Virus genome (UHGV): UHGV-0097092 | DNA: 44,628 bases | Source: a virus | Direction: 5' to 3' (one strand) | Shown here: one piece after another, positions 1-44,628 of the stretch | How positions within the stretch are numbered: the first letter of the stretch is position 1 | Layout of the letters: each line of letters begins with the position of its first letter | Made by a program: the position numbers and the translations under genes | Notes under the pieces: generated by a model | What the model saw: only the letters and a program-made list of their open reading frames with translations | What the model was told of the DNA's origin: nothing | The model's database searches: none

Positions 1-20
1 ATAGTGATGACTATCGTCGT

Positions 21-359
21 ATGATTCTTGGTGAGTTCCCTGGTATTAGGGAGGCTGTTCTTGAATCAGATATGCCGAAGACAATGCGCTTTTCGATGCC
101 TGATGGTAGTGAATGGACAATGCCATTACGAGTGATAGCCCGGCATCATGCGCAGCACCACGCCAAAAAACATGGCGTCACGACATTAGAATGGTTGAAA
201 TCGCACACTATTCCACTCTTCACTGCAGATCACAATGCTATCGTTGAGTGGGCAAAAACAATTCCGTGGGAGCATGTCGCTGAATATGCTCACATGCTAA
301 AACCGCCGAAAGACAGGCACGAAATTAGCTGGCTGACAGCCGAAAAAATCATTGAATGA
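21..359 (+). CDS. hypothetical protein; frame is open to window start so the gene may extend upstream
   Basis: 112-aa ORF converging on the humD-like gene; shared hairpin terminator downstream; no recognised domain. Confidence 0.4.
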   Translation: MILGEFPGIREAVLESDMPKTMRFSMPDGSEWTMPLRVIARHHAQHHAKKHGVTTLEWLKSHTIPLFTADHNAIVEWAKTIPWEHVAEYAHMLKPPKDRHEISWLTAEKIIE

Positions 360-365
360 TATCAA

Positions 366-398
366 CAAAAAGCCCGCCAGGTCTGGCGGGCTTCTTTA
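366..398. terminator. bidirectional rho-independent terminator between convergent genes
   Basis: GC stem cccgcc/ggcggg (373-390) flanked by A-run upstream and T-rich run downstream. Confidence 0.5.
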
Positions 399-404
399 TG
401 CGCC

Positions 405-794
405 TTAAATCACAGGTCTATAATCAAACTCCCCACTTCGGGCATCATTAATGACATGAGTGATCACACCAAACACAGCATTACTGCCCGTGCATCCATC
501 GTCATCTACTGGTAACGCCTCTTTCTTCCCGGTGCTTAAATCCTCCAGGTGCTGGCGCGGATACTTCCTGTATCTCTTTATGCGATATTCACCCTCCATA
601 GCGCATATAAGCAGTGAACCATCAACCGGAGTAAGTGAGGAATCAACCACCAGCAAAGCACCTTGCAATATTCCCTCACGGTGATGGCTGTCTGCCGCCC
701 GCATGAAGTAGGTCGCGGAAGGATGTCTGATTAGTTGCTGATCAAGAGAAATGCGGCTCTCTGCATAATCCGCCGCAGGAGAAGGGAAGCCCAT
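405..794 (-). CDS. humD: UmuD'-like S24 peptidase lacking the N-terminal tail (P1 HumD-like)
   Basis: 129 aa starting M-GFPSPAADY, which matches UmuD just after its self-cleavage site; Ser and Lys of the catalytic dyad context retained; LexA box 19 bp upstream. Confidence 0.7.
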   Translation of the reverse strand: MGFPSPAADYAESRISLDQQLIRHPSATYFMRAADSHHREGILQGALLVVDSSLTPVDGSLLICAMEGEYRIKRYRKYPRQHLEDLSTGKKEALPVDDDGCTGSNAVFGVITHVINDARSGEFDYRPVI

Positions 795-812
795 AGCGTT
801 TTACCTCAATGA

Positions 813-832
813 TACTGTTTATTCATACAGTA
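813..832. promoter_or_regulatory. LexA (SOS) box TACTGTTTATTCATACAGTA
   Basis: CTGT-N8-ACAG palindrome, close to consensus, immediately upstream of the humD-like start. Confidence 0.6.
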
Positions 833-917
833 TACATTGAAAAGGAATAGTTTGTGAAAGCGGGGGTTGTAGGCGCGCCACGCTGGGGGCTAATCACATT
901 TCTCCCCCATCTTGCCG

Positions 918-1169
918 TTATTTTTTTGGTGCATCCTCGTTCTGATACACCGGATCGCTCCCTTTTGGCAACTGGAGGCTTAACTGCCGGTAGTGCCGTA
1001 GCCGTTCCATGAAATAGGCGCGCAGATTCTCTGGTTGCTCGCGGGCTACCTGTTCAGCTATGACAGGTATGTTCAATCGCTCTTTGTACGCCACACCGCT
1101 GGCAGCCAGATCAACGTTAACCTTATCCCGTTCTTCCTGACTTTTAGCTGCAATATTCCAGTCGCTCAT
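918..1169 (-). CDS. hot: DNA polymerase III theta-subunit homologue (HolE-like; P1 Hot-like)
   Basis: 83 aa; segment [43 protein letters not shown] closely parallels recalled E. coli HolE. Confidence 0.65.
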
Positions 1170-1171
1170 AT

Positions 1172-1444
1172 TTAAGGCTCACATTTCCAGATGGTATTCT
1201 GAACACCAGAACCGGGCGCTAGATGAGGGTTAGCGTTCGCGCTATGCTGATATACTGCTTTAGACTTCCCATATTGCTGACAGGCTTTATCTGCGGTTTT
1301 TTGCAGGCTATCCAGGCCATACCAACCATCTGACTGTATGCTTACCTTTTCACCGTCGTTGTATTGCACCATTGCACACCCAGATATAGCCAGTATCGCG
1401 CCGACAATAACGCTTTTCCATAAAACTCTATGCAACATATACAA
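1172..1444 (-). CDS. small lipoprotein
   Basis: N-terminal signal peptide with lipobox-like LAISGC. Confidence 0.5.
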
Positions 1445-1472
1445 AAATCCCCTCTGTGAATTGAGGGGATTT
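1441..1472 (-). terminator. rho-independent terminator (minus strand)
   Basis: stem atcccctc/gaggggat with 8-nt loop followed by T-run on the minus strand; lies between the 258-aa gene and the lipoprotein gene. Confidence 0.45.
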
Positions 1473-1483
1473 TAGCATGGTGA

Positions 1484-2260
1484 TCAGATATCGGCCTTAT
1501 TCGGAATTTTATCAGCCACCAGCGGCAATAAAGCCTTCGCCATTTCATGAACCAACATGGCATCAATGACGCCTAGCGTATGGCCCGGCTTAATCTTTAA
1601 TGCGGCCTCAAGATAGCCTCTTTCCAGAGTGGTTTTTACGCTTTTCTTGGGCGATTGTTGGGAACTATCCGGAAAATCCGGATGGTTGCCAGCCTCGTAA
1701 GCTACCCGCAGCCAGTGCATGAATGTTTCAGTGGACACACAACCACAGTCCACATCGATTTTCCCGCGTTGCTGTTCCAGCCATTGCCCAAAATCCAACC
1801 TGTAAGTCTTACTTTCAAGTTCATCACCATTGAACTCGACTTTCTGCGACGCTATGAGAGCTGATTCGTATTGTTCGCGAGTGACAACTGACAGGTATTC
1901 ATCGCTATCAAGGTCACCAATTGGAAGCTCAATCTCACAACAAAAATTGCGCCCAAAGAACGTGTCTTTTTTGTGGTCTGAGCCAAAAGCAAAAGTCGCG
2001 CATGGCGCCATTAAATTGGCACTGAGCAGGCGACAATCGATCATACCATCAGGCCACCCGCCGCACTTAGGCAGCTCCTTCACTAACAAGTCGATAAGCT
2101 TCATTTTTTTATCATCTTTGCAAGCCGCCAAAGCCATTTGGGCAAGTGCCAATACTTCATCTGCCGTATATCCAGCACCGTGACCATACATTTCGATACG
2201 GGAAATAATATCTGAAATACGCTCTTTAGTGATTCTTGTCATAGTTTTATTTCCTTGCAT
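1484..2260 (-). CDS. hypothetical protein (258 aa; start may be at 2242)
   Basis: long ORF, Cys-rich middle region, no recognised domain. Confidence 0.5.
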   Translation of the reverse strand: MQGNKTMTRITKERISDIISRIEMYGHGAGYTADEVLALAQMALAACKDDKKMKLIDLLVKELPKCGGWPDGMIDCRLLSANLMAPCATFAFGSDHKKDTFFGRNFCCEIELPIGDLDSDEYLSVVTREQYESALIASQKVEFNGDELESKTYRLDFGQWLEQQRGKIDVDCGCVSTETFMHWLRVAYEAGNHPDFPDSSQQSPKKSVKTTLERGYLEAALKIKPGHTLGVIDAMLVHEMAKALLPLVADKIPNKADI

Positions 2261-2448
2261 GGTTCGCCTTTACGGCAAACAGCTACACGGTCATTTCTTA
2301 CATTAACCACAGTCACCGTTCCGTCATCGCATTGAATAACGATGAAAGGGTGTTCATTCTCTTTTGTGCAATGTTGCTGTTCTCCAGCCATTGCAGCCGG
2401 AGGATCAAATAGCGCCAGAACAAATGCCAACCTTAAAAAATGCTTCAT
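2239..2448 (-). CDS. small exported protein
   Basis: 69 aa with N-terminal signal peptide (LAFVLALFDPPAAMA). Confidence 0.4.
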   Translation of the reverse strand: MKHFLRLAFVLALFDPPAAMAGEQQHCTKENEHPFIVIQCDDGTVTVVNVRNDRVAVCRKGEPCKEIKL

Positions 2449-2455
2449 TTGGCCT

Positions 2456-2508
2456 TATCCGTTATCAAAATTGGAATATCCGTTATCACGAGCGTGATAT
2501 CCGTTATG
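2456..2508. promoter_or_regulatory. three direct ATCCGTTAT repeats at about 21-bp spacing plus palindrome TATCACGAGCGTGATA (2484-2499)
   Basis: repeats read directly; positioned just upstream of the minus-strand gene starting at 2448. Confidence 0.35.
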
Positions 2509-2527
2509 AAGTGGGGAATAAGACCAC

Positions 2528-2704
2528 TTACCAATACCCTCCGCCTGACTCAAAGTTGGCGATAAGCCAGGCTGCGAAAAGAGTAACCCCGCTCCAAAAA
2601 CCACACCCCACCGTACCCCATTTAACACCACCAGCTAATAAAATAAATAAACCGCAAAGGCATACAAACAAAAAAGTAATCCAAAATTTCTTTCTGTTTT
2701 TCAT
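2528..2704 (-). CDS. small membrane protein (58 aa), my own ORF call
   Basis: MKNRKKFWITFLFVCLCGLFILLAGG...; GGAG 9 nt upstream; start overlaps upstream stop as TAATG. Confidence 0.35.
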   Translation of the reverse strand: MKNRKKFWITFLFVCLCGLFILLAGGVKWGTVGCGFWSGVTLFAAWLIANFESGGGYW

Positions 2705-2997
2705 TATGGTTGACTCCAGTTATCTTCAATAACAATACTTAACCTCTGAAGCCATTCTGCTAATTTCAGCATGGCTTCTCTTTCGCTTAAACCACGCGGA
2801 AAATCATCAAGCGAAATTGTTGGCTTGAAGTTCCCCGAATTATCCATTTCAACGGTCAGATTTTGCTCCAGCACGGTATTCCTTACGCGGCTATTGTGCC
2901 GAAGCAAATATACTGAGCGTGATTTATTGGTTTTGTGGTCGAGCTGATATTCGGTAAGTATCATCTGGCTTCCACCATGATTATTACCGCGCCACAT
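2704..2997 (-). CDS. hypothetical protein (97 aa)
   Basis: ORF with GGAG 7 nt upstream of the ATG at 2997; no recognised domain. Confidence 0.45.
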   Translation of the reverse strand: MWRGNNHGGSQMILTEYQLDHKTNKSRSVYLLRHNSRVRNTVLEQNLTVEMDNSGNFKPTISLDDFPRGLSEREAMLKLAEWLQRLSIVIEDNWSQP

Positions 2998-3009
2998 AAT
3001 TACTCCGTG

Positions 3010-3414
3010 TTAATAAGAGAAATAGACCGTTGCAACACTGTTATATTGGTCGAACGAAATAGCATTTACTTCATAGCTGGTGGGCAGCTTCTTACCAAGA
3101 ATGTAGCCAGGCCATGAGTTCCACGGAATTTCTGTTCGGTCGTCGTCTTGCCACATTACGCAACCAAGAGAGCCAACCATTTCACCATATCGCTTGCCAC
3201 AAGTAACAAAGCCGATATTCGGCTTTTCTTGTGTTACTGATACCGTGGTGGTATTGGCAGATGCATTGATTGCAGTACGTTGCTCATGCTCGCTGGCGGA
3301 TGAGGCGCTAATTACAGCGGTTGCCGCAGCTCCCGCAGCAATAACCGATGCATGAGATAAATGACAGGCAGATAACATTGCCAGAAAAATAATATTTCTT
3401 TGAAATTTAGCCAT
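3010..3414 (-). CDS. exported protein of unknown function
   Basis: 134 aa with signal peptide and Ala-rich region. Confidence 0.5.
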   Translation of the reverse strand: MAKFQRNIIFLAMLSACHLSHASVIAAGAAATAVISASSASEHEQRTAINASANTTTVSVTQEKPNIGFVTCGKRYGEMVGSLGCVMWQDDDRTEIPWNSWPGYILGKKLPTSYEVNAISFDQYNSVATVYFSY

Positions 3415-3688
3415 TGATATTTACCTTTATCGCGTAAACCTTTACCGGTTTATCGCCGAAGTGGGGATGCGTGATTGTCTTGATTTCATATCCGTCATAC
3501 GGGACGTCTATTCTGCGGCTGGAATCATCGCGCTTCGGATATCCCTTTGTGATAATCAGGCGGTCATACTCGCGGAACAGAATTCGCTTATTCCAGTAGT
3601 CATTACACAAGCGATACTCTTCCGTTTTCTCTCCAGACTTCATCTGGTCGAAATATTCACCGTTAACTGCCAGTTGAAGGTTAGCCAC
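3407..3688 (-). CDS. ASCH-domain protein (GTG start at 3688)
   Basis: GEKTEEYR matches the ASCH GxKTxExR signature; AGGAGG 6 nt upstream of GTG. Confidence 0.55.
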   Translation of the reverse strand: MANLQLAVNGEYFDQMKSGEKTEEYRLCNDYWNKRILFREYDRLIITKGYPKRDDSSRRIDVPYDGYEIKTITHPHFGDKPVKVYAIKVNING

Positions 3689-4508
3689 GGTTAACCTCCT
3701 GCGGCGGTTCTGGTAGCGGCATCCAGTGTGACGGTTTCCACGACGCCCCAGGAATGATCCACCCATCATTAGCGTCAGGATGCCCCGGGATGTAAGTCGC
3801 CCATTTCATTCGCCAGTCACCTTTCCTATCAAACTCCTTGGCAACAAGAACGGCTGTTTTGGTATCCGGCATTCGCTCACTACAGCTTATCCAACCATCC
3901 GGAGTTACCGGATAGTTGCGCATTGCGACCTTTAATGCCTCATAGAAGCAACCTTTCAGATTGTTGAACTGACGCCCATTAAGAGGACCGTGTTCAGTAA
4001 GCATGTTGCGTAATTTCCATGCCGCGTCGTTTACTTCGTTGGATGACAGGGGAGGCAACTTGTAAGTTTGGCTTACAGGTTCGGCACCATGAAGCATGGC
4101 GCCGCTCCGCTCTATGCCATCCAGCGCGATTCGCAGTGCCTGAATTGTGGTAGAGCTATCGTTTGGGGCTATTCCATATCGCTCGAATACAGCTAAATGG
4201 TTGCGCATAATCTCAGGCGTAAGCTCTTTGTAAGCATAAGCAAGAGGCTCTGATGCATTATCCGGCACAACCGACGCAGGCGCGGCAGCATAAACAGGAA
4301 TAACGTCCGCTTGCTCTTTATTGCTTTCATCCGTTAAAGCCCAGAATAATTTCCCGGCCGGATGTTTGAAAATATAAGCAACTGGATCTGCTTCCAGCGA
4401 TGCCAGTGCAATTTCATAAGCACGGCGCTCAATATTGTCTCGAACGTCCAAGCTGCCTATGCGCTCTTTGATTTCTTTAATCAGTTCTTTGTCGGTTAAA
4501 GTGGTCAT
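3681..4508 (-). CDS. DUF551-containing phage protein
   Basis: C-terminal W...SCSERMPD...WMPLPEPP pattern typical of DUF551. Confidence 0.6.
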   Translation of the reverse strand: MTTLTDKELIKEIKERIGSLDVRDNIERRAYEIALASLEADPVAYIFKHPAGKLFWALTDESNKEQADVIPVYAAAPASVVPDNASEPLAYAYKELTPEIMRNHLAVFERYGIAPNDSSTTIQALRIALDGIERSGAMLHGAEPVSQTYKLPPLSSNEVNDAAWKLRNMLTEHGPLNGRQFNNLKGCFYEALKVAMRNYPVTPDGWISCSERMPDTKTAVLVAKEFDRKGDWRMKWATYIPGHPDANDGWIIPGASWKPSHWMPLPEPPQEVNRG

Positions 4509-4714
4509 TTGTTAATCCTCAAAACTTTATGCCCGGGCGCAAAAGCACGCGTTTTGTCTTTGCTTATTCGCCAGCCATCCTTGCGCGCCTCTTTTGCACA
4601 GCCAGCCCATGACGTACCTATATACTCACCGAAGTCTGGCGACTTATATTTGCCATCTGTACACTGGAGGCAATCACAATAGAGATGCATGGTGTAACTT
4701 GCAGCGATAGCCAT
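4505..4714 (-). CDS. small Cys-rich hypothetical protein (69 aa)
   Basis: ATG at 4714 with AGGAG upstream; MAIAASYTMHLYCDCLQC... Confidence 0.45.
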   Translation of the reverse strand: MAIAASYTMHLYCDCLQCTDGKYKSPDFGEYIGTSWAGCAKEARKDGWRISKDKTRAFAPGHKVLRINK

Positions 4715-4715
4715 A

Positions 4716-4904
4716 TCACTCTCCTTTAGTGCGCAAGTGGTTTTTCCAGCGGTTTTGCGCCGCGCTGGGCTTTTTGCAAAAACCACAATCCATCATCCCG
4801 TAATATTTCATCAACCCCATCCGTCGGTTGCTGAGTCTCACCCACTGCCAGACGCCAGGAGCGTTTCTACGAACTAACAGAATCTTTGCTTTACGGTTTT
4901 TCAT
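4716..4904 (-). CDS. small basic protein (62 aa, begins MKNRKAK)
   Basis: ORF; start region duplicated about 175 bp upstream. Confidence 0.3.
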   Translation of the reverse strand: MKNRKAKILLVRRNAPGVWQWVRLSNRRMGLMKYYGMMDCGFCKKPSAAQNRWKNHLRTKGE

Positions 4905-5077
4905 CTTACAGCGTACCCTTTCTTCCGCCTGTTCTGTGACGCAGTAGGCTTACGCTTTGCGGCAAAAGCCACCTGACCAAATGGATGGAGTACCGCTATC
5001 TTATGGTTGCTAATAACCAGCTCCACCACACGCACAGGTCGCTGTAAAAAAAGTCGTTTTGCCTTACGGTTTTTCAT
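4901..5077 (-). CDS. small basic protein paralogue (58 aa, begins MKNRKAK), my own ORF call
   Basis: hand-translated; stop overlaps the next start as ATGA; shares the ttacggtttttcatc start region with 4716..4904. Confidence 0.3.
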   Translation of the reverse strand: MKNRKAKRLFLQRPVRVVELVISNHKIAVLHPFGQVAFAAKRKPTASQNRRKKGYAVR

Positions 5078-5249
5078 CGCTTTGCTCTCCTGCGTCTCTT
5101 TGCTGCTCGTCGTGCCGCTGCAATACCGGTATGGCGGCGCTTTGGTGCCGGGATGATGTTGTCAGCCATCAGGACATGTGGCTTTGCAATTAGCGCAGAA
5201 GCCCAAAAACGAGTCGGGTACGGTAACAAGCCGATACATGCCACACGCA

Positions 5250-5744
5250 CTACTCACCTCCGTTGATGCGAATGCCTGTTGCAATGCTGTTTATGATGCT
5301 GTCAGTGCATGGAGTAGAAAGCTGGGCATCTCCAGCAATTTTCATGACCTCAACATCTGCATATCGAATACCGAGGTGTATCAGACCTGCTATGCCTGAC
5401 TTAAGCCGAGCATTTTCCATAAATAGAACCTTTGCCATCTGTTTTTCTGCTTCAAGCTCAACGCGCAGCTTCCCTACCGTTAGCGCAATATCCTCGTTCT
5501 CCTGGTCGCGGAGTTTGATGTATTGCTGGTTTTTTTCCCGTTCATCCAGTAGTGCCAAAGCAACCTTTGGATTAAAGGCAGCAATAAATTCAGCGTTGTT
5601 TTTCAGAACGTGTTGCGCAATGGCCTGACTACTTAGTCGGACCTCATAACCACGTGCGCCACGGTGTGGTTTATATGAGTCCCAGTCTCCCCACGTTGCT
5701 TTCTCTGCCGCCTCACGCAGTGCCTGGTAATTAATTTCGCTCAC
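5250..5744 (-). CDS. Ead/Ea22-like protein
   Basis: N-terminus MSEINYQALREAAEKAT... typical of Ea22-like prophage proteins. Confidence 0.55.
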   Translation of the reverse strand: MSEINYQALREAAEKATWGDWDSYKPHRGARGYEVRLSSQAIAQHVLKNNAEFIAAFNPKVALALLDEREKNQQYIKLRDQENEDIALTVGKLRVELEAEKQMAKVLFMENARLKSGIAGLIHLGIRYADVEVMKIAGDAQLSTPCTDSIINSIATGIRINGGE

Positions 5745-6358
5745 TGGTTGCCTCCTTTGCGAAGCTGTTCAGCAATACTTACGCATATCTCTGCGCCTCT
5801 AATCAGCCCCGGAACGTTCTTGTTTGGCCCAACTTCACCATCAACAAAATCAATCATCGCGTTACGAGCCATATCCACCCCCTGCGCCCGCACTTCCGCC
5901 AGGAAAGCGTCGGTAGCTGGCGTTTCGCTGTGGTGCAGGGCATCATTAATAATCATCGCAGCAACTCCGGCCTGCCCTGCATCCGTTACCGACACATGCT
6001 CAAGAGTTACGGCCATTGCGTGTTTCAGTCCGGCGTTCTCTGCCACCAGCGCCGCGATATTAGTTTCAAGCTCTGCAATACGGCACATAGCATCAATATT
6101 TGAGTCCTCCTGACGTTTAATTTCATCCAGTAGTGACAACGCAACTTTTGGTGGGATAGCCGCGATATAACGGGCATTAGCACCAGCATTCCTTTGTCCA
6201 TCAATGCCAGGCCAGTCAATAAAGTATCCGCAATGCCTACCTTCAGACGTGCGCGCAGGATAAATGCCGTTATGACCCGGCAAAATATATGCTACCCATT
6301 CATCTTGCGTTGCCTGTTCCGCCGCCTCGCGCAGTTCTTGATAGTTAATTTTGCTCAC
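5741..6358 (-). CDS. Ead/Ea22-like protein
   Basis: N-terminus MSKINYQELREAAEQAT; C-terminal module [17 protein letters not shown]...QLRKGGNQ shared with the gene at 8934..9650. Confidence 0.6.
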   Translation of the reverse strand: MSKINYQELREAAEQATQDEWVAYILPGHNGIYPARTSEGRHCGYFIDWPGIDGQRNAGANARYIAAIPPKVALSLLDEIKRQEDSNIDAMCRIAELETNIAALVAENAGLKHAMAVTLEHVSVTDAGQAGVAAMIINDALHHSETPATDAFLAEVRAQGVDMARNAMIDFVDGEVGPNKNVPGLIRGAEICVSIAEQLRKGGNQ

Positions 6359-6644
6359 TGGTTGCCTCCGCTTCCCACGTTTTCAGACTTTCACCACAGA
6401 ATGGGCAAAATGAAACTCGAATAGGCGATTTAGAAAATTCACCAGACCGCAGCATGATCAGGTCCTGTGAATGAATTAATTCATGGTTATAGACTTTGTA
6501 TTTCAGCAGGCCTTTTCGCGTCGTGTATTCAGCATCCTGCTCCAGAGATTGTGCCAGCGCCGCGCACGGTTCTATTTTTCTGCCATTAATCAAACAAGTG
6601 GAGATTCTGCACTTTGCAGCTCCGTCACCGTTACCTTGACTCAT
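6345..6644 (-). CDS. small zinc-ribbon-like protein
   Basis: 99 aa with CxxxC ... CPFCG motifs. Confidence 0.45.
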   Translation of the reverse strand: MSQGNGDGAAKCRISTCLINGRKIEPCAALAQSLEQDAEYTTRKGLLKYKVYNHELIHSQDLIMLRSGEFSKSPIRVSFCPFCGESLKTWEAEATSEQN

Positions 6645-6657
6645 TGCGTTGTTCCCA

Positions 6658-7653
6658 TCAGTTATTAAACGTGATCACTCCGCGCTCGATGGCGAAGTCG
6701 AAAAGCTGGTTAGCGACTACATAAAGGCGTATGCCATGTGCTTTTTCCCATGCCCGGACATCGTGTTCTGCGCTTCTGGCGCAGTCATCGCAAAGAGGAA
6801 CAGCCCAGCGGTCGTGTTCGTTTAACGAGCGGGCGCGGTACATGAACGGGTGGTTAACTTTGCCACCGCATCCGATGCACGGACGAGAAACCACAAAGCG
6901 GAGATAAGCCGGGCTTTTTCCGAGTAAGGTTTTTGGACGGCGCATATATAGGAGGCCAGAATCCTCATCTACAGACAGGTTGACGATCTGCTCTGCGGTT
7001 ATGTCCACCAGCTCGCGCGTACTGCGCTCCCAGGTGATATCTGATTCTTTCAGCGTACCGGTAGGGATTTCAGTTTTTGGCTGACAAAATGCAATGCGCC
7101 CGGCTTCATCTGGCAGCTCATCTTTCAGATTCCGGCGAATGGCCCAAAAAGTGAGTTCAACCATGCTCAGATCGCGTTCTGGCGGTAGTTTTAACTCGCT
7201 CGCAGCCCAGTTCATAACCCAGTTGGCGCGATTCAGGGATAACTGGTCGTCCAGCTTGCTGTACCCCTTCATCATGTATTCCGCATCATGCTTCCAGCAC
7301 AGGCGAACGGCAGAACCGTTATAGAAGTGAGTGGTTAGCTGGTGGCTACAATCGCGCTTATCATGCGCCTGGCAATCGTGAATGTTGGTGCTAACCCAGT
7401 GAACGATAGAATCCTCGCCACCTAACGCATTAAATACGCGCTCACTTTGAAAAAAGGGTGTCAGTGACTGGTTGGCAACCAGGGAATAATTCAGATCCAC
7501 GACGCCATCAGGGGTGTTTTCAGCCTGTTCGCGCGGCAATGGGGAGATAAGAAAACGGCGGCCTGCGCCGATGTAATTGCTGGTGGGCTTATCTACAGGA
7601 AAGACAGCCACACCAGTTTCATTTACGACATATGGGGTGATTATTGCACTCAT
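6658..7653 (-). CDS. DUF968-family protein with Cys-rich C-terminal region
   Basis: 331 aa; C-terminal RPCIGCGG...PLCDDCARSAEHD resembles the DUF968 HNH-like region. Confidence 0.55.
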   Translation of the reverse strand: MSAIITPYVVNETGVAVFPVDKPTSNYIGAGRRFLISPLPREQAENTPDGVVDLNYSLVANQSLTPFFQSERVFNALGGEDSIVHWVSTNIHDCQAHDKRDCSHQLTTHFYNGSAVRLCWKHDAEYMMKGYSKLDDQLSLNRANWVMNWAASELKLPPERDLSMVELTFWAIRRNLKDELPDEAGRIAFCQPKTEIPTGTLKESDITWERSTRELVDITAEQIVNLSVDEDSGLLYMRRPKTLLGKSPAYLRFVVSRPCIGCGGKVNHPFMYRARSLNEHDRWAVPLCDDCARSAEHDVRAWEKAHGIRLYVVANQLFDFAIERGVITFNN

Positions 7654-7694
7654 AATGCATACCGACTCTGTTTTGTTCCGAGCGGTAAAATAAT

Positions 7695-7727
7695 ATGTTA
7701 GAAAATTAAAATCAACAATCTAACACG
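7695..7727. promoter_or_regulatory. promoter-operator-like palindromic motif, copy A
   Basis: ATGTTAGAAAATTAAAATCAACAATCTAACACG; TTAGA/TCTAA arms around an AT-rich, -10-like core. Confidence 0.45.
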
Positions 7728-7757
7728 ATTTTGAGCGCGTAAACGATGTAACCCGGC

Positions 7758-8441
7758 TTACGGTTGCCCTCCCTTCACCTGCATTAGCGTCAGGTTTCCG
7801 CAAAATACAGCACCAGTATCGATATAATGCTGGTTCCAGAATGCTTTTGGGCTTTTAGCCGGGGTGTGTCCGAAGATAAATCGATCTGCACCTGTAATTT
7901 CTTCACCGATGCCATCTATCGAATCACTAACACGGTCGCGCGACCAGATGACATTGAAAAGCGGCACAGCCTTACCGAACTGATACTCTCTATCCGGATA
8001 GTCAGCATGAGCAATGACAATAGTCTCCTGCCCGGTGTTCAGCTCAATGATATGAGGCAATTGCCTTACCAGCTCCACCAGCGCCCTGGCTAAAACTTCC
8101 TTATCACTATCCAGCATAAAGAACCACTGGCCGCCATTCATTAGCCAGTTATTCACGTTTCCAGCTGGGCTTAACGCATCGATCATCAACCTCTCATGGT
8201 TACCCATGACAGCCCGGAACCAGGGCATTTGCAATAACTCCAGGCATTCGACATTTTCAGTGCCGCGATCGATAAGGTCGCCGACTGATATCAGTAAATC
8301 CTGCGCCGGGTCAAAATCCACACGATGGAGTTCATTCATAAGCAGGGTGTAGCAACCGTGCAAATCACCAACAACCCATATGTTTCTGTATCCTGAACCA
8401 TCAATACGGCTATATAACGCCTGGTCGTTAACGGTGATCAT
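7758..8441 (-). CDS. Ser/Thr protein phosphatase, lambda PPase / PrpA-PrpB type
   Basis: metallophosphatase motifs GDLHGC, GDLIDRG, GNHE. Confidence 0.8.
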
Positions 8442-8665
8442 TCTGCAACATCCTCCAAATCAGCAACCGCGTCCATCACATCAGAACCGCGAATAACTTC
8501 AAAAGCGCGGCAGGCCATTTCAAACACCTGTTGTTCTTGCGGATGCGGTGACTCCCAATACTTAAAACCAGGTCGATGCTCGTAACCCATCATGGAATAA
8601 AAATCGCCAGCAAGTTCAATCGCGGCATCAACAAGTTCGCGATTTGTCATCGTCTGTTCTGTCAT
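8438..8665 (-). CDS. hypothetical protein (75 aa)
   Basis: ORF translationally coupled to neighbours; acidic. Confidence 0.45.
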
Positions 8666-8937
8666 TTGGTTTTCTCCTGTCTGAACATCACTATCATCAG
8701 GTCGCCTTTTGTCGCTATCCTCGCTGTTGTGCCTGGTTCAATGCGGCTAAGTTCAAATGCGTCATAGAACGCCTCCAACGCTTTCTGGCGTTTTTCCTGT
8801 TTGCGGCGCTTTCCCCACTGCTTTAGAAAAACAGAGGCCGCCCACTTCCCCGCACTGAACATGATGTAAAACCAACCGAGAAGTGCCAGACCGGTATTTA
8901 GGAGCGTATCGATCGTTATTGTCGTGTCGATATTCAC
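8662..8937 (-). CDS. small membrane protein
   Basis: 91 aa with a hydrophobic helix (LLGWFYIMFSAG) followed by a basic stretch. Confidence 0.45.
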   Translation of the reverse strand: MNIDTTITIDTLLNTGLALLGWFYIMFSAGKWAASVFLKQWGKRRKQEKRQKALEAFYDAFELSRIEPGTTARIATKGDLMIVMFRQEKTK

Positions 8938-9650
8938 TGGTTGCCTCCTTTGCGAAGCTGGTCGGCGAACAAACGTACACCAGACGCTTCACTGCGTAGA
9001 AACTTAACGGCATAATCAAAACCACCTCGTTCTGCGTCGTCTGCTGCGTTGTCGAGGTTATCTGCGTACATCTCTACCCCCTGCGCACGCACTTCAGCCA
9101 GGAAAGCGTCGGTGGCTGGGGTTTCAACACGGATGCTGTCGCGCAAGATGAAAAATGCATTGAGCATTCCTGTCTCTGGCACTTCATCCTGATGCTTCTC
9201 ATACGCATCAAGAGCCTTCATCATCTCAGCTCCGAATGGTTGAGGGTGCACAGACTTCAGCTCCGCATTCTCCGCCGCCAGCACCACGCGTTCGCTCTCC
9301 AGTTCTGCAATGCGCTGTTTTGCGGCATCAAGTTCAATCGATAATTTTTCCAACTGCTCTTTATGCTTCTTGTATTCCTGATATGCGTGCCAAGACTGAC
9401 CTTTGCGCACACTATCCGTGATATCAGTAATCTGTTCTGGTGTTAGCGTGGTCAGTGGCTGTGCTGGGAAAATCAGCACTTTGCCGGAATCCCAATCAAA
9501 ACCAGCGTGAATTGACTGAACCTCAACTGATGGTGTTGAACCGATGCGACCAGGCGAATGAACAACGATCGTTACATCCATATCGCGACGATGGCTGTGG
9601 TTGTTGGACAAAATACGATTCACCAACTCAGAAAATTTGGAAAATTTCAT
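8934..9650 (-). CDS. Ead/Ea22-like protein (start taken at ATG 9650)
   Basis: shares the C-terminal module and the 3' junction sequence cactggttgcctcctttgcgaagctg with 5741..6358; ATGA overlap with the upstream gene. Confidence 0.55.
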
Positions 9651-10009
9651 GCTGATTCCCTTTGCTCTTCCTGGATAATGTTGTTGCAATCTTTCACGCA
9701 CTCGTTGCAGATGAAGACGTTGTCCCCGGCAATTAACTTTTTAACGGTGTGCTGGGATTTGTTGCAGAAGCTGCAATAAAGCGTTGGACTGGTTGATACG
9801 GATGGTGCGCCAGATGTCAGCCGCGCGATGTCGTTCTTGCGACGCAATATCACACGGCTGAACTCAACCAGCTTCTCCGGGGATATATCCTCCTCCGTAG
9901 CGAGCGTTTCTAATCGTTCGAGTATGTGGAAGGCTTTTTCCTGGGTAATCCTGGGTAATTCAGCGTTACGCTCTGCCAGTTGTGCGGGCGTTAAACCTTC
10001 AGACTTCAT
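9647..10009 (-). CDS. protein with C-terminal ClpX-type C4 zinc-finger domain
   Basis: [39 protein letters not shown] closely parallels the ClpX N-terminal zinc-binding domain. Confidence 0.6.
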
Positions 10010-10316
10010 GCACTCTCCTTTCGAAATAAACGTACTGATTAATCATGCCCAGGGGCATTTCGAGTTTTTCCGCGATCTCACGGCGGGGAACGCCGCATTG
10101 ATGAAGTTGCCGCGCCAGCTCTATATCGCTCTGCCGATATTTGGCTGACTGGTGAAAGTCACCTTTCAGAATCATTCTGATCCCCAGTTCCCGCGCTTTA
10201 GTCCTGACAGCATCTCCGGTACGCCCGATCAGCCTCCCAATACTCTCGACCGTCATAGTTCCGGCGCACTGGCGGAGTATCATGATTTCTGCCCTTCCCC
10301 ATCCCCGCCAGCTCAC
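9999..10316 (-). CDS. small DNA-binding (helix-turn-helix-like) protein
   Basis: 105 aa; HTH-like segment [26 protein letters not shown]. Confidence 0.45.
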
Positions 10317-10936
10317 GCCGACATCCTCTGAGACATAAACTCCACAAAACGAACTGCATCTTCAGAAACAACGCCGCATGACTTCAGATAATTCATTGCG
10401 TCATTAGGTAGCGGATTAGTTGGTTCGGCATTTGCCAGGGATTGAGATAAACGCGTGATTAATTTGACCATTCTCCGCTGTCGGAGGTTGTATCCTTCGG
10501 CTAAAGACAGGTAACTGGAAAGGGTATTGCTTAGGCGAGCGCGAAGCTGATCCGTGCCGTGACATTCAATAGCAACATCACGTAACGCATCGACCAGTTC
10601 GCGGTAAATATGCGCTGCCATTCTGCAATCTGTGTCAGATGGCGCTTCATAAATTACCGTCAGCTCCAGTTTTTCAGCCAGGGCGTGTTCTGCTCGTGCT
10701 CCTGCGGACGCTTCCCAGCCCTTAAGCAGATAGATAGCATCAGCAGAACGCACCATTGCCAGGCAAATATCCATGTATTCACTCTGACAAAGGCCACCAG
10801 GTAACACCGCTGGATTCAGAACGATATGCCCTTCAGCCGTCAGCTCACTCGCCTTCGCATTAAACGCCGCGCGGTTGTAATCTGGATAACCAGTCATCGG
10901 ACCCGCGATGTAAATTTTCAAAACACGTTTCACCAT
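10313..10936 (-). CDS. DUF4406 / nucleoside 2-deoxyribosyltransferase-like protein
   Basis: start MVKRVLKIYIAGPMTGYPDYN; IAGPMTG motif typical of the NDT-like fold; extra C-terminal region. Confidence 0.5.
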   Translation of the reverse strand: MVKRVLKIYIAGPMTGYPDYNRAAFNAKASELTAEGHIVLNPAVLPGGLCQSEYMDICLAMVRSADAIYLLKGWEASAGARAEHALAEKLELTVIYEAPSDTDCRMAAHIYRELVDALRDVAIECHGTDQLRARLSNTLSSYLSLAEGYNLRQRRMVKLITRLSQSLANAEPTNPLPNDAMNYLKSCGVVSEDAVRFVEFMSQRMSA

Positions 10937-11091
10937 CAAAATTTCCCCAGCATCGTGACGCAAAACATAAGCACTGCAAAAAGCTCAATACCAAGCTCAA
11001 GTAGCGCCAACGCGCCGAAAAACAGCACATAAAACAGGCCGATCTCATTCACAGGTGGCTGGTGGATCGCACTTAAGGCTATAAGCATCAT
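10936..11091 (-). CDS. small hydrophobic membrane protein (51 aa), first gene of the leftward array; my own ORF call
   Basis: GGAGG upstream; MMLIALSAIHQPPVNEIGLFYVLFFGALALLELGIELFAVLMFCVTMLGKF; stop overlaps next start as TGATG. Confidence 0.35.
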   Translation of the reverse strand: MMLIALSAIHQPPVNEIGLFYVLFFGALALLELGIELFAVLMFCVTMLGKF

Positions 11092-11130
11092 GTCCTCCAA
11101 ACAGTAAACAGCGACTGATATTAATGTTTT

Positions 11131-11163
11131 ATGTTAGAAAATCAATTTTGAATATCTAACAAA
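11131..11163. promoter_or_regulatory. promoter-operator-like palindromic motif, copy B (divergent region)
   Basis: ATGTTAGAAAATCAATTTTGAATATCTAACAAA between the leftward array and the ref-like gene. Confidence 0.45.
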
Positions 11164-11209
11164 TATGATCAATCATAAAAAAATCGCTGATAAGTAAGAG
11201 GCAGCCAAC

Positions 11210-11788
11210 ATGCAGAGACAGAGTTATTGGGAGAAACAGAGACAAAAAGCCATGCAAAAACTGGCTGATCCGGAATGGCGGGAAGAGCAAAGGGCAAAAC
11301 GTCTTCAGCAGGCTCAACGCCAGCAGCAACGCGCAAGGGAAAAAGCCGCATCGCCTGAATATCGTCAAAAGAAACTTGAAAAAGTGAGGCAAAGTGAACA
11401 GCGCAGAAGAGAGAGGGCGGCGTCAGCCCTCCCCAAAAAAACGCGCCCGTCACGCGGATTAAAAGGGAGATCACTCACAGCAGAAGAGCGCCGGATACAG
11501 GACGCTATAGGCAAACTCCCCTGTATTGCCTGCCATCTTCACGGGAAGCATAGCCCTGTCGTATCTCTCCACCACATATTTGGCAGAACGGCTAAAGATG
11601 CCCATAAATACGTTCTCCCTTTGTGTAAATGGCACCACCAGCACGCAGCGCCAGCAGAGATCCGCGAACAATATCCCTGGTTGGTTCCTGTTCATGCTGA
11701 TGGAAAAATAGGCGGGAAAGCAGATTTTATACGGCACAATGCCGAAGAGATGACGCTCTATCAGACGGTGCAAGAAATGGTGAATTAA
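11210..11788 (+). CDS. ref: Ref-like HNH-type recombination enhancement protein
   Basis: basic Gln/Arg-rich N-terminal region plus C-terminal Cys/His core (LPCIACHLHG...LPLCKWHH), matching the P1 Ref architecture. Confidence 0.55.
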   Translation: MQRQSYWEKQRQKAMQKLADPEWREEQRAKRLQQAQRQQQRAREKAASPEYRQKKLEKVRQSEQRRRERAASALPKKTRPSRGLKGRSLTAEERRIQDAIGKLPCIACHLHGKHSPVVSLHHIFGRTAKDAHKYVLPLCKWHHQHAAPAEIREQYPWLVPVHADGKIGGKADFIRHNAEEMTLYQTVQEMVN

Positions 11789-11812
11789 TTTTCTAACATT
11801 TTATGTTGAGTT
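11789..11812. promoter_or_regulatory. degenerate reverse copy of the operator-like motif, copy C
   Basis: TTTTCTAACATTTTATGTTGAG immediately after the ref-like stop. Confidence 0.3.
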
Positions 11813-11916
11813 TGAAATTTACTGATTGTACATTTTGATTAGATTGGTTCACCGCTCGACGCAACGAGACAAATCCTCAAGGATTTCGTATGATTGCCAA
11901 TGTCATAGTTATGGCA

Positions 11917-11975
11917 GCGCAATACAGGTGGCTAAAAGCCCCCGTTGACTCACGGTGTTCCAACCTGTATTGCGC
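11917..11975. repeat. perfect 13-bp inverted repeat GCGCAATACAGGT / ACCTGTATTGCGC with a 33-nt spacer
   Basis: read directly; embedded in a possible 35-aa ORF (11891 onward). Confidence 0.5.
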
Positions 11976-12119
11976 CGCCACCAGACCGTGGAACAGTCTG
12001 TGACGGCTTCGAAAGCAAGGAGTCACTATGAACAATTACAAACTTTTCCCATCACTCACCGTCTACTCACGCAATAACCTGCGTTCTTTGCTCCCATCAA
12101 AACTGGAGGGAGTATCAAA

Positions 12120-12287
12120 ATGACCGTTCGCTACCTGAATTATCAAATCCAGAACATCACTGGCGGTTGCTATGACTGGTTTGTCACTCTCGGAAAAGAA
12201 GTGATTACAGGGAAACTGGATGAAGTGAAAGCTAAGGCGTTGGCTTATGCCTGTAAACAATCCATGAAAATGAAAAGAAAAAAATAA
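12120..12287 (+). CDS. small hypothetical protein (55 aa), my own ORF call
   Basis: GGAGGG 7 nt upstream of ATG; MTVRYLNYQIQNITGGCYDWFVTLGKEVITGKLDEVKAKALAYACKQSMKMKRKK. Confidence 0.35.
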   Translation: MTVRYLNYQIQNITGGCYDWFVTLGKEVITGKLDEVKAKALAYACKQSMKMKRKK

Positions 12288-12344
12288 CAATGGGAACAAT
12301 CCGCCCCACTCCGCTATAAGGTGGGGCGGCATAATTAATACTGG

Positions 12345-12737
12345 TTAAAACTCACCTGCACGCTGTTTTTCAAGCACAGATTTAACATTTGGCGCTTTAC
12401 CCTCAAAAGAATGGAAAGTGCCACATTTTTCTGTCTTCACCTCGCGCAGAGCTTCGCCATCGGCATTCTGCCATTGATGGGATAATGTCATATCACCGCG
12501 AGAAGGAACATCAAGCGAGTACAGCGTATAAGTGCCTCCCATCTCTGCATATTCCTGGAACACATAACTCATTACGTCAGATTCAGTTTTACGATGTGCG
12601 TTATCGACCTTATTCCCGTTCAGAAATATAGCGTTTGGATAGATTTTTATATCAAACTGACCGCATTTCACTTGCAGATTCCCAGCGTCTGCCAGCAAAG
12701 GAAAAGCAGCCAATAAAGCAATAGCCAATCTTTTCAA
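12345..12737 (-). CDS. exported protein of unknown function
   Basis: 130 aa with signal peptide MKRLAIALLAAFPLLADA. Confidence 0.5.
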   Translation of the reverse strand: MKRLAIALLAAFPLLADAGNLQVKCGQFDIKIYPNAIFLNGNKVDNAHRKTESDVMSYVFQEYAEMGGTYTLYSLDVPSRGDMTLSHQWQNADGEALREVKTEKCGTFHSFEGKAPNVKSVLEKQRAGEF

Positions 12738-12757
12738 TTCTGCCTCCGCTGCGTAAC

Positions 12758-13381
12758 TTATTGCCCGTATTTTTTACACCATTGCTCTGCCATTTGTTTG
12801 GCTAAAGGCCCGGCTACTGCACTGTATTCTGCTGTTTTACTTTGCACACATGAAGCAGATGGTTTTTTATTTCGCTGCTCGGTTAGTTTGCGCTCATAAG
12901 CCATCATGCTATCGAACCCGGCAATATCACTTTGGCGAAGCATTCCCTTTTTAACCAAAAATTGCTGCCCCTCTGGCACCAACGCAAGCATAAAAAGTGG
13001 TTGCAATAACTCACCTAATCCTTGCTGGCGATACACTTCGAATTGCTGCCATCCCTGACTTAATCTGGAAAGAGTATCTTTGGTTGAATAACCTGTTTTT
13101 GTTATAGCTTTGTCCGTCAGATATGCTGTATATGCAAAAACGCAAAAGTCAGTTTTACCAATAAACTGAGTTCCAACAGGCCGTAATGGAATGCCCTCCC
13201 TCTTGCAAAAGTCCATAATGGCCGCTTGTGAATGATCCCCACCAGCGTTATTCATAACCTGCTGCCCTGCCCTGAATTGTGCAGGTAACGCAGTTGCATT
13301 GGCAGTATTAGCAGATACGCATCCCAACATAGCCGCGAGCGCGGCCCCTAAAACCCTTAACTTCACTACACCATCCTTCAT
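12758..13381 (-). CDS. exported protein of unknown function
   Basis: 207 aa with N-terminal signal peptide. Confidence 0.5.
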   Translation of the reverse strand: MKDGVVKLRVLGAALAAMLGCVSANTANATALPAQFRAGQQVMNNAGGDHSQAAIMDFCKREGIPLRPVGTQFIGKTDFCVFAYTAYLTDKAITKTGYSTKDTLSRLSQGWQQFEVYRQQGLGELLQPLFMLALVPEGQQFLVKKGMLRQSDIAGFDSMMAYERKLTEQRNKKPSASCVQSKTAEYSAVAGPLAKQMAEQWCKKYGQ

Positions 13382-13597
13382 GTAAACAAAATGAAGTTTT
13401 ATGTTATAAAAACAATTAACTACATCAACATGATTTAGGCCAAATTTCGGTCAAAAAATAAAATCCACAAAAAGTGGTTGACACTATTTTGGAAATCACA
13501 AACTGCACATAATCCATCGCGCTAACGGCTCCCGTTGAAGGTTCTTTTGACGATTAACTTTCAGCCGAAGCGCGGTAGGGAGTCATAACGCCAAAGC

Positions 13598-13622
13598 AGG
13601 CCGCCATGTGCGGCCTTTTTTT
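13598..13622 (+). terminator. intrinsic terminator-like hairpin plus T7 run on the plus strand, 28 bp upstream of the next start
   Basis: stem aggccgc/gcggcct, loop catgt, then ttttttt. Confidence 0.5.
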
Positions 13623-13649
13623 GTATCCGTCATCCGTGGAGGAAGGACA

Positions 13650-14303
13650 ATGGAAAAGATCGCAATATTCAGCCTGACCACCAGCAAGCCTCAAATGCTC
13701 ACTGCAATACTGAAAGACGGTGCTCTCATTATTAACGAAGTAAAACCCCTTCCCGCGTCAGCATTGGAGCAAAAGCAAAAAATTCCTCCAGCTATAGCAG
13801 CCCTGCGGAAAAGCAAATTTAAGGTACTGGTAGACGAAATTACGCCAACGATCTCCGCTGGCACCGGAGCAAGCCAGGTTACTCTCAAGACCCGTCATGC
13901 CGATGGCAGAGCAGCAATCATCGTCGGGATGGAAAGATACAGAGAGTTAAAACTCCAGAAGCTATTATCCCTGCCGCAAAATAACAAAGGTGCTTTCGAA
14001 ATCCCTGACTCCATCGTTGACACCGAATACAACGGTAACGGAGAAGAAGTCTACCGGGTGAACTGGCAGGATATCAGGCCGGAACATATTCTGATGGTCC
14101 TGTGTTGCTACGCGACCGTATACCACAACGTTGCCAGTGCAGATTACGTAGAGCAGATGACCGGCACAGTCGAGAAAGAGCAAAAAACAGGCATACTCGC
14201 TTCGTTCCTGTCCATTATTGGGCATGAAAAAGTTGAAGCAGGCACCTCCCAGCCAAAGTCACTGGCTGGGAAAGAAGTTGATGAAGATACCGTGATACTT
14301 TGA
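13650..14303 (+). CDS. hypothetical protein (218 aa)
   Basis: ATG with GGAGGAAGG upstream; no recognised domain. Confidence 0.5.
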   Translation: MEKIAIFSLTTSKPQMLTAILKDGALIINEVKPLPASALEQKQKIPPAIAALRKSKFKVLVDEITPTISAGTGASQVTLKTRHADGRAAIIVGMERYRELKLQKLLSLPQNNKGAFEIPDSIVDTEYNGNGEEVYRVNWQDIRPEHILMVLCCYATVYHNVASADYVEQMTGTVEKEQKTGILASFLSIIGHEKVEAGTSQPKSLAGKEVDEDTVIL

Positions 14304-14631
14304 TCACATTAGTAGCTTTGTTAACTCCCTCAATACCAGGTAGAAGAGTAACAAAAATATTGACGCCAGTATTTGAGTGGACAATGAAGCGTTCATAAAC
14401 AGATCAATTAGCATTAATAATTCGAAGATAACATCCATGTCATTCACTCCGTTTAATTTTTAATCTAATGCCAGCAAATGAAGCTGGCCCCCGCATAAAG
14501 ATTAATGAAAGTCACTTGTCACCAGTGAGGGGATTTATGAACCACATCCCCCTGAACTGGTGGCCAGTCTGTTTCTCGCATTTCACACCCTGCATACAGT
14601 TTCCACCAGGTTATGACTGAGAGGCTTTGTT

Positions 14632-14961
14632 ATGGGCTATAGCAGACTCGACGATAGGTACATTGAAGACGATATTTTTCGTGCGCTGTTTCACCAGGAA
14701 ATGATTAAGCGGGTATCGGAGTATCACTCTGATAATTTCCAGTACACGATAAAGATTGATGAAGTATATCGTTCAGACCTTGCAGCCTACAGGGCGTATG
14801 GCAATGCAGATTTGCGCTGGGTATTCCGGGTGCTGGTGGGCCATGAGTCAGAAATGGAAGAAATGCCCGCCGGGACCACGTTAACTCTTCCTGATGTCGC
14901 ATGGCTGAGGAACAAGATCCGTGATTACGCGAGCGCGGAACCGGAGATAGAAAATGCCTGA
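14632..14961 (+). CDS. hypothetical protein (109 aa)
   Basis: ORF with GAGAGG upstream; 8-bp overlap with the next gene. Confidence 0.45.
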   Translation: MGYSRLDDRYIEDDIFRALFHQEMIKRVSEYHSDNFQYTIKIDEVYRSDLAAYRAYGNADLRWVFRVLVGHESEMEEMPAGTTLTLPDVAWLRNKIRDYASAEPEIENA

Positions 14962-16150
14962 TTTCCTGAAAAACCAGGACGGGCGCTATATCACTGATGG
15001 CCTGTCCTCTAAGGACTTCACGCGTTTATTCGACCTTATCAGTAAAGAACAAACCCGTAAGCGCCGACAAGCTCACCGGACGCTGACGCCCGGCAGACTG
15101 AGGAACAAATCCGCCGAAGATATTCTCAAGTTGGGGAAGAAGAAAGGCGGCACGTTCTTTACGCGAGACGATCTGAAAGGCTTCGAAAAGCTACGGAGTA
15201 AAACGCGCGAAAAATATGACAGTAAGACGGCAGGCATCACATACGCCCAGCTGGTGGCATCCAGCCAGGCTATCGATATTAAGCGTGCAAATAACGCCGT
15301 GGATGACGGATCTGGTATCAAAAGAGCTACACCCGTATCTCTTCGCCACAATGTGATTAATATCCGCGTAGAAGCATCGGATATATCCGTCCACCAGCAC
15401 CATATCGTCCGTATACGCTTTGAAGAATGGGATCAGATGGTCGATGACATCGCAGAAGACGATAAATCAGCTCTGAAAATCACTAAATCACTGTGCGCCG
15501 GGCGGGTGTCTTTCGATTGTGACTGTGGTCGTCATCAATACTGGTATCGTTACATCGCTACTGCGGGTAACTTTGCCTTGGCCCCGCCAAAAGAATACGC
15601 CTATCCAAAAGTTCGTAACCCTAAGCTACAAGGCGTCGCCTGTAAACACGTGATCCACTCAATGACGCGGTTACAGTCCGCCAGTTGGCAAATGAGTATT
15701 GCTCGTGCGTTACAAAAGGCCGCAACGCAAATTGCATTTGGTGACGATCGCCGCCGTACAACTAAACACTTCTCAAAAGAAGACGAGAAGGAGTTTAATC
15801 GCAATCGTAGCAGTAAAACGAACGTTGAAGCCGCCAAACGCGAATGGAGGCTCTATCAGAAACGCCAGGCCGCTTTAAGCACAAAACTGGCAAAGGACAA
15901 CGGGAAGATTGACAAGCTACGTGACCAGCTGACCAGGGCCAGAAAGTTGTCCGATGCACAGAAAAAACGGGCAGCAGCAAAAGAAGCAGCCTTGCAACGT
16001 GAGAAACAGAAAAACAAGGAGCTTCAGCAACGCCTTGCCGATCAATTCGCACTGAAGAAGCAAGCGTTCATTGATGCACTGGTCATGGCAGGAACGTCAC
16101 CTGAGCAAGCTGAAAAAATGTTTATGGAGTACGTGAAGAAAGGTTCTTGA
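14954..16150 (+). CDS. hypothetical protein with CxC...CxH (SWIM-like) metal-binding motif and C-terminal coiled-coil/basic tail
   Basis: 398 aa; FDCDCGRH ... CKHVIH; C-terminal KR/Q-rich heptad-like region. Confidence 0.5.
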   Translation: MPDFLKNQDGRYITDGLSSKDFTRLFDLISKEQTRKRRQAHRTLTPGRLRNKSAEDILKLGKKKGGTFFTRDDLKGFEKLRSKTREKYDSKTAGITYAQLVASSQAIDIKRANNAVDDGSGIKRATPVSLRHNVINIRVEASDISVHQHHIVRIRFEEWDQMVDDIAEDDKSALKITKSLCAGRVSFDCDCGRHQYWYRYIATAGNFALAPPKEYAYPKVRNPKLQGVACKHVIHSMTRLQSASWQMSIARALQKAATQIAFGDDRRRTTKHFSKEDEKEFNRNRSSKTNVEAAKREWRLYQKRQAALSTKLAKDNGKIDKLRDQLTRARKLSDAQKKRAAAKEAALQREKQKNKELQQRLADQFALKKQAFIDALVMAGTSPEQAEKMFMEYVKKGS

Positions 16151-16184
16151 TTGACAACAAAGGCGGTCATACAGACCGCCAAAC

Positions 16185-16544
16185 TCATACACCAACCAGG
16201 CTTTCAAGAGGAATGCCAAACTGGGAATGTAAACGACGAATCATAGGTAACGTTAAATTTCGTGTCCCATTTAGCACTTCGTAAACACGATTTGACTTAC
16301 CAATCGCCGGTTCCAGATCCTTCACGGTCAGCCCTTGCTGTTCCATACGGAATTTAATGGCTTCAATAGGTGATGGTGGCTCAATTGGGTAATGCTTTTT
16401 CTCGTACTCTTCAATGAGCAGGCACATTACTTCAAAGAAATCGCCTTCCGGTGTGTTCATTTCCGGTTCGTTATCGAACATCGGTTCGACCGCACGCAGT
16501 GCGGCCTCATAATCTTGTTCTGTACGGATAGGTTTAATGTTCAT
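16185..16544 (-). CDS. higA: HigA-family antitoxin (XRE-type HTH)
   Basis: C-terminal HTH IGKSNRVYEVLNGTRNLTLPMIRRLHSQFGIP; sits directly downstream of the HigB-like toxin gene. Confidence 0.65.
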   Translation of the reverse strand: MNIKPIRTEQDYEAALRAVEPMFDNEPEMNTPEGDFFEVMCLLIEEYEKKHYPIEPPSPIEAIKFRMEQQGLTVKDLEPAIGKSNRVYEVLNGTRNLTLPMIRRLHSQFGIPLESLVGV

Positions 16545-16547
16545 GAT

Positions 16548-16850
16548 TTACTCCAGTTCTATTGTATCAGCTTCAATGGCATCGTATTCCTTATGTGTTC
16601 CAATAAACTTAACGAACATCCATCCTCGCTGATAAGCAATTGCGACAATTAACCTGTAATCATTTCCCTTAATATTGAACACCACGCGCCTGTTTTTAAG
16701 GATGCTGGCTGTCCGGTACTGTTCTTTGATCTCAGCCGGATTTTTCCAGTCAGCCTTTGTTGCTTCATCAACCCATGCCTTTAATGGCTGTTCTGCATCG
16801 GGATTCTTCGCCCAGAAATCCCTTAGTGTTTTTACCGAAATTATTTTCAT
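16548..16850 (-). CDS. higB: HigB-family (RelE/ParE-fold) toxin
   Basis: start MKIISVKTL; VFNIKGNDYRLIVAIAY...FVKFIGTHKEYD pattern typical of HigB. Confidence 0.65.
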   Translation of the reverse strand: MKIISVKTLRDFWAKNPDAEQPLKAWVDEATKADWKNPAEIKEQYRTASILKNRRVVFNIKGNDYRLIVAIAYQRGWMFVKFIGTHKEYDAIEADTIELE

Positions 16851-16878
16851 CACAGATTCCTTCTCGCTGAAAGTATAG

Positions 16879-16926
16879 TAGTCCCAATATGGGACAATGT
16901 AAAGCACTTTAGTCCCATGTTGGGAT
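16879..16926. promoter_or_regulatory. two palindromic operator-like sites upstream of higB
   Basis: TAGTCCCAATATGGGACA and TAGTCCCATGTTGGGATA flanking an AT-rich promoter-like stretch. Confidence 0.45.
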
Positions 16927-16995
16927 ATGAATTGAAATCACAATCTCCAGACAATGCACCCTCGATACCTGATAAATCGACCTTTGAGGATGCTT

Positions 16996-17787
16996 ATGGG
17001 CCGTTTTGACGAATGGTTTGCTGACGATGCAAACCTGGCAAGTAAGGAGTCAGAACATGACAGCACGCAGAGAGAAACGCCAGCGCCGATTGAAGCGAAT
17101 GCAGGAGGTGCGCCGGAACATGGCAATACCGGTTCGGATTCATTCAGCATTCTGGAAGAGCAACCCGCCGCCAAAGCTGATAGCCATGATAATTTTGCTG
17201 ATAGCAACGCTGGCCTTACTCCGGATGCTGCCGAATCAGATATAGCCATACTTCCACCTTCCCTGGCTGGCAGAGAACCAACTCCACAGCTAAAAGCACG
17301 CTATAACTGGCATAAAGCCTTTAACGACCAAATCCGCGCAGACTGGATGCTGATTATTGAATCCAGCCCAGACGCGTTTCAGGCTCTCTTGTATCGACCA
17401 GATGTTGGCACATATGGGGTAGTCAGCGACGAAACAGGAGAAGAGTCATTCACTGAACTGGATAACAACCAGCGCGAACTGACTTACCAGGAACCTGAAA
17501 TCGTTTATGTGCTGGATAACCCGGACGGGCGTGACTCTTTCCATGCGATTGACGCAGACGGTGAGCAGGATGGCTTAACCGATGATGTTCTGATTCTGCG
17601 TATTGCAGCAAATAACGTCCCCGTCGGCTCAATTCTTGAATGGAATGAAGAGATGGTAAACGGCGTAGCCCGCCGCTGGTGGTACGTGCACCGTATTTTT
17701 AGCTACGGCACACAGCATGTTGGTTCGCTTTACTACTGCATACCTGCCAGGAATTTTGATACGACTCAAAACGGAGTGATCGAATGA
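16996..17787 (+). CDS. hypothetical acidic protein, first gene of the spike-containing module
   Basis: GAGGA 6 nt upstream of ATG 16996; ATGA overlap with next gene. Confidence 0.4.
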   Translation: MGRFDEWFADDANLASKESEHDSTQRETPAPIEANAGGAPEHGNTGSDSFSILEEQPAAKADSHDNFADSNAGLTPDAAESDIAILPPSLAGREPTPQLKARYNWHKAFNDQIRADWMLIIESSPDAFQALLYRPDVGTYGVVSDETGEESFTELDNNQRELTYQEPEIVYVLDNPDGRDSFHAIDADGEQDGLTDDVLILRIAANNVPVGSILEWNEEMVNGVARRWWYVHRIFSYGTQHVGSLYYCIPARNFDTTQNGVIE

Positions 17788-18551
17788 CTTCAAATAAAAC
17801 CCTCCTGGCGCGAACAGGTGAATGGCAAACCTCACGCACAGGAAAATTCCAGACCACGGGCTTTGAAAACGTGGATAACGCGTTTGCGACGCTAATCAGC
17901 AACATTTTTTCTGATATCTTACTTGTGGCCCCCGCGCCGGAAGAAAAACGCTTTGCGTCATTCCTGAATCGTCCACCAGCAGAGCGTGTCTATGTGGCCC
18001 GTTTCGACAATGCGATCGAGTTTCTTAAAGCAGTTCGTCGCGCAAATGCCGGGCAAGGGAGAAAACCTGAAAACCAGAACATTAACCGGGATGCTCTCCC
18101 CCTGGTCAATATCTCACGCACTATGGATATCAATTATATCAACGATGATCAGCAGATTGACCGCAAAAAAGTAGCCAGTTTTTGCGAACCGGATACCGGA
18201 ATGCCTTTAGCAGAACTGGAATACACCCAGGCCATTCTGACGTATGACGTTACGTTAATGGCAACTGATAAAGCGACCATGAGTCTGATGTGTAATTCGC
18301 TGGGCGCACGGCTTCGCCTGATGACAGGTACACAATTTGAAGCAACCACTCACCTTGTTCGTGTCCCGGTCCCGCTGATTTGCTCGATACAGGATGCCAA
18401 AGAAGTCGGCTTTACGGATGTTTCAGCACCAATTGGAGAAGAGCGTATTTATGCCACACAAGCGCCGATAAGTGTGATTGCAGACGTGATCACAGCATGG
18501 GAGTTGGACGCAAAACGTATTATTACCGAAACCTCGATATCTATGGGGTGA
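17784..18551 (+). CDS. hypothetical protein (putative baseplate/tail component)
   Basis: 255-aa ORF translationally coupled within the spike module. Confidence 0.4.
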   Translation: MTSNKTLLARTGEWQTSRTGKFQTTGFENVDNAFATLISNIFSDILLVAPAPEEKRFASFLNRPPAERVYVARFDNAIEFLKAVRRANAGQGRKPENQNINRDALPLVNISRTMDINYINDDQQIDRKKVASFCEPDTGMPLAELEYTQAILTYDVTLMATDKATMSLMCNSLGARLRLMTGTQFEATTHLVRVPVPLICSIQDAKEVGFTDVSAPIGEERIYATQAPISVIADVITAWELDAKRIITETSISMG

Positions 18552-18554
18552 TAA

Positions 18555-19535
18555 GTGGCCCAGGAGTTACAACAATATTTTCTACAGTCAGTGCTCATTA
18601 ACGATAACAAAGTGCCACGAGACTGGATTTTTACCGCAGTATATGTAGAAAAAACCAGCCTCAAAGCCCCTTTGCTAAAACTGGAAATTCATGACGCTAC
18701 CGGCACCGTAATTGATGACTGGAAAGCCAAATACGGTGCATCGCTGGTGGCTGAAATGGGCGATCCAAACGGTAATGCAGGCACTTTTAAAACAGATTTC
18801 TTTGTTACGTCTGCAATGCTGGCTGGTGATGTTGTTACCGTTATTGCTGTCAGTGAAGACGTGCGCAGGTTTAAGATCCCCTCCCCGCGCACAAATTTAC
18901 ATACCAACAAAACACCAGACGCTATATTCAAGGCATATTCCGGCAAGCTTAAAATTACCAGCAGCGTGCTAAAACGCGCAGTTACATATCATCTGAATGC
19001 CGGTGACAAACCGTCAAAAATGCTCTCGCAGATAGCGCGAGACAAAGGTGCATTATGTTGGGTATGCCGTGGGGAATTTAACTTTTACACCCTGGCTGAT
19101 CTGATGAAGCAAACGCCATCATTTACCTACGAGGGGAATAACCCTAAAGCAGAATACACTTTGTCCAAAATGCGCCTACTCCAACAGGAACATGCGACAA
19201 CAGCAAAGAATCAATATCGTTTTGTTGGGTATTCCATGACCGATGGCTACGTCGAATATGGCGATAGCTCACTCCCAGTGCGTTATATATCCGACTCTGA
19301 TATGGAAACTCTTCGCAATATGCAGCTGTCTCTCGTCCCCAAAATGGATATAGAAGTCGCAGGCAATCCGGATATAAAACCGGGAATGGTAATAGAGATT
19401 ATCGTATACCGCTATGACCAGGAAAACCGCATTGATGAATCAATGCCCCGCAAGCTGATAGTAAAAAATGTTGCGCACTTTGAAGACCGCGTAGGCTACA
19501 CAACACGAATGATATTAGGAGTGCCGAACAAATGA
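18555..19535 (+). CDS. hypothetical protein (putative baseplate/tail component)
   Basis: 326-aa ORF directly upstream of, and coupled to, the spike gene. Confidence 0.4.
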   Translation: MAQELQQYFLQSVLINDNKVPRDWIFTAVYVEKTSLKAPLLKLEIHDATGTVIDDWKAKYGASLVAEMGDPNGNAGTFKTDFFVTSAMLAGDVVTVIAVSEDVRRFKIPSPRTNLHTNKTPDAIFKAYSGKLKITSSVLKRAVTYHLNAGDKPSKMLSQIARDKGALCWVCRGEFNFYTLADLMKQTPSFTYEGNNPKAEYTLSKMRLLQQEHATTAKNQYRFVGYSMTDGYVEYGDSSLPVRYISDSDMETLRNMQLSLVPKMDIEVAGNPDIKPGMVIEIIVYRYDQENRIDESMPRKLIVKNVAHFEDRVGYTTRMILGVPNK

Positions 19536-20185
19536 AGCGTAGAGCGCAAATTGTTGGAACTGTGCACCCGGCAGGGCTTATGCGTGCTCAGGTCCGTGTT
19601 TTACCAGACTGGAATGGCGTTCCTGATGACGATCTACCCTGGGCAGAATACCTGTTACCCATAGGTAACGCGTTTGTACCTACAGTAAAAGGCGACCTGG
19701 TATGGGTAGAGTTTCCTTATCTGGATGTTAATGGTCGAATTGATACCAGACGCCCAATGATAGTTGGCGCAGCTCAGGATGCGCCTGGCGGAGTACCAAA
19801 CGTCGCGCCGGAGGCGTCAGGCAATGGTAGCGGCTGGACGCCACCAGAAGTAGACGGAGCGCCTCCCCGCCCGCAATTTTCGGCGACAAAAGATTTCGTG
19901 ATTCACCGCAACAATGTGCTCGAAGTGCGAACGGCTGGCGGTGGATATGAAATAGCGAATACGGCAGCAGGCTCAAGGATTGGAATGAATGAATCAGGGC
20001 AGATATACATCATTGGTCCGGCTGATGTAGTAGTGAATGCGGGAGGGAGTGTTAACGTCAAATCAGCCGATAACATCAGCGTTAATGGCAAAAACATTAC
20101 TGTGACAGCCGACGAAAATATTGATTTCAAGGCTGGAGGCACCTTCCAGGCTATCGCAAGCAACTTTGATTTCAAGAAGGGATAG
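19532..20185 (+). CDS. baseplate central spike (gpV / gp5-like OB fold plus beta-helix)
   Basis: N-terminal GTV...VRVLPDW...LPIGNAFVPTVKGDLVWVEF pattern; C-terminal repeats (VNAGGSVNVKSADNISVNGKNITV). Confidence 0.55.
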   Translation: MKRRAQIVGTVHPAGLMRAQVRVLPDWNGVPDDDLPWAEYLLPIGNAFVPTVKGDLVWVEFPYLDVNGRIDTRRPMIVGAAQDAPGGVPNVAPEASGNGSGWTPPEVDGAPPRPQFSATKDFVIHRNNVLEVRTAGGGYEIANTAAGSRIGMNESGQIYIIGPADVVVNAGGSVNVKSADNISVNGKNITVTADENIDFKAGGTFQAIASNFDFKKG

Positions 20186-20194
20186 AAAACACAT

Positions 20195-20238
20195 CCAATT
20201 GTGTTAGATAATTGAATAGAATTTTCTAACACAATTGG
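20195..20238. promoter_or_regulatory. promoter-operator-like palindrome, copy D
   Basis: CCAATTGTGTTAGA-16 bp-TCTAACACAATTGG; spacer holds GATAAT and TAGAAT hexamers; 7 bp upstream of rdgC. Confidence 0.5.
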
Positions 20239-20244
20239 TGAAAC

Positions 20245-21150
20245 ATGAGATCAGTCGCTTTCAAAAACATCTTCATCTATCGTCTTTCACGTGAAGTTAA
20301 CTGGAGTGCCGCAGAAGTATCCGATGCTCTTAGCAAATTCGTGTTTACTCCTTGCGGTTCTCAGGACACAGCTAAAGTCGGTTGGACACCTGTTCTTGGT
20401 GACAACCTCACCCATGAATACCAGGGTTTTCTGCTAATACAGCATAAGCGAGAAGAAAAAATTCTCCCCTCGCAGGTGCTCAAGGAAGAGTTGCAGAAAA
20501 AAGTCCTGAAACTCGAAGAAGAGCAAGCCCGCAAGCTGAAGAAAACGGAAAGAGACAGTCTTAAAGATGAAGTCCTGCATTCACTTTTGCCTCGCGCGTT
20601 CACGAGAAAATCACTCGCCAAAATCCTGATCGACCGCAGCAACCATCTGGTATTCGTTGAGGCAAGCAGCGCCAAAAAGGCAGAGGACCAGCTGGCTTTA
20701 TTGCGAAAGTCGCTCGGCAGCCTGCCTGTCATTCCATTCACACCACGCGAACCGCTGGAAATTACAATGACCGAGTGGTTTAAAAGCGGCTTCCCTGCCG
20801 GATTTACAGCAGGTGAAGACGCCACATTAAAGGGTCTGCTCGATAATGGTGGTGCCGTTCGCTGCAACAAAGTTGATCTACAGTCCGACGAGATTATGTC
20901 TCACATTGAGGCGGGGAAAGTAGCTACGACCGTTGCAATTAACTGGATGGACCGTGCGTCGTTCAGAGTCAACGATGATATGAGTATCAAAGCCCTGACA
21001 TTCTGTGATGATCTCTATGACCAGAACGACGATATCGACCGGGAGGATGTAGCACAACGATTTGATGCTGATTTCGTGCTCTTTACGGGTGAATTATCTG
21101 CACTGTTTAACGCGCTGGTGGAGGCCATTGGCGGTGAAGCAGAACGATAA
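20245..21150 (+). CDS. rdgC: recombination-associated protein RdgC
   Basis: full-length similarity to recalled E. coli RdgC ([68 protein letters not shown]). Confidence 0.85.
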
Positions 21151-21193
21151 TAACCGACCGCTTGTTGTGAGTCTTTGTGATTTTACGGGGGCA

Positions 21194-21814
21194 ATGGTTG
21201 CCCCCTGGCTGGAATACGGTGTCGATGCCGCTATCGTCGATCCACAGCACTTATCGACCAGTGACGAGCGGATGCAATCAGGTGCCGTTCTGACGCGTAT
21301 TAGTGCGATCATCGATAGCGATGAAGTATACGCTTTTCTCCGTAAGAATTTGCAGCGCATCGTGTTTCTGGCCGGGTTCCCACCGTGTACTGACCTGGCT
21401 GTTTCCGGCGCGCGCTGGTTTTCGGACAAGGCTAATAAAGATCCGGTTTTCCAGTTCAAAGCAATGCAGGTTGTCTGGCAGTGTTATGACATTGCAAAGA
21501 TGATCGGTTGTCCGTACATGATTGAAAATCCGGTCAGCAAAATATCGACATTCTGGCGTAAGCCAGATCACATCTTTCACCCTTACTTCTTCACTGCATA
21601 TTGTCAGGAAGATAACTACACCAAAAAAACATGCCTCTGGAGCGGCCAGGGCTTTGTCATGCCTGATGCCCTAATGGACGAATCATTAGGCAAGCCAGAT
21701 AACAGAATCCATGCCGCGCCACCAGGGCCTGACAGGGCTAATTTCCGAAGTGCTACTCCACATGGATTCGCAAAGGCAGTTTTCGAAGCGAATAAGGGGG
21801 TGCTCTATGAGTAA
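21194..21814 (+). CDS. short C5-cytosine methyltransferase-like protein lacking an obvious target-recognition domain
   Basis: about 206 aa with motif I-like LCDFTGAM, motif IV-like GFPPCTDLAVSGA, motif VI-like MIENPV; start uncertain (ATG 21194 or upstream GTG/TTG). Confidence 0.45.
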   Translation: MVAPWLEYGVDAAIVDPQHLSTSDERMQSGAVLTRISAIIDSDEVYAFLRKNLQRIVFLAGFPPCTDLAVSGARWFSDKANKDPVFQFKAMQVVWQCYDIAKMIGCPYMIENPVSKISTFWRKPDHIFHPYFFTAYCQEDNYTKKTCLWSGQGFVMPDALMDESLGKPDNRIHAAPPGPDRANFRSATPHGFAKAVFEANKGVLYE

Positions 21815-22712
21815 ATCTATAGCAAGCATAGCCATAGAAAAACAGGATACGATGGCTGAAATTAGCTATATGCGCACCATTCGGACTCCGGATGAATATG
21901 AGCGTCCGATATTCAAATGGGTAGGTGGTAAATTCTCAGAATTGCCTACAGTGCTTGAGCATCTACCACACGGTAAGCGGTTAATAGAACCATTCGTTGG
22001 TGGCGGTTCCGTATTTACGAATGCAGGATTTCGCCACAACCTGCTTAATGATATTAACGGTGACCTGATTAACTTCTATCAGACATTGCAGCGAGAAGGA
22101 CATTCGCTCGTCACGCTGTCATATAGTTTTTTCAAAAATTACAACAACGCTGACGCTTACCTCGAAGTGCGTGAGGCATTTAACAGAGGAAAATATGACC
22201 AGCTACATCATGCTGCCGCATTTTTGTACCTTAATCGTCACTGTTTTAATGGCGTAACGCGGTACAACCAAAATGGCGAGTTCAACGTGGGGTATGGCAA
22301 ATACAAAGCGCCCTACTTCCCACATGCAGAGATGGAGGCATTTTTGGCTGATGACGTACTCAAAAACACTTCCTTTGTATCAGGAGACTTTGCTAGCGTC
22401 ATCGAGGCGGCTGGTGAAGACGATGTGATTTTTTGTGATCCGCCGTATGAACCGCTTCCGGATACAGAGGGATTTACCAGCTATTCAGGAAATAGCTTCC
22501 GTTTCGATGAACAAAAACGGCTTGTATCACTGTTGGTGGATGCCCACCAGCGCGGCGCTAAGGTAGTGATAACAAATAGTGGTGCTCCAAACATCCGTGA
22601 GCTATATGAAGGAAACGGGTTTAAAGTACATCATATGGCAGCCAGACGGTCGGTTTCCTGCAAGGCGTCAACACGTGTAGTTGCTAACGATATAATTGCA
22701 ATAATGAAGTAA
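21807..22712 (+). CDS. dam: Dam-family DNA N6-adenine methyltransferase
   Basis: FKWVGGK, EPFVGGGSVF, FLYLNRHCFNG and DPPY motifs; 8-bp overlap with upstream gene. Confidence 0.8.
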   Translation: MSKSIASIAIEKQDTMAEISYMRTIRTPDEYERPIFKWVGGKFSELPTVLEHLPHGKRLIEPFVGGGSVFTNAGFRHNLLNDINGDLINFYQTLQREGHSLVTLSYSFFKNYNNADAYLEVREAFNRGKYDQLHHAAAFLYLNRHCFNGVTRYNQNGEFNVGYGKYKAPYFPHAEMEAFLADDVLKNTSFVSGDFASVIEAAGEDDVIFCDPPYEPLPDTEGFTSYSGNSFRFDEQKRLVSLLVDAHQRGAKVVITNSGAPNIRELYEGNGFKVHHMAARRSVSCKASTRVVANDIIAIMK

Positions 22713-22745
22713 AAAACGCCGCAGTAGCGGCGTTTACTTTTTCAT
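22711..22745. terminator. bidirectional rho-independent terminator between dam (+) and glnS (-)
   Basis: stem acgccgc/gcggcgt, loop agta, A-run on one side and T-run on the other. Confidence 0.55.
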
Positions 22746-22760
22746 GTGGCGAAATACCTA

Positions 22761-24422
22761 TTAACCTAACTTCGCCCAGGTATCACGCAGCCCAACGGTG
22801 CGGTTAAATACCGGTTTTTCCGCCGTAGAATGGCGGCTGTCGAGGCAGAAATAACCTTCACGCTCAAACTGGAATGCTTTACCCGCTACCGCTTCTTTCA
22901 GCGACGGTTCAGCAAAGCCTTGTTTGATCACCAGCGATTCCGGGTTAATCACCGACAGGAAATCATCCGCAGCACCAGGGTTCGGCACGCTGAACAGACG
23001 GTCGTACAGACGGATTTCAACCGGCAGCGCATGTGCCGCGCTCACCCAGTGAATAACACCTTTGACTTTACGACCATCTGCCGGATCTTTGCTTAAGGTG
23101 TCGGCGTCATAAGTACAGAAGATGGTGGTGATATTGCCTTCGGCATCTTTCTCCACGCGTTCAGCCTTAATGACGTAAGCATTACGCAGACGCACTTCTT
23201 TACCCAGCACCAGACGTTTGTACTGCTTGTTAGCTTCTTCTCGGAAATCGGCGCGGTCGATCCAAATCTCACCGCTAAACGGCACCTGACGGCTACCCAT
23301 TTCCGGTTTGTTTGGATGGTTCGGCATGGTGACCATTTCGCCTTCGCCCTGGTAGTTTTCGATAACCAGTTTCACCGGATCGATAACCGCCATTGCGCGC
23401 GGCGCATTTTCGTTGAGATCTTCACGGATGCAGGATTCCAGCGACGCCATCTCAATGGTGTTGTCCTGCTTGGTCACGCCGATGCGTTTGCAGAACTCAC
23501 GAATAGAAGCCGCAGTGTAACCACGACGACGCAGACCGGAAATGGTCGGCATACGCGGGTCATCCCAGCCTTCAACGTGCTTGTCGGTCACCAGCAGGTT
23601 CAGCTTACGCTTGGACATCACAGTGTATTCCAGATTCAGGCGCGAGAATTCGTACTGGCGCGGGTGAACAGGAATGGTGATGTTGTCCAGCACCCAGTCG
23701 TACAGGCGACGGTTGTCCTGGAACTCAAGCGTACACAGAGAGTGCGTAATACCTTCCAGCGCATCGCTGATGCAGTGGGTGAAGTCGTACATCGGGTAGA
23801 TGCACCACTTGTTGCCAGTCTGGTGGTGTTCAGCAAATTTAATACGGTACAGCACCGGATCGCGCATCACGATAAACGGTGAAGCCATGTCGATTTTCGC
23901 ACGCAGGCAGGCTTTACCTTCTTCAAAACCACCGGCACGCATTTTTTCGAACAGCGCCAGGTTCTCTTCAACGCTGCGGTCGCGGTACGGGCTGTTTTTA
24001 CCCGGTTGCGTCAGGGTGCCGCGGTATTCGCGGATCTGTTCCGGCGTCAGTTCATCAACGTACGCCAGGCCTTTATTGATCAGTTCGATCGCATAGGCGT
24101 GGAGCTGATCAAAATAATCGGAGGAGTAACGGACGTTACCAGACCAGTGAAAACCTAACCACTCTACGTCGTTTTTGATCGACTCAACATACTCGATATC
24201 TTCTTTTACCGGGTTAGTGTCGTCGAAACGCAGGTTGCACTGGCCTTTATAGTCCTGGGCGATCCCGAAGTTCAGGCAGATAGATTTCGCATGGCCAATA
24301 TGCAGATAGCCATTTGGTTCCGGCGGGAAACGGGTATGTACTGTGGTGTGCTTACCACTGGCCAGATCTTCATCGATGATCTGACGAATGAAGTTAGTCG
24401 GGCGGGCTTCTGCCTCACTCAT
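22761..24422 (-). CDS. glnS: glutaminyl-tRNA synthetase, near-identical to E. coli GlnRS as recalled
   Basis: 553 aa; N-terminus [52 protein letters not shown] and VMSKR class I motifs. Confidence 0.95.
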
Positions 24423-24690
24423 TGTGGATTCCTCAAAGCGTAAACAACGTATAACAGCGTATGATCTTATAAGCCGAATAGGCTGACAACCACTAGTTGA
24501 TTAGAAATTGCTTTCTATCGTTATTTCAATAATGAGCTTTTTCATGAAGCCCACTTTTGCGCATAAGTAAATTAATGACAAATGGTGCACAATTGGCACC
24601 AAAAAGGATGTAAAAGTGCACCAAATTAGTGGTATATTGGTGCACCTTTGGTTCAAAACTTTTTAAGTTCTAAAACCAACCTGAAAGACT

Positions 24691-24978
24691 TTATTTTGCT
24701 TCCTCAGACTCCGCTAACATGAGGATAGCATGGCGGATCATATTCAATTTGCTGCGATTATGCTTTTTGCTTAACGCATCAAGTACCTGGTACTCGTATT
24801 CATTGAAGCCAACACGAATGGATTTAAAATCACGTGGGGCGTCCTTATCGAGCACTTTGTTGTCTTCTGGTTGCTCACCCGGCACCAAATCAGCTTTGCT
24901 GGCAAAAGCCTCAATTCGGCGTTCAAGATCGAGGTCTTTTACTTCGGGGGCTTTTACCGATTTACGAGGCTTAATCAC
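24691..24978 (-). CDS. ParG-like ribbon-helix-helix centromere-binding protein
   Basis: 95 aa; C-terminal RHH-like KSIRVGFNEYEYQVLDALSKKHNRSKLNMIRHAILML; downstream of and overlapping the ParA-like gene. Confidence 0.5.
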   Translation of the reverse strand: MIKPRKSVKAPEVKDLDLERRIEAFASKADLVPGEQPEDNKVLDKDAPRDFKSIRVGFNEYEYQVLDALSKKHNRSKLNMIRHAILMLAESEEAK

Positions 24979-25612
24979 TTAATAACTCCTTAACCAACAT
25001 CTGGATTTCACCTTTAGCTTTCCCGTTGTCCATCTCAACAACGCCCTTCCCTTCAGCCATACAATCGCGGTAAACCTTGCGATCGCGAATGATGGTTTTC
25101 AGCAACTTCAGTTGCGGATATTCAGCCAGGTACTCTTTGGCCTCATTGGCTTCATTCACAACCGGATTGGATGGGGCCATTGTTAAGACTGCGCACGCCT
25201 TAATGCTAGGATTAGGCATCAGATCCAAAGCCTCTTCAAAGACTTCAACAAAATGCGCCAGAGTGTCTAAATCTGGCTGAGATGGCCTGAATGGAACAAG
25301 CAAAACATCCGCCGCAGTAATACCGGTGCGCATTTCTTTGCTATCACGACCAGCGGTATCAACAACCACAAATTCATAACGCTTGTCCAGATCAAGAAGT
25401 GTTTCACGAATATTCCCAAACTTCTGGACGCAATGAATTACTGGAGAAACCTCTGCCGCATTACGGTCCGATGCCCAACGGGCAGATGTTCCTTGCTTAT
25501 CTGCATCAAGTAGAACTACGTCCTTATTTGCGCGGGCAAGCTCCGCACAAATATTTACGCTGGTGGTTGATTTGCCACAGCCACCTTTTTGGCTGGCTAC
25601 CAATATAATCAT
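24971..25612 (-). CDS. parA: small ParA/ParF-type Walker ATPase (type Ib partition)
   Basis: start MIILVASQKGGCGKSTT (deviant Walker A); about 213 aa; GAGG upstream. Confidence 0.8.
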   Translation of the reverse strand: MIILVASQKGGCGKSTTSVNICAELARANKDVVLLDADKQGTSARWASDRNAAEVSPVIHCVQKFGNIRETLLDLDKRYEFVVVDTAGRDSKEMRTGITAADVLLVPFRPSQPDLDTLAHFVEVFEEALDLMPNPSIKACAVLTMAPSNPVVNEANEAKEYLAEYPQLKLLKTIIRDRKVYRDCMAEGKGVVEMDNGKAKGEIQMLVKELLSD

Positions 25613-25645
25613 ATCCGTTCCTCGGTGTGATTTTGGTATCAAAAC

Positions 25646-25830
25646 GGTTCCAGATAAGAGCCTTTTTGATGCGGGACAGGCTCTATAATGGAGTCATGAA
25701 TGTTTGGCAAAGTATAACATCAATCAGACCAAATACACCTTATATTGCATCCTATTTAACACGAAATCAGCCCCAAATTGGAACCAGATACAAAATTGCA
25801 CCACAACAGCACCTAACTGGTTCCAGATTA
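25646..25830. repeat. three GG(T/A)(T/A)CCAGAT repeats in the region upstream of the ParA-like gene; candidate centromere/operator
   Basis: GGTTCCAGATAAG (25646), GGAACCAGATACA (25780), GGTTCCAGATTAA (25820). Confidence 0.35.
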
Positions 25831-25855
25831 ACACCAATTAGACACCATTAATGCA

Positions 25856-25880
25856 TAAAAAAGGCTGCAATTTGCAGCCT
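25856..25880 (-). terminator. rho-independent terminator downstream of parR (minus strand)
   Basis: stem ggctgca/tgcagcc, then T-run on the minus strand. Confidence 0.5.
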
Positions 25881-25899
25881 TAAACCAGCACATCTTCTG

Positions 25900-26244
25900 T
25901 CAATCAGGTAGAGAGTCAGCCAGATTGCGCGCCGACGCGCTTTTGGCAACAACTTGCTCCTTCACTGGCTCAATGGAGGCAGGGCGCTCCTCAACCGCAG
26001 CTGGTAGTTCCAGGAAGGATGCCAGCATTTTTCGGATCAGCTCCGGGTTATTGTCTTCGGTCAGCAGGGAAGCCAGTAATCCTGGAAGCCTGCTATCGAC
26101 TTCTCCCAGCGCAAGCCCTGCCAACAATGCGGTTCTTGCCATATCGCTATGTTTTTTTATCTTCTCGCTAGCCGCCTTTTCATTGGCATAAGCCTCTGGG
26201 CGAAGATAAATCATCACTTTCTTACGTTCCTGAGACATGGACAT
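25900..26244 (-). CDS. parR: ParR/StbB-like partition adaptor
   Basis: KVMIYLRPEA...RTALLAGLAL...PGLLASLL aligns with recalled R1 ParR. Confidence 0.6.
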   Translation of the reverse strand: MSMSQERKKVMIYLRPEAYANEKAASEKIKKHSDMARTALLAGLALGEVDSRLPGLLASLLTEDNNPELIRKMLASFLELPAAVEERPASIEPVKEQVVAKSASARNLADSLPD

Positions 26245-26251
26245 TACCTCG

Positions 26252-27191
26252 TTAACCGATTGCTTTCAGGCCATGAACAAGAGCAAGTTGCGGGTCATCC
26301 GCCACGAAGAAACGGTCATCACGAATATTAACTTGCTCGCGAATTGCATCTGCCACCAGCGGTGCGCCACCACCGATCACCATGACATGCGTATATCCTT
26401 TAAAGAACGCGGGTACGCAGACGGTCAATGCTTGCGGCAATGGCCTTTTTCACATCACCAACCGCTGATGGGTCATTGATATTGTCGTTCAGATAATCTT
26501 CATCGTGGCGGTTAATAATGAGCTGATCGACATTGTAATTTGACGTTTCGGTATTGGCTCTGGCAAGTGCTTGCCTTACTTCCCTGGTAACCAGAGAGAC
26601 GCCAAGATTCGAATCGCCAAAAACACGGGAAACTGCCGTCATTTGCCCGGCGACCATTGAAACATCAAGGGTAGTTCCACCCAAATCGACGATAAGAACA
26701 GAATGGGCAGGGTTCAGATTGTCGCACAGGCCAATTCCTGCCGGAATAGACTCCGGGCGTACCGTAACTTTCTTAATCGTGAACACATTGCCTTTATTCA
26801 GCGTGACGGGGCGCATAAGGCTGGCTTTCTTGCGCTCGATGTTATCGAGATTGTATTGCGCGTCGTCGTCGTAAAACTCCGCCAGAGGCAGCGTGACCAC
26901 AATTTCTACTTCCTGCGGCTCAATGCCACTTGTCAGCAGGGCATGGTGAACAGCCAGGACGTTAAGCGGGCTGTATTGCCATTCCACGTTATTCGTCGGC
27001 AGAACATCTGGCGAGATCAAATCATACGAATACTTTTCGTCGTCAATGACATAGTTAAACGGCTTGCCCGCACCAAATGTTGCTGACCATCCGCGCTTAA
27101 AGCTGTTAGGGCTGATGTGAGTGCGAGTTTCCCCGTCGTGCTCCCACAGCATTTTGATATTGGTTGAACCATCATCGATAAAAATGCGCAT
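26252..27191 (-). pseudogene. parM: ParM/StbA-like actin-type partition ATPase, interrupted by a frameshift near 26400-26420
   Basis: N-terminal 263 aa (MRIFIDDGSTNIK...DRLRTRVL) stops at 26400; the conserved C-terminus (GYTHVMVIGGGAPLVADAIREQ...) continues in another frame (26252..26440). Confidence 0.6.
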
Positions 27192-27216
27192 CTTCTTGCT
27201 CCACTTCTGAGACACA

Positions 27217-27372
27217 TTTGAGAATCAAAATGCAATTTTAAAAGAGAAGCAACCAAAAATCCACACCAAAAGAGATAAAAAAGAGTGATTATTGAGTTCA
27301 TTTTGAGAATATCTTAATCACCAAATGAATGATGGTCTGACAGTGAGATTTGTTTGAGAATGAATTGAGAAT
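27217..27372. repeat. parC-like array of TTGAGAAT repeats upstream of parM
   Basis: copies at 27217, 27302, 27353 and 27365, plus degenerate copies (27292, 27411). Confidence 0.5.
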
Positions 27373-27457
27373 ACAAAAATATTCCGAAATTTAACTCTCA
27401 GTTTGAATGACGAAATAACAAAGTGATGACAATAGGAGGATAACCAGGAGATGAAGA

Positions 27458-27742
27458 ATGAGCGCAATAGCCACCAGCGACACCCTTTGTTCTGGTCACG
27501 GAGGATTTCCGCCGCGACTGGTAGCTGAAACCGTTCCCTGGTTCACCGTTAACGGTAAGCCAGTTGTTGTAGATGGTGCCATGTTTCCCAGTCACACTGA
27601 CGGTAACAGTGCACATCCAGGGGCAGCTGTATCGACGCGAGTATGGTTTTCGATAGGTGGAAAGGGAGTTGTCTGTGTAGGCGATCCGCTTTCTTGTGGT
27701 TCTGTTATCGCCAACGGCGAGGATATTTTTCAGGTTGCATAA
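27458..27742 (+). CDS. PAAR-like spike-tip protein (T4 gp5.4-like)
   Basis: 94 aa; CSGHGG...NGKPVVVDG...VCVGDPLSCGSVIANG pattern. Confidence 0.6.
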   Translation: MSAIATSDTLCSGHGGFPPRLVAETVPWFTVNGKPVVVDGAMFPSHTDGNSAHPGAAVSTRVWFSIGGKGVVCVGDPLSCGSVIANGEDIFQVA

Positions 27743-28548
27743 TGCTTGATTCAATAGGTGAAGTTAAAGCCTTCAAAATTCTGTCAGATGCCGGTATCTC
27801 TACACCAGAATCTATAACCATAAGCCGGGCAGCTTCTGTAAAAGCCTCATCGCTCGCCAGCGCCATACAGGGAATAGTTCACGCCGATAAAACCTATCCT
27901 GATTCTGTTTCGGCCTGGACTACTCAATTGCTTGGCTTTTCTGAACAGCTCAATGAGGCCAGCAAAGCGTCTTCATCACTGGCTGATTCTCTTTCCCCAT
28001 ACACCAAGCCATCAGAGCTGTTACAGATGAAGATTGGCTGGGAATGCTACGCAAAAGGTAACGAGCTGACCCCCATACCTGCTTTCGCCCTTGTTGAGGG
28101 AATGGGGAATGTTTCCATTCCGCAATCTCTAACGGACGCATTGACGGCGCTAAAACTTGATGCTCTGAAAACCGCCATGAACGCCATTAACGCAAAAATT
28201 GAAGCTGCCGGAAGTGCTGGTGGTGGTGAAAGCAATGGTGGACAGGGTGGTGCTGGGGGCGCTCAGGCTCCAGTCATTACTCAGGATGAAATTGATGCTT
28301 TACGGGAAGCAGTGACAGCCGCCGAAGTTTTACTCTCCGAAATTAACTCAGCAAGTGAGGGTGTCGTAGCCCTTACAGGTCGCATTAAAACGTCAACCAC
28401 TCAGGCAACCAAAGGTTTAGAGAACGCTGTCGCCATCACGTTAACTGGTTCTCTACTGGATGATGCAGTAATGAGTCCGGCAATCAGTTTAATCATGCCA
28501 CAAGGCGTTATCGATGCGCTCCAAAAGAACACCAAAAAGGAACCATAG
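27742..28548 (+). CDS. hypothetical protein with Gly-rich linker, translationally coupled to the PAAR-like gene
   Basis: 268 aa starting MLDSIGEV; TAATG overlap; central GSAGGGESNGGQGGAGGAQ linker. Confidence 0.45.
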   Translation: MLDSIGEVKAFKILSDAGISTPESITISRAASVKASSLASAIQGIVHADKTYPDSVSAWTTQLLGFSEQLNEASKASSSLADSLSPYTKPSELLQMKIGWECYAKGNELTPIPAFALVEGMGNVSIPQSLTDALTALKLDALKTAMNAINAKIEAAGSAGGGESNGGQGGAGGAQAPVITQDEIDALREAVTAAEVLLSEINSASEGVVALTGRIKTSTTQATKGLENAVAITLTGSLLDDAVMSPAISLIMPQGVIDALQKNTKKEP

Positions 28549-28618
28549 AAACACCACTTAGGCACACAAAAGGATGTAAATTGGTACATGTTTAACACCA
28601 AAAATGAACCTGGAGAGG

Positions 28619-29077
28619 ATGGTTTTGAAAAAGATAATTTTGATTGTAATTGCGCTTTTAGCCATTTCTGGAATTTACCGAACAACGACGGCAGTTATCG
28701 AACACATCAGGTATGTCCGATCGCTTGAAGACTCAAAATCACAACTGGAAAGCACGAACAACACGCTTTCTACCGCATTACAGTTAAGTGAGAACGCTCG
28801 CTCAGCCATGCTGACCGAAAACGAAAGAATTAAAGCACTGGAAAAGGAGTACCAGCGCAAAACAGCAGAACTGAATGCCAACCTAATCAAACAACGAGAG
28901 GAAAGCCAGAATGAAATCACTCGCCTTGAAAATGCGTTGCGCCGTGCTGGGATTAACGATGTGCGTGTGCCTGATGACGTTATCAGGATGCAGCGGGAAC
29001 GGGCAAAAGCCATCAACCAGCGTGCCAGTGAAAATTACCGTAGAAGCCACCAGCAAGCCGCAGGCAAATCTGATTGA
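28619..29077 (+). CDS. Rz-like inner-membrane spanin (i-spanin)
   Basis: N-terminal TM helix (ILIVIALLAISGIY) followed by a long coiled-coil periplasmic region; GGAGAGG upstream of ATG 28619. Confidence 0.6.
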   Translation: MVLKKIILIVIALLAISGIYRTTTAVIEHIRYVRSLEDSKSQLESTNNTLSTALQLSENARSAMLTENERIKALEKEYQRKTAELNANLIKQREESQNEITRLENALRRAGINDVRVPDDVIRMQRERAKAINQRASENYRRSHQQAAGKSD

Positions 29078-29243
29078 TTACTCCCCTTGTTTAGTGCCAG
29101 AGGACACGCCAGTGCTGTTAAACAAGTATCCGACATACGCTGAACAGTTATTCAGCACGATCGACGAATGCAACCAACGAAACGCACTGAATAACCAAAG
29201 AAACAGGGAGATTTGGGAAGGGAAGGGGGATCAAGGCTCCTGA
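28911..29243 (+). CDS. Rz1-like outer-membrane lipoprotein spanin (o-spanin), overlapping the Rz-like gene in another frame
   Basis: signal peptide with lipobox LSGC, Pro-rich mature part; overlapped architecture; true start may be the internal Met at 28932. Confidence 0.5.
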   Translation: MKSLALKMRCAVLGLTMCVCLMTLSGCSGNGQKPSTSVPVKITVEATSKPQANLIDYSPCLVPEDTPVLLNKYPTYAEQLFSTIDECNQRNALNNQRNREIWEGKGDQGS

Positions 29244-29719
29244 AGCCAGATGTCCTGGCTGTCAGCTTCTTCGAAACCGTGACAGACGTTAAAGTCACTC
29301 AAGCGATACTGACGCTGACGGCCTCTATTTCGCTCATGCCAATGCATATATCCACCAGCAAATGCCAGCGGGCAATCGCTATAGTCTATGTAGCCAATGC
29401 CATTCCCCAAACGCGCTTCGCGCGCCCCGGCTTTCCAGGACAGCAGAAAAGAGTCACGATCTGCCAGCATGACAACAAAATCATCCGGATCGCCTATGCA
29501 GTGAAGAATCCCGGCTTTGCACAACTGTTTTAGTGCTTTCGACTGTCCCAGAATGTCTTCACCGTAATACTGAAAACAATCATCAACAACAGCGGGATAG
29601 CCAGCAGGGGGATTCAGGCTGGTTGGTATAGCTGACGCGATCGCCAGCATTAAGCGATATTGTGTTTTTGATGGATTCGCGTGACTCATTTTGCCCCCCT
29701 GTTTACTCATTGTCGCCAT
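29231..29719 (-). CDS. hypothetical protein (162 aa)
   Basis: ORF; Cys/His-containing; overlaps upstream gene by 13 bp. Confidence 0.4.
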   Translation of the reverse strand: MATMSKQGGKMSHANPSKTQYRLMLAIASAIPTSLNPPAGYPAVVDDCFQYYGEDILGQSKALKQLCKAGILHCIGDPDDFVVMLADRDSFLLSWKAGAREARLGNGIGYIDYSDCPLAFAGGYMHWHERNRGRQRQYRLSDFNVCHGFEEADSQDIWLQEP

Positions 29720-30099
29720 GCGTTTTTTAACTCTGGAATATCTGCCATTTCAATTAACTTTCGCAGTCCAGCACTGACTTTCCCGTTGCCAATCACAGCA
29801 AGCCAGTCTCTTACTGCTTTCGGCATATAGAGCGTAGCGGTTACCGGCTCTTCAACTCTCGCCGGGCATCCACATACAGGCCATTTAATTGATTCCATGA
29901 CTTCGGAGGACGGGGTGAGGGCGGGGACATTAAGAATATCTCTACCAGAAAACTGGATGACGATTCGTTCAGCGAGGGAGAGTATCTCACTTTCAGCAAG
30001 AATTGATGCCAGTTGCGCCTCAACAAGAAAGCGGCTCGTTGTGTTCAGGGAGTGGCTTTTCGCGCCATTTTTATACGAAACAAAGATCCGATACGCCAT
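29707..30099 (-). CDS. hypothetical protein (about 130 aa, start MAYRIFVSY)
   Basis: ORF divergent from the capsid gene; start uncertain. Confidence 0.4.
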   Translation of the reverse strand: MAYRIFVSYKNGAKSHSLNTTSRFLVEAQLASILAESEILSLAERIVIQFSGRDILNVPALTPSSEVMESIKWPVCGCPARVEEPVTATLYMPKAVRDWLAVIGNGKVSAGLRKLIEMADIPELKNAWRQ

Positions 30100-30112
30100 A
30101 ACCGTAATGATT

Positions 30113-30150
30113 TGTGTTAGAAAATTAAAATTAAACCACATAACAACACG
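30113..30150. promoter_or_regulatory. promoter-operator-like motif, copy E (divergent region upstream of capsid gene)
   Basis: TGTGTTAGAAAATTAAAATTAAACCACATAACAACACG; shares a 16-bp identical core (GTTAGAAAATTAAAAT) with copy A. Confidence 0.4.
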
Positions 30151-30257
30151 CGTGTTAACAGATTTTATTTTACTAATGCTATTGACTAAATCACAAAGTT
30201 GGTATTGTTAGCGCGTCAAAAGAACCTTCACGCCGCGCCCGAATTTAGGGCTTAACC

Positions 30258-31955
30258 GTGAATAAAAACATTCAGCCAGCTCGTGATCGCGAGCGCGAGA
30301 TTATGAATCGGGCGGCAAGCGTCATGGCTATGACCGTCGATCCGACCACCGATGCTGCGGGCAATATGATTGCTGATCAGGCAGCGATGATGGAGAACCT
30401 GGATAAAGCTATCCAGAAGGAGGCTATGTTTGAAGGCGTAAATCCAGAGGTTGCACGTCAGATCGCTGGTGGGTGGGCTATGTCTCTGCATGAGTACAAG
30501 CGCCAGCATGGTCACTACCCGGCAAGCGATATCCTGGCAAACGCACACATGGCACTTGAACGCCTGATGACTGAATGTGCCAGCGATACACACGTAGGCA
30601 CTGGCAAGGCAATGTTTGAGTCTGTCGCGCAATCAATGCGTAGCTCTGACGGCGTAATGAAAGTTGCTCAATATGCTGCACTAATTCTGCCTGCCTCTCT
30701 GGGTGCTGCTACCAGTGATGCCTGTACTTTTGTTCCTTGTGATCGTGATGAGTCAAATATTTATGAACTGGTCAACGTAGCAGGCACAAAATTCGGCACC
30801 TTCGAGCAAGGTGACGAACTGAATATGCAATCCGCTGGTGTTTATTCTCAAATGAAGCGCCTGTATACCCTTTCCACGAAAGGGGACGGCAGCACCAAAA
30901 CTTTCCAGTTCGACATCCAAAATTTTGAGGGGCAGTCCTGCCCGCTGCGTGCTGGTTATAACAAGCTGCTTATCAACCGCAAACCGTCCAAGGTTGACGA
31001 CGGCGATGGCAACCTTTATTTCAATGATAAAGACTGCAAAGGCAATGCATTCTCAGCTACCGCAAAAGTCGCTTATGACACTGGTGTCATCGACATTACC
31101 TTCACTCAAGCGCCAGCAGAAGGGACTGAAATTGCGGTTCAGGTCGAAATTAACATCGAGCGCAATCCAAGCCTGATTCCGGTAATCAACCAGGCTATGC
31201 GTAAGTATGAAGTTCGACCGTCTCAGTACGTAATTGCTTCCGAACACACCGTAATGTCCGCTTCCGATTTAAGCCGTGAACACGGCCTTGAATTGGCGGC
31301 ACTTCAGTTCTCCGCAATGCGGAACTGGATCTCCCATGAAACCGACATCATGCGTCTGCGCACCCTGGTATTCCATACCGTTTATGGTCGTGAATTTGAT
31401 GTGGCTCTGCCTGAAGCTCAAAACTATGAGTCCTGGGTCGGCCTCCTGCGCCACGCAGTAAACGCCCTGTCTCAGGAAATGGCAAACCGCACCCTGACCA
31501 CAGGTATTCGCGGTGGCTTCGCAGGTGGTGACGCAGCTAACTTCCTGCGTTCTCTGCCTCCACAGCACTTCCAAATCGCGCCGGGCTACGTTCAGTCACC
31601 GTATGTGCAGTACATCGGCACCCTGTTTGGCACGATTCGTATTTACGAAGTGCCGCAGCCTGTGTGTGAGCAATTCAAGGCTCAGGGATATGACTTAGGT
31701 CTGGATGACATTTATTTCTATGGTCGCGGTGAAGGCATCGGTAAAGCCGGGCTGATCGCTGGTGATGCGGTCCCAGCAATCCCGTATGTGCACGAAACCA
31801 ATCCATCTCTCGTTAACCGCACCACTCTCTGGGGTAGTGCTATCAACGAAGTCCACCCGCGCAACGGTGAGAATTATTTCGCCCGCCTGCGTCTGACTCG
31901 TGCCAAAGAAGGTGCTATCGACATGCTGACAGGCAAGGTTAACGAAAAAAAGTGA
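30258..31955 (+). CDS. putative major capsid protein (T4 gp23-like)
   Basis: 565 aa; helical N-terminal region; loose gp23-like C-terminal patterns (GRGEG, GTLFGTIRIYEV); heads the head-tail cluster. Confidence 0.45.
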   Translation: MNKNIQPARDREREIMNRAASVMAMTVDPTTDAAGNMIADQAAMMENLDKAIQKEAMFEGVNPEVARQIAGGWAMSLHEYKRQHGHYPASDILANAHMALERLMTECASDTHVGTGKAMFESVAQSMRSSDGVMKVAQYAALILPASLGAATSDACTFVPCDRDESNIYELVNVAGTKFGTFEQGDELNMQSAGVYSQMKRLYTLSTKGDGSTKTFQFDIQNFEGQSCPLRAGYNKLLINRKPSKVDDGDGNLYFNDKDCKGNAFSATAKVAYDTGVIDITFTQAPAEGTEIAVQVEINIERNPSLIPVINQAMRKYEVRPSQYVIASEHTVMSASDLSREHGLELAALQFSAMRNWISHETDIMRLRTLVFHTVYGREFDVALPEAQNYESWVGLLRHAVNALSQEMANRTLTTGIRGGFAGGDAANFLRSLPPQHFQIAPGYVQSPYVQYIGTLFGTIRIYEVPQPVCEQFKAQGYDLGLDDIYFYGRGEGIGKAGLIAGDAVPAIPYVHETNPSLVNRTTLWGSAINEVHPRNGENYFARLRLTRAKEGAIDMLTGKVNEKK

Positions 31956-32101
31956 TGGTGGCGAACGTGTCGGTATCACCAACGTCACTTGACGTAGATG
32001 AAGGTGAAACTATCGCCGCGAACACTTCAAAGGCACAGAAAAAAACAAAGCAGAAGTAAGGCAAAAACACGCCCCTGATTAAGGGGCGTTCAGGAGAAAA
32101 A

Positions 32102-32380
32102 ATGGCAAACATTCAAGTAACTATCACGCCATCTGACGCAACAGACAAATCTTTCACTGTTGAGTCAGATCACCCTGAAATTGTCCGGGTTGATGGCACT
32201 ACATGTACCGCTCTTAAGGCCGGGCAGGCAGTGCTGACAATCAAAACAAATGACGGCAATAAAACCGCACAGTGCACAGTCACTGTTAGGGAGGCACCTA
32301 AAAGCGTAAGCGCCGTCAGTGTTGAACCAACTACGAAAGAAGTAACCGTAGGCGACAACTTCACGGTAAGCGAATCCTGA
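32102..32380 (+). CDS. Ig-like (Big_2-type) domain protein, possible capsid decoration
   Basis: 92 aa, beta-rich; pattern FTVESDHPEIVRVDGTTCTALKAGQAVLTIKT. Confidence 0.45.
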   Translation: MANIQVTITPSDATDKSFTVESDHPEIVRVDGTTCTALKAGQAVLTIKTNDGNKTAQCTVTVREAPKSVSAVSVEPTTKEVTVGDNFTVSES

Positions 32381-32447
32381 TCAGAGGCTGCCCATTAACC
32401 GTGGGTAGCCTTGCCTCGTTCTCTCGCTTTAGAGGATAAGAACCAGC

Positions 32448-34106
32448 ATGAATAAGATTAGTTTTTCGGTAGGGCAGGCAGCTGGCGTTGCTGTAATGTC
32501 AGTAAATGCTGACGCTACCCTCACCAATACCAGCGGTGGCGCATCCGTCTTTGCTGGGCTTGTAATATCGCGTCGTGGCGCACCGGGTAAGGTACTGAAA
32601 GTTGACGATACGACTTATCAAAGCGTATTAGGTTCACCGATTCACCCTCGCCAGGGCGCGGCATTTGAACCATATCGCCACGTGGAGCGTGCAGTAAAAG
32701 GCGGCTCTGGATATGTCGTTCGAGTTTGCGCTAAAGACATGAAGGTGCCGGGTATTTCTGTTTCCGTTGTGGGCAGAGCAAAAGCGGCAAAGGCGAGTAA
32801 AGAACTTTCCGTTGAACCAACTGAAACCACAGTAAATCCAGGTGACACATTAAGCGTTGGTGTTGCTTCAACTGCAACGACTCAATCAGTGTCCTTCACA
32901 CCCAAAGAGACGCCCCAGATTAAAGGTGAAGAGAAGGCATTATTCTTCATCAAAGATGGTGATGCATCTCAAAATCGCACGTTATCACTAACTCGCGATG
33001 ATGAAGAAAGCGAACTCTTTACGCTGACGCTGAAAGAAAAACAAACCGATGGGTCCATTGAGGTGCTGGAAAGCCACCAGGTGTCTTTCAATCCAGAAGG
33101 CACTAACGACATGGGCCAACCAGCATGGATTCCGACACTGCTTGAAAGCCAGTCCACTCGAATTGGTGCCGTACTGGCAGATAATGCAGAAGCATCCGCT
33201 GCTCAACTCATTTTTGAGGATGTAGCTTTTGAAGGTGGTACTGATGGAGATCTGTCCGAAATTGACACTGAAGACTATCTGGAAGCATTAAAGGTTCTCG
33301 AAGCTTCAGAGGTTAATTACACCGCATTGCTGTCACTGGGTTGTTATGACGCATCCGCCTTAGCCGCAATCAAAAAGCTGGCTGAAGATGTTCGCGTAGA
33401 CATGTTCTATGACCTGAAGGGCAACCAGACACCTGAAAACGCTATTTCAGAAGCGAAAAGCCATAGTTTTGGCGGCTCACATCAACCAAGCCGTTACTAC
33501 TTCCCGCTCTCCTGCCGAGATACTTTCACTGGAATGAATGTCGTCTATGGCATTAGCTGCGACGCATTCGTAGCGAAAGCAAAAGGAGTGGCGCTGGTAC
33601 CGGATGTTGGTGGTTGGCATTACGCACCGGCAGGTATATCACGCGCGATTATTGATCGACAGAACATTGCCCGAATTCCAAATATCGGTGCAGTTGATCG
33701 TGAAGCGTTCGTTCTTGCGCGCATTAATCCAGTTTCAGTTGCTGCTGACGGGTCCGTTTACATTGACGACTCTTTAACAACTTACAGCAAAAACAACTAT
33801 CTGCGATTCCAGCATGTGTCTTCCTTGATGAACGCCATCGCCAGAGATTTCTATGAAGTAGCTCAGGCGATTAAGCACGAACCGGATGGCATTACCAAAG
33901 AAACGCTAATGAAAGCAATGACTGAATTGCTTGACCGTTACGTTGCAGCCGGTGCGCTGGTTACTCCACGTGACAAGTCCCAGGGTGAAGATCCATATGT
34001 TGTTCAGGTTGTCCAAAAGGACATCGATCTGTGGGAAGTGTCCTGGTCTGTTTGTCCGACCGGTACAGCTCGCCGAATCGTCGGTAAGCCAATTCTGATG
34101 CGCTGA
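32448..34106 (+). CDS. tail sheath protein
   Basis: 552 aa; N-terminal G/A/T-rich pattern and C-terminal GGWHYAPAGISRAI...INPV resembling T4 gp18-family sheaths. Confidence 0.65.
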   Translation: MNKISFSVGQAAGVAVMSVNADATLTNTSGGASVFAGLVISRRGAPGKVLKVDDTTYQSVLGSPIHPRQGAAFEPYRHVERAVKGGSGYVVRVCAKDMKVPGISVSVVGRAKAAKASKELSVEPTETTVNPGDTLSVGVASTATTQSVSFTPKETPQIKGEEKALFFIKDGDASQNRTLSLTRDDEESELFTLTLKEKQTDGSIEVLESHQVSFNPEGTNDMGQPAWIPTLLESQSTRIGAVLADNAEASAAQLIFEDVAFEGGTDGDLSEIDTEDYLEALKVLEASEVNYTALLSLGCYDASALAAIKKLAEDVRVDMFYDLKGNQTPENAISEAKSHSFGGSHQPSRYYFPLSCRDTFTGMNVVYGISCDAFVAKAKGVALVPDVGGWHYAPAGISRAIIDRQNIARIPNIGAVDREAFVLARINPVSVAADGSVYIDDSLTTYSKNNYLRFQHVSSLMNAIARDFYEVAQAIKHEPDGITKETLMKAMTELLDRYVAAGALVTPRDKSQGEDPYVVQVVQKDIDLWEVSWSVCPTGTARRIVGKPILMR

Positions 34107-34149
34107 TTTATAACCCCCGCTAAATGATGCGGGGGAGAGAGGTTTGAAT

Positions 34150-34884
34150 ATGAAAAATTATACTGCTGATCCTTTTATGCGTGCGATTTTCGGTTCTGGC
34201 TGCTTTGAAAGCGGTGATAAATCCACGCAGGACAATAATGATAACGCCATGCTGGAAAGCGCAGGACAGAAAGGAAAGGACACTCAACCAAAGCCCAAAG
34301 ACGACATTGAAACCGCGATGATGGAAGCGGTTGAATCCCGTGCACAAGGTGATATGCGCAGCCTGGCAGCTTCCATGATTGCTGGTTGGGTTGAAGATGG
34401 TGATCCGGAGGCTGACTCATTTGATGCATTAGCAATCACTATGGCTGGCCTGGCTGATATCGATGAAGACACCGATTTCACCGATGAGCAAATCGATGCT
34501 TATAACGATGCTCTCGCAGCTCTTGCTGATGCAGCTGTTGCGCTTGGCGCTGATCAGGACGATGTAACCGAAATGATCGACGATGAAGATGACTCAGCTG
34601 CCGAACGTGTTTATGACGCTCTTTCCGAAAGCGACACCGACATGATGGAAACAGCTATTGCCATTTACACCGTTGCTGGTGGTGATAGCGCAATGCTGGA
34701 AGCGGTACGTAAAAAAGTGGTTCGTGATGGCAAGGTTACCATCATCCGTAAACGCCCGCGTCCTCGCCGCATGACGTCATTGCAAAAACAGGCGCTGAAA
34801 AAAGCACGCCGCAAAGCACATACATCCGTAGCGAATATCAACCGCAAAAAATCAATGCGCATTCGCAAAAAACGCGGTTTGTAA
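34150..34884 (+). CDS. hypothetical protein, highly acidic with a basic C-terminal tail
   Basis: GGAGAGAGG upstream of ATG 34150; D/E-rich core, KR-rich C-terminus. Confidence 0.45.
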   Translation: MKNYTADPFMRAIFGSGCFESGDKSTQDNNDNAMLESAGQKGKDTQPKPKDDIETAMMEAVESRAQGDMRSLAASMIAGWVEDGDPEADSFDALAITMAGLADIDEDTDFTDEQIDAYNDALAALADAAVALGADQDDVTEMIDDEDDSAAERVYDALSESDTDMMETAIAIYTVAGGDSAMLEAVRKKVVRDGKVTIIRKRPRPRRMTSLQKQALKKARRKAHTSVANINRKKSMRIRKKRGL

Positions 34885-34933
34885 GTGACATAGGTCGCCT
34901 GCAAAGGTGGCCTCTACCTGGGAGAAATAGCGT

Positions 34934-35524
34934 TTGATTTGCGGCGCGATAATGCCTGACGGAATAAGTCCGTTAATGAAGGTTTATATCCTCTCTTCAG
35001 AGGATATGGTCGTCGGTTATATCGGTGAAGGATCTACCGCAGAACTGTCATCAATGTGGCAATCACCATTTGAAAACCAGTCAGTAGGAGGTTTGCTTGG
35101 TGGTATTAGCGCTGCGGCTGGCTCTCTTGCAGATACGCTTCAGACCGCAACCGGCGTAACAACAAAAACCCTCTTCAACTCAATGCTTGTTTGGGAAGGT
35201 CAGCAACCGCCTGAATTTAATCTGGTAATTGATTTCATGGCGACAACGAACGCGCAACTTGAAGTGAACGCAGCCATTACAGCATTGCTAAAGATGGAAT
35301 CGCCGGAACTGAACAATGTAGCGCCATTCGGTCGTCGCCCGGAGACAGTAACGTTAAACATAGGTAGGAACATAGCCCTTACCGACGTTGTTATCAAAAG
35401 CGTGAGTTACCAACTGGACGCCCCGCGCACACCGGAAGGCTATTTCACTCATAACACGGTAACCCTGCAATGCAGCGGTAACACATCGATCAACCGTAGC
35501 AATATCTCATCTGTTTTTGTGTAG
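34934..35524 (+). CDS. putative tail structural protein (start uncertain)
   Basis: ORF between the sheath and tube genes. Confidence 0.4.
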   Translation: MICGAIMPDGISPLMKVYILSSEDMVVGYIGEGSTAELSSMWQSPFENQSVGGLLGGISAAAGSLADTLQTATGVTTKTLFNSMLVWEGQQPPEFNLVIDFMATTNAQLEVNAAITALLKMESPELNNVAPFGRRPETVTLNIGRNIALTDVVIKSVSYQLDAPRTPEGYFTHNTVTLQCSGNTSINRSNISSVFV

Positions 35525-35532
35525 GAGTATTT

Positions 35533-36024
35533 ATGTCCGGTTTTGCAAATACAAAAGCCGATATGGCCTTTCTAAAATCCCGGTTTAATAAAAACCTGGC
35601 TGCAGGCGAAAAACTTATTGGTTCTGAATATTGGATGACCATTAAGGGTTACGAACATCTGTCTGTACTAGTTCGTACAGCTCAGTTACCAGAAATGACA
35701 CGTGAAGATGTGGAGGATTACGCCCCTGGTGGCATGAAATTCAACCAGCACGGACCATTACGCAACTCTGGTGAATTTCAGGTCACATGCGCGGAAACTA
35801 TCGAAGGCGCAGTTCTCGCCGCTGTAAAACAGATGGTATACGGAAAAGAATATCTGGAAATTACCTTACAGGCGGCGGCTGAATCGAATAGCGGTAACCA
35901 TAAAGGTCTGATCCGCACATATTCTCATTGCAAAGTGTATTCCGACGCCGTGGACTTCTCATCCGAAGACGTAACGGCGGTCGTTAAACCTTCCCTGCGC
36001 ATTGTTTACAACTGGGCGGAATAA
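35533..36024 (+). CDS. tail tube protein (T4 gp19-like)
   Basis: 163 aa; AQLPEMTREDVEDYAPGG and C-terminal IVYNWAE resemble gp19. Confidence 0.55.
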   Translation: MSGFANTKADMAFLKSRFNKNLAAGEKLIGSEYWMTIKGYEHLSVLVRTAQLPEMTREDVEDYAPGGMKFNQHGPLRNSGEFQVTCAETIEGAVLAAVKQMVYGKEYLEITLQAAAESNSGNHKGLIRTYSHCKVYSDAVDFSSEDVTAVVKPSLRIVYNWAE

Positions 36025-36076
36025 TCCCTATCCCGCCCTTGTGGCGGGAATTCCTTGTATTTGAGTTGTAGGTACG

Positions 36077-36628
36077 ATGACACCAACCGAATTATTAGAA
36101 AGCGTTAAAGCACGATTTAATCCACTGCTTGTGCGTGAAGAAGAAACGCTGAAAGCCTTCCTGATCAAAGCTCTGACCACGTATCAGGACAGGGCAGGGG
36201 TAGTGAAAACGTTAAAACTTGAAAAAGCTGGTGGTACTGCAATCCCGTTGCCAGAAGATTATCTCTCTCTGGTTCATGTTACCGACAACAATGGCTTGTT
36301 GGTCTATTCGGATGAATTATCCGGATTTATTGAATTAGAGCTAACAGGTTCAGAACGCTGGCCTTTTCGAATGCTGTATCTGGTTAATCTACGCGACAGA
36401 AAGCTGGATGAATGGCAAGTGCCTCCTGCAATCATTGGAATGCTGGAGGAATATCTGGAGGCGCTTATCAATGTAAGAAATGTCGCTCGGCAGCGCAGAG
36501 CGTCCATCGACGGGAAATTTGACTACTCCGATCTGCCCGATGAAGCCACGCTATATGCCCGCGTGCAGGAGATTGAGGAAAAAATGTCCTCAAACCGGGC
36601 CATTATTCCGGGGGCTACCATTTTTTAA
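36077..36628 (+). CDS. hypothetical structural protein
   Basis: 183-aa ORF in the tail module. Confidence 0.4.
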   Translation: MTPTELLESVKARFNPLLVREEETLKAFLIKALTTYQDRAGVVKTLKLEKAGGTAIPLPEDYLSLVHVTDNNGLLVYSDELSGFIELELTGSERWPFRMLYLVNLRDRKLDEWQVPPAIIGMLEEYLEALINVRNVARQRRASIDGKFDYSDLPDEATLYARVQEIEEKMSSNRAIIPGATIF

Positions 36629-36643
36629 CGCTGGAGGCGCAGA

Positions 36644-37351
36644 GTGAGTATTTTCAGCAGCGTTGGTAGAACGTTGACCACCGCATTGTCATTTAGCACG
36701 AAATCATTCACCAGCAACCTCATTAGCGACATTCTTGATAAAGCCATATCAGGCGGCGGGGTAAGCGGGAATTACAGTAGCGATATTGCCTACGGGAAAA
36801 ATATTGTTGCTGCCGCTATGCGTATCCGTTACGCCCAGGGGTGGCAGTGGACCGTTGAAGTGGATGGCCTGAACGGCTTCGATATGTTCGTGAAGGATAT
36901 CACCTACAGCAGTGGAAACATTGAGACAGAAAGCAAGGTGATCGGCAGCGTAGAATTCAGCAAGCCAACCTATGTTAGCGCCGGACCGGTCACTATGACC
37001 GTGAGGGATACCGAAGATGGCAAGATCATGGACTGGTTCAAAGAGCGTCGTTCTCGTGTAACAAATCCTGATGGAACAATAAACCTTCCTCCTGAATATC
37101 TGATGAAAATCCGTGTCTACCGGGTGACTCAGGACGGCGGAAAAGAACTGGAAGAAGAAATGCGCGTATTTCCTACGCAACTTGGGGAAATCACACGCTC
37201 ACGTGATCAGGTGTCAGAGTTCTTGTCATACCCAATCACTTTCCAGAAATACACATCCGCAGGCTCAGGTGTTTCAGCTTTGGTCAACGGTGCCGCTGGC
37301 ATGGCTACAAGTGCGTTAAAGGGGGCTGTGAGTGGAGTGATCAAATTCTGA
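36644..37351 (+). CDS. hypothetical structural protein (GTG start)
   Basis: GGAGG 7 nt upstream of GTG; 235 aa. Confidence 0.4.
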   Translation: MSIFSSVGRTLTTALSFSTKSFTSNLISDILDKAISGGGVSGNYSSDIAYGKNIVAAAMRIRYAQGWQWTVEVDGLNGFDMFVKDITYSSGNIETESKVIGSVEFSKPTYVSAGPVTMTVRDTEDGKIMDWFKERRSRVTNPDGTINLPPEYLMKIRVYRVTQDGGKELEEEMRVFPTQLGEITRSRDQVSEFLSYPITFQKYTSAGSGVSALVNGAAGMATSALKGAVSGVIKF

Positions 37352-37440
37352 ATAGCTTTAATTATGTGTGCTGGAGGGTTGCTCATTTCCCGTCAGCACC
37401 CACGCCCTCAACGATAGCGGGTAGGGAAGGTAGCGCAATT

Positions 37441-37736
37441 TTGAGGGCATTTTTTACATCATTAATCCATCTGTAATGAAGGCATTCTTTACACATTTCA
37501 ATAATATCAATCAGTTAACACAGTGAATGATAATAAAAAGCGCAATAAGAATGCACGATACGCACGATATTGGTTGAGGGCGATTTTTACATAATCCTTA
37601 TATATCAATTCGTTATATAAAAACACAACTTGCTAATAACAAGATACATGCAATTAAGATGTAAAAATTGCCCTCAATTGCCGATCGTTAAGGGCAAATT
37701 CTACACCTTGAGAGGGGTGTAAAAATTGCCCTTAAG
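37441..37736. repeat. downstream iteron cluster (inc-like), mixed orientation
   Basis: TTGAGGGCATTTTTTACATC (37441), TTGAGGGCGATTTTTACAT (37574), inverted copies GATGTAAAAATTGCCCTCAA (37668) and GGTGTAAAAATTGCCCTTAAG (37716). Confidence 0.55.
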
Positions 37737-38487
37737 ACTGCTGATAGGTAAATTTTATCCTGGTAACTTTGCCGCCTTCCGTCACCTCTGAGAAGACTAT
37801 TTTCATTTTTGTATTTTTTTCAATCTCTGCTACAGCCTTCGTTAAAAAACTTCTCTTAAATTCGGCATACCGCTGATAGCTTTTTGGTAACCCATAACGC
37901 TCCCGCATCCATTCGACGCCAAGTATGGCAAAGCCGCTTCCATCATCCTTCCTGTACTGGCATAAGGACTCATAAAGCCGCATAGAATAAGGATTTGTAA
38001 GGCGAGATACTTCGGTAAAATTCAGCCTTGTGAATCTCTTATCAAGCAGAGTAAAAAACGGCATGAGATATGGATTAAGATGAATAATGTAAGTCCCGCG
38101 CCGTGGTGAATAGGCATCCTTAATCATCCAAGGATAAGACTCATAACTGTCTTCTGATTCGGTCGATTCATCAGGGTTATATATCGTAACTTTCTTCTCG
38201 CTAAGACCTGAAATGGCCTTACGAATATCCTTGCTGGCTTCAGCAGAGGGCAAATTATACATCTCTGCATATTCGTTGACCGTCAACTCACAGGCACCTG
38301 AACCAAGAACGCCATCCTTAGAAGCATAGCGAAGTCTTCCCACCACAATAAACAACAGTCGCTTTTGGTCGCGAGTCAGGTGATAAGCAGCCTCCGTGAT
38401 CTCATTGGCTTGTGCCAAACTACGACTAATAGGTGTCGCTGACTCAATCAGGCTGACGGCTTTTGCTGTTAATTCCGCTCTGTTCAT
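37732..38487 (-). CDS. repA: iteron-binding replication initiator (Rep_3 family, RepE/RepA-like)
   Basis: 251 aa from ATG 38487; NPYSMRLYESLCQYRKDDGSG and SAEASKDIR segments closely resemble recalled F RepE; flanked by iterons. Confidence 0.8.
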   Translation of the reverse strand: MNRAELTAKAVSLIESATPISRSLAQANEITEAAYHLTRDQKRLLFIVVGRLRYASKDGVLGSGACELTVNEYAEMYNLPSAEASKDIRKAISGLSEKKVTIYNPDESTESEDSYESYPWMIKDAYSPRRGTYIIHLNPYLMPFFTLLDKRFTRLNFTEVSRLTNPYSMRLYESLCQYRKDDGSGFAILGVEWMRERYGLPKSYQRYAEFKRSFLTKAVAEIEKNTKMKIVFSEVTEGGKVTRIKFTYQQS

Positions 38488-38512
38488 AACCCTGTGTGAT
38501 CCTTCAAATGGT

Positions 38513-38629
38513 GAGGGCAATTTTTACATCACTTTGAGGGCAATTACTACACCTTTTGAGGGCAAATCTTACACCTTCTGAGGGCAAATCTTACACCGAT
38601 CGTATCTAATTGAGGGCAAATCTTACACC
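38513..38629. repeat. five direct 19-20 bp iterons (TGAGGGCAAATCTTACACC-type) at about 22-bp periodicity upstream of repA
   Basis: copies at 38513, 38535, 38557, 38580 and 38610. Confidence 0.7.
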
Positions 38630-38674
38630 AGACTCCTCTACAGCCCGCGCCACTGCTGGCTCCAGCGACGCCTA

Positions 38675-38733
38675 AAAAGGATCTAAAAAGGATTAAAAAT
38701 GGAAAAAGGTTTATAAAAATACTCTGTGGATAT
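38675..38733. promoter_or_regulatory. AT-rich repeat region plus DnaA-box-like TGTGGATAT; candidate unwinding element and DnaA site of the origin
   Basis: AAAAAGGAT repeats with GATC sites; TGTGGATAT at 38725-38733 is an 8/9 match to the DnaA box. Confidence 0.4.
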
Positions 38734-38875
38734 GTGAGTAGCGTCACTTAAGGTGTAAAAATCACCCTCAATAATCGCTTCTCGACCGGCAAAGATCTTC
38801 ATTCAATCCCCATCGCAAATCACACACTCCCTATCCTCTGGAAAATGAACAGATACCTGCTTTTCGGAGGAATAA

Positions 38876-39697
38876 TTGAACATTCCAAAATTTCCATTGC
38901 CTTCCCGTCCTGAGACAGAAATTCAGTTCCACGCCCCTACCGTGAAGGATGCGCTGAAATATTCTGACCTGAACCCGGCAGAAGATGAGGCAACTACTAC
39001 AGAGTACCTTAACTCTATGCAGGATGGTGAAATTAACGACAGTGCTAACTGGACAGTTCAGGATCGCAGAACTGCTCTTTGGTGGATATTTGTTAATTCG
39101 CGCCCCGATGCAGTAATGACCTACTCCTATGAGTGCAGTCACTGCGGTAATACGCATCATGCAGATATTAACCTGAGCGACCTAGCCCAAACAGTAGAAA
39201 TACTCACTGTACCTCCTTACGTGAAAACCAACGTACCAGTAAATGGAGTACCAACTGACTGGATACTTAAACCGTTAACCGGAAAAGGCGCGGAACTCCT
39301 TGAACGAATGCGAGCGTCGCTTCCTGATATGAAAAGCCCCGAATACAGTGCTGGCGTGGCACGGATGCGAATTGCTGAACTCGCTTTATGCACGGCGCTT
39401 GAAGACGATCCGGAGGACTTCACGCAGGCCGCTAACCGACGCTTTGACATCATTGAAAGCATGGCGCTTGAAACCGAATTTACTCCGCTTGTGGCTCGCA
39501 TACAACTTATGCAAAAAGACCTACGCCACGGCCTGAAAATGTCTATTGAGAGAGGCTCAAGCCGACTGATCCTGCCTCCGCAACATTGCAAAAACGCTAA
39601 GGAGGGTGCAGATGTGACAACCACACTGTACGTCCCCTTTCTCAATAGAGAGTTTATCCCATCAATTAGATCTGAATGGATGGCTAACCATTATTAA
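38876..39697 (+). CDS. hypothetical protein with zinc-ribbon-like motif (TTG start)
   Basis: GGAGG 7 nt upstream of TTG; YECSHCGNTHH. Confidence 0.45.
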   Translation: MNIPKFPLPSRPETEIQFHAPTVKDALKYSDLNPAEDEATTTEYLNSMQDGEINDSANWTVQDRRTALWWIFVNSRPDAVMTYSYECSHCGNTHHADINLSDLAQTVEILTVPPYVKTNVPVNGVPTDWILKPLTGKGAELLERMRASLPDMKSPEYSAGVARMRIAELALCTALEDDPEDFTQAANRRFDIIESMALETEFTPLVARIQLMQKDLRHGLKMSIERGSSRLILPPQHCKNAKEGADVTTTLYVPFLNREFIPSIRSEWMANHY

Positions 39698-39711
39698 CAA
39701 CCTGACTCTAT

Positions 39712-42700
39712 ATGGATATCAGCCCGTTAGCGACGTTGAACAATTACCGCAATGGCGAGCACTCCATATGTCAAAAGCCCTGGAAGAAAAATACAAAGCT
39801 CAAGCCGGGAAACGTTGATCGCGCTGGCAAAAGAGAGGTTATTTTGAAAGAGAATAAAGACCGTATCGCAATAATTGACGCTATACAGGGGGCGAGCACA
39901 AACGAACTTAAGGCTCTTGCTGAGATCAAAAACGCCATTCTCTCTGATAGAGGGTCTATAACTCAACTTGGTGAAAATCAAGGTAAAGTAAGTCAAAGAC
40001 TATCCCGTAGACGCATAGCAAGCGAACCCTATGTCTCTGGTGATGCCAAGAATACCCAAGCTAACCCATATATAAAACGCCTTCCGATGAAAAAAGGGAG
40101 GACGCAGGTCAACAACGGAGAAGAACGTCTCATTGTTGCAACCAACACATCAGAGCGCGTTCATTTTGCGTCATCACGCCAGTCCGCCCAAAAGTTGAAA
40201 GGTTCTGTGCCAGTAGCCGCTAATTCTGCTCCTCTTGAACCACAATCCCCCCAAAGCCAAAAAGGACCGCTTCGGGATAGTAATGGACGCTTTGTATCCC
40301 AGAAAAACAACGAAGATATAGCCAGAAAAAAAGAATGGCAGAACGCACGTAAGGCCGACGCCAAACTACAAGAAGGCTTCCTCCGGAAATTAGGCTCCAT
40401 TATAGGGGTAGATGGCAATCAGTCTTCCAGTGAAGAGTCTTTAACAGATGCCGCAGGTGTCGGCGCTGGTGGTCCGTTGTGGATGGCTGCTCGCGGCATG
40501 TACGACATTACTAAAGAGATCACAGGTAAAGCAGAATCTCTTAAAGAATGGGTAGAAAAGGGGAAAGGTGAGGCTTTATCTTCGAAAGCGACATCACCAG
40601 CTATCACTTATCCGGCGGTGGTGAATACTCAAAAAGCAACCTCTGCAACAGCATTTAATAATGCTGTTGAGACAAAATCAGCACAAGCAGTAGAAGAGCA
40701 AACAAAAATTCTTCAGACCAATGACAACAAAATAATTGATGGTCTGGAAAATGTCTCCGACGAAGTAGTTAAGCTACGCAAATCAGTATCTTCTGGGAAT
40801 AAGTTCGGCTTAAGTGATCTCTGGAGAAATCGAGCAAGCAGAAGAAATAAAATCAATATTGGCGAACAGGCTGGTAAAAATAAACGGAACAAACCGAAAA
40901 GGAAAGGTCGCAATCTGGGGAAAAAAGCCCTTTCTGTTGGTGAAAAAGCCGCTGCCGGAACCGCTGCTGCTGGAGCTGGTGCCGGAGCTGCAAAGACTGT
41001 TAAAACAAAGGTTAGTAAAGCCAAAGACATCAGCACCACAAGCGACGCATCTAAGGGTATTGCTAAAGAAACAAAAAACACAGCAAAGGCAGTTAAGCCA
41101 GCAGGTGTTGTTGCCGAAGAGGCCACAATTAAAACAGGTGAAACTGTTGCAAAGAAAAAAACCGAATCCGTAGCCCTCAAAAGTGCTGCAAAAATAGGTG
41201 TTAAATCAGCTGCTTCTACAGCTGCAAGAGCTATCCCGATCATCGGATCGCTGGCTATGGCGGGATATGACGCTATAGATGGTTACACTGATACAGATGC
41301 GCAAAAGGCAGCCTTTGGATTAAGTGACGATGATGCTGTATCCGAACAGCAAAAAACGGCTTACGCAACAGCTAATGTGCTCGATATGGGGGGCTTGGTG
41401 TCGGGCGCAACGAACTTGATAGGGAAAGGAATTTCTGCGCTAGGATTTGAAAGAGCAGGTGAAAAACTTCAGAATTTTGATACCGGAGATATTGCTCGTG
41501 GTGTTAACGGCGCGGTAGATATCACCAAATCTGTTTTTGGTAACCTTAAGGATACATTTTTATCCACTGACGAAAACACGAAACAAGTAAAAAAAGCTGT
41601 TGAAGACGGCACAAAAAAAACTGTCGATGCGATTCATTCTCTTGGTGAACAATTACAAGGTGGGCGTAATGGCGAGGATGGAGTTGGTGAGCACGGGTAT
41701 ACTTCTCCAACTGAATTTAGTGCACCTGCCAACAACACCATTGCAGCGGATCTGAATATTGGCGGCAGCAACGCTAAAAACCGCAATTACCGAAATAATA
41801 ATCTCGGCAATCTTGTTTTTGCCAACCAGGAAGGGGCGACGCTGGAATCGCCAAATGCAAAAGGTGAACAACGTTTTGCGCGATTTAACACACCTGAAGA
41901 AGGGATCAGGGCACTGGCAAACCAGGTTTCCAGCTATTACAACGGCACCAGTGCCGCAGCGGGATATCAGAAGTTACAGACGGTATCCAGCATCATTTCA
42001 AAATGGGCACCGCCAAATGAGAACAATACTAACCAATATATTGATAACGTCAGTAAATATCTTGGTGTATCGCCTAATGAAAAAATAGATGTCAGCAAAC
42101 CAGAAGTTATGACGCAATTAGTTCGTGCAATTGCGACGAAAGAAGGCGGAAATCCGGCAGTTAATAATGAGTTCATTAAGAACGCACTTGGAGCATTTAA
42201 CACAAACACTGGTCGATGGGAGGGACAATTCTCTGACGAAACATTGGCGCGGATTAATAAAATTCAGAAAGAAAATGGTGGTCAGCTAATTGCCCGCGAT
42301 TCGCAATATAGTGTTGGTCGCAAGGTAAAATATGCTAATGGAAAATCTCCAGCTCAACCAGTTTTGAATGCCGTTCCGACAGCAACACAACAGCCAATTG
42401 AGGTTGCACAACATGCCCAGGCAGTCAAAAAGCCACAAAAAACAGGTAACCAACCACAACCGATTAATCCAGAGAACGCTGATGTTAATACCGGCTCTCC
42501 ATCGAGTTTGCTTGAGCGGTTAATCACAATAAATGAAAGCGGAATCAGTGGTGCAAGTAATTTATTTGGCGGCGCGGCTACCAGCCTTGCTGGAACAAGT
42601 CTGGACCTGGTAAAGGATTTTGCGTTAGCTACTTCGTTTGGTTCTATATCTTCGCTTTCCGAAAAAGCGAAAGGAATGGATCAGGCTCTTACTGAAAAGA

Positions 42701-43656
42701 TATCCAGCTTAACCGGTAAATCTTTTGGATTTAAAAAAGCTTCTCAAGTGGCTGATATCGCAACAGCCATACAACAAAAACGCACTGTTAATCACGATAC
42801 AGAAATCATTGATCTACTTCCGGGAGATCAAGTATCCCCTTCTACTCCGAAAACTCCACAGCAGGAGCAGGCTCTGGCAATCAACCAGGCTATGGCGGGC
42901 TTTTCGTCTGCAGCGCCAGCACCGAAAACCCCACAGCAGGAGCAGGCTCTGGCAATCAACCAGGCTATGGCGGGAGCTGCGCCAGTAGTTACCTCTGGAA
43001 AACGAACTATCACGGCACCAAGTGATGTGCAGATTTATGACAACGGCTACAAGGTGGTTACAGGTGAGGATAAGAGCTTCTTTGGTTCGCTATTTGATTC
43101 CACGGTGTCAGGGCTTAAACAGACAGGAACCGCAGTAATTCCTGCCGTTGGCGATAACCTTTCACGACTTGTTGGGGGGATTGATAGTACAGGGATATTG
43201 AACGATCTTGTAATGCAGTCTACTGGGCAGAATAGTGCGATTGCGCGAGCTATTAGCCCATTAACAAGAAATGTTGGAGACTGGTTGAATGGGGGGATTC
43301 AACAAACCGCTAATAGCATTAGGGGAATAGCAACTGGTGCCAATAACGCCATATTTGGCTCTGCTTCAGCTGTGCAAGAACCTTTTCTTGCTATGCCGCC
43401 ACAACTCCCTACTGTAACCGATCTCGCACGAAGCGGAATAAGACAACCATTAACTACTGACACTATAAATAACGATCCTGCTATGTTGAAGGCGCTGGAT
43501 AACATCTGCTCTATCCTGAACGATCTGCTGAATGTGAACAAGAACAATACAAAAGGCGATCCGGATAATGTTGTCAAAACATCGCAGCCGCAGCCGCGAC
43601 CACGTGCGAGCACAACTATTAATGACCAGTCGCTGGATGCTCTGCTTGAGGATTAA
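39712..43656 (+). CDS. putative tape-measure / structural injection protein (P1 Sit-like); start uncertain (TTG 39844 has the better RBS)
   Basis: 1314 aa; Lys/Ala-rich low-complexity regions, internal tandem repeat, Gly-rich segments; sits next to baseplate genes. Confidence 0.45.
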   Translation: MDISPLATLNNYRNGEHSICQKPWKKNTKLKPGNVDRAGKREVILKENKDRIAIIDAIQGASTNELKALAEIKNAILSDRGSITQLGENQGKVSQRLSRRRIASEPYVSGDAKNTQANPYIKRLPMKKGRTQVNNGEERLIVATNTSERVHFASSRQSAQKLKGSVPVAANSAPLEPQSPQSQKGPLRDSNGRFVSQKNNEDIARKKEWQNARKADAKLQEGFLRKLGSIIGVDGNQSSSEESLTDAAGVGAGGPLWMAARGMYDITKEITGKAESLKEWVEKGKGEALSSKATSPAITYPAVVNTQKATSATAFNNAVETKSAQAVEEQTKILQTNDNKIIDGLENVSDEVVKLRKSVSSGNKFGLSDLWRNRASRRNKINIGEQAGKNKRNKPKRKGRNLGKKALSVGEKAAAGTAAAGAGAGAAKTVKTKVSKAKDISTTSDASKGIAKETKNTAKAVKPAGVVAEEATIKTGETVAKKKTESVALKSAAKIGVKSAASTAARAIPIIGSLAMAGYDAIDGYTDTDAQKAAFGLSDDDAVSEQQKTAYATANVLDMGGLVSGATNLIGKGISALGFERAGEKLQNFDTGDIARGVNGAVDITKSVFGNLKDTFLSTDENTKQVKKAVEDGTKKTVDAIHSLGEQLQGGRNGEDGVGEHGYTSPTEFSAPANNTIAADLNIGGSNAKNRNYRNNNLGNLVFANQEGATLESPNAKGEQRFARFNTPEEGIRALANQVSSYYNGTSAAAGYQKLQTVSSIISKWAPPNENNTNQYIDNVSKYLGVSPNEKIDVSKPEVMTQLVRAIATKEGGNPAVNNEFIKNALGAFNTNTGRWEGQFSDETLARINKIQKENGGQLIARDSQYSVGRKVKYANGKSPAQPVLNAVPTATQQPIEVAQHAQAVKKPQKTGNQPQPINPENADVNTGSPSSLLERLITINESGISGASNLFGGAATSLAGTSLDLVKDFALATSFGSISSLSEKAKGMDQALTEKISSLTGKSFGFKKASQVADIATAIQQKRTVNHDTEIIDLLPGDQVSPSTPKTPQQEQALAINQAMAGFSSAAPAPKTPQQEQALAINQAMAGAAPVVTSGKRTITAPSDVQIYDNGYKVVTGEDKSFFGSLFDSTVSGLKQTGTAVIPAVGDNLSRLVGGIDSTGILNDLVMQSTGQNSAIARAISPLTRNVGDWLNGGIQQTANSIRGIATGANNAIFGSASAVQEPFLAMPPQLPTVTDLARSGIRQPLTTDTINNDPAMLKALDNICSILNDLLNVNKNNTKGDPDNVVKTSQPQPRPRASTTINDQSLDALLED
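42847..42974. repeat. two tandem copies of a 75-bp unit (25 aa, PKTPQQEQALAINQAMAG...) inside the Sit-like gene
   Basis: near-identical units starting 42847 and 42922. Confidence 0.6.
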
Positions 43657-43661
43657 TACTG

Positions 43662-44036
43662 ATGCTTTACGAAATAGACGCAAGACTTCAAACGAATGAG
43701 AGCGGTGTCATTATTGCAGAAGGAAGTACCGCAGCATGGATGGCCCGACTTGACGAGTGGCTACGAACCCCTGAAGGGAGTGTTTATGGTTTACCCTCTT
43801 GGGGGAGTCCAATGGAAGAATTTAAGCATGAACCATTCGGCTCTGAAACTTCGCACATAGTTGAAGTGGCTATTGAAGGGAGAATGATGAAAAAACTACG
43901 ACAAGACTTGCCAGGTTTGGATGTGCAGGGGATTCGTTGCACATCAATTTCTGAAGATTCTTTATTAATTAGTTTTTATGCGAAAGGTGGGAGCATGGAT
44001 ATTGTTATGCAGAAATCAAGTGGGGTGGGCGCGTGA
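43662..44036 (+). CDS. baseplate wedge protein (GPW/gp25-like)
   Basis: 124 aa; LRTPEGSVYGLPSWGS pattern resembling gp25/GPW. Confidence 0.5.
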   Translation: MLYEIDARLQTNESGVIIAEGSTAAWMARLDEWLRTPEGSVYGLPSWGSPMEEFKHEPFGSETSHIVEVAIEGRMMKKLRQDLPGLDVQGIRCTSISEDSLLISFYAKGGSMDIVMQKSSGVGA

Positions 44037-44628
44037 CGATTACAGAATTACTGGACAAATTTAACGCTAAGTTAAATGAAAACACATGGTGGTCACGATT
44101 TGTAAATAGTCAGTTTGTGCAGATGCACGCTATATTCGGATCACAGCTTATTTATATTGCCCGTACATTTGCAAGCCGCGGCCTCACTGAGGGACTTATT
44201 TCAACGGCTACGCGCCGCTCAAGTATTTTAGCGGTTGCTGAAGACCGTAGCTACGTAGGGCGATTTGTTAGTGCTTCATACGGAACAACGTCTATAACCA
44301 ATAAAACTGATCGGGATATTACATTACCAGCCGGGGCTGAATTGCTTGCCAATGACCAAACACCTTTGGCAATTATTAACAGTGTTGTAATTCCTGCTGG
44401 AGGAACTGTTTCTGGCGTAGAAACTAAACAGCATGAAGCTGTTAGCGTTACATTTGATATTGAGAAGGAAACTTTATTTCTGACATTGTTGCTTTCCAGA
44501 GAGTTAACAAAAGAAGTCTCTAGCCTGGATGTTTATGTTATTACAGATGGCGTAGAAGAAAAATGGACATATAACCCATTATTTAGAATGTCCAGTGTTC
44601 TTTCTGGCCATGTATCAGAAGAACGGTC
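44033..44628 (+). CDS. putative baseplate protein (J/gp6-like), 3' end beyond window
   Basis: GTG start overlapping upstream stop (GTGA); open frame to the window end. Confidence 0.35.
   Translation, partial: MTITELLDKFNAKLNENTWWSRFVNSQFVQMHAIFGSQLIYIARTFASRGLTEGLISTATRRSSILAVAEDRSYVGRFVSASYGTTSITNKTDRDITLPAGAELLANDQTPLAIINSVVIPAGGTVSGVETKQHEAVSVTFDIEKETLFLTLLLSRELTKEVSSLDVYVITDGVEEKWTYNPLFRMSSVLSGHVSEER

Follow-up and report, generated by a model that had tools for sequence, protein, structure and literature searches.

A hot–humD locus with its LexA operator in a very probable P1-like phage-plasmid without lxr

Introduction

The stretch of viral DNA analysed here (44.6 kb, called the window below) contains, at positions 405–1169, a gene for a UmuD'-like protein, a LexA box in front of it, and a gene for a homologue of the theta subunit of DNA polymerase III. 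This locus raises the question of whether it derives from a P1-type element, whether the UmuD'-like protein could be made directly in its processed form under LexA control, and whether the neighbouring gene shares that control. A preliminary description, made from the DNA letters, had read the segment as an SOS-controlled pair of genes of the P1 type. In all likelihood, the region belonged to a P1-like phage-plasmid and represented its hot–humD locus with the LexA operator, in the form that lacks lxr.

Results and Discussion

Layout, origin and occurrence of the locus

According to the list of open reading frames of the 44.6-kb window, hot and humD were both on the minus strand, a detail absent from the preliminary description. 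In the 5' to 3' direction of that strand, the order was hot (1169–918), a spacer of 123 nt (917–795), humD (794–405), and a terminator (396–367). The terminator hairpin at 367–396, 3' of humD, had an RNA folding energy of −24.7 kcal/mol (z = −4.38) and a 13-bp stem followed by a U-tract, UUUUUGUU. It was common to humD and to a convergent gene ending at 359.

The first 3 kb of the window were 100% identical to pTB423 (NZ_CP034790.1), an E. coli plasmid, and the identity over the whole window was about 98%. pTB423 is a 91.8-kb non-mobilizable P1-like phage-plasmid. Furthermore, 703 (roughly 13%) of the 5,426 complete genomes of E. coli contained the 765-bp locus, nearly always on a plasmid, and it was contiguous at a coverage of at least 80% in 323 of those 703 genomes. 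In recent RefSeq records, the two products already carry the names "HumD family translesion DNA polymerase" and "DNA polymerase III subunit theta".

In P1, RCS47 and D6, phd-doc comes after humD, and it was absent from positions 1–404 of the window. Its place was taken by the convergent gene ending at 359, which encodes a hypothetical protein of 364 aa and stands in a block of dut/DUF2829 genes. A scan of the whole window against Rfam returned no family at threshold, and a scan of the window for tRNA and tmRNA genes found none.

Identity and truncated start of humD

The gene at 405–794 (minus strand, ATG at 794–792) encodes an orphan UmuD'-like protein of 129 aa. The protein matched the NCBIfam HumD equivalog NF051876.1 over its full length (residues 1–129 on profile positions 1–129 of 129), scoring 209.4 bits where the cut-off is 120, and it also matched Pfam Peptidase_S24. 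In addition, it was 95% identical to the HumD of P1, which bears out, together with the match of its neighbour described below, the resemblance to the P1 proteins that was expected from the preliminary description. In the alignment with the UmuD' structure 1umu_A (E = 5.8e-23), Gly2 of HumD fell on chain residue 1, and in the alignment of HumD residues 2–119 with residues 25–139 of E. coli UmuD (43% identity), Gly2 was opposite Gly25. The gene had been proposed to begin exactly at the position of processed UmuD, and the two alignments agreed with this to the residue. An in-frame stop codon (TAA), 9 nt ahead of the ATG, ruled out a longer form of humD. Moreover, the 129-aa ORF with the identical start was kept in all 79 of the close relatives compared. 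A Shine-Dalgarno-like GAGG was read from the sequence at 804–807 (minus strand), 9 nt before the ATG; it was mostly kept in the close relatives, a few of which had AAGG or GGGG.

The equivalents of the UmuD residues Ser60 and Lys97 were not conserved across the HumD family, where Ser was replaced by T, Q or Y, and Lys by M or R. HumD proteins of the P1 type, including that of the window, retained both of them as Ser36 and Lys73, whereas several distant HumD proteins had lost these equivalents. The loss of the catalytic residues in the family fits a lineage in which self-cleavage became irrelevant. The reading of HumD as a pre-processed UmuD', for which no cleavage is needed, was correct.

The HumD family also possessed a conserved C-terminal tail of its own, NDARSGEFDDCPV(I/M), which was absent from UmuD'. 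The tail of the HumD in the window (405–425) read EFDYRPVI, compared with the family consensus EFDDCPVI, and this variant was shared by two of the 79 close relatives. The variant consisted of three substitutions within 6 nt and adjoined the end of the homology with P1.

No Y-family polymerase and no umuC was annotated anywhere in the near-identical pTB423, and the downstream neighbour of humD was the convergent hypothetical gene with the terminator, not umuC. By analogy with the P1 protein, to which it was 95% identical, the HumD of the window would be able to replace UmuD', that is, to form a dimer, to bind UmuC and the RecA filament, and to restore SOS mutagenesis. The P1 protein is reportedly poorly expressed in vivo, and good complementation is said to be obtained from a high-copy plasmid only. 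If so, the natural contribution of HumD to mutagenesis may be small. It is also conceivable that HumD serves as a modulator or decoy, which would titrate host UmuC, UmuD or RecA filaments and thereby alter the SOS checkpoint or recombination in favour of the phage. The missing umuC annotation, the presence of the RecA-directed proteins Ref and RdgC on the same element, and the C-terminal tail specific to HumD would suit such a role. However, the core matched UmuD' from end to end with 43% identity, and McLenigan et al. (1999) call HumD, in their title, a functional homologue of UmuD' that facilitates SOS mutagenesis, which makes the decoy role quite unlikely and leaves that of a UmuD' replacement as the preferred one.

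The LexA box and the predicted promoter of humD

The palindrome at 813–832, TACTGTTTATTCATACAGTA (TACTGTATGAATAAACAGTA when read on the minus strand), was an exact match to TACTGT-N8-ACAGTA, as the preliminary description had stated for a canonical LexA operator (SOS box). All of its 12 outer positions matched, and 17 of its 20 positions agreed with the consensus TACTG(TA)5CAGTA. It was the sole exact TACTGT-N8-ACAGTA and also the sole CTGT-N8-ACAG in the 44.6-kb window, none of 100 dinucleotide shuffles gave any exact site, and a relaxed search for further LexA boxes in the window produced no credible candidate. The box had been placed 19 bp upstream of the gene; this value holds as an edge-to-edge offset, but the number of nucleotides actually lying between the box and the ATG was 18 (795–812).

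A perfect box 18–19 nt from the humD ATG was present in 75 of 80 close relatives from IMG/VR, and the changes were confined to its central 8 bases. Furthermore, all six distant HumD homologues had a LexA box 14–44 nt upstream, in flanks that could not be aligned. The geometry was the same as that of E. coli umuDC, in which the box is 19 nt before the ATG; in both systems, the box stands 18–19 nt ahead of the start codon, and it overlaps the promoter of umuDC and the predicted one of humD. The records of P1 and phiKO2 annotate an equivalent site for LexA binding, and the entry for P1 reads "LexA binding site in the regulatory region of lxr and humD". In a survey of P1-like phage-plasmids, humD is termed a LexA-regulated SOS gene (PMC9603915). 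Taken together, the comparative evidence strongly suggests that the box is functional.

A sigma-70 promoter of humD was predicted at 829–858 (minus strand) by a consensus scan, with TTCACA (858–853), an 18-nt spacer and TATACT (834–829), and 10 of the 12 hexamer positions matched. The predicted −10 hexamer reached over the first four bases of the box, and bound LexA would thus occlude RNA polymerase. Both hexamers occurred in nearly all relatives without lxr, and TATACT was also found in most of those with lxr. The same scanner missed the umuDC promoter of E. coli, which is known, and little can therefore be concluded from places where it reported nothing. The −10-like hexamer that overlaps the box was TGTACT in the P1 reference (L001 2857–3100) and TATACT in nearly all relatives, lxr-containing ones included, and the humD promoter of the P1 reference may therefore be atypically weak.

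In the P1 record, the predicted PhumD is within lxr, about 480 nt upstream of the position predicted here. This distant promoter, the assignment of the box to both lxr and humD in the P1 annotation, and the absence of a terminator between hot and humD would be expected if the box were a leftover of lxr regulation and humD were expressed mainly by read-through from hot, with LexA as no more than a roadblock. However, a box 14–44 nt from humD was also present in phages without lxr nearby (N15, phiKO2, HK639 and others), the geometry was that of the umuDC operator, and the 10/12 promoter match overlapped the box. A leftover box is thus very unlikely, and direct control of humD by LexA, in line with the published work on P1, is the better reading of the operator.

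Identity and transcription of hot

The gene at 918–1169 (minus strand) encodes a theta homologue of 83 aa, and the proposal of an 83-aa HolE-like gene just upstream of humD, at a distance of 123 nt, proved right. Residues 4–69 matched positions 2–67 of 70 in Pfam PF06440 (DNA_pol3_theta) with E = 5.8e-34 and 116.1 bits (gathering score 34.6), and NCBIfam NF008207 was matched with 104.6 bits against a cut-off of 97. The whole protein aligned with P1 HOT (PDB 1se7/2ido; E = 3.8e-47, 1–83 on 1–83), of which 77 of 83 residues were identical and 6 differed. Residues 5–68 also aligned with residues 4–67 of E. coli theta (1du2) with E = 2.1e-19. Hot and E. coli HolE (theta) belong to the same family, PF06440, but Hot is borne by a phage or plasmid and, like HOT, has a longer C-terminal tail than theta. 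According to published work, Hot binds and stabilises epsilon, the proofreading subunit of the host Pol III, on which P1 relies (PMC2528190). With 77 of 83 residues identical to the HOT protein, which was solved both alone and together with epsilon186 (2ido), the Hot of the window would be expected to bind epsilon as well.

The preliminary description had further implied that the host replicase is modulated under DNA damage through hot. This was not upheld. Since hot is upstream of the LexA box, it is not controlled by it, and nothing found here puts hot under SOS control. The result was in agreement with the title of a published study on P1, according to which hot is expressed in both the lysogenic and the lytic stages. 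A hairpin (GGGGGAG...CCCCC) was found 3' of hot at 884–909 (minus strand), with z = −1.69 in the RNA fold of 795–930 of that strand and without a U-tract. The terminator scan of the spacer and the RNA fold gave no convincing terminator between hot and humD, and read-through could therefore add humD expression that is independent of LexA or limited by a roadblock.

For the −22 motif of the P1 late promoter LPhot, AAGTTACTT, the search with at most one mismatch gave 9 matches compared with 9.3 expected, none of them near hot. A lipoprotein-like ORF was observed at 1172–1438 (minus strand), with a signal peptide, the lipobox AISGC and a match to phrog_7757; it is unannotated in pTB423. This ORF stands where P1 has upfM/N/O, and a terminator-like hairpin (1444–1473) was directly upstream of it. 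The start of hot follows the stop of this ORF by 2 nt, and the two are thus probably co-transcribed.

Comparison with P1, relatives and distant homologues

In P1 (NC_005856, P1_gp101-103), the order is hot, lxr (on the opposite strand, 573 nt), the LexA box, humD and phd-doc. The HumD of the window had the same 129-aa length and start as that of P1, and the LexA box was at the same position; the P1 box, TACTGTATAAATGAACAGTA, had 2 central substitutions relative to that of the window. The window differed from P1 in that no lxr was present between hot and the box, which left the 123-nt spacer, and no phd-doc followed downstream. Furthermore, upstream of hot there was the small lipoprotein-like ORF instead of upfM/N/O, without the LPhot motif. 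RCS47 and 813R1 showed the same direct layout of hot, 123 nt and humD as the window. However, RCS47 keeps phd-doc beside humD, and the window and pTB423 do not.

The layouts were mixed among the 80 close IMG/VR relatives: about 32 (roughly 40%) had hot and humD without lxr, about 28 (about 35%) had lxr and humD but lacked a hot gene within 2.5 kb, and about 9 (about 10%) had the P1 order. In the survey of P1-like phage-plasmids (PMC9603915), the stretch from pmgT through hot-lxr-humD is given as one of eight highly variable regions. The mixed layouts and the variable region indicate that hot and humD are separable modules.

HumD differs from E. coli UmuD in lacking the 24-residue N-terminal arm and the Cys24-Gly25 site, in its extra C-terminal tail, and in that no umuC follows the gene. 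The distant homologues, namely N15 gp26, phiKO2 gp23 and the proteins from HK639, Enterobacter MII_003, Aeromonas pAEv1818 and Hafnia yong1, had protein identities of 44–67% and 23 invariant columns. Five of the six began with M/V-GFPSPA, and the Aeromonas protein began with MGMPKFASPA, with an insertion of three residues before the conserved SPAADY. The HumD proteins of N15, phiKO2, HK639 and others resembled the P1 type in their length of about 125–129 aa, the tail SGEFDDCPV, the absence of umuC and the box just upstream. They differed in their surroundings, since their genes adjoined those for tail fibres, partition or an integrase and had no hot in the vicinity.

Because the six distant homologues keep the box and the truncated start without hot, the pairing of hot and humD is lineage-specific. 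The arrangement had been called a P1 hallmark, and this is only loosely true: the genes were indeed of the P1 type, but P1 itself has lxr between them, only about 10% of the relatives had the P1 order, and the distant HumD proteins occurred without hot.

Finally, the idea that the humD ORF is a 5'-truncated, decaying remnant of umuD beside a chance palindrome, for which only the shorter length relative to umuD can be cited, is so improbable as to be negligible, being contradicted by the conservation of the start in 79/79 close relatives and in distant phages, by the curated equivalog family, and by the lack of the box in all 100 shuffles.

Proposed mechanism

In the undamaged lysogen, host LexA would sit on the palindrome at 813–832, where it would cover the end of the predicted −10 hexamer and the start of humD transcription, and humD would be off. 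After DNA damage, RecA would be activated, LexA would cleave itself, and humD would be transcribed. HumD would be made directly in the UmuD' form, without the N-terminal arm or the Cys-Gly cleavage site, and would thereby skip the slow RecA-mediated step from UmuD to UmuD'. The protein would be expected to form a dimer and to join the host UmuC in a Pol V-like translesion polymerase; host UmuC is the expected partner, as is suggested by published work on P1, because no umuC is annotated in the near-identical pTB423. Hot would act as the product of a separate accessory gene, transcribed from upstream and outside the control of the LexA box, and may replace or supplement theta on the epsilon subunit of the host Pol III that is used for phage replication. 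Of these elements, the gene identities, the truncation point, the box with its quality, uniqueness and conservation in distant relatives, and the lack of umuC were observed here, and LexA control, the partnership with UmuC and the binding of epsilon follow published work on P1. In P1, hot, lxr and humD are all reported to be non-essential for plaque formation (PMC10695390).

A more far-reaching proposal combines two points: that hot and humD form one transcription unit in the lxr-less P1-like phage-plasmids, with bound LexA between them as a roadblock released by damage, and that the tail SGEFDDCPV (here SGEFDYRPV) is an undescribed partner-binding motif with a role beyond that of UmuD'. Taken jointly, the two are unlikely. 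If the first were true, the constitutive transcript, which is "theta-only", would become one of "theta plus UmuD'" after damage.

Other genes carried by the element

A full-length glutaminyl-tRNA synthetase gene of the glnS type was found at 22761–24422 (minus strand). The product of 553 aa matched Pfam tRNA-synt_1c (E = 1.5e-129) and both anticodon-binding domains. The gene is annotated in pTB423 too, and it is an unusual cargo for a P1-type element. In addition, genes for the RecA-dependent nuclease Ref (11210–11788), RdgC (20245–21150) and a Dam-like D12 adenine methyltransferase (21711–22712) were present on the plus strand. With HumD and Hot, these three modulators of host DNA metabolism add up to a considerable group directed at RecA, SOS and replication.

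A HigB/HigA-like pair at about 16185–16850, taken from the annotation of pTB423, may serve as an addiction module. A gene for a Rep3/RepB-type initiator was found at 37732–38520 (minus strand), with 3.9 copies of a 22-bp iteron (38512–38597) at its 5' end, and ParM was found at 26400–27215. The initiator, the iterons and ParM indicate that the replicon and the partition system differ from the RepA/ParAB of P1. Moreover, a segment of 128 bp at 42847–42974, inside an ORF for a transglycosylase-like protein of 1314 aa, matched three overlapping positions of pTB423 that were 75 bp apart. This suggests in-frame repeats of roughly 75 bp, the number of which varies between the element in the window and pTB423.

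Significance

For P1, descriptions of the genes and the operator and of what they do go back more than 20 years, the protein families are curated, and RefSeq already contains the exact sequence. As a discovery, the locus is for these reasons of little weight. It is useful as a marker of a P1-like phage-plasmid, and it illustrates that temperate phages carry a LexA-gated, pre-activated accessory subunit of Pol V. In the E. coli genomes with this locus, roughly 13% of those sequenced, such a subunit could increase the mutagenesis that follows DNA damage.

What the first reader, a model, noticed from the sequence alone, without database searches (positions are those of the whole stretch)
4716..5168. 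Tandem small, highly basic ORFs with duplicated start regions and ATGA overlaps
Two consecutive minus-strand ORFs both begin MKNRKAK and share about 17 bp around the start (ttacggtttttcatc at 4883-4899 and 5063-5079). A third short basic ORF (MADNIIPAPKRR...) lies upstream, and each stop overlaps the next start. This looks like a recently duplicated family of small Arg/Lys-rich proteins, possibly nucleic-acid-binding or host-takeover peptides, that ORF callers usually miss.
Basis: seen in the sequence. Interest (0 to 1): 0.4.

Follow-up and report, generated by a model that had tools for sequence, protein, structure and literature searches.

The report
Tandem small basic phage genes
Three overlapping genes for tiny, very positively charged proteins sit in the accessory early region of an E. 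coli phage-plasmid; they are real and already catalogued but unstudied, two of them are old (not recent) copies of one phage-only family, and their function is unknown.

Summary
Three minus-strand ORFs are present: C 5074-5250, B 4901-5077 and A 4716-4904. They are chained by ATGA stop/start overlaps. A and B share a 21-nt start region (20/21 identical) and the N-terminus MKNRKAK.

All three are genuine coding genes. Substitutions in relatives are 49% synonymous in frame 0, against 19-25% in the other frames. MKNRKAK is conserved at the protein level (pN/pS 0.10).

A and B are only 37% identical. Both belong to an orphan family of Enterobacterales phages (PHROG 1380: VT2-Sakai p08, phiV10 gp50/51, D6 orf101). 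The duplication is therefore ancient, not recent.

Relatives carry arrays of 1-3 copies in mixed type orders. Position-specific tail modules carry the next gene's ribosome-binding site, which suggests shuffling at the conserved ends.

The predicted fold is helix, three strands, helix (pLDDT 76), with no structural or sequence relative of known function. Charge is +14 to +15. Nucleic-acid binding is the best guess and is untested.

The exact proteins already have RefSeq accessions, although B and C go unannotated in most identical records. Interest is low to moderate.

The parts
5074..5250 (-). Gene C: 58-aa protein with a hydrophobic N-terminal half and a poly-Arg/Lys C-terminal tail (...AAARRAAKRRRRAKR). 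PHROG 13831, RefSeq WP_001261538.1. Its last codons carry the Shine-Dalgarno sequence for B, and its stop overlaps B's start (ATGA).
   Evidence: The start position is ATG in 82 homologue copies and GTG in 58. An in-frame 21-nt deletion variant exists. pN/pS is 0.32 in frame 0, against 2.38 and 0.86 in the other frames. tblastn finds residues 1-43 conserved at 81-100% in 67 phage records.
5256..5261 (-). GGAGGT Shine-Dalgarno sequence, 5 nt upstream of the GTG start of C. It lies inside the last codons of the upstream Ea22-like gene.
   Evidence: Read directly from the sequence.
4901..5077 (-). Gene B: 58-aa family member of the 'first-position' type (B1), MKNRKAKRLFLQRPVRVVELVISNHK...QNRRKKGYAVR. 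RefSeq WP_000797289.1. It is an optional cassette, absent from about half of related loci.
   Evidence: phrog_1380 E = 6.5e-23. Within-type pN/pS is 0.20 in frame 0, against 2.2 and 3.1. Substitutions are 13 synonymous to 6 nonsynonymous, P = 4.8e-6.
4716..4904 (-). Gene A: 62-aa family member of the 'last-position' type (T1), MKNRKAKILLVRRNAPGVWQWVRLSNRR...KPSAAQNRWKNHLRTKGE. RefSeq WP_000797279.1.
   Evidence: phrog_1380 E = 1e-40. Substitutions are 14 synonymous to 15 nonsynonymous in frame 0, against 6:23 and 6:21 in the other frames, P = 4.5e-4. The AlphaFold model has pLDDT 76.
5058..5078 (-). Start-region repeat, copy 1: GATGAAAAACCGTAAGGCAAA. It encodes MKNRKAK of B and includes the ATGA overlap with C.
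4885..4905 (-). Start-region repeat, copy 2: GATGAAAAACCGTAAAGCAAA. It encodes MKNRKAK of A and includes the ATGA overlap with B.
4901..4936 (-). Inter-copy linker module: CAGAACAGGCGGAAGAAAGGGTACGCTGTAAGATGA. It encodes the tail QNRRKKGYAVR* and leads into the next MKNRKAK start. It is near-identical behind different body types in other phages.
4716..4757 (-). Terminal linker module: CAAAACCGCTGGAAAAACCACTTGCGCACTAAAGGAGAGTGA. It encodes the tail QNRWKNHLRTKGE* and contains AAGGAG (4721-4726), the Shine-Dalgarno sequence of the following gene. It is identical behind body types T1, T1b, T2 and T3.
4505..4714 (-). Downstream neighbour D: 69 aa, 4 Cys, phrog_926, WP_000951706.1. It starts 1 nt after A's stop. 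It is context, not a family member.

Best explanation
What it is (shown). C, B and A form a tightly packed string of three genuine small-protein genes. They lie inside a long leftward accessory operon (about 11.1 kb down to 1.5 kb, minus strand) of a D6/P1-type phage-plasmid. The module is of the lambdoid 'ea/exo-xis' kind: Ea22-like, then C, B, A, D, then DUF551.

B and A are ancient paralogues of an orphan family restricted to Enterobacterales phages (PHROG 1380). Family members share:
- an invariant basic N-terminus, MKNRKAK
- a variable three-stranded beta core built around an invariant Ser-Asn turn
- a conserved basic C-terminal helix, K-P-S/T-A-A/S-Q-N-R...

The repeated 21 nt at the two starts is the coding sequence of the conserved N-terminus plus the ATGA overlap.

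How it is expressed (inferred from the sequence). Each gene's tail encodes the ribosome-binding site of the next. A has only a weak, distant Shine-Dalgarno sequence, so it probably depends on termination-reinitiation at the ATGA overlap.

How the arrays arise. Shown: related phages carry 1-3 copies in many type combinations, and two position-specific tail modules ('another copy follows' versus 'a different gene follows') are exchanged between bodies. Inferred: homologous recombination across the conserved start motif and the KPSAAQNR codons adds, removes and swaps cassettes.

Function (inferred, not shown). The proteins are about 60 aa with net charge +14 to +15. They have basic helices at both ends and invariant Arg, Ser and Asn residues. 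I think they most likely bind a polyanion, probably RNA or DNA, early in the phage programme. On this reading the conserved termini provide the common binding activity and the variable sheet sets specificity.
For: Coding:
- The N-terminal 9 codons have pS 0.39 and pN 0.04. Diversity by codon position is 0.04, 0.03 and 0.25.
- With each mutation counted once, frame 0 has 79 synonymous, 81 nonsynonymous and 1 stop. The other frames have 41/113/7 and 31/120/10. The binomial P for frame 0 is 3.7e-17.
- All length differences between types are in frame.
- C has pN/pS 0.32 in frame 0, and ATG and GTG alternate at position 5250.

Paralogy:
- A and B are 37% identical, E = 5e-10. Both hit phrog_1380.

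Family range:
- 203 clusters at 90% identity.
- Only 48 clusters at 50% identity among 1.84 billion representatives.
- Sources are Escherichia, Salmonella, Citrobacter, Enterobacter and Hafnia.

Arrays and tail rule:
- 114 distinct contexts show 13 full-length architectures (plus two with a truncated copy).
- The tail ...GYAVR* is always followed by another copy through ATGA.
- The tail ...LRTKGE* is followed by diverse other genes, almost always 1 nt after the stop.
- The linker DNA modules are identical across body types.

Context.

Structure and charge:
- Topology is alpha-beta-beta-beta-alpha, pLDDT 76.
Against: Nothing shows function.
- There are no significant Pfam, NCBIfam, PADLOC or PDB-sequence hits.
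- Foldseek finds nothing outside the family.
- hhalign gives no support for the nucleic-acid-binding folds I tried.
- No literature was found.

The model has only moderate confidence (pTM 0.43).

Purifying selection on the variable core is moderate. The pooled within-type pN/pS is 0.43, and pairwise statistics in two types do not separate the frames.

High positive charge also fits binding to acidic proteins or to membranes.

Recombination at the conserved ends is inferred from chimeric sequences. It was not observed.
Confidence: 0.6

Rival explanations
1. Anti-defence or host-takeover effectors that bind host or competitor proteins rather than nucleic acid. The deep diversification of the beta core, and the arrays of different types, would reflect an arms race with variable targets.
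For: They lie in an early accessory region that is variable in gene content. [quoted passage not shown] Several body types are combined in arrays. The termini are conserved and the core is variable.
Against: There is no sign of positive selection. pN/pS is below 1 within every type and 0.71 across all pairs, where divergence is saturated. No match was found to a known anti-defence fold. The Acb4 Foldseek hit has E = 0.9 and probability 0.06. PADLOC holds defence systems, not anti-defence proteins, so its silence is uninformative.
Confidence: 0.2
2. Cationic toxic or membrane-active peptides, for example for host shut-off or superinfection exclusion.
For: They are very basic and small. C has a hydrophobic N-terminal half followed by a polybasic tail.
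Against: A and B have no hydrophobic segment long enough to span a membrane. Their GRAVY values are -0.87 and -0.53. The predicted fold is a compact alpha/beta unit. The genes are carried stably by hundreds of plasmids and prophages.
Confidence: 0.08
3. Spacer ORFs whose role is only to pass ribosomes along the operon by translational coupling. The peptides themselves would be dispensable.
For: Stops and starts overlap, and each tail carries the next gene's Shine-Dalgarno sequence. The core is highly variable. Rare variants (P0054, P0060) read the middle in another frame but return to frame 0 before the tail.
Against: The N-terminal peptide is under strong amino-acid-level constraint (pN/pS 0.10). 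Ser25, Asn26 and Asn51 are invariant across 50 diverse members. Within-type pN/pS is as low as 0.12-0.20. A pure spacer would not conserve residues in the middle.
Confidence: 0.07
4. One reading: a recent tandem duplication still visible as a shared start sequence.
For: There is a 21-nt near-identical repeat at the two starts.
Against: Outside the start and the KP..QNR segment the two genes are unalignable at the DNA level, and the proteins are 37% identical. B-type and A-type genes are each conserved as distinct lineages in many phages. Even within the repeat the two copies differ at a synonymous site, and across the family pS in this segment is 0.39.
Confidence: 0.03
5. No proteins at all: the conserved ends are DNA- or RNA-level elements (recombination linkers, an RNA structure), and the ORFs are incidental.
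For: The conserved ends behave as module boundaries. Inverted repeats occur in the terminal linker.
Against: The substitution pattern is frame-specific. There is no Rfam hit. The candidate hairpin at 4737-4786 folds no better than shuffled sequence, z = -0.58.
Confidence: 0.02

Closest known systems
PHROG 1380 family of uncharacterised phage proteins: VT2-Sakai p08, phiV10 gp50 and gp51, D6 orf101, RefSeq WP_000797279.1 and WP_000797289.1
   Same: A and B are members (E = 1e-40 and 6.5e-23, full-length matches). phiV10 has the same layout, with a C homologue followed by two tandem copies and then a D homologue. Its GenBank note already says p51 is similar to p50.
   Different: Nothing differs in kind. 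The window has the B1 + T1 combination, which is the commonest architecture (35 of 114 contexts). The family has no assigned function.
Small proteins of the lambda / Stx-phage exo-xis region (Orf60a, Orf61, Orf63, Orf73, Ea8.5, Ea22)
   Same: Same kind of place: small non-essential genes transcribed early, next to ea22. PMC8614690 reports that these genes modulate the lysis-lysogeny decision and models several as nucleic-acid or RNA-polymerase binders. In 933W the A homologue lies just downstream of the Ea22-like L0069.
   Different: There is no sequence relationship to any of them. The family lies in the variable part downstream of ea22, not in the conserved orf60a-ea22 block. Here the module sits in a P1/D6-type phage-plasmid rather than between exo and xis.
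Arginine-rich-motif RNA-binding peptides such as the N antiterminators of lambdoid phages (from my own knowledge, not tested)
   Same: Short, helical, Arg/Lys/Ala/Gln-rich segments in early phage proteins. Examples here are the tail of C (AAARRAAKRRRRAKR) and the C-terminal helix of A (SAAQNRWKNHLRTK).
   Different: No homology has been shown and no target hairpin identified. A and B have a folded beta core that N peptides lack.
Mosaic module boundaries of lambdoid phages: short conserved junction sequences at which recombination exchanges genes (from my own knowledge: Juhala et al. 2000, Clark et al. 2001, De Paepe et al. 2014)
   Same: Conserved junction segments of 20-40 nt flank variable bodies. 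The same linkers are found next to different neighbours.
   Different: Here the junctions lie inside the coding sequence of one small-protein family. This produces tandem arrays of 1-3 paralogous cassettes rather than swaps of unrelated genes.

Membership tests
PHROG 1380 (uncharacterised small phage protein) | Full-length match to the 62-position family profile | tested here: met
   A: E = 1e-40, residues 1-62 on profile positions 1-62. B: E = 6.5e-23, residues 1-58 on profile positions 1-60.
PHROG 1380 (uncharacterised small phage protein) | Signature residues seen in the family alignment: MKNRKAK start, Ser-Asn turn, QNR in the C-terminal helix | tested here: met
   R4, S25, N26 and N51 are invariant. 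M1, K2, N3, K5, A6, Q50 and R52 are at least 90% conserved in 50 diverse members. A and B both have them.
PHROG 13831 (gene C) | Full-length match to the 58-position profile | tested here: met
   E = 8.6e-42, residues 1-58 on profile positions 1-58, using the 5250 start.
C2H2 zinc finger (Pfam zf-C2H2_jaz, dsRNA-binding) | Score above the gathering threshold, and a conserved Cys2-His2 ligand set | tested here: not met
   A scores 13.3 bits against a cut-off of 22.6. A has C-x2-C-x12-H but no second His. B has no Cys at all. The Cys positions vary across the family.
dsRBD / HicA-type alpha-beta3-alpha fold | Detectable profile or structural similarity to dsRBD or HicA | tested here: not met
   hhalign probability is 0.1% for the RNase III dsRBD and 1.7% for HicA. 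No dsRBD appears among the listed Foldseek PDB hits. HicA-like BFVD hits have E = 0.55-0.99. Only the order of secondary-structure elements agrees.
Three-stranded-sheet DNA-binding domains (lambda Int arm-binding domain, AP2/ERF) | Detectable profile or structural similarity | tested here: not met
   hhalign probability is 0.1% for both. No such hits are listed by Foldseek, and there are no Pfam hits among 50 members.
Conserved exo-xis genes of lambda (orf60a, orf61, orf63, orf73) | Sequence homology to one of these genes | tested here: not met
   tblastn places the A homologue in 933W-type Stx phages at about 3766-3951. The lambda-like genes L0070-L0072 are separate and lie at 5193-5837. Searching the exo-xis modelling paper for MKNRKAK and L0066 found neither.
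Known anti-phage defence components (PADLOC) | Match to any PADLOC model | tested here: not met
   No hits at E <= 0.1 for A, B, C, D or their neighbours.
Known RNA families (Rfam) | Covariance-model match in 4716-5250 | tested here: not met
   The only match in 3500-6500 is a weak RsmY hit at 3946-4020, outside the locus, E = 0.64.

The most novel reading that the evidence does not exclude
The 1-3 copy arrays are a recombination-driven cassette system. The invariant termini would serve two roles: as the common functional handle of the protein, and as the homology arms that let phages swap, add or drop specificity-determining beta cores. This would give each phage a tailored set of small basic binders against variable host or rival-phage targets, for example defence RNAs or DNAs, or acidic defence proteins. 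That would be a new class of modular small-protein counter-defence locus shared by lambdoid prophages and P1/D6 phage-plasmids.
Probability: 0.12. Interest if true: 0.6.

Novelty: already known. Interest (0 to 1): 0.27.

Why it matters
These genes occur in medically important Stx-converting prophages (933W, VT2-Sakai) and in the P1/D6-type phage-plasmids that carry resistance genes. They sit in the early accessory region, which is known to influence the lysis-lysogeny decision. Nobody has studied this family.

Three results are useful:
- The frames are under protein-level selection.
- B and C are unannotated in most of the identical RefSeq records checked, and the original 933W annotation has a wrong gene model here (L0068).
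- The family forms shuffled cassette arrays.

This corrects annotation and gives a defined, cheap target for functional work. As it stands it is a catalogued 'hypothetical protein' family, not a new kind of system.

Tried and rejected
Searches that found nothing useful:
- Pfam, NCBIfam and PADLOC scans of A, B, C and D. The only hit was a sub-threshold zf-C2H2_jaz match for A.
- Pfam over 50 family members. No consistent weak hit: Inhibitor_G39P in 5 of 50, best E = 0.007.
- PDB sequence searches with A, with B and with the family profile. Nothing at E <= 0.5, and zero hits for the profile.
- Foldseek of the pLDDT-76 model. The best PDB hit had E = 0.5. The only real BFVD hit was a family member in phage Av-05.
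- Rfam at the E-value threshold. Nothing in the locus.
- Literature searches by accession, motif and locus tag. Nothing relevant.
- The Phi24B exo-xis paper and the exo-xis modelling paper. A term search found no mention of these ORFs.

Ideas tested and dropped:
- hhalign of the family profile against the lambda Int arm-binding domain, AP2/ERF, the RNase III dsRBD and HicA. All probabilities were below 2%.
- An RNA hairpin at 4737-4786. z = -0.58, rejected.
- A zinc-finger reading of CGFC...H in A. The ligands are not conserved and B has no Cys.
- A signal-peptide reading of MKNRKAKILLV. The hydrophobic run is only 4 residues before RR.

A technical limit: the first structure prediction, with 24 sequences, was too poor to use (pLDDT 64). 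Pairwise pN/pS in the variable core alone separates the frames poorly in types T1 and T3. I replaced it with a test that counts each mutation once.

Full report
**1. Observation**

The minus strand of 4700-5260 contains three short ORFs in a chain:
- A, 4716..4904, 62 aa, MKNRKAKILLVRRNAPGVWQWVRLSNRRMGLMKYYGMMDCGFCKKPSAAQNRWKNHLRTKGE
- B, 4901..5077, 58 aa, MKNRKAKRLFLQRPVRVVELVISNHKIAVLHPFGQVAFAAKRKPTASQNRRKKGYAVR
- an upstream basic ORF

B's stop overlaps A's start in ATGA (4901-4904). The upstream ORF's stop overlaps B's start in the same way (5074-5077).

The repeat at the two starts is 21 nt with 20/21 identity, at 4885-4905 and 5058-5078. The pattern occurs nowhere else in the window and in none of 100 shuffles.

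**2. Are these real genes?**

I collected 85 distinct DNA sequences of full-length family members from viral contigs. I aligned them by codon.

- The first nine codons show synonymous divergence of 0.39 but non-synonymous divergence of 0.04 (ratio 0.10). Diversity by codon position is 0.04, 0.03 and 0.25.
- The KPSAAQNR segment has a ratio of 0.28.
- The shared start is therefore conserved as the peptide MKNRKAK, not as DNA.
- In the variable core, pairwise statistics are noisier. The pooled within-type ratio is 0.43, and two types do not separate the frames.
- I therefore counted every segregating mutation once, against its type consensus. Frame 0 has 79 synonymous, 81 non-synonymous and 1 stop. 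The other frames have 41/113/7 and 31/120/10.
- A uniform-mutation model predicts about 20% synonymous. The one-sided binomial P is 3.7e-17 for frame 0, and 0.27 and 0.87 for the other frames.
- Taken alone, A's type gives P = 4.5e-4 and B's type gives P = 4.8e-6.
- All length differences between types (58 to 64 aa) are in frame.

Translation itself was not observed. That needs experiments.

**3. The third ORF (C)**

The evidence favours 5250.
- GGAGGT lies 5 nt upstream of the GTG at 5250.
- The codon at that position is ATG in 82 of 140 homologous copies and GTG in 58.
- pN/pS is 0.32 in frame 0, against 2.38 and 0.86 in the other frames.
- The 58-aa form matches PHROG 13831 end to end (E = 8.6e-42). 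It is RefSeq WP_001261538.1.
- C has a hydrophobic N-terminal half and a polybasic tail, ...AAARRAAKRRRRAKR.

**4. What the family is**

- A and B are 37% identical (E = 5e-10). Both match PHROG 1380, function unknown, over their full length.
- The family has 203 clusters at 90% identity. It has only 48 clusters at 50% identity among 1.84 billion representatives.
- Named sources are Escherichia, Salmonella, Citrobacter, Enterobacter and Hafnia.
- Named members include VT2-Sakai p08, phiV10 gp50 and gp51, and D6 orf101.
- The phiV10 record already notes that p51 is similar to p50.
- In the original 933W annotation the A homologue is not called. Instead the downstream gene is over-extended through another frame (L0068).
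- A 50-member alignment shows invariant R4, S25, N26 and N51, near-invariant MKNRKA and A..QNR, and a very variable core of about 35 residues.
- I distinguished eight body types: T1 (= A), T1b, T1c, T2, T3, T3b, B1 (= B) and B2.

The duplication is therefore old. 'Recently duplicated' is not supported.

**5. Arrays and linkers**

- Among 114 distinct sequence contexts the family occurs as one, two or three tandem copies, in 13 full-length architectures. Two further contexts have a truncated copy.
- Counts include B1-T1 35, T1 alone 33, T3 alone 14, T2 6, T1b-T3 4, B2-T3 4, B1-T3 3, B1-T1-T1 2 and B1-T1-T3 1.
- B is thus an optional cassette.
- The last eight or so residues depend on position, not on body type.
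- The tail ...QNRRKKGYAVR* is always followed by another MKNRKAK gene through ATGA.
- The tail ...QNRWKNHLRTKGE* is followed by some other gene of varying identity, almost always 1 nt after the stop. There the AAGGAG in 'TKGE' is the next gene's Shine-Dalgarno sequence.
- At the DNA level the two tail modules are each nearly identical behind different bodies. They even use different codons for QNR: CAG AAC AGG versus CAA AAC CGC.
- Chimeras exist in which an A-type body carries the B-type tail.
- The junction upstream of the first copy (AGGAGAGCAAAGCG-ATGA) is kept even where the upstream gene differs.
- About 83% of contexts have a C-like polybasic-tailed ORF upstream.

I infer that recombination across the conserved start motif and the KPSA codons adds, deletes and swaps cassettes. 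This is inference from chimeras, not observation.

**6. Context**

- The window matches the 91.8-kb E. coli plasmid pTB423 at 100% identity over this locus.
- The record carries Ref, a maturation control protein, a pdcB-like DUF968 gene, hot/humD-like genes, ParM partition genes and virion genes. It is therefore a D6/P1-type phage-plasmid.
- The three genes lie in a long, tightly packed minus-strand gene string. It has no promoter-like site on that strand between 11.5 and 1.0 kb, and a strong terminator-like hairpin at 1473-1444.
- The local module (two Ea22-like genes, then C, B, A, D, then DUF551 and ASCH) is of the lambdoid ea/exo-xis type.
- The module is shared at 93-99% identity with P1-like phages (RCS47) and with Stx phages.
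- In complete E. coli genomes it occurs at 419 chromosomal and 297 plasmid places.
[quoted passage not shown] This family belongs to that variable set.

**7. Annotation status**

- All three proteins have RefSeq accessions.
- In the 25 best-matching E. coli records, 15 annotate only D and A, 8 annotate one more gene, and 2 annotate all four.
- pTB423, which is identical, leaves 4905-5249 blank.

'ORF callers usually miss' is therefore fair for B and C, but not for A.

**8. Function**

- Net charge is +14 (A), +15 (B) and +14 (C). pI is 11.3-12.0.
- AlphaFold2 with 50 sequences gives helix 4-12, strands 19-23, 28-33 and 38-43, and helix 48-59. pLDDT is 76 and pTM is 0.43. With 24 sequences pLDDT was 64.
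- Foldseek finds no significant PDB match. The only credible viral match is a family member in phage Av-05.
- Sequence and profile searches of Pfam, NCBIfam, PADLOC and PDB are empty.
- Leads suggested by the topology were the dsRBD, HicA, the lambda Int arm-binding domain and AP2.
- The CxxC...H in A is not conserved, and B has no cysteine.
- No RNA family or significant RNA structure overlaps the locus.
- No paper mentions these genes.

My best guess is binding of a polyanion, most likely RNA or DNA, through the two basic helices, with the variable sheet setting specificity. This rests only on composition, invariant Arg/Ser/Asn residues and genomic setting. I put it at about 0.35-0.4. I put the structural and evolutionary description at about 0.9.

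The rivals are protein-targeting anti-defence effectors (0.2), membrane-active or toxic peptides (0.08), pure coupling spacers (0.07), recent duplication (0.03) and non-coding elements (0.02).

**9. Verdict**

This is a real but ordinary feature. The genes are catalogued, uncharacterised small genes of a narrow phage family, arranged as a shuffled tandem array. The new points are modest: protein-level constraint on both termini, position-specific linker modules, the corrected start for C, and systematic under-annotation. Novelty is 'already known' as sequences, with function unknown. Interest is 0.27.

Noticed in passing
window 5250-5744 and 5741-6358 (minus strand): Two tandem Ead/Ea22-like genes lie directly upstream of C (Pfam PF13935, E = 1.8e-31 for the first). 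They form another duplicated pair in the same operon, and their stop and start overlap.
   Followed up: partly
window 4505-4786 (minus strand); 933W record AF125520.1 3546-3833: The 69-aa, 4-Cys gene D (4505-4714, phrog_926) can be extended upstream through an alternative frame of A, giving a 93-aa ORF from a GTG at 4786. The original 933W annotation (L0068, 95 aa) uses that extended model and omits the A homologue. This is probably a mis-annotation.
   Followed up: partly
window 22761-24422 (minus strand): The phage-plasmid carries a full-length glutamine--tRNA ligase (glnS) gene of 553 aa, as annotated in the identical plasmid pTB423. This is an unusual cargo gene for a P1/D6-type element.
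   Followed up: no
window about 16185-16850 (minus strand) and about 27473-27757 (plus strand): A HigB-family toxin with an HTH antitoxin pair, and a PAAR-domain protein, are annotated in the matching plasmid record among the tail genes.
   Followed up: no
window 3681-6358; E. coli complete genomes: The whole ea-type module (Ea22-like, C, B, A, D, DUF551) is shared at 93-99% identity between P1/D6-type phage-plasmids and chromosomal lambdoid/Stx prophages. There are 297 plasmid and 419 chromosomal places. This points to recent gene flow between these two kinds of temperate element.
   Followed up: partly
proteins P0054 and P0060 (Logan/ENA assemblies), compared with window 4726-4845: Two rare variants keep the N- and C-termini of the A type but read about 25 central codons in another frame (GETQQPTDGV...). 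That frame is also open in the window (39-aa ORF, 4726-4845). They are either compensating double frameshifts or assembly errors.
   Followed up: no
phage records H68 (Salmonella phage Sasha), H90 (Escherichia phage Av-05, 121 kb), H66 (Yersinia phage vB_YpM_39): Family members also occur outside lambdoid and P1-like phages, at 52-57% identity (95% in the Yersinia phage). The cassette therefore travels between unrelated phage types.
   Followed up: no
window 21873-22712 (plus strand): In pTB423 this stretch is annotated as a DNA adenine methylase pseudogene that lacks its N-terminus. The window lists a 333-aa ORF at 21711-22712 that overlaps a 250-aa ORF at 21062-21814.
   Followed up: no

Follow-up and report, generated by a model that had tools for sequence, protein, structure and literature searches.

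Three accessory genes in a phage-plasmid carry similar beginnings or ends next to a recurring short sequence. This raises the question of whether they are mosaics built by exchanging modules at conserved linkers, as the original prediction held, or duplicates that diverged in place. We analysed a window of 44,628 nt, meaning the whole stretch of DNA; it comes from pTB423, an E. coli plasmid of the phage D6 type. We consider it likely that the three genes, here called A, B and C, are mosaics in which variable cassettes lie between DNA-conserved blocks and are swapped there by homologous recombination, and that the junction between genes probably couples their translation.

A D6-type locus with Ea22-like slots

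The genes had been assigned to a P1-like backbone, one on which lambdoid ea22 genes are not normally found, and this assignment did not hold. Window positions 15000-39999 are 96.7% identical to D6 over 98% of this 25-kb stretch, which identifies the backbone as D6-type, and a megablast of the same positions against P1 (Punavirus) records gave no match. Within positions 5000-10000, just 60% is alignable to D6 (at 92%), and canonical P1 matches ppp only (85%). The exact pTB423 arrangement was found in a single PLSDB record. Genes A, B and C are part of a long, tightly packed set of accessory genes on the minus strand, which extends from about 10963 down to 1485. The accessory operon of D6 between ref and hot (NC_050154, orf88-orf107) shares its backbone with the window at 96.7% identity, and both have the gene order DUF4406, ClpX-zf/Ea22 slot, DUF4752, ppp, DUF968, orf99 and Ea22 slot. 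D6 carries two ead/Ea22-like genes in this operon, one of them in the identical slot after the orf99-like gene; unlike the window, it has other Ea22-like alleles (orf100 and orf92) and extra small genes. Between one and four Ea22-like genes regularly occupy these slots in D6 and its relatives: each of the seven sister loci examined has 1-4 annotated copies. The syntenic ppp-hot region of canonical P1 is devoid of ead/Ea22-like genes.

The genes and their neighbours are as follows; the reading frames first noted for A, B and C agree with the RefSeq coding sequences of pTB423.

Gene A: 5250-5744, minus strand; 164 aa, Ead/Ea22-like (WP_104209153.1)
Gene B: 5741-6358, minus strand; 205 aa, Ead/Ea22-like (WP_052896617.1)
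Gene C: 8934-9650, minus strand; 238 aa, a chimera and not a member of Pfam Ead_Ea22
orf99-like small gene: 6345-6644, minus strand; phrog_4030, homologous to D6 orf99
DUF4752 gene: 8662-8937, minus strand; not an Ea22 gene, starts at the GTG of junction 3
DUF968/HNH protein gene: 6658-7653, between two groups of Ea22-like genes
Ref RecA-dependent nuclease gene: 11211-11789
Open reading frame: 5074-5250, with a GTG start that overlaps the TAG stop of gene A

Membership of PF13935 (Ead_Ea22) was defined as an HMM score at or above the gathering threshold of 27 bits. Genes A (110 bits, E 1.8e-31, profile positions 1-139) and B (88 bits, E 1.1e-24) exceed it. Gene C had no match to this profile even at E<=10 with either start codon. 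Hence, the description of all three genes as Ead/Ea22-like paralogues stands for A and B and fails for C, which matches phrog_6026 (residues 1-113, 1e-54) and the heterogeneous phrog_368 (aa 17-238); the latter also covers B over its full length. Gene A is the closest of the three to lambda Ea22. In BLASTP against the lambda-type Ea22 of HK630, A showed 52% identity over 101 aa (residues 1-101, E 2e-27), B matched by its head alone (residues 1-21, E 3e-6), and C gave no similarity. Similarity to lambda-type Ea22 across the N-terminal and coiled-coil half is thus limited to A. A single-sequence structure model of B, which is of low confidence and unreliable (pLDDT 44.8), places long helices at residues 88-121.

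Shared blocks and the junction

The proteins of A and B align from end to end at 37% identity (E 4e-17), and the head MS[EK]INYQ.LREAAE is part of this alignment. B and C share the T block and the QLRKGGNQ tail (E 1e-17), and these comparisons bear out the proposed sharing of terminal modules; A and C share coiled-coil similarity only (E 0.006). Gene A consists of the head, an N-variable module, a central M block and a C-terminal module ending in ..GIRINGGE-stop. Gene B has the head, a different N-variable module, a coiled coil, the T block, a variable C cassette and the tail ..QLRKGGNQ-stop. In gene C, the N-terminal domain (aa 1-113) is of the phrog_6026 type and is followed by an Ea22-type coiled coil, the T block, a variable C cassette and an RKGGNQ tail.

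The DNA shared within the window is limited to short blocks. These are the head (MS[EK]I[ND]YQ.LREAAE), the central M block (LLDERE.NQQYIK...VGKLRVELE), the T block, and the tail with the junction (CAGCTTCGCAAAGGAGGCAACCAGTGA). Head plus junction spans 101 nt at 73%, the central block 30 nt at 90% between A and B, the T block 57 nt at 89% between B and C, and tail plus junction 33 nt at 94% between B and C. From the T block to the tail, some 100 nt of B and C cannot be aligned (about 30-40% identity). Thus, B and C have the flanks of a cassette in common and not the C-terminal cassette itself.

Head block of A: 5697-5744, minus strand; first 16 codons, MSEINYQALREAAEKA; this head is common to lambda Ea22 and 70 unique Ea22-head genes
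Head block of B: 6311-6358, minus strand; first 16 codons, MSKINYQELREAAEQA
Central M block of A: 5445-5557, minus strand; LLDEREKNQQYIKLRDQENEDIALTVGKLRVELEAE, also in lambda-type Ea22
T block of B: 5870-5929, minus strand; 5' boundary of the C-terminal cassette, where a crossover maps
T block of C: 9069-9125, minus strand; 89% to the T block of B
Variable C-terminal cassette of B: 5774-5869, minus strand; ..DMARNAMIDFVDGEVGPNKNVPGLIRGAEICVSI..
Variable C-terminal cassette of C: 8967-9068, minus strand; one of four alternatives at this position in sister plasmids
Tail of A: 5250-5275, minus strand; ..GIRINGGE-stop, a variant of the second common Ea22 tail-linker (..GIRIKGE-stop, then ATG)
Junction 1: 5741-5755, minus strand; GGAGGCAACCAGTGA, with the GGNQ-stop of B, the Shine-Dalgarno GGAGG and the GTG start of A overlapping TGA
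Junction 2: 6355-6369, minus strand; the same 15-mer, its GTG being the start of B
Junction 3: 8934-8948, minus strand; the same 15-mer, with the GGNQ-stop of C and the GTG start of the DUF4752 gene

The recurrence of the junction was confirmed exactly. The 14-mer CACTGGTTGCCTCC, which reads GGAGGCAACCAGTG(A) on the coding strand, occurs three times in the window (5742-5755, 6356-6369 and 8935-8948; expected 0.01), placing the first bases of the GTG codons at 5744, 6358 and 8937 on the minus strand. No further copy was found in the window with one mismatch allowed, and three matches were seen in 0 of 100 shuffles. In this design, the ribosome-binding site lies within the last codons of the upstream gene and the GTG start overlaps the TGA stop. 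At junction 2, the upstream orf99-like gene uses another frame (..EATSEQN-stop) with its stop 10 nt further on, and its last seven codons come from the linker and the Ea22 head read in that other frame. Sister loci sampled without selecting for the motif also show GGAGGCAGCCAGTGA, GGAGTCATCCAGTGA, GGAGTCATCCAATGA and others at this position; the junction is a family of related sequences rather than an invariant site.

The same junction is widespread in phages. The junction region was found in 461 phage records, and the exact 15-mer in at least 120 IMG/VR viral contigs; these contigs were chosen by the 15-mer, so its 100% conservation among them is by construction, and some singleton matches may be due to chance in a very large database. 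In these contigs, the upstream frame through the 15-mer encodes RKGGNQ-stop in 87 cases, EATSEQ[DN]-stop in 30 and EATSE-stop in 9. At least 10 multi-member upstream families and at least 7 downstream families meet at the junction, and where the flanks are unrelated, their nucleotide identity is down to about 25% within 10 nt of it. Hence, short conserved DNA marks the module borders and the sequence outside is unrelated. Modules also mix inside the genes: the 70 unique Ea22-head genes comprise 10 N types and 25 C types in 49 observed combinations, and ten pairs of N types have at least two C types in common, so that all four combinations occur.

Crossovers in sister plasmids and competing explanations

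The same linkers enclose alternative modules in sister D6-like plasmids, where the cassettes of the window recur in different combinations and slots. The C-type gene of these plasmids has four different C-terminal cassettes, one of which is of the gene B type (in NZ_CP085065 and NZ_CP104667), and the C-terminal half of A is fused to three different N-modules. The DNA at window positions 5741-5926 is 94.6% identical to 5379-5564 of sister locus L123 and to 5161-5346 of L125. Gene A itself resides in a different slot in L123 (95.6%), as does its C-terminal half in L125 and L127 (96.7-97.4%).

Two crossovers could be mapped with three-way informative sites. The C-type gene of L123 matches window C alone as far as the T block, B alone across the cassette, and C alone again beyond the junction. 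The gene at 1693-2139 of L124 agrees solely with D6 orf100 up to nt 150 (66 informative sites) and solely with window A from nt 240 onward (144 sites); the 90-nt zone between them, which has almost no informative differences, is the M block. Both crossovers therefore fall inside conserved blocks. The M block of A is also the most widely shared segment of the gene (66-69 BLAST matches, compared with 9-21 in its flanks) and a recurrent crossover zone, with match ends recurring at 5442-5450 and 5557. Altogether, the comparison with related phage-plasmids by which the prediction was to be checked revealed the breakpoints, and the sister-plasmid cassettes, the two three-way alignments and the multi-family junctions support shuffling by homologous recombination at conserved linkers.

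We propose that each gene was put together from variable cassettes between short DNA-conserved blocks. The junction would play two roles. With the Shine-Dalgarno sequence of the next gene in the last codons of the upstream one and a stop/start overlap (GTGA), any gene placed downstream would probably be translated by coupling, as may be the case for the DUF4752 gene, probably coupled to C via junction 3. Together with the other blocks, the junction would also offer 30-110 nt of homology for crossover by general homologous recombination, through RecA or phage recombinases, an enzymology that we infer. Partners could be paralogues on one replicon, as well as lambdoid prophages and other phage-plasmids. 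Such exchange would replace sub-genic cassettes, move whole genes between slots and change copy number, and all three outcomes are evident at this locus in the comparative data. On the other hand, the conservation of the blocks may be owed just to protein and ribosome-binding-site function, with recombination being incidental.

The prevailing alternative model of phage mosaicism (summarised in PMC3233612) is illegitimate recombination at random positions. Only joints at gene or domain borders would then survive, because intact genes are selected for, and the short shared sequences would play no part. Some breakpoints in the operon, for example 8417/8425 and 9949-9971, may lie outside repeated linkers, which would fit this model. 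However, the mapped crossovers lie in 50-90 nt stretches of near-identity between the parents, and a single 15-nt junction, with about 25% identity just outside, links many unrelated families. Moreover, the junction is used in three reading frames, a finding that selection on protein ends would not readily account for by itself. We thus regard this model as very unlikely here.

Rated lower still is an exchange driven by a local nuclease (DUF968/HNH or Ref), through double-strand breaks and homing-like gene conversion from paralogous copies. Both candidate genes are present, the DUF968 gene lies between the two groups of Ea22-like genes, and Ref of P1 enhances RecA-dependent recombination. However, no target site, intein- or intron-like arrangement or conversion asymmetry was seen, and lambdoid prophages without these neighbours have the same junctions and mosaics. 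The least probable explanation is that tandem or dispersed duplicates diverged in place without module exchange, their ends being kept by purifying selection on the termini and the ribosome-binding site: A and B are indeed adjacent and alignable throughout, and the tails hold the downstream Shine-Dalgarno as an obvious constraint, but near-identical cassettes (94-97% in nucleotides) occupy different genes and slots in sister plasmids, parental identity switches abruptly inside conserved blocks, ten N-type pairs show all four N/C combinations, and C has an unrelated N-terminal domain. Barring assembly chimeras among the sister-plasmid sequences, the crossovers in L123 and L124 already contradict it.

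Relation to known systems

Exchange at conserved linkers has clear precedents. A mosaic organisation and a pro-lysogenic role have been described for Ea22 (PMC10834534), and lambda ea22 is non-essential (PMC10695390). With the Ea22 of lambda and its Shiga-toxin phage variants (PMC10834534; PF13935 / IPR025153), gene A shares the head MSEIN.QALREAAE, the central LLDERERNQQYIK..VGKLRVELE block, the coiled coil and a ..GIRIKGE-type tail. Common features also include a three-part architecture with an exchangeable C-terminal domain and the status of an early, non-essential accessory gene, published as mosaic. Unlike lambda ea22, the window genes belong to a D6-type phage-plasmid, not to a lambdoid exo-xis region, and number three instead of one. 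Their C-terminal domains show no relation to the solved domain of lambda Ea22; searches of B and C against PDB sequences found no relative of solved structure, this dimeric alpha-beta domain included. Gene C entirely lacks the Ead_Ea22 N-terminal region, and the start of lambda ea22 itself lacks the GGAGGCAACCAGTGA junction. On the basis of homology to lambda Ea22, early expression and a non-essential role are probable for these proteins. The weakest of our inferences is that they might be coiled-coil oligomers with exchangeable end domains, which shift the lysis-lysogeny decision or act on host factors.

The boundary-sequence model of modular phage evolution (Susskind and Botstein 1978; Clark et al. 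2001 on HK620), as cited in PMC3233612, likewise involves short conserved border sequences with unrelated flanks, at which modules are swapped by homologous recombination. Compared with the model as cited there, the window linkers are coding, the gene tail holding the ribosome-binding site and overlapping the next start, and some are intragenic, so that sub-genic cassettes are exchanged besides whole genes. The PeSLs of T4-type phages are intergenic units of a promoter and a stem-loop terminator (PMC2839356). As here, these repeats of up to about 100 nt border non-essential genes in hyperplastic regions, provide the gene that follows with expression signals and are places where crossovers lead to insertion, deletion or replacement. 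Unlike PeSLs, the three window junctions showed no minus-strand promoter-like site and no terminator-like hairpin, and the autonomy that they would confer is translational, not transcriptional.

Ea22 mosaicism and boundary-sequence recombination are both already published, and the locus is a well-documented instance of them, with no new kind of system and no new function. As a case of cassette exchange at conserved linkers, both within genes and of whole genes, it is clean and well resolved. We consider it unlikely that enterobacterial temperate phages and phage-plasmids maintain the blocks as universal plug-and-play adaptors, beyond their function as protein or ribosome-binding-site segments, whereby two coding tail-linkers (..RKGGNQ-stop/GTG and ..GIRIKGE-stop/ATG) would guarantee translational coupling to any downstream gene in any of three upstream frames and, with the intragenic blocks, would form a combinatorial Ea22 diversification system driven by an arms race with host or competing-phage targets. 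Similar gene ends do not imply the same protein, and the transfer of an 'ead/Ea22-like' annotation is therefore unreliable. One early-accessory gene pool connects D6-type phage-plasmids, some P1-type plasmids and lambdoid/Stx prophages, and its coding tail-linkers are ready-made candidate translational-coupling adaptors that could be used in phage engineering.

Shared blocks and the junction

The open reading frames of genes A, B and C lie at the coordinates originally given and coincide with RefSeq coding sequences, and the following features, all within the window, are used throughout:

5250-5744, minus strand: gene A
5741-6358, minus strand: gene B
8934-9650, minus strand: gene C
5445-5557: M block, the central LLDERE..VGKLRVELE segment of gene A
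5870-5929 and 9069-9125: T block, a conserved segment of B and C; the C-terminal cassettes lie between it and the tail
5742-5755, 6356-6369 and 8935-8948: junction, a repeat spanning the end of one gene and the start of the next

Ea22 proteins have three parts, with a coiled coil between a short N-terminus and a C-terminal domain that varies, and have been described as mosaic and pro-lysogenic (PMC10834534). In lambda, ea22 is non-essential (PMC10695390). The original prediction regarded all three genes as Ead/Ea22-like paralogues with common terminal modules. Family membership holds for A and B, which match Pfam Ead_Ea22 at 110 and 88 bits (threshold 27), but not for C, which gives no match to this family even at E<=10. 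Instead, residues 1-113 of C correspond to phrog_6026 (1e-54) and the remainder to phrog_368, a heterogeneous group that takes in A and B as well. The common terminal modules were borne out by protein alignment. A and B are 37% identical over their full length (E 4e-17), and B and C have the coiled coil, the T-block segment and QLRKGGNQ in common (E 1e-17); similarity between A and C is confined to the coiled coil. At the DNA level, the pieces common to these genes inside the window are short (33, 57, 30 and 101 nt), and B and C are unrelated over the ~100 nt from T block to tail. The genes have the cassette borders in common, not the cassettes themselves. Sequence searches of the PDB with B and C returned no meaningful matches and hence no relative of solved structure. 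A single-sequence AlphaFold2 model of B was unreliable (pLDDT 44.8); being too poor for a fold search, it served as a rough helix map only.

The predicted recurrence of a junction sequence was also confirmed, as the window contains three exact copies of the 14-mer against 0.01 expected. The coding-strand sequence of the junction is GGAGGCAACCAGTGA. Translated in the frame of B or C, it gives ..G-G-N-Q-stop, and its GGAGG Shine-Dalgarno sequence lies six bases 5' of a GTG in overlap with the TGA stop codon. Gene A begins at this GTG at one copy, and an unrelated DUF4752 gene does so at another. The remaining copy has the orf99-like gene upstream, which reads these bases in a different frame (..EATSEQN*) and terminates 10 nt later, inside the head of B. 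A promoter and terminator scan found neither element at the junctions. Such a layout is the classic signature of translational coupling, which we infer for these genes.

Crossovers in D6-like plasmids

Comparison of D6 with six D6-like plasmids at the same accessory operon revealed common anchors in all loci (DUF4406, DNA-binding protein, DUF4752, phosphatase and DUF968 genes). The Ea22-like genes vary among these loci, occupying three slots with one to four annotated copies. In the protein comparison, the C-type gene had four different C-terminal cassettes, and three different N-terminal modules were attached to the C-terminal half of gene A. In NZ_CP085065 (locus L123) and NZ_CP104667 (L125), the C-type gene bears the cassette of window gene B at 94.6% nucleotide identity. 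Moreover, three plasmids harbor A-type DNA in another slot, adjoining the ClpX-zinc-finger gene (95.6-97.4% identity): the whole gene in L123, and its C-terminal half in L125 and NZ_CP021537.1 (L127).

Two three-way alignments located the crossovers. The C-type gene of L123 agrees with window C alone in its 5' part up to the T block, with window B alone through the cassette, and again with C alone from the junction on. In locus L124, gene 1693-2139 matches D6 orf100 alone until nt 150 (66 informative sites) and window A alone from nt 240 on (144 sites); the intervening 90 nt are the M block, which is almost devoid of informative differences. Recurrent BLAST match ends (5253, 5442-5450, 5557, 5741-5777, 5926, 6350-6369 and 8940-8949) likewise correspond to gene junctions and internal blocks. 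Hence, the related phage-plasmids carry recombined cassettes with crossovers inside conserved blocks, in line with the linker-guided shuffling that had been proposed. An integron, a DGR or another site-specific cassette system was dismissed, because the annotation of the surrounding 15 kb includes neither an integrase nor a reverse transcriptase, and because the crossovers are in stretches of ordinary homology.

The first ~17 residues of the ClpX-zinc-finger gene 9647-10009 (window 9950-10009) recur in sister plasmids, where they open whichever gene follows the DNA-binding-protein gene, be it Ea22-like or a coiled coil plus cassette, and recurrent breakpoints fall at 9949-9971. This segment looks like another conserved head serving as a linker. 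Ea22-like alleles in D6 (6549-7217), L124 (6733-7434) and L128 (7304-8005) end in ..LLRKGQSCLRPNFEGER* instead of ..LRKGGNQ*, which resembles a frame-altered tail-linker running on to the next ATGA junction. Finally, a 60-aa product in NZ_CP021537.1 (3584-3766), also present in the IMG/VR locus L042, begins with a B-type Ea22 head and continues out of frame; this remnant is what the array retains of a cassette that decayed or was frameshifted.

Spread of the linkers among phages

The exact junction 15-mer occurs in at least 120 IMG/VR contigs, and the matches listed provided 129 usable instances; its 100% conservation among them is circular, since they were selected on the exact 15-mer, and some singleton matches may be due to chance. 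The sister loci, which were not selected in this way, show a family of related junction sequences, such as GGAGGCAGCCAGTGA and GGAGTCATCCAGTGA. Across the 129 instances, the upstream ORF uses the 15-mer in three frames, RKGGNQ* (87), EATSEQ[DN]* (30) and EATSE* (9). At the junction, at least 10 upstream families with more than one member are joined to at least seven downstream families; among the latter are Ea22-head genes, a methyltransferase-like gene, the DUF4752 gene and several small ORFs. Within 10 nt of the junction, unrelated flanks fall to ~25% nucleotide identity. In a set of 70 unique Ea22-head genes, 49 combinations of 10 N-variable with 25 C-terminal types occur, and ten pairs of N types each have two or more C types in common. 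The 101-nt junction region was found in 461 phage records, mainly of Stx, lambda-like and P22-like phages.

A second widespread tail-linker, GGCATTCGCATCAAAGGAGAGTGA[G/T]ATG (..GIRIKGE* followed by ATG), has 38 unique instances in IMG/VR loci, with about ten or more different gene families downstream of it. The same ..GIRIKGE* tail ends lambda-type Ea22, and the tail of gene A (window 5250-5275) is a variant, ..GIRINGGE*, with an overlapping GTG.

In the classical Susskind-Botstein model, recombination takes place at short conserved boundary sequences; PMC3233612 cites it together with supporting evidence from HK620. T4-type phages provide a functional analogue in their PeSL cassettes (PMC2839356). 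The locus is a well-resolved case of already known mosaicism and boundary-sequence recombination. The literature searched deals with Ea22 mosaicism in general, with the boundary-sequence model and with PeSLs, and yielded no earlier description of the junction motif and no account of Ea22-like genes on phage-plasmids. Two details were not found described there: coding-tail linkers bearing the ribosome-binding site of the next gene, and the use of three frames.

The D6-type element and its accessory operon

Window 5000-10000 is 100% identical to the E. coli plasmid pTB423 (NZ_CP034790.1; 91,762 bp, circular, non-mobilizable). Outside the region of the three genes, window 15000-39999 (25 kb) shows 96.7% identity to phage D6 across 98% of its length, and P1 records gave no match to it at megablast sensitivity. 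On these grounds, the element is a phage-plasmid of the D6 type rather than, strictly speaking, a P1 backbone. The original prediction of a P1-like backbone normally lacking ea22 does not stand, as D6 has two ead/Ea22-like genes in the operon, one in the same slot behind an orf99-like gene, and all sister plasmids compared carry such genes. Canonical P1 has no Ea22-like homologue in the syntenic ppp-hot region (tblastn and annotation; 16 kb). A P1-type plasmid from infant faeces, MH422554, contains A- and B-like DNA in separate pieces (96.5% to window 5000-6350 by megablast), and its encoded proteins are 68% identical to A and 60% to B by tblastn. Ea22-like genes are thus part of the usual cargo of D6-type elements, which exchange them with P1-type elements and lambdoid prophages. 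In MH422554.1, a Punavirus P1 variant, the related DNA (locus 4254-5272) is unannotated, adjoins RecT and EaA genes and replaces the P1 pmgT-pmgV region.

Genes A, B and C belong to a tightly packed run of ~25 minus-strand genes, from ~10963 down to 1485, most neighbours overlapping by 1-14 nt. The run ends at one feature:

1473-1444, minus strand: strong terminator-like hairpin (11-bp stem, then a T-rich tail), directly after the last operon gene

It is the sole strong minus-strand hairpin of this kind in the promoter and terminator scan; an Rfam scan of window 1-12500 gave no matches. Two minus-strand ORFs of 58 aa are absent from the pTB423 gene table: 4901-5077 (phrog_1380), a paralogue of the adjoining annotated 4716-4904, and 5074-5250. 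Homologues are annotated in CP056796 and NZ_CP021537, and the MKNRKAK.. gene appears locally duplicated in window 4716-5250.

The P1 C1 operator consensus does not occur in the window. Three perfect GTTAGA-N16-TCTAAC palindromes (7697-7724, 11133-11160 and 20203-20230; 0.01 expected) are candidates for repressor operators in the D6-type element. Two of them occupy the only sizeable non-coding gaps of the operon, one ahead of the first operon gene on the side of ref, and the other between the phosphatase and DUF968 genes. A DUF968/HNH-type gene (6658-7653) lies inside the mosaic region and a gene for a Ref-family RecA-dependent nuclease (11211-11789) adjoins it; it is conceivable that they stimulate the exchanges.

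Follow-up and report, generated by a model that had tools for sequence, protein, structure and literature searches.

Dispersed TGTTAGA sites in a D6-like phage-plasmid are probable operators of a C1-type master repressor

Results

The window analysed here is the whole 44,628-nt stretch UHGV-0097092. Its identity is 94% to phage D6 and 99.9% to the E. coli plasmid NZ_CP196102 (pE), and it belongs to a D6-like phage-plasmid of the P1 family. E. coli, Shigella and Salmonella often carry D6-like phage-plasmids, and PLSDB holds 149 plasmid records encoding a D6-type C1 repressor.

A repeated TGTTAGAAAAT motif is genuinely present in the window, where all five sites flagged by an earlier sequence-only reading were found, and every copy lies at a gene boundary. 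The half-site is asymmetric and about 17-20 bp long, (T)RTGTTAGAAAAYTAAWWT, and occurs either singly (monovalent) or as a tail-to-tail inverted pair, TGTTAGA-N16-TCTAACA (bivalent), for a total of 8 half-sites over 5 loci in the window. The leftmost candidate operator, at 7694-7727, is bivalent, with a strong half-site at 7694-7713 (+) and a weaker one at 7708-7727 (-), and is located between two minus-strand genes, ppp (7758-8441) and the DUF968/pdcB gene (6658-7653); it is a conserved island in D6, pE and a Shigella plasmid. A second bivalent candidate, at 11130-11163, occupies the centre of the 118-bp divergent region between an orf88-like early leftward operon (minus strand, start about 11091) and ref (11210-11788, plus). 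The Shigella plasmid keeps this operator, together with a promoter-like TTGAAT-17-AATCAT downstream, between flanks that have diverged. The third bivalent candidate, at 20195-20238, lies within the 59 bp that separate the tail gene gp5, which ends at 20185, from rdgC/hrdC (20245-21150, plus), stopping 6 nt short of the rdgC ATG. Its 14-bp arms, CCAATTGTGTTAGA and TCTAACACAATTGG around 16 bp, are perfect, as originally described, and in the D6 copy the arms are conserved and the central spacer is variable.

The copy at the 3' end of ref had been called degenerate and placed at 11789-11812. The description fits its N16 partner (TGCAAGA, 11769-11775, inside ref) and not the half-site itself, which is strong (25 bits), lies on the minus strand at 11781-11800 and overlaps the ref stop codon. 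About 105 bp downstream of it is a candidate c4-like antisense RNA (11907-11985, plus), which matched Rfam RF01695 in a local search at E 5.8e-6 with 39.7 bits, below the family gathering score of 45; Rfam at gathering thresholds gave no match over the window. By comparison, the bona fide c4 of D6 reaches 69.6 bits; it likewise has a TGTTAGA operator upstream, and the c4-like RNA is probably a unit controlled by the operator at 11781-11800. A small ORF at 12120-12287 was considered as an Icd remnant and set aside for want of similarity. Farther right, TGTTATAAAAA (TTATGTTATAAAAACAATTAAC) at 13399-13420 (plus), between a simB-like gene and mat, scores 13.7-14.7 bits and has a similarly weak equivalent in D6; its standing as a sixth operator is uncertain.

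The last site, at 30113-30132 (plus), is flanked by an orf52-like gene on the minus strand (29707-30099 or 30141) and by capsid gene 23 on the plus strand (30258-31955). It had been described as two-armed, and it is instead a single strong half-site, the supposed right arm, CATAACA, being shifted out of register by one base and scoring at background. It had also been placed before the capsid gene, and it does lie 126 bp upstream; however, it marks the 5' end of the orf52-like gene and faces that divergent unit, and a separate late-type box, at 30188-30200, precedes the capsid gene. Leftward promoter-like sites, including TTAACA-17-TTTAAT (read by eye), are found just upstream of the half-site, which probably controls the leftward orf52-orf53 unit.

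The motif is far commoner than chance. TGTTAGAWAAT occurs exactly 6 times in the window against 0.035 expected (200 first-order Markov simulations), and 8 times with up to one mismatch (6 exact and 2 more) against 1.76 expected, a count reached by none of 100 shuffles. The pair TGTTAGA-N16-TCTAACA has 3 exact copies (7696-7725, 11132-11161 and 20202-20231) against 0.000 simulated, and 4 with up to two mismatches against 0.07 expected, whereas the heptamer TCTAACA alone shows no enrichment in the window (8 against 4.5 expected). The signal is carried by the extended half-site and the fixed spacing and not by the bare heptamer. The copies lettered A and E in the sequence-only reading do share an identical run, TGTTAGAAAATTAAAAT, of 17 bases rather than the 16 reported. 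Four loci are bivalent with invariant spacing, and among relatives the operator arms are kept while flanks or central spacers diverge. At position 14 of the operator, D6 and the window differ systematically (C/T); a specificity shift was considered as the reason and rejected, both variants being found in pE.

The suggestion of a genome-wide regulon for one DNA-binding protein is supported by the distribution of the half-site over the element. A matrix trained on the D6 sites returned 16 matches at about 13 loci in pE, 14 of them in non-coding DNA, which makes up 11.3% of the plasmid. These matches lie upstream of c1, lpa, repL, icd-ant, ref and rdgC, with others at the ref 3' end, in the ppp-pdcB gap, downstream of dre, on both sides of pmgS and at orf52. 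D6 carries the same set of sites, and there the locus upstream of icd-ant corresponds to c4 and its a1b1 targets. When the D6 and pE sites are compared, the motif is absent before prt, lydA, R-S, pmgB-sit, gp7, gp26, upfC, gp22 and gp21.

The regulator had been expected outside the window. In agreement with this, the window holds no c1, and in pE the gene (28112-29149) lies about 4.6 kb beyond the window's left end. Its product is 89.6% identical to the D6 C1 protein (orf1; D6-type records WP_047647013.1 and YP_009914678.1). D6 orf1 and its pE homologue are 21% identical to P1 C1 (E 2e-8), and the D6, pE and P1 proteins each match phrog_1678 at E <1e-140, which identifies D6-type C1, at the level of sequence, as a distant homologue of P1 C1. 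A Pfam search found no domain in either C1 protein.

The cores of the sites had also been described as -10-like. Plausible weak sigma-70 hexamers do overlap the operators, but a consensus scan reports few of them: over the five sites it found an overlapping promoter at rdgC only, TAGAAA-18-GATAAT, with its -10 within the left half-site, and no promoter in 7640-7770 or 11040-11220. Weak hexamers conserved in alignments are found at ref (the TTGAAT-17-AATCAT noted above) and pdcB (TTGTTG-17-TATTAT); apart from rdgC, the promoters are weak matches (8/12) picked by eye.

Discussion

Overall, we believe that the sites are very probably the operators of the C1-type master repressor of this D6-like phage-plasmid. 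The assignment to C1 is inferred from position, homology and co-variation, and the repression of overlapping promoters is likewise an inference. In the plasmid-prophage state, C1 made from the gene outside the window would occupy the sites, where they overlap or abut putative weak sigma-70 early promoters, and block RNA polymerase. Within the window this would silence the pdcB/DUF968 early operon, ref and the divergent early-left operon, the c4-like RNA unit, the rdgC-methyltransferase operon and the orf52-53 unit; elsewhere on the element, C1 would autoregulate its own gene and control the late activator gene lpa, the lytic replication gene repL and c4-icd-ant. Inactivation of C1 would then derepress all of these units together. 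The operators are annotated in neither D6 GenBank record, and full-text literature searches yielded nothing relevant on the motif, on operators of D6 or on biochemical or genetic binding by D6-type C1.

An analogy with Lpa late-promoter boxes had also been drawn, and dispersed, partly palindromic short motifs at the starts of transcription units do characterize the P1 Lpa promoters as well. A recognition box for an Lpa-type late activator, comparable to the P1 -22 box, has some points in its favour: D6 and P1 Lpa share only 31% identity, so that the D6 box might differ from the P1 AAGTNACTT, a perfect P1-type late box occurs just once in the window (14499-14519, minus), and one TGTTAGA site does lie upstream of the capsid gene. 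Nonetheless, we regard this explanation as very unlikely. The motif precedes the early and immunity genes c1, lpa, repL, c4-icd-ant, ref and rdgC but hardly any structural or lysis operon, its sites have no -10 hexamer at a constant distance, and they stand in either orientation, or as inverted pairs, relative to the downstream genes. The late operons share another box, AAATCACAAACTG, with a TAnnnT-like hexamer after it; in the window this box is found before mat, gp7, upfC, gene 23 and pmgB, so the TGTTAGA motif is not an Lpa late-promoter box. The P1 box itself was rejected as the identity of the motif after extraction of the 11 annotated P1 late promoters, in which a 9-bp -22 box, AAGTNACTT, is followed by 4 nt and a fixed TAnnnT -10 before morphogenesis, packaging and lysis operons; sequence and gene set both differ from those of the TGTTAGA sites. 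As a discriminator in D6-like elements, a single perfect P1-type box is not decisive alone.

Binding by a regulator other than C1, whether another phage HTH protein, a corepressor or antirepressor, or a host nucleoid protein on AT-rich DNA, is improbable. The element does encode other candidates, among them a small 'DNA-binding protein' and HTH antitoxins, and H-NS binds the P1 ref regulatory region as well (PMC4713147). However, an invariant G/C-containing core, TGTTAGA, with an exact 16-bp spacing is untypical of H-NS, Fis or IHF, one site lies immediately before c1, as for an autoregulated repressor, the gene set corresponds to the P1 C1 regulon, and the motif varies with the C1 class at the same positions. 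That the palindromes act as hairpins in RNA or DNA, serving as terminators or processing sites, or as junctions of recombination modules is extremely unlikely, even though the sites mark the limits of transcription units, the arms of 20195-20238 could pair into a 14-bp stem, and D6 and the window differ in gene content to the right of the ref 3'-end site. Most loci consist of one half-site and could not form hairpins; the AT-rich stems enclose 16-nt loops and lack a T-run, a terminator scan at the five sites found none, and it is the sequence of the arms that is conserved, with no compensatory changes.

The proposed C1 operators appear to be a heteroimmune member of the known P1-type operator regulon, as judged from sequence. 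The P1 consensus ATTGCTCTAATAAATTT has no match in the window at up to three mismatches, which sets these sites apart from operators of P1 specificity and places them in a heteroimmune class, and the P1 genome has no D6-type site. At the same positions, a Shigella plasmid whose C1 is 69.8% identical has the motif TGTTAGAAATTT, a Leclercia plasmid (C1 about 30%) has CCTTAGAATCTAT and a Pantoea plasmid (C1 about 28%) has TTTAGAATTRTGTG, the co-variation in the last two covering 4-6 sites each. We tentatively raise the possibility that the C1 family falls into several operator-specificity classes that keep a TTAGAA-like core and differ in its flanks (D6, TGTTAGAAAAYT; Shigella/Salmonella, TGTTAGAAATTT; Leclercia, CCTTAGAATCTAT; Pantoea, TTTAGAATTRTG; P1, TGCTCTAATAAA), and that the D6 class may use N16 pairs. 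If such classes are real, sequence alone would show to which immunity group each of these elements, many of them bearing resistance genes, belongs; if the D6 class relies on N16 pairs, cooperative, dimer-like binding would be implied, as opposed to the monomer on an asymmetric site described for P1.

With the operator sequence in hand, the immunity specificity and C1 regulon of D6-like elements would be defined, early and late transcription units could be annotated from the operators, and it could be predicted which elements exclude or induce one another. The same phage already supplies Dre/rox as a complement to Cre/lox, and D6 C1 with its operator would similarly provide a ready-made orthogonal pair beside P1 C1. 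No new kind of biology is involved, because the P1 paradigm is carried over to a heteroimmune relative.

In P1, 22 dispersed, asymmetric 17-bp operators have been reported (PMC8546580), and ref, ssb, dmt, kilA and ban are under C1 control (PMC4713147). The likeness to P1 C1 operators, with a different sequence, that the sequence-only reading had proposed goes further than analogy and extends to positional homology. The P1 record annotates Oref, Omat, Oc4, OrepL, Odmt, OpmgRa/b and Olpa at equivalent genes: OpmgRa/b follow ppp-pmgQ in the region of our site at 7694-7727, Oref is at the place of 11130-11163, Omat is a minus-strand site at the ref 3' end like 11781-11800, and Odmt precedes uhr-hrdC-dmt, as 20195-20238 precedes rdgC; the site at orf52/gene 23 has no P1 counterpart. 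In both systems a repressor of the same protein family, phrog_1678, is matched with asymmetric sites of about 17 bp, single or tail-to-tail, scattered over a phage-plasmid of roughly 90 kb at the same genes (c1, lpa, repL, c4-ant, ref, the ref 3' end, hrdC/dmt and the ppp/pmgR-S region), and the logic, a single repressor over all early lytic units, is presumably alike. The differences lie in the operator sequence (TGTTAGAAAAYTAA in D6-type elements and TTGCTCTAATAAAT in P1), the length of the repressor (345 aa versus 283 aa) and the spacing of bivalent sites: the P1 Obanab operator is also a tail-to-tail pair, but its core starts are 25 nt apart versus 29 in the D6 type, which is 4 bp wider. 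Bivalent sites also make up a larger share of loci than in P1 (at least 4 of about 13), the D6-type regulon has no ban or ssb sites, unlike that of P1, and no homologue of the Lxc corepressor was detected in the D6-like plasmid pYU39_89 (PMC6799933). The CI/Cro operators of lambdoid phages are inverted repeats, as in the bivalent copies here, and overlap early promoters, as proposed for the D6-type sites; however, they are clustered at OL and OR and bound by dimers of HTH proteins, whereas the D6-type sites are scattered over about 13 loci, include many single asymmetric half-sites and belong with a repressor family without a Pfam domain.

Results

Over positions 7000-31000 the window aligns with Escherichia phage D6, a P1-related plasmid prophage, at 94% identity across 91% of the query (megablast), and a 4-kb piece of it is 99.9% identical to an E. 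coli plasmid of 92,023 bp (NZ_CP196102, hereafter pE), the reverse strand of which is collinear with the window, the window crossing the origin of the pE record. Gene names follow the D6 annotation with its P1 cross-references, the PGAP annotation of pE and the fully annotated P1 record AF234172. This phage-plasmid carries glnS, a full-length glutamine--tRNA ligase gene (22761-24422, minus strand); D6 and many D6-like plasmids have a gene with the same annotation. Chi sites (GCTGGTGG) are in strong excess in the window, where the plus strand has 15 and the minus strand 16 and chance would give about 0.7 on each; related plasmids from Shigella (NZ_CP026818), Leclercia (NZ_CP042508) and Pantoea (CP009882) share this excess.

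All five TGTTAGA-type sites that the sequence-only reading had proposed as a dispersed promoter-operator motif are found in the window as described, and the motif is far commoner than chance. TGTTAGAWAAT occurs six times exactly (0.035 expected) and eight times with at most one mismatch (1.76 expected; 0 of 100 shuffles reach 8); the inverted pair TGTTAGA-N16-TCTAACA occurs three times exactly (0.000 expected) and four times with at most two mismatches (0.07 expected), and TCTAACA alone eight times against 4.5 expected. Because of these observed and expected counts for the five patterns, the unit of the motif is an extended asymmetric half-site of ~17-20 bp. Taken from the window, D6 and pE, the half-site reads (T)RTGTTAGAAAAYTAAWWT and comes in two arrangements, either single, as at 11781-11800 (minus strand) and 30113-30132 (plus strand), or as a tail-to-tail pair whose core starts are always 29 nt apart, as at 7694-7727, 11130-11163 and 20195-20238. 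A weak sixth candidate, in the core of which a G is replaced by T (TGTTATAAAAA), lies at 13399-13420 on the plus strand, in the gap between a simB-like gene and mat. D6 has a similar site. By analogy with Omat of P1, the candidate may serve mat as an operator of low affinity.

A matrix trained on the D6 half-sites, applied to pE with a cut-off of at least 12 bits, returned 16 matches, 14 of which fall in the non-coding DNA that makes up 11.3% of the plasmid; one further match falls within the opening codons of an ORF for which the D6 annotation gives a start further downstream. The sites in pE are located upstream of c1, lpa, repL, icd-ant, ref and rdgC, at the 3' end of ref, between ppp and pdcB, on both sides of pmgS, at orf52, and immediately after dre, the homologue of Cre, where the orf117-dut operon begins, with a weak site in the simB-mat gap. 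D6 carries the same set of loci, and its site before icd-ant is closely followed by bona fide c4 and a1b1 RNA elements (69.6 and 55.9 bits). Neither of the D6 GenBank records annotates such sites, and our literature search found no experimental data on D6-type operators; they may have been described before in the D6 sequence papers.

When the window is aligned with D6, pE and the Shigella plasmid, the operator arms stand out as conserved islands. Upstream of ref the Shigella flanks diverge and the block GTGTTAGAAAWTCAATTTTGAATWTCTAAC is retained together with the downstream GATCAATCATA; upstream of rdgC, D6 has identical arms around a different central 10 bp; and the ppp-pdcB gap has a similar pattern of conservation. 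A sigma-70 consensus scan of the window sites reported few promoters: TAGAAA-18-GATAAT, with its -10 within the left rdgC half-site, TTGTGA-18-TAAAAT, leftward and upstream of the 30113 site, and GAGACA-17-TATGAT, before a c4-like RNA. Conserved weaker hexamer pairs, read by eye, overlap the operators at ref (TTGAAT-17-AATCAT), the leftward early operon (TTGATT-16-TAATAT), pdcB (TTGTTG-17-TATTAT) and orf52 (TTAACA-17-TTTAAT), and we infer that they may serve as promoters.

The likeness to Lpa late-promoter boxes, also drawn from the sequence, did not survive comparison with the late operons. The P1 late promoter is a 9-bp box, AAGTNACTT, followed by 4 nt and TAnnnT. The window holds a single perfect copy of this P1-type promoter (ACAAGTGACTT-tcat-TAATCT; 14499-14519, minus strand). 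It is directed leftward in the interval that separates mat from gene 26, persists next to D6-type boxes, and is conserved in both D6 and pE. Since the Lpa proteins of D6 and P1 share only 31% identity, the D6 box could differ, and the late-operon upstream regions of pE were therefore inspected. Upstream of prt, lydA, R, pmgB, gp23, gp7, ddrB, upfC and mat alike stands AAATCACAAACTG followed by a TAnnnT-like hexamer, and TGTTAGA is absent from all nine regions, so the TGTTAGA motif was rejected as the late-promoter box. Where P1 has AAGTNACTT, the D6-type candidate is AAATCACAAACTG, which is probably a Lpa-dependent late promoter. The number of these boxes in the window, 5 against 1.98 expected with 6 of 100 shuffles reaching 5, is weak alone; it is their placement, rather than their count, that is persuasive. 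All are on the plus strand, with a TAnnnT-like hexamer after 2-5 nt, and stand directly before mat (13493-13505, an exact copy), gp7 (16935-16947), upfC (27413-27425), capsid gene 23 (30188-30200) and pmgB (38817-38829). The capsid gene thus has a late-type box of its own. The TGTTAGA copy assigned to this gene in the sequence-only reading is indeed present at 30113-30132, but it sits at the 5' end of a divergent orf52-like gene.

The regulator was correctly placed outside the window: tblastn finds no C1, the master repressor of P1, within it, and in pE the c1 gene (28112-29149 of pE; product 89.6% identical to D6 C1) lies ~4.6 kb past the window's left end. The D6 protein, orf1, has 345 aa and is annotated as similar to P1 C1, with which it shares 21% identity over 240 residues (E 2e-8). 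The two proteins fall in one PHROG, phrog_1678 (E below 1e-140 for each), and have no Pfam domain.

D6-type C1 is encoded by 149 PLSDB plasmids, in several identity classes. The Shigella plasmid, with a C1 69.8% identical to that of D6, favours TGTTAGAAATTT and has 14 extended-motif sites at loci as in D6 (the 41-kb locus holds 16 TGTTAGA cores). In the Leclercia plasmid (C1 ~30% identical to D6 C1) the motif is CCTTAGAATCTAT, found in the gap that separates cre from c1, immediately after cre, and in other gaps, and in the Pantoea plasmid (~28%) it is TTTAGAATTRTGTG, in equivalent places; TGTTAGAAAA is absent from both altogether, and the Leclercia locus contains four copies of TTAGAATCT against ~0.2 expected. 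The operator-like motifs of all three plasmids keep a TTAGAA core and the positions downstream of cre and upstream of c1. With few sites, the change of motif with C1 class in the Leclercia and Pantoea plasmids is only suggestive.

Discussion

Overall, our data support the central interpretation of the earlier reading, that these sites form a dispersed regulon of one DNA-binding protein resembling the C1 operators of P1. Most likely, the transcription units for early functions and immunity are repressed by a D6-type C1 that acts at scattered mono- and bivalent operators, a mechanism in which we infer both binding and repression. The use of this result lies in annotation, in the prediction of immunity groups and in supplying an orthogonal repressor/operator pair; it is not surprising.

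P1 C1 is reported to bind 22 dispersed operators with an asymmetric 17-bp consensus, ATTGCTCTAATAAATTT, and to control repL and lpa (PMC8546580), a study in which titration of C1 by operator DNA in multicopy was used to test for prophage induction; the lytic genes under its control include ref, ssb, dmt, kilA and ban (PMC4713147). In the P1 record, C1 operators are annotated before ref (Oref), at the 3' end of ref on the minus strand (Omat), before c4 (Oc4), before kilA-repL (OrepL), before uhr-hrdC-dmt (Odmt), after ppp-pmgQ and before pmgR-pmgS (OpmgRa/b), and before lpa (Olpa), and Obanab is a tail-to-tail bivalent operator. By position, then, the window sites upstream of ref and of rdgC and the one at the ref 3' end are homologues of P1 operators.

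At the 3' end of ref, a c4-like antisense RNA (11907-11985, plus strand; Rfam RF01695, 39.7 bits, E 5.8e-6 in a local search, under the gathering score of 45) lies ~105 bp downstream of the half-site, and by analogy the operator there would therefore join the position of Omat to the role of Oc4. D6 has its icd-ant module at this position downstream of ref; behind the window's c4-like RNA the module is absent, the small ORF there being unrelated to Icd, and the RNA may be a relic, or else a second immI element that stands alone.

For all this agreement in position, the P1 operators and the D6-type sites are wholly different in sequence: searching the window with the P1 consensus gives no match at up to three mismatches, and P1 has no D6-type site. 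This clean split, together with the change of motif in the distant C1 classes, argues that the motif is tied to C1, and the regulon described here would most likely be a heteroimmune member of the C1/operator system known from P1.

Follow-up and report, generated by a model that had tools for sequence, protein, structure and literature searches.

The minus-strand gene at positions 9647..10009 of the window (the whole 44,628-nucleotide stretch of DNA that we analysed, UHGV virus genome UHGV-0097092, a D6-like, P1-type phage-plasmid of E. coli) encodes a stand-alone protein of 120 residues that ends in a ClpX-type zinc-binding domain (ZBD). We propose, with a probability of about 0.4, that this protein competes in trans with the N-domain of ClpX itself. 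The annotation as a ClpX C4 zinc finger is already in the databases. New in this analysis are the two-domain make-up of the family (an orphan helical hairpin joined by a flexible linker to the ZBD), its occurrence in three phage backgrounds, the saturation of synonymous sites with 24/25 ClpX-conserved positions kept, and the recombinant nature of the window gene. Our results cover the identity of the domain and its predicted fold, the pattern of conservation, purifying selection, and the mosaic origin and genomic setting of the gene.

In the ORF list, the frame opens with an ATG at 10009-10007 and closes with a TGA at 9649-9647, and a Shine-Dalgarno sequence, AAGGAG, was read from the sequence at 10015..10020, 5 nt upstream of the ATG on the same minus strand. 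The coding sequence is complete, and it was assigned by matches to Pfam, PHROG 6797 (function unknown) and NCBIfam. Codons 1-20 (9950..10009) form a recombinant 5' leader, recognised by a match to D6 orf91. Residues 21-66 (9812..9949) make up a family-specific N-domain, a two-helix hairpin (helices 23-39 and 44-66) with a nearly invariant L55-R56-R57-K58 motif; among the family sequences, this hairpin is never found without the ZBD. A flexible, Ser/Pro/Gly-rich linker follows (residues 67-77; 9779..9811), then the ZBD itself, a treble-clef C4 zinc domain (residues 78-114; 9668..9778) delimited by PF06689, the ClpX N-domain structures and the superposed model. Its cysteine codons lie at 9773-9775 (C79), 9764-9766 (C82), 9707-9709 (C101) and 9698-9700 (C104). 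The linker is also the junction at which one sequence, P0029, joins the ZBD to a different, Ea22-like coiled-coil N-terminus. An AlphaFold2 model of the protein had a pTM of 0.37, with pLDDT down to 66-70 across blocks 61-80, so no fixed interdomain geometry is predicted.

The preliminary description had placed a ClpX-like C4 zinc domain in the C-terminal 40 or so residues, and this was borne out by every comparison made. Residues 78-114 matched the Pfam family PF06689 (zf-C4_ClpX) with E=1.4e-17 and 63.7 bits, against a gathering score of 27 bits, and covered positions 2-39 of the 39 in the model. This was the sole Pfam match of the protein. The sole NCBIfam matches were likewise to the ClpX N-terminus: two ClpX equivalogs scored 47.1 and 43.2 bits vs cut-offs of 359 and 370.75, with only model positions 5-50 covered. 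When the PDB sequences were searched with phmmer, ClpX N-domains were the only matches (1ovx, E=1.7e-15; 2ds5, 6.4e-15), including those of full-length ClpX in 9ndj and 8e91 at about 1e-14. Identity to E. coli ClpX over the domain was 28/41 in the alignment, and BLASTP returned 30/49 with E=1e-21. The zinc motif C79-x2-C82-x18-C101-x2-C104 corresponds to C14/C17/C36/C39 of ClpX and is invariant in all family members.

The single-chain AlphaFold2 model, with a mean pLDDT of 78.6 and values of 84-89 over most of the ZBD, showed the same relationship. The modelled ZBD superposed on the crystal structures 2DS5, 2DS6 and 2DS8 at 0.5-0.6 Å over 38 residues (71% identity), and at 0.5-1.5 Å when 1OVX was included; 2DS8 is the complex with the XB peptide. 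The structural similarity on which the preliminary description depended is thus present in the model. Predicted treble-clef elements are strands 92-94 and 99-101 and helix 102-119. All together, the C-terminal domain is a genuine ClpX-type ZBD and the match lies far beyond chance; the protein presumably also binds zinc and dimerises.

The AAA+ module of ClpX (Walker A/B, pore loops, IGF loop) is absent, as the protein stops 6 residues past the ZBD match, and it is thus left without an unfolding ability of its own. The view of the gene as a stand-alone phage copy therefore stands: this is a phage-plasmid protein with the ZBD and without the AAA+ module. No match to the SspB family was obtained in Pfam or NCBIfam, and the protein ends in the ZBD helix where SspB has its XB peptide; nor did the Ead/Ea22-like model PF13935 match the 120-residue protein. 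Searches with the PADLOC-DB v2 defence models gave no match at E<=0.01 for the protein, for its homologue of the P88 type or for the neighbours of either, which speaks against a known anti-phage defence system for the 120-residue protein.

The same protein is deposited as RefSeq WP_085452301.1 from the near-identical plasmid pTB423, and NZ_CP034790.1, with 99.9% identity over the region, lists the gene as 'ClpX C4-type zinc finger protein'. Many NCBI records instead carry the name 'carboxylate--amine ligase', a propagated misannotation: the protein has no ATP-grasp or glutamate-cysteine-ligase-type domain. By blastn the family was found in 241/5426 complete E. coli genomes (about 4%), in phage-plasmids and P2-like prophages. 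It is the cargo of three temperate-phage backgrounds, one of its sites being the gpA-portal hotspot of P2-like prophages, and its typical members have 105-112 residues and start MTTSHSAIT. A tblastn scan of genome contigs for taxonomic range was swamped by true clpX genes, and three long matches (L019, L063, L096) proved to be tblastn run-on into sequence upstream of clpX. Mini-proteins consisting of the ZBD only are encoded by Pseudomonas phage PP9W2 (gp081, 65 aa) and Caulobacter phage Cr30 (gp170, 41 aa), and are probably independent captures of the domain. A full-text literature search found no paper on a phage stand-alone ZBD or on a ClpX mimic, decoy or inhibitor of this kind. A paper on jumbo phages mentions full-length phage ClpX only.

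The gene lies between two minus-strand neighbours that it overlaps. Upstream, the gene at 9999..10283 encodes a small DNA-binding protein (PHROG 323, 'transcriptional regulator'), and its stop overlaps the start of the ZBD gene by 11 nt. Downstream, the gene at 8934..9650 encodes an Ea22-like modular protein of 238 residues, identified from its ORF and by neighbourhood comparison; its ATG overlaps the stop of the ZBD gene (ATGA), which suggests translational coupling. Judged by these sequence features (the strong Shine-Dalgarno, the 11-nt and ATGA overlaps, and a dN/dS below 1), the ZBD gene is a genuine gene and expressed within an operon. An AT-rich intergenic region at 11092..11209 separates the minus-strand accessory operon from the divergent ref gene; it is probably the promoter/operator region and contains imperfect inverted repeats (11120-11145/11148-11173). 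No promoter-like or terminator-like sites were found on the minus strand between 8800 and 11400, and no P1 C1 operator anywhere in the window. The only LexA box of the window (815-830) is far from the ZBD gene, upstream of a humD-like gene on the same strand.

The wider neighbourhood is of the accessory type. The first 145 residues of the 8934..9650 product are 79% identical to the product of the gene after the ZBD gene in the phage-plasmid PhiR41_1, which also has a UmuD homologue 3.5 kb downstream. The genes at 5250-5744 and 5741-6358 of the window are true Ead_Ea22 (PF13935) members, and the family gene is always located among mosaic Ea22-type genes. No partner gene is conserved throughout, the P88 type having a different neighbour from the window and PhiR41_1. 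The ZBD gene would be dispensable, an accessory ('moron') gene sharing its transcript with other accessory genes of the ea type.

The gene is itself a mosaic. The first 17 residues of its product are the N-terminus of D6 orf91, an Ea22-like gene; at the nucleotide level, positions 1-50 correspond to another gene, one that other D6-like plasmids have behind the DNA-binding gene, and homology to the family begins at nucleotide 61. The window gene is thus a recombinant whose first 17 codons come from an Ea22-like gene. Compared with E. coli clpX, synonymous differences in the family amount to 0.80-1.0, that is, saturation, at an amino-acid identity of 60-78%. Two blastn searches of the 5426 E. 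coli genomes, up to E<=10, did not pick up clpX at the nucleotide level: matches came from only 241 and 221 genomes, whereas clpX is expected in every genome. A recent capture from the host clpX is therefore ruled out, and the combination of saturated synonymous sites with kept amino-acid identity indicates that the ClpX-like sequence is held by selection and not by recent copying. The ZBD would have been captured long ago from a proteobacterial clpX and then held near the host sequence by selection. With a single exception, the pairwise comparisons gave a dN/dS below 1 for both domains. Values for the ZBD were 0.21-0.80 vs 0.17-0.39 for the N-domain, and the ZBD was higher in 14/15 pairs with both ratios defined, the opposite of what would be expected for a strict mimic.

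Sampled ClpX ZBDs, a set biased towards sequences with 5-mers in common with the query, have 25 positions conserved at >=90%; of these, 24 are kept in the window copy (count by inspection), the sole exception being P31->D; the P88 type keeps 22 by our own count. Residues F16 and I46 of ClpX belong to the hydrophobic docking region for TF, lambda O, SspB and RssB (PMC7804408). Both are kept: F81, the counterpart of F16, does not vary (34/34), and the residue at position 111, I in the window copy, is I/V in 29/32 distinct sequences. The core hydrophobic residues L12, F16, I28, V33, I35, V40 and I47 are likewise kept at >=90% in the family. Other parts of the surface have changed. The ClpX hairpin turn A29-G30-P31 and L42 are not kept in the window copy, which has AGD and D42, and G18 is replaced by Asn; P31, present in 94% of sampled ClpX, is D/E in 27/32 distinct family ZBD sequences, L42 is variable across the family, and one subclade has its hairpin rewritten to IITGEGVCIC. 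Family-wide, 11/25 ClpX-conserved positions are relaxed (Y13, S20, H22, K26, A29, P31, F34, I46 and others). The changes at P31, L42 and G18 fall in or near the beta-hairpin and helix of the binding surface, and affinity for ClpX ligands may thus be altered or lost.

By the competitor proposal, the ZBD would bind the short docking peptides by which adaptors and N-domain-dependent substrates reach ClpX; candidate ligands are the SspB XB-type 'L-K/R-x-h' motifs, RssB, the UmuD tether and signals of the lambda O / MuA type. The N-domain of the phage protein would contribute dimerisation or avidity, or a second specificity. Published work offers a precedent: isolated ClpX ZBD, added in trans at 5-20 µM, inhibited the RssB-dependent degradation of sigma-S in vitro, which makes a trans-competitor role plausible, and the ZBD alone binds RssB (PMC7226468). 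XB-containing peptides bind the isolated ZBD at 35-82 nM (PMC12373786). Degradation of plain ssrA-tagged substrates does not need the ZBD (PMC7226468), and a ZBD competitor is thus not expected to inhibit it. The effect would be an altered choice of ClpXP substrates, the protease as a whole not being blocked and plain ssrA-type degradation being spared. The decoy or adaptor role towards ClpXP suggested in the preliminary description is plausible. The kept F16 and I46, the selection-held similarity to ClpX and the ZBD-only proteins of other phages also make a competitor role plausible; the competition for ligands and the biological pay-off are inferred.

We give a lower chance, of the order of that of its strongest rival, to the broader reading that viruses have in this whole family a natural mimic of the ClpX N-domain, an 'anti-N-domain' that acts in trans and reprograms ClpXP substrate selection, with plasmid-prophages and the defence hotspot of P2-like prophages as its carriers. 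On that reading the protein would be the first case known of a phage product that targets a host AAA+ protease through a copy of its docking domain. The Mu transpososome must be remodelled by ClpX. If the broader reading is true, rival phages dependent on the ClpX N-domain, Mu for example, could be excluded; the pay-off could also be a stabilisation of sigma-S in the manner of the Ira-type anti-adaptors, or the element's own HumD/UmuD'-type protein could escape UmuD-tethered degradation.

The same data raise a serious rival, somewhat less probable in our judgement than the competitor role itself: the ZBD may have been repurposed as a mere compact, zinc-stabilised module for dimerisation or peptide binding, serving the N-terminal hairpin or Ea22-type scaffolds and having its targets outside ClpXP. 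The ClpX ZBD does dimerise when expressed in isolation (PMC9035409). The faster evolution of the ZBD, beside a better conserved N-domain that is never seen without it, fits this reading, as do the variation of ClpX-invariant surface positions in the family, with P31 replaced by D/E, and the shuffling of the ZBD onto the Ea22-like coiled coil of P0029 in a gene that always sits among Ea22-type mosaics. A role in fold and dimerisation, however, would not demand 60-78% identity to the host ClpX past synonymous saturation, nor the numbers of ClpX-conserved positions kept by the window copy and the P88 type, and phage mini-proteins without any extra domain argue for the ZBD itself as the active part.

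We consider it rather unlikely that the protein is instead a ClpX-docking factor, its ZBD forming heterodimers with the ClpX ZBD or sitting on the ClpX ring, while the hairpin serves as a new adaptor, bringing in a substrate of the phage's choice, or as a lid blocking N-domain function. ZBDs do dimerise and ClpX is a trimer of dimers (PMC9035409; PMC7226468), the core hydrophobic residues are kept, and the succession of a binding domain, a flexible linker and a docking domain follows the logic of adaptors such as SspB. Against this, L42 is Asp in the window copy and variable in the family; moreover, ClpX ZBD dimers form in the hexamer at high local concentration, which makes exchange with a free protein doubtful, and a homodimer of the phage protein would form more readily. 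That the gene is a decaying or functionless passenger ORF left by recombination among Ea22-like genes is very improbable: the window allele has a foreign 5' end, truncated or frameshifted relatives exist (P0122, P0123, P0125, P0126) and many D6-like plasmids lack the gene, but the frame is intact, with a strong Shine-Dalgarno and coupled neighbours, both domains are under purifying selection, the cysteines and core residues are invariant, and the family has been maintained in three phage backgrounds, with about 4% of complete E. coli genomes carrying it.

Whether many regulators of importance to temperate phages and plasmids persist depends on ClpXP; among them are sigma-S, UmuD', LexA and repressor fragments, lambda O, MuA, Phd and certain antitoxins of defence systems. 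To our knowledge, all known steering of ClpXP is by adaptors or anti-adaptors with folds of their own. If the competitor role is true, a simple new principle would be added, the competitive mimicry of a protease's receptor domain by a gene of a mobile element, and with it a natural tool to switch off N-domain-dependent degradation selectively, leaving ssrA-type quality control intact. As about 4% of complete E. coli genomes have the family and unrelated phages encode analogous ZBD mini-proteins, the question is a general one. Prior knowledge amounted to the domain annotation, and the value of the finding is a cheap, well-defined hypothesis.

Among the closest known systems, P88 gp19 (WP_001163786, 'ClpX C4-type zinc finger protein') belongs to the same two-domain family, with 49% identity over 101 residues and both N-domain and ZBD aligned, and is listed without discussion in a supplementary table of PMC9122126. 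It differs in keeping the ClpX hairpin AGPSVYIC and the DLC exactly, and lies in the gpA-gpQ hotspot of P2-like prophages, beside a ParM/ParR cassette and with a different downstream gene. PP9W2 gp081 and Cr30 gp170 are also stand-alone ClpX-type ZBDs in early or accessory phage gene regions, but they lack the N-terminal hairpin domain and are only about 40-45% identical. With the ZBD of E. coli ClpX the phage copy shares the Pfam family, the CxxC-x18-CxxC site, 28/41 identical residues, the predicted fold (0.5 Å) and the retained F16/I46; unlike it, the phage copy is not mounted on an AAA+ unfoldase, stands C-terminal behind a phage-specific hairpin and carries P31->D, L42->D and G18->N. The recombinant isolated ClpX ZBD is equally a free ZBD without a motor, but it is a laboratory fragment used at 5-20 µM, whereas the phage protein is natural and has an extra domain and altered hairpin residues (PMC7226468). 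If the competitor role is right, the anti-adaptors IraD, IraM and IraP of E. coli would be similar in effect, being small proteins that stop the delivery of sigma-S to ClpXP by RssB, and the ZBD and IraD have been proposed to share a site on RssB (PMC7226468); they have no kinship of sequence or fold with the phage protein, however, and are chromosomal, stress-induced genes whose products bind the adaptor via folds of their own and not via a duplicate of the ClpX domain. SspB shares the modular logic of a folded domain, a flexible linker and an element docking to the ClpX network, but it carries the XB peptide that binds the ZBD, whereas the phage protein carries the ZBD and has no SspB homology. 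Finally, T4 PinA and T7 gp4.5, phage-encoded inhibitors of Lon, are also small phage proteins that modulate regulated proteolysis in the host; they differ in acting on another protease through unrelated folds, and neither of them is known to copy a domain of the protease.

The preliminary description of the gene at window 9647-10009 (-) held that the C-terminal 40 residues of its product mimic the C4 zinc-finger domain of ClpX, and this proved well founded. The interval is precisely one ORF of 120 aa, and Pfam zf-C4_ClpX matched residues 78-114 of the product end to end (E=1.4e-17; 63.7 bits, the cut-off being 27 bits). When all PDB sequences were searched, the only significant matches were ClpX N-domains (1ovx, 1.7e-15; 2ds5, 6.4e-15) and full-length ClpX. 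Over the zinc-binding domain (ZBD), 28 of 41 residues are identical to E. coli ClpX (30/49 by BLASTP), and C79, C82, C101 and C104 correspond to ClpX C14, C17, C36 and C39 (offset 65). In an AlphaFold2 model built from 25 family sequences (mean pLDDT 78.6), the ZBD is predicted to form a beta-hairpin (92-94, 99-101) followed by a C-terminal helix (102-119), and Foldseek placed it on the crystal structures 2DS5, 2DS6 and 2DS8 at 0.5-0.6 A over 38 residues. No AAA+ module was found in the protein; NCBIfam ClpX equivalogs matched over their first ~50 positions only, far under cut-off. The domain call is correct, yet it already stands in RefSeq, Pfam and PHROG annotation. Taken at full length, the protein belongs to PHROG 6797, a function-unknown group. 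RefSeq names the gene in plasmid pTB423 "ClpX C4-type zinc finger protein"; many other family records, including D6 orf93, P88 gp19 and the compared proteins P0001 and P0003, read "carboxylate--amine ligase". We reject the latter identity: no ligase domain is present, so the name is a misnomer and a propagated misannotation.

Full-length homologues were found in Escherichia and Salmonella, and the family order is constant: a helical hairpin of ~45 aa, a Ser/Pro/Gly linker, then the ZBD. The helices of this N-domain span residues 23-39 and 44-66, with pLDDT 90-95 over residues 21-50. An exhaustive phmmer search of 1.84 billion representative proteins with the N-domain by itself gave eight matches, all of them members of the ZBD family or its truncated copies. 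The low model confidence of the linker, together with a pTM of 0.37, suggests that the two domains are probably flexibly tethered. A near-invariant L-R-R-K motif (VILRRKND; window residues 55-58, codons 9836-9847) lies in the N-domain and is similar to the L-K/R-x-h consensus of ZBD ligands as well as to LRVVK of the SspB tail; since the motif is predicted helical, binding to its own ZBD is no more than a speculation. The ZBD also occurs alone in mini-proteins of unrelated phages, namely gp081 of Pseudomonas phage PP9W2 (65 aa, in a replication/nin-like region) and gp170 of Caulobacter phage Cr30 (41 aa), so phages seem to have captured it more than once. A further non-ClpX architecture is seen in two stand-alone metagenomic proteins of 176 aa (P0034, P0035), where two tandem ClpX-type ZBDs precede a third CxxC...CxxC element.

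A strong ribosome-binding site, AAGGAG, precedes the ATG of the ZBD gene by 5 nt. The gene overlaps both its neighbours, by 11 nt at its start with the stop of the one upstream and, through ATGA, at its TGA with the ATG of the one downstream, and is thus embedded in a tightly packed minus-strand operon. The members of this operon are ea-type accessory genes, encoding DUF4406, a small DNA-binding protein, Ea22-like proteins, DUF4752, a ppp-like phosphatase, DUF968, DUF551 and ASCH. No promoter-like or terminator-like sites were found on the minus strand between 8800 and 11400, and the operon is likely to begin within AT-rich DNA at 11092-11209, which it shares divergently with ref. Imperfect inverted repeats lie in this divergent region at 11120-11180 (26-nt arms, 73% complementary; 12-nt arms, 83%) and may serve as an operator; the P1 C1 operator consensus is absent from the entire window.

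The usual family members are 105-112 aa long and begin MTTSHSAIT..., and the window gene is homologous to them from nucleotide 61 onwards. Its first 50 nucleotides coincide exactly with the beginning of another gene that, in other D6-like plasmids, holds the same slot 3' of the DNA-binding gene. This donor is the Ea22-like D6 orf91, which has its first 17 residues in common with the window protein; by sequence, the window allele is therefore a recombinant in which the ZBD gene took over the translation start belonging to an Ea22-like gene. In a second recombinant, the metagenomic protein P0029, an Ea22-like coiled coil is joined at the linker to an identical ZBD. The Ea22-like genes of these elements are strongly mosaic (window 5250-6358, 8934-9650 and the leader 9950-10009; locus L001, 6306-7327), combining common N-terminal leaders, coiled-coil cores (AAENAxLK) and exchangeable C-terminal modules.

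As an element, the window belongs to the D6-like (P1-type) phage-plasmids of E. coli. Over 1 kb around the ZBD gene it shares 99.9% identity with plasmid pTB423 (NZ_CP034790.1, 91.8 kb) and, in the matching part only, 87% with phage D6. Among 5426 complete E. coli genomes, 241 carry the gene or parts of it, at 172 plasmid and 103 chromosomal places. Three backgrounds could be distinguished, of which D6-like phage-plasmids are the first. The second consists of phage-plasmids of ~106-114 kb such as PhiR41_1, where Ea22 genes flank the ZBD gene and a UmuD homologue follows 3.5 kb downstream; the genes that come after the ZBD gene in the window and in PhiR41_1 show 79% identity over the first 145 aa. 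The third comprises P2-family prophages (P88 and UTI89-type), where the gene sits in the interval from replication gene A to the portal gene, as a rule directly behind a ParM/ParR cassette. The distant members P0038 and P0121 also occupy the A-to-portal/ogr position, in other P2-like prophages without ParM. This interval is a documented P2 hotspot for accessory and anti-phage genes, and cassettes given as "StbA + Plasmid_stab_B + zf-C4_ClpX + hypothetical" appear in a supplementary table of PMC9122126, whose text neither discusses nor tests them. PADLOC models gave no match to the ZBD protein or its neighbours, and no partner gene is conserved in all backgrounds.

Carriers of the family mostly have a plasmid-prophage lifestyle, the loci L015 and L016 being exceptions. 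A ParM and Plasmid_stab_B partition cassette is present both in the window (25888-27195, -) and, just ahead of the ZBD gene in P88-like P2 prophages, at L005 (5480-6755). In L016, a P2-like prophage without this cassette, a long near-perfect palindrome (CACTGTCTTACTTTGTCCGTACTTTT ... AAAAGTACGGACAAAGTAAGACAGTG; 6905-6961) directly precedes the ZBD gene and is a candidate terminator, operator or recombination site. Aminoacyl-tRNA synthetases are unusual cargo for a P1-type plasmid-prophage; the window encodes a full-length glutaminyl-tRNA synthetase (22761-24422, -; 553 aa; tRNA-synt_1c E=1.5e-129) with both anticodon-binding domains, between tail genes and the partition region. A HigB toxin/HTH antitoxin pair (16185-16907, -; HigB_toxin E=5e-34) separates the mat-like region from the tail genes, among which is an RdgC homologue (20245-21150, +; E=5e-103). 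In the corresponding tail region of a near-identical plasmid a PAAR-domain protein is annotated (L004, 27473-27757, +; coordinates offset by ~12 nt from those of the window in that part).

For comparison with the 32 distinct ZBDs of the family we used 34 distinct ClpX ZBDs from the homology search, a ClpX set biased to sequences sharing 5-mers with the query. Of the 25 positions where ClpX is at least 90% conserved, 24 are unchanged in the window copy (counted from the table), the sole change being P31 to Asp; less conserved positions carry G18N, E23T, L42D and D45N. Family-wide, 14 of the 25 are still at least 90% conserved, comprising the four Cys and the structural core, while P31 is D/E in 27 of 32 and the hairpin is rewritten to IITGEGVCIC in one subclade. 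Mutagenesis showed that trigger factor uses a hydrophobic region of ClpX formed by F16 and I46, a region that overlaps with the site for lambda O and is also bound by SspB and RssB (PMC7804408); every family member retains F16, and most have I or V at position 46. Against E. coli clpX, the synonymous-difference proportion of the ZBD codons is saturated (0.80-1.0) at 60-78% amino-acid identity, and blastn found no link between the ZBD gene and clpX in any of the 5426 genomes, which indicates that the capture is old and that the ClpX-like sequence is held by purifying selection. The dN/dS ratios, indicative only given the short segments and small sample, were 0.17-0.39 for the N-domain in 14 of 15 pairs with both ratios and 0.21-0.80 for the ZBD; the exception, the closest pair L007/L010, gave 1.26 for the N-domain on almost no substitutions. 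These ratios suggest that both domains are mostly constrained, the ZBD surface being under less constraint than the N-domain and under far less than in ClpX.

All together, the gene is real, under selection and operon-embedded, and in its product an orphan hairpin is tethered to a free ClpX-type ZBD; selection and distribution make a functionless recombinant most improbable. In ClpX, the ZBD is the docking site of SspB, RssB and N-domain-dependent substrates and dimerises in isolation (PMC9035409, PMC7804408); its deletion abolishes RssB-dependent sigma-S and lambda O degradation and spares that of ssrA-tagged proteins (PMC7226468, PMC7804408). Supplied in trans at 5-20 uM, the purified domain inhibits the degradation of sigma-S, and it can be cross-linked to RssB (PMC7226468); isolated ZBD binds XB-containing peptides at 35-82 nM (PMC12373786). 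By analogy to these experiments, the decoy or adaptor role proposed in the preliminary description is reasonable, with the surface variability of the family as a real caution. The likeliest mechanism, to which we give a probability of about 0.4, is that the phage protein would compete in trans for ClpX docking peptides and so selectively shift ClpXP substrate choice; speculatively, the acidic replacement of P31 (often of S32 too) at the hairpin turn could tune affinity for basic L-K/R-x-h motifs. Somewhat less probable is a repurposed module, in which the ZBD merely acts as a zinc-stabilised dimeriser or peptide binder and the conserved N-domain holds the function: the ZBD evolves faster, has relaxed ClpX-invariant positions and was shuffled between proteins, but against this reading stand the ClpX-like residues kept over a long time and the phage proteins that consist of a ZBD alone. 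Less probable again is heterodimerisation with the ZBDs of ClpX itself, on which the protein might dock as an adaptor or lid.

Under trans competition for docking peptides, one pay-off could be sigma-S stabilisation in the style of an anti-adaptor. Another could be the shielding of HumD/UmuD'-type proteins of the same element, since UmuD'-type proteins are ClpXP substrates, UmuD' being degraded through tethering by UmuD. A candidate beneficiary is the humD-like gene (405-794, -), encoding an S24 peptidase without N-terminal arm on the same strand as the ZBD gene, as is a homologue of P1 hot (Pol III theta; 918-1169, -). In PhiR41_1, the UmuD homologue likewise lies near the ZBD gene. In the window, a LexA box (CTGT-N8-ACAG, 815-830) lies just upstream of the humD-like gene, a single match to the pattern not being statistically unusual (32/100 shuffles). 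Because of the P2 hotspot location, a third pay-off could be the exclusion of phages that, such as Mu, depend on the ClpX N-domain. The protein is less likely to act against ClpXP-dependent toxin-antitoxin-chaperone defence, since there ClpX recognises a C-terminal Ala-Ala degron (bioRxiv 2024.02.24.581848) and ssrA-like degrons of this sort are independent of the ZBD (PMC7226468).

New here are the definition of a two-domain family with an orphan N-domain, its three phage backgrounds including the P2 hotspot, the argument for ancient capture with selection, the hallmark P31 to D/E and the recombinant origin of the window allele. Compared with E. coli ClpX, the P88 subtype, found in P2-like prophages, has an exact match of hairpin and helix (IAGPSVYIC...ECVDLCN), with 31 of 40 residues identical.

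Follow-up and report, generated by a model that had tools for sequence, protein, structure and literature searches.

Why should an element that looks like a transcription terminator stand directly in front of a phage gene, in the orientation of that gene? The window (the whole stretch of 44,628 nucleotides of viral DNA that was analysed) is a phage-plasmid of the D6-like type, related to P1. Few model phages are older than P1, and resistance genes are widely carried in Enterobacterales by P1/D6-type phage-plasmids. A preliminary description of the window had pointed to a plus-strand hairpin followed by seven T residues, 28 bp before a gene that begins at 13650, and had remarked that the upstream neighbour lies on the minus strand; both are present in the sequence, the neighbour being the minus-strand gene 12758..13381. 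It had suggested that this could be a small RNA of ~100-140 nt, or a terminator leader, controlling a gene cassette. The small RNA or leader is supported by the conservation of the block, a layout shared among relatives, covariation, the matches of covariance models and a compensated complementarity to the capsid mRNA. The cassette is not borne out, as the gene at 13650 is mat, a conserved phage backbone gene and not the opening gene of a cassette. We consider it rather probable that 13478-13622 holds the promoter and the body of a conserved, terminator-ended mat leader RNA, which would also act in trans on the mRNA of the major capsid protein (Table 1).

Table 1. Coordinates of the mat leader, the capsid leader and their genes in the window
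Feature	Position	Strand	Remarks
TTGACA hexamer	13478-13483	+	TTGAC kept throughout the D6-type lineages; Pmat -35 in P1
Late-promoter-like motif, AAATCACAAACT-GCA-CATAAT	13493-13513	+	-22 box 13495-13503, -10 hexamer 13508-13513
Predicted ~105-nt RNA (mat leader or sRNA)	13519-13622 (about)	+	5' end placed from the -10 hexamer; 3' end is the terminator U run
Closing helix P2, GGCUCCC with GGGAGUC (predicted)	13527-13584	+	13527-13533 with 13578-13584; encloses two hairpins; covaries
Target-pairing region, UGAAGGUUCUUUUGACG	13536-13552	+	HP1 5' arm (13537-13541) and 5' part of the loop
Hairpin HP1 (predicted fold)	stem 13537-13541 with 13558-13562, loop 13542-13557	+	
Small hairpin HP2, GCCG-AAGCG-CGGU (predicted)	13564-13576	+	conserved GCGCGG motif of lineages A-F
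Intrinsic-terminator-like hairpin, AGGCCGC-CAUGU-GCGGCCU + U7	13598-13622	+	stem-loop 13598-13616; T7 run 13616-13622
mat, maturation control protein, 217 aa	13650..14303	+	RBS GGAGGAAGG at 13638-13646
Capsid promoter (predicted)	TTGACT 30182-30187, -22 box AAATCACAAAGT 30188-30199, -10 TATTGT 30203-30208	+	P1 homologue is the annotated LP23
Proposed target, CGUCAAAAGAACCUUCA	30214-30230	+	predicted extreme 5' end of capsid mRNA; perfect complement of 13536-13552
Major capsid protein gene, 565 aa, GUG start	30258..31955	+	97% identity to D6 major capsid protein, 44% to P1 gp23

The hairpin and the predicted late promoter in front of mat

The hairpin has a stem of 7 bp, six of which are G-C, a loop of 5 nt and a U7 tract directly 3' (the T run is counted from 13616 because the hairpin ends there and the T residues continue to 13622); the mat ATG follows 27-28 nt past this run. 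As a pattern by itself it is not above chance, with four similar sites against 2.3 expected in the 2 kb scanned. Judged by its conservation, the hairpin upstream of mat is not a product of chance: a GC hairpin is kept 22-34 nt 5' of the mat start in all 82 Mat-encoding loci from IMG/VR and GTDB, which span all lineages, down to a Mat identity of 33%, and include phage P1. GTDB species representatives contributed three Mat loci. Among these relatives the loops vary and the stem is retained, with one compensatory change from G-C to A-U. The element has the features of an intrinsic terminator and would be expected to stop the polymerase. In lineage D the U tract is broken up (UUUCGCCUUUU), so that the predicted termination may be weak there.

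The TTGACA hexamer that had been described at 13478 is present, and the homology of two plasmids (H80 and H81) to the window begins exactly at this position. It is separated by 24 nt from the sole plausible -10 hexamer (CATAAT) and is therefore too distant for a canonical sigma-70 promoter; a scan for promoters of the sigma-70 type at 13478-13622 found none. The recognisable promoter, as far as motifs can define it, is instead the P1-late-type -22 box and -10 hexamer, whose geometry (9-nt box, 4-nt gap, 6-nt hexamer) matches that of the annotated P1 promoters LPmat and LP23. Late promoters of P1 are activated by Lpa. By sequence criteria, then, a P1-type late promoter is predicted in front of the leader. 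The motif is found eight times in the window against 1.46 expected (0/100 shuffles reach eight). Besides the mat site it stands at 16935, 27413, 30188 and 38817, always on the plus strand and upstream of morphogenesis genes, so that the five plus-strand motifs precede mat, a gene-7-like gene, the gene at 27446 or 27459 (whose product looks PAAR-like by eye), the capsid gene and a gene near 38846. The P1 annotation puts Pmat/LPmat and the C1 operator Omat immediately before the leader, with Pmat/LPmat 5' of the hairpin.

No Pfam or PDB sequence matches were obtained for Mat and the neighbouring proteins. The minus-strand genes of the window resemble a variable insertion; L010 and some other relatives have icd and a small ORF directly 5' on the plus strand, without the minus-strand insert, and the immediate upstream neighbour in P1 is ref, in the same orientation. 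Such neighbours would suit a plain terminator that insulates mat from a plus-strand ref/icd/antirepressor operon, in which case the conserved sequence would be promoter or operator DNA. However, the promoter motif lies 5' of the structured region rather than 3' of the terminator, as do the annotated P1 promoters, and the 28 nt from the terminator to mat accommodate no promoter. Moreover, the ~80 nt between promoter and terminator are the best-conserved part and covary in the manner of RNA, and we regard simple insulation as very unlikely.

The predicted leader RNA and its conservation

Conservation within the intergenic region is highest at 13478-13625, and the flanks diverge. This stretch is near-invariant in D6-like plasmids of E. 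coli, Salmonella and Shigella; in Enterobacter plasmids it alone aligns, with an altered terminator loop and an intact stem, while the rest of the intergenic region is unalignable. P1 and all the other lineages share the layout of promoter motif, structured RNA, terminator and mat (82 loci, 8 lineages).

Minimum free energy (MFE) folds computed independently for lineages A, B, C, E, P1 and JK004 each predict the closing helix, two hairpins and the terminator. As for the alternative structures that the preliminary description had envisaged, the MFE folds of all eight lineages keep the terminator and contain no antiterminator helix competing with it. Each position of the closing helix shows three to four canonical pair types over the eight lineages in a structural alignment that was made by hand and is biased towards the structure; in one relative (L055) the helix has two A.A mismatches. 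In an alignment derived from the covariance models, 90.3% of the paired cells can pair against 82.6% in shuffles (0/500 reach the observed value), and the figure falls to 35-59% once the partners are slid. A covariance model built on lineages A and B (R1) recovers the distant lineages C and D, and a second model (R2) recovers lineage E, also distant (E = 6.7e-5). Neither detects the leaders of lineage F, P1 or JK004, so that in these three it is synteny, architecture and the loop motif in common that indicate leader homology; in the window this family motif, YUUUUSA, lies in the pairing region. Cross-lineage MAFFT alignments misplace the closing helix, and RNAalifold applied to them sees the terminator alone. 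A weak covariance-model match at 25643-25698 was dropped since its complement is found nowhere else, and a pseudoknot between a 5' GCGC and the GCGCGG motif was dropped since folds from the predicted 5' end put GCGCGG in HP2. No Rfam family reaches its gathering threshold anywhere in the window, and permissive scans of 13200-13800, of 6500-10000 and of the P1 leader gave nothing meaningful. The chaperone-relevant features of the predicted RNA are limited to the U-tailed terminator and an A/U-rich spacer.

The same region has also been annotated as protein-coding. In the P1 GenBank record an in-frame ATG at 2716 opens a frame that runs through the leader into mat and gives an annotated Mat of 250 aa, and the window has an in-frame GTG at 13608; the conserved region might encode additional N-terminal residues of Mat, or else a short leader peptide. 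Against this, cross-lineage Mat homology starts at the ATG further downstream. This codon has a Shine-Dalgarno sequence of its own, and it is the short start used in the annotations of JK004, SJ46 and D6. An upstream frame would have to cross the terminator hairpin, the lengths of the leaders differ between lineages by numbers that are not multiples of three, and neither a start codon nor an RBS is conserved upstream. A coding role for the region is thus extremely improbable.

Complementarity to the capsid mRNA

The pairing region in HP1 is perfectly complementary over 17 nt to a site that starts 6 nt past the -10 hexamer of the capsid promoter; a match of this length anywhere in the window is expected by chance at ~5e-4. 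In P1 the capsid mRNA is predicted to begin at the G of GAAAAGGG. Pairing at the same place is found in the other lineages compared, with helices of 17 bp in B, 11+4 bp in C (where the duplex has one G.A mismatch), 13 bp in E, ~15 bp in F, 13 bp in P1 and 14 bp in JK004; the comparison covers seven lineages (A, B, C, E, F, P1 and JK004), the capsid leader of lineage D being left out. In lineage D the candidate pairing sequence would be UGAUGGAAUUUUUGACA. When every leader was set against every capsid leader, the cognate helix was the longest in each row and column (12-17 bp against 6-11 bp for non-cognate pairs), except that the close relatives A and B cross-pair over 17 bp. Shuffled untranslated regions attain the observed helix length in 0-97 of 5000 trials. 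This longest-helix statistic was used in place of RNAduplex on whole leaders, which is noisy and gave modest z-scores of -1.5 to -3.2 on whole sequences. In six lineages cofolding predicts a net gain of 4-16 kcal/mol at this site.

The two partners also change together. Full compensatory double changes distinguish P1 from JK004 (C-G to U-A and U-A to A-U) and lineage A from lineage E (U-A to A-U and A-U to G-C), and within the A/B clade all four substitutions in the 17-mer yield G.U pairs and none A.C. These changes bear on the idea that the two 17-mers are inverted copies of a DNA site for a phage regulator, such as an Lpa homologue or Mat itself, with no pairing between RNAs. Both copies indeed lie no more than ~35 nt downstream of late-promoter-like motifs, and a core of CAAAAG/CUUUUG is shared by most lineages. 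However, the distances from the promoter are unequal (~+1 at the capsid gene, ~+16 at mat), the other late-promoter-like sites of the window do not have the sequence, and the leader copy is part of a covarying hairpin, of which it forms arm and loop. Between lineages the sites change jointly in a way that preserves complementarity rather than identity to a consensus, and the differences within one plasmid still pair as G.U in the RNA orientation, as in all four A/B substitutions. A shared DNA site is accordingly a highly improbable explanation.

At its 3' end the proposed target contains UUCACG (30227-30232), which can form a helix in cis with CGUGAA (30257-30262) at the start codon. In the predicted folds of the capsid leaders of lineages A, B, F and P1, the weak GUG or UUG start is sequestered by the 3' end of the sRNA site; in lineage E and JK004 the start codon is also predicted to be sequestered, without participation of the sRNA site. 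Two other targets were considered and set aside. The portal gene prt was rejected, as tblastn identified the target gene as that of the major capsid protein gp23 and the P1 prt leader has no complementarity, and a second complement, of 13 nt and within ref (11362-11376), lacks conservation among relatives and was put down to chance.

Proposed action and related regulatory RNAs

Given the conserved fold, the terminator and a loop complementary to the capsid mRNA 5' end in the lineages examined, the ~105-nt RNA is probably an unrecognised small regulatory RNA. We propose that the leader would be transcribed from the mat promoter, that most transcripts would end at the intrinsic terminator and be released as a small RNA, and that those which read through would become mat mRNA. 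The small RNA would expose the 5' arm and loop of HP1 for trans pairing with the capsid mRNA over its initial ~13-17 nt; transcription of this mRNA would begin at a different late promoter, at a distance of 16.6 kb. As long as the capsid leader is free, the target site would have its 3' end paired to the GUG start-codon region; binding of the small RNA should open this stem and thereby activate capsid translation, or might possibly stabilise the 5' end of the capsid mRNA. In this scheme we infer the transcription start, termination in vivo, the free small RNA and the direction of regulation, for which the predicted folds weakly suggest activation of capsid translation.

A leader that acts purely in cis has to be weighed against this proposal. 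It would be an attenuator that sets the level of mat, for instance through a protein or an antiterminator, and the capsid complementarity would then let capsid mRNA modulate termination or mat translation, or have no regulatory output. In 82/82 relatives the terminator lies between the sole recognisable promoter and mat, 28 nt 5' of the start in the window, so that mat would be transcribed only by read-through and its expression must depend on it; since amber mutants show that mat is essential, some read-through must occur. Antiterminators are suspected, though not demonstrated, among the products of P1 (PMC10695390). However, the MFE folds offer no competing antiterminator helix in any lineage, and the most conserved and compensated feature, complementarity in trans to another mRNA, is left unexplained by a leader that works in cis only. 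Action of the capsid mRNA on the terminator would, in addition, require pairing during the brief transcription of the leader. We consider an exclusively cis-acting attenuator unlikely, and return to the leader RNA that also acts in trans.

The mat leader has the layout of a leader-derived sRNA, in that the predicted promoter, structured RNA and terminator are co-oriented directly 5' of the read-through gene, and it carries a conserved, compensated seed complementary to its predicted target mRNA. Known RNAs resemble it in part. StxS arises by early termination of the late transcript of Shiga-toxin phage at PR' (PMC7547250). Like the predicted mat leader RNA, it is a short RNA that runs from a phage late promoter to an intrinsic terminator just 5' of late genes, and a terminated by-product that base-pairs in trans, which in our case is predicted. 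In contrast, the StxS promoter is lambdoid and antiterminated by Q, whereas that of the mat leader is P1-type with no known antiterminator; StxS targets host mRNAs, whereas the predicted target here is the major capsid mRNA of the phage itself; and the two RNAs are unrelated in sequence and in Rfam. In the case of IsrK (RF01394), from the Gifsy-1 prophage, one promoter gives both a terminated short RNA and a read-through mRNA, and an mRNA with an inactive leader becomes translatable once the short form has paired with that leader in trans (PMC4825925). The same mechanism is favoured, as a prediction, for the mat leader RNA, although the target of IsrK is its own read-through isoform and that of the mat leader would be a separate transcript 16.6 kb away. 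The mat leader is not a member of this family: the Rfam isrK model scores 14.7 bits on it, against a gathering score of 50, and covers the terminator only.

P1 itself encodes the c4 antisense RNA (annotated at 48343-48419). This RNA is processed from the transcript under its control, targets a2/b2 immediately downstream and represses icd/ant. Both c4 and the predicted leader RNA are small structured RNAs of the same phage group whose loops pair, or would pair, with a phage mRNA leader in the control of translation; the mat leader RNA differs in being terminator-ended, lying upstream of mat and pairing with the capsid mRNA. The C4 family of Rfam (RF01695) has no match in the window at its gathering threshold, and the permissive scan of 6500-10000 was empty for it too. 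Anti-antisense activation of translation is exemplified by DsrA and RprA on rpoS and by RNAIII on hla, where, as predicted here, pairing with the upstream arm of an inhibitory stem frees the ribosome-binding region. Those are host stress and virulence sRNAs, whereas the mat leader would pair at the extreme 5' terminus of its mRNA, it is chiefly the weak GUG or UUG start that would be sequestered, and activation is predicted from folds.

The timing of head assembly might even be set by a reciprocal RNA-RNA switch made up of the mat and capsid leaders, an extension of the proposal that we regard as doubtful. In one direction, the terminated RNA would cap the 5' nucleotides of the capsid mRNA, shielding it from 5'-end-dependent decay and unmasking the weak start; in the other, pairing of the capsid mRNA would unfold the leader and thereby alter terminator read-through and Mat synthesis. 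In that case the classical 'maturation control' phenotype of P1 mat would stem in part from an RNA that has been carried in annotation for twenty years as the Mat N-terminus.

We found no published description of the leader RNA in the accessible literature, and neither Rfam nor the GenBank records of D6 and P1 and the PGAP plasmid annotations that were inspected contain it. If the proposed trans-acting leader RNA is correct, it would be a conserved riboregulator of the major capsid gene and would add a post-transcriptional layer to late-gene control in the P1/D6 group. It would also make the mat locus, which is poorly understood, concretely accessible at the molecular level and correct the start codon of P1 mat, and it would represent a natural, compact sRNA-target pair that exists in several orthogonal variants with lineage-specific seeds.

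Conserved block upstream of mat

The window region is 80-100% identical to about 100 E. coli plasmids (about 90 kb) and 96% identical to phage D6, and the annotation of these matching records identifies it as a P1-related phage-plasmid. A preliminary description had placed a candidate small RNA or leader with a terminator before the first gene of a cassette. The hairpin with its T run, the ATG at 13650 and a TTGACA at 13478 were all found as described, in the intergenic space that separates mat from a minus-strand gene (feature table). The gene at 13650, taken there as the start of the cassette, is instead mat, because the upstream minus-strand genes vary among relatives while mat and the following tail genes belong to the backbone. 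The minus-strand gene content of 12345-13381, which separates the icd/antirepressor module from the mat promoter, differs across the loci compared (L003-L010), with a simB-like gene in D6, unrelated hypothetical genes in others and none in L010; it is a variable insertion spot with its right border at or near the TTGACA. A second variable slot (16181-16909, against 10882-12600 of L001) is flanked by a gene-25-like and a gene-7-like tail gene; there the minus-strand ORFs of the window differ from pEC213_2 and D6, which carry a higBA toxin-antitoxin pair.

Terminator-like patterns numbered 4 in 2 kb against 2.3 expected, a count that alone is not significant. Alignment of 11 relatives shows a nearly invariant stretch that extends from TTGACA to the U run, with divergent sequence on both flanks. 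In Enterobacter plasmids the same stretch (81% identity) is the sole alignable part of the intergenic region, with the terminator loop changed and the stem kept, and in two plasmids homology to the window begins exactly at 13478. It is this conservation, and not the pattern count, that is decisive for considering the hairpin block real.

The TTGACA is separated by 24 nt from the sole plausible -10 hexamer, CATAAT (13508-13513), and is therefore not at sigma-70 spacing. The geometry of the P1 late promoter LPmat (9-nt box, 4-nt gap, -10 hexamer) is matched at 13493-13513, which we read, by analogy with P1, as a D6-type late promoter; the predicted 5' end of the leader RNA would then lie at about 13519-21. 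The pattern has 8 matches against 1.46 expected, and 0 of 100 shuffles reached 8. Phage P1 has 11 late promoters, activated by Lpa (PMC10695390). The further copies (AAATCACAAWST-N3-(-10 hexamer)), all on the plus strand and upstream of morphogenesis genes, provide a candidate D6-type late-promoter map.

Table. Features of the mat region and copies of the late-promoter-like motif
Feature	Position	Strand	Remark
Gene upstream of intergenic region	12758..13381	-	'simB-like' in D6 annotation
Late-promoter-like motif AAATCACAAACT-GCA-CATAAT	13493-13513	+	geometry of P1 LPmat
Closing helix P2	13527-33 with 13578-84	+	MFE folds
Hairpin HP1	13537-41 with 13558-62	+	16-nt loop; MFE folds
Small hairpin HP2	13564-67 with 13573-76	+	MFE folds
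Terminator-like hairpin AGGCCGC-CATGT-GCGGCCT	13598-13616, then T's to 13622	+	sequence
mat, 'maturation control protein'	13650..14303	+	annotation of related records
Motif copy	16935-16955	+	before gene-7-like tail gene
Motif copy	27413-27433	+	before gene whose product looks PAAR-like by eye
Motif copy	30188-30208	+	before capsid gene
Motif copy	38817-38837	+	

The P1 record (AF234172) annotates the C1 operator Omat, the sigma-70 promoter Pmat (-35 TTGACA) and the late promoter LPmat (-22 box AAGTGACTT, -10 hexamer CAGAAT) directly upstream of an unannotated stretch of ~125 nt. Within this stretch are a long-range helix of 10 bp, formed by CGCCCGGUAC and GUACCGGGCG, an inner hairpin, and a GC hairpin followed by a U run; the GC hairpin ends ~12 nt before ATG 2827. 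GenBank starts P1 mat at ATG 2716 (250-aa protein), inside the leader and in a frame that crosses the terminator hairpin. This start is probably wrong and ATG 2827 the real one, because homology to the D6-type and all other Mat proteins begins at 2827, which also has a Shine-Dalgarno sequence.

Architecture and covariation of the predicted leader RNA

A Mat-anchored scan gave 79 loci from IMG/VR and 3 from GTDB, whose 67 distinct upstream regions form eight lineages (lineage table). All share a common plan of promoter-like motif, ~80 nt of structured sequence, GGCCGC-loop-GCGGCC followed by U's, RBS and mat. The GC hairpin precedes mat in 82 of 82 loci, 22-34 nt from the start codon; the U tract is interrupted in lineage D. 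Coding potential is not conserved across lineages, which argues against a coding region as in the long P1 Mat annotation.

Started at the predicted 5' end, the MFE folds of lineages A, B, C, E, P1 and JK004 all take one shape (P2, HP1, HP2, terminator). A structural alignment made by hand shows 2-4 canonical pair types across lineages at each of the 7 shared positions of P2 (3-4 at 5 of the 7), the only exceptions being two A.A mismatches in one sequence; HP1 covaries too, and the terminator stem hardly varies, with a single exchange of G-C for A-U. Since such an alignment is biased towards structure, a covariance model was built from lineages A and B only. It found the leaders of C and D at the right place (E-values 3e-4 to 2e-3), and a second model (lineages A-D) found lineage E (E = 6.7e-5). 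The latter gave no match to the leaders of lineage F, P1 and JK004, so their homology rests on synteny, architecture and the loop motif YUUUUSA. In the model-derived alignment 90.3% of cells are paired, against 82.6% in shuffles (0/500 reach the observed value) and 35-59% when partners are slid, and three pairs show both-sided changes. A mere insulator terminator would leave this conserved, covarying 80 nt between promoter and terminator unexplained.

An intergenic plus-strand stretch at 25643-25698 gave a weak covariance-model match (16.7 bits, E about 0.04), with a closing helix resembling that of the leader (GGUUCCA paired to UGGAGUC) and UUUUUGA in its hairpin loop. It lacks a terminator and a complementary site elsewhere in the window, and is possibly a relic or a chance match.

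Complementarity to the capsid mRNA

A search of the window for sequences complementary to the HP1 loop returned two near-perfect matches besides HP1 itself. The first extends to a perfect 17-mer, 13536-13552 with 30214-30230, for which the chance expectation anywhere in the window is about 5e-4. The site starts 6 nt past the -10 hexamer belonging to the motif copy at 30188 and is therefore predicted to be the extreme 5' end of the 30258..31955 mRNA. The product of this gene is the major capsid protein (97% identity to the D6 protein, 44% to P1 gp23), and a portal-gene identity was rejected. The second match (11362-11376 in ref, 11210..11788), a 13-nt contiguous loop complement (AUCGUCAAAAGAA) in a Lys/Arg-rich coding stretch, was rejected as probably coincidental because the ref genes of relatives lack it.

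Table. Lineages of mat upstream regions and leader/capsid-leader pairing (identities are to the window's Mat)
Lineage	Type	Leader	Capsid leader	Pairing
A	D6-type, E. coli	UGAAGGUUCUUUUGACG	CGUCAAAAGAACCUUCA	perfect 17-mer
B	Enterobacter	UGAGGGUUCUUUUGACG	UGUCAAAAGAACUUUCA	17 bp, 3 of them G.U
C	Mat 53-56% identical	GAGGGUACUUUUGACA	UGUCAAAAGUAaCCUC	11 + 4 bp, one G.A mismatch
D	Mat 50% identical			
E	Mat 40% identical	GGUACUUUUGGCG	UGCCAAAAGUAUU	13 bp
F	Mat 35% identical	GUUAGCUUUU(U)CGACG	CGUCGAAAAGCUGAC	about 15 bp, one bulge
G	P1	UGGAUCCCUUUUC	GAAAAGGGAUUCA	13 bp
H	Cronobacter phage JK004	UGGGACUCUUUUCA	UGAAAAGAGUUCCA	14 bp

The comparison took in seven lineages, all but D. Wherever pairing occurs, the target begins within a few nt of the predicted transcription start, and in P1 it directly follows the annotated LP23 promoter. 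Target substitutions in other A-lineage plasmids are only C to U, opposite G. Comparison of P1 with JK004 shows two full compensatory exchanges (C-G to U-A; U-A to A-U) and two wobble-compatible changes, and comparison of lineage A with E a further two compensatory exchanges (U-A to A-U; A-U to G-C). As judged from these substitutions, the pairing is kept by compensation. A matrix of longest ungapped helices across lineages has all its row and column maxima at the cognate pairs (17, 17, 13, 12, 13 and 14 bp, against 6-11 bp for non-cognate pairs), except that the close relatives A and B cross-pair at 17 bp. Shuffled leaders reached the observed helix length in 0, 0, 19, 97, 24 and 9 of 5000 trials. 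Cofolding used the site with a net gain of 4-16 kcal/mol in 6 of 7 lineages; for P1, the partner of the A-rich target in the MFE dimer is the U tail.

The two complementary sites could also be inverted DNA sites for a regulator. This reading is disfavoured, as the substitutions preserve G.U pairing in RNA orientation, both sites co-vary with no kept consensus, and the sequence is missing at other late promoters. The position of the terminator fits an attenuator acting only in cis, but such an attenuator leaves the compensated trans complementarity unexplained, and the MFE folds showed no competing antiterminator helix.

Proposed regulation and novelty

At StxS, transcribed from PR' (PMC7547250), and IsrK (PMC4825925), termination gives an sRNA that acts in trans, and read-through yields the mRNA. 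The order at mat is the same (promoter, short structured RNA, strong terminator, gene), and because of this shared layout we propose that most transcripts would stop at 13622 to give a ~105-nt sRNA, and that mat would be expressed by read-through.

In the predicted capsid leader folds of lineages A and B, the capsid GUG start codon lies in CGUGAA (30257-62), a segment paired to UUCACG (30227-32) at the 3' end of the sRNA site, and the weak Shine-Dalgarno sequence AGGG lies within a small hairpin. These folds suggest a closed state. Analogous start-codon sequestration is seen in the folds of lineage F and P1 and not in those of lineage E and JK004. Capsid translation starts at a weak codon, GUG in A, B, C and F and UUG in P1 and JK004. 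The capsid leaders of all lineages keep, downstream of the sRNA site (30231-30260 in the window), a small hairpin, (C)GCGCCC-loop-GGGC, which has a variable loop and contains the Shine-Dalgarno sequence. The capsid leader has the look of a translational control element. Once bound, the sRNA would open the start-codon stem and activate capsid translation; by covering the 5'-terminal nucleotides, the duplex could also shield the mRNA from 5'-end-dependent decay. The direction of regulation is the weakest part of the model, and the sRNA may instead repress, for example if RNase III cleaves the duplex.

No Rfam family matches the window or P1 leader, and the D6 and P1 GenBank records and the inspected PGAP plasmid annotations show no feature at the position of the leader RNA. 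A full-text literature search, of incomplete coverage so that an earlier mention is possible, returned no RNA upstream of mat and no riboregulation of gene 23. The Rfam C4 model (c4 antisense RNA) had no match in the whole window, nor with permissive thresholds on 6500-10000. The window has an icd-antirepressor module like P1 immI, and relatives carry a small PGAP 'ash family' ORF ahead of the icd-like gene, at the place matching about 8100-8440. This segment may conceal a divergent c4-type RNA.

In kind, the leader RNA is a predicted leader-derived phage sRNA, and it appears new as a family and in its target. Additional capsid-leader variants occur at IMG/VR loci L403, L404, L418-L423 and L406 (ACGCCAAAAAACCUCUCA, CGCGUCAAAAGUAACUCUCG and GUCGAAGAGUUAACUCC), and these predict that more sRNA seed variants exist.
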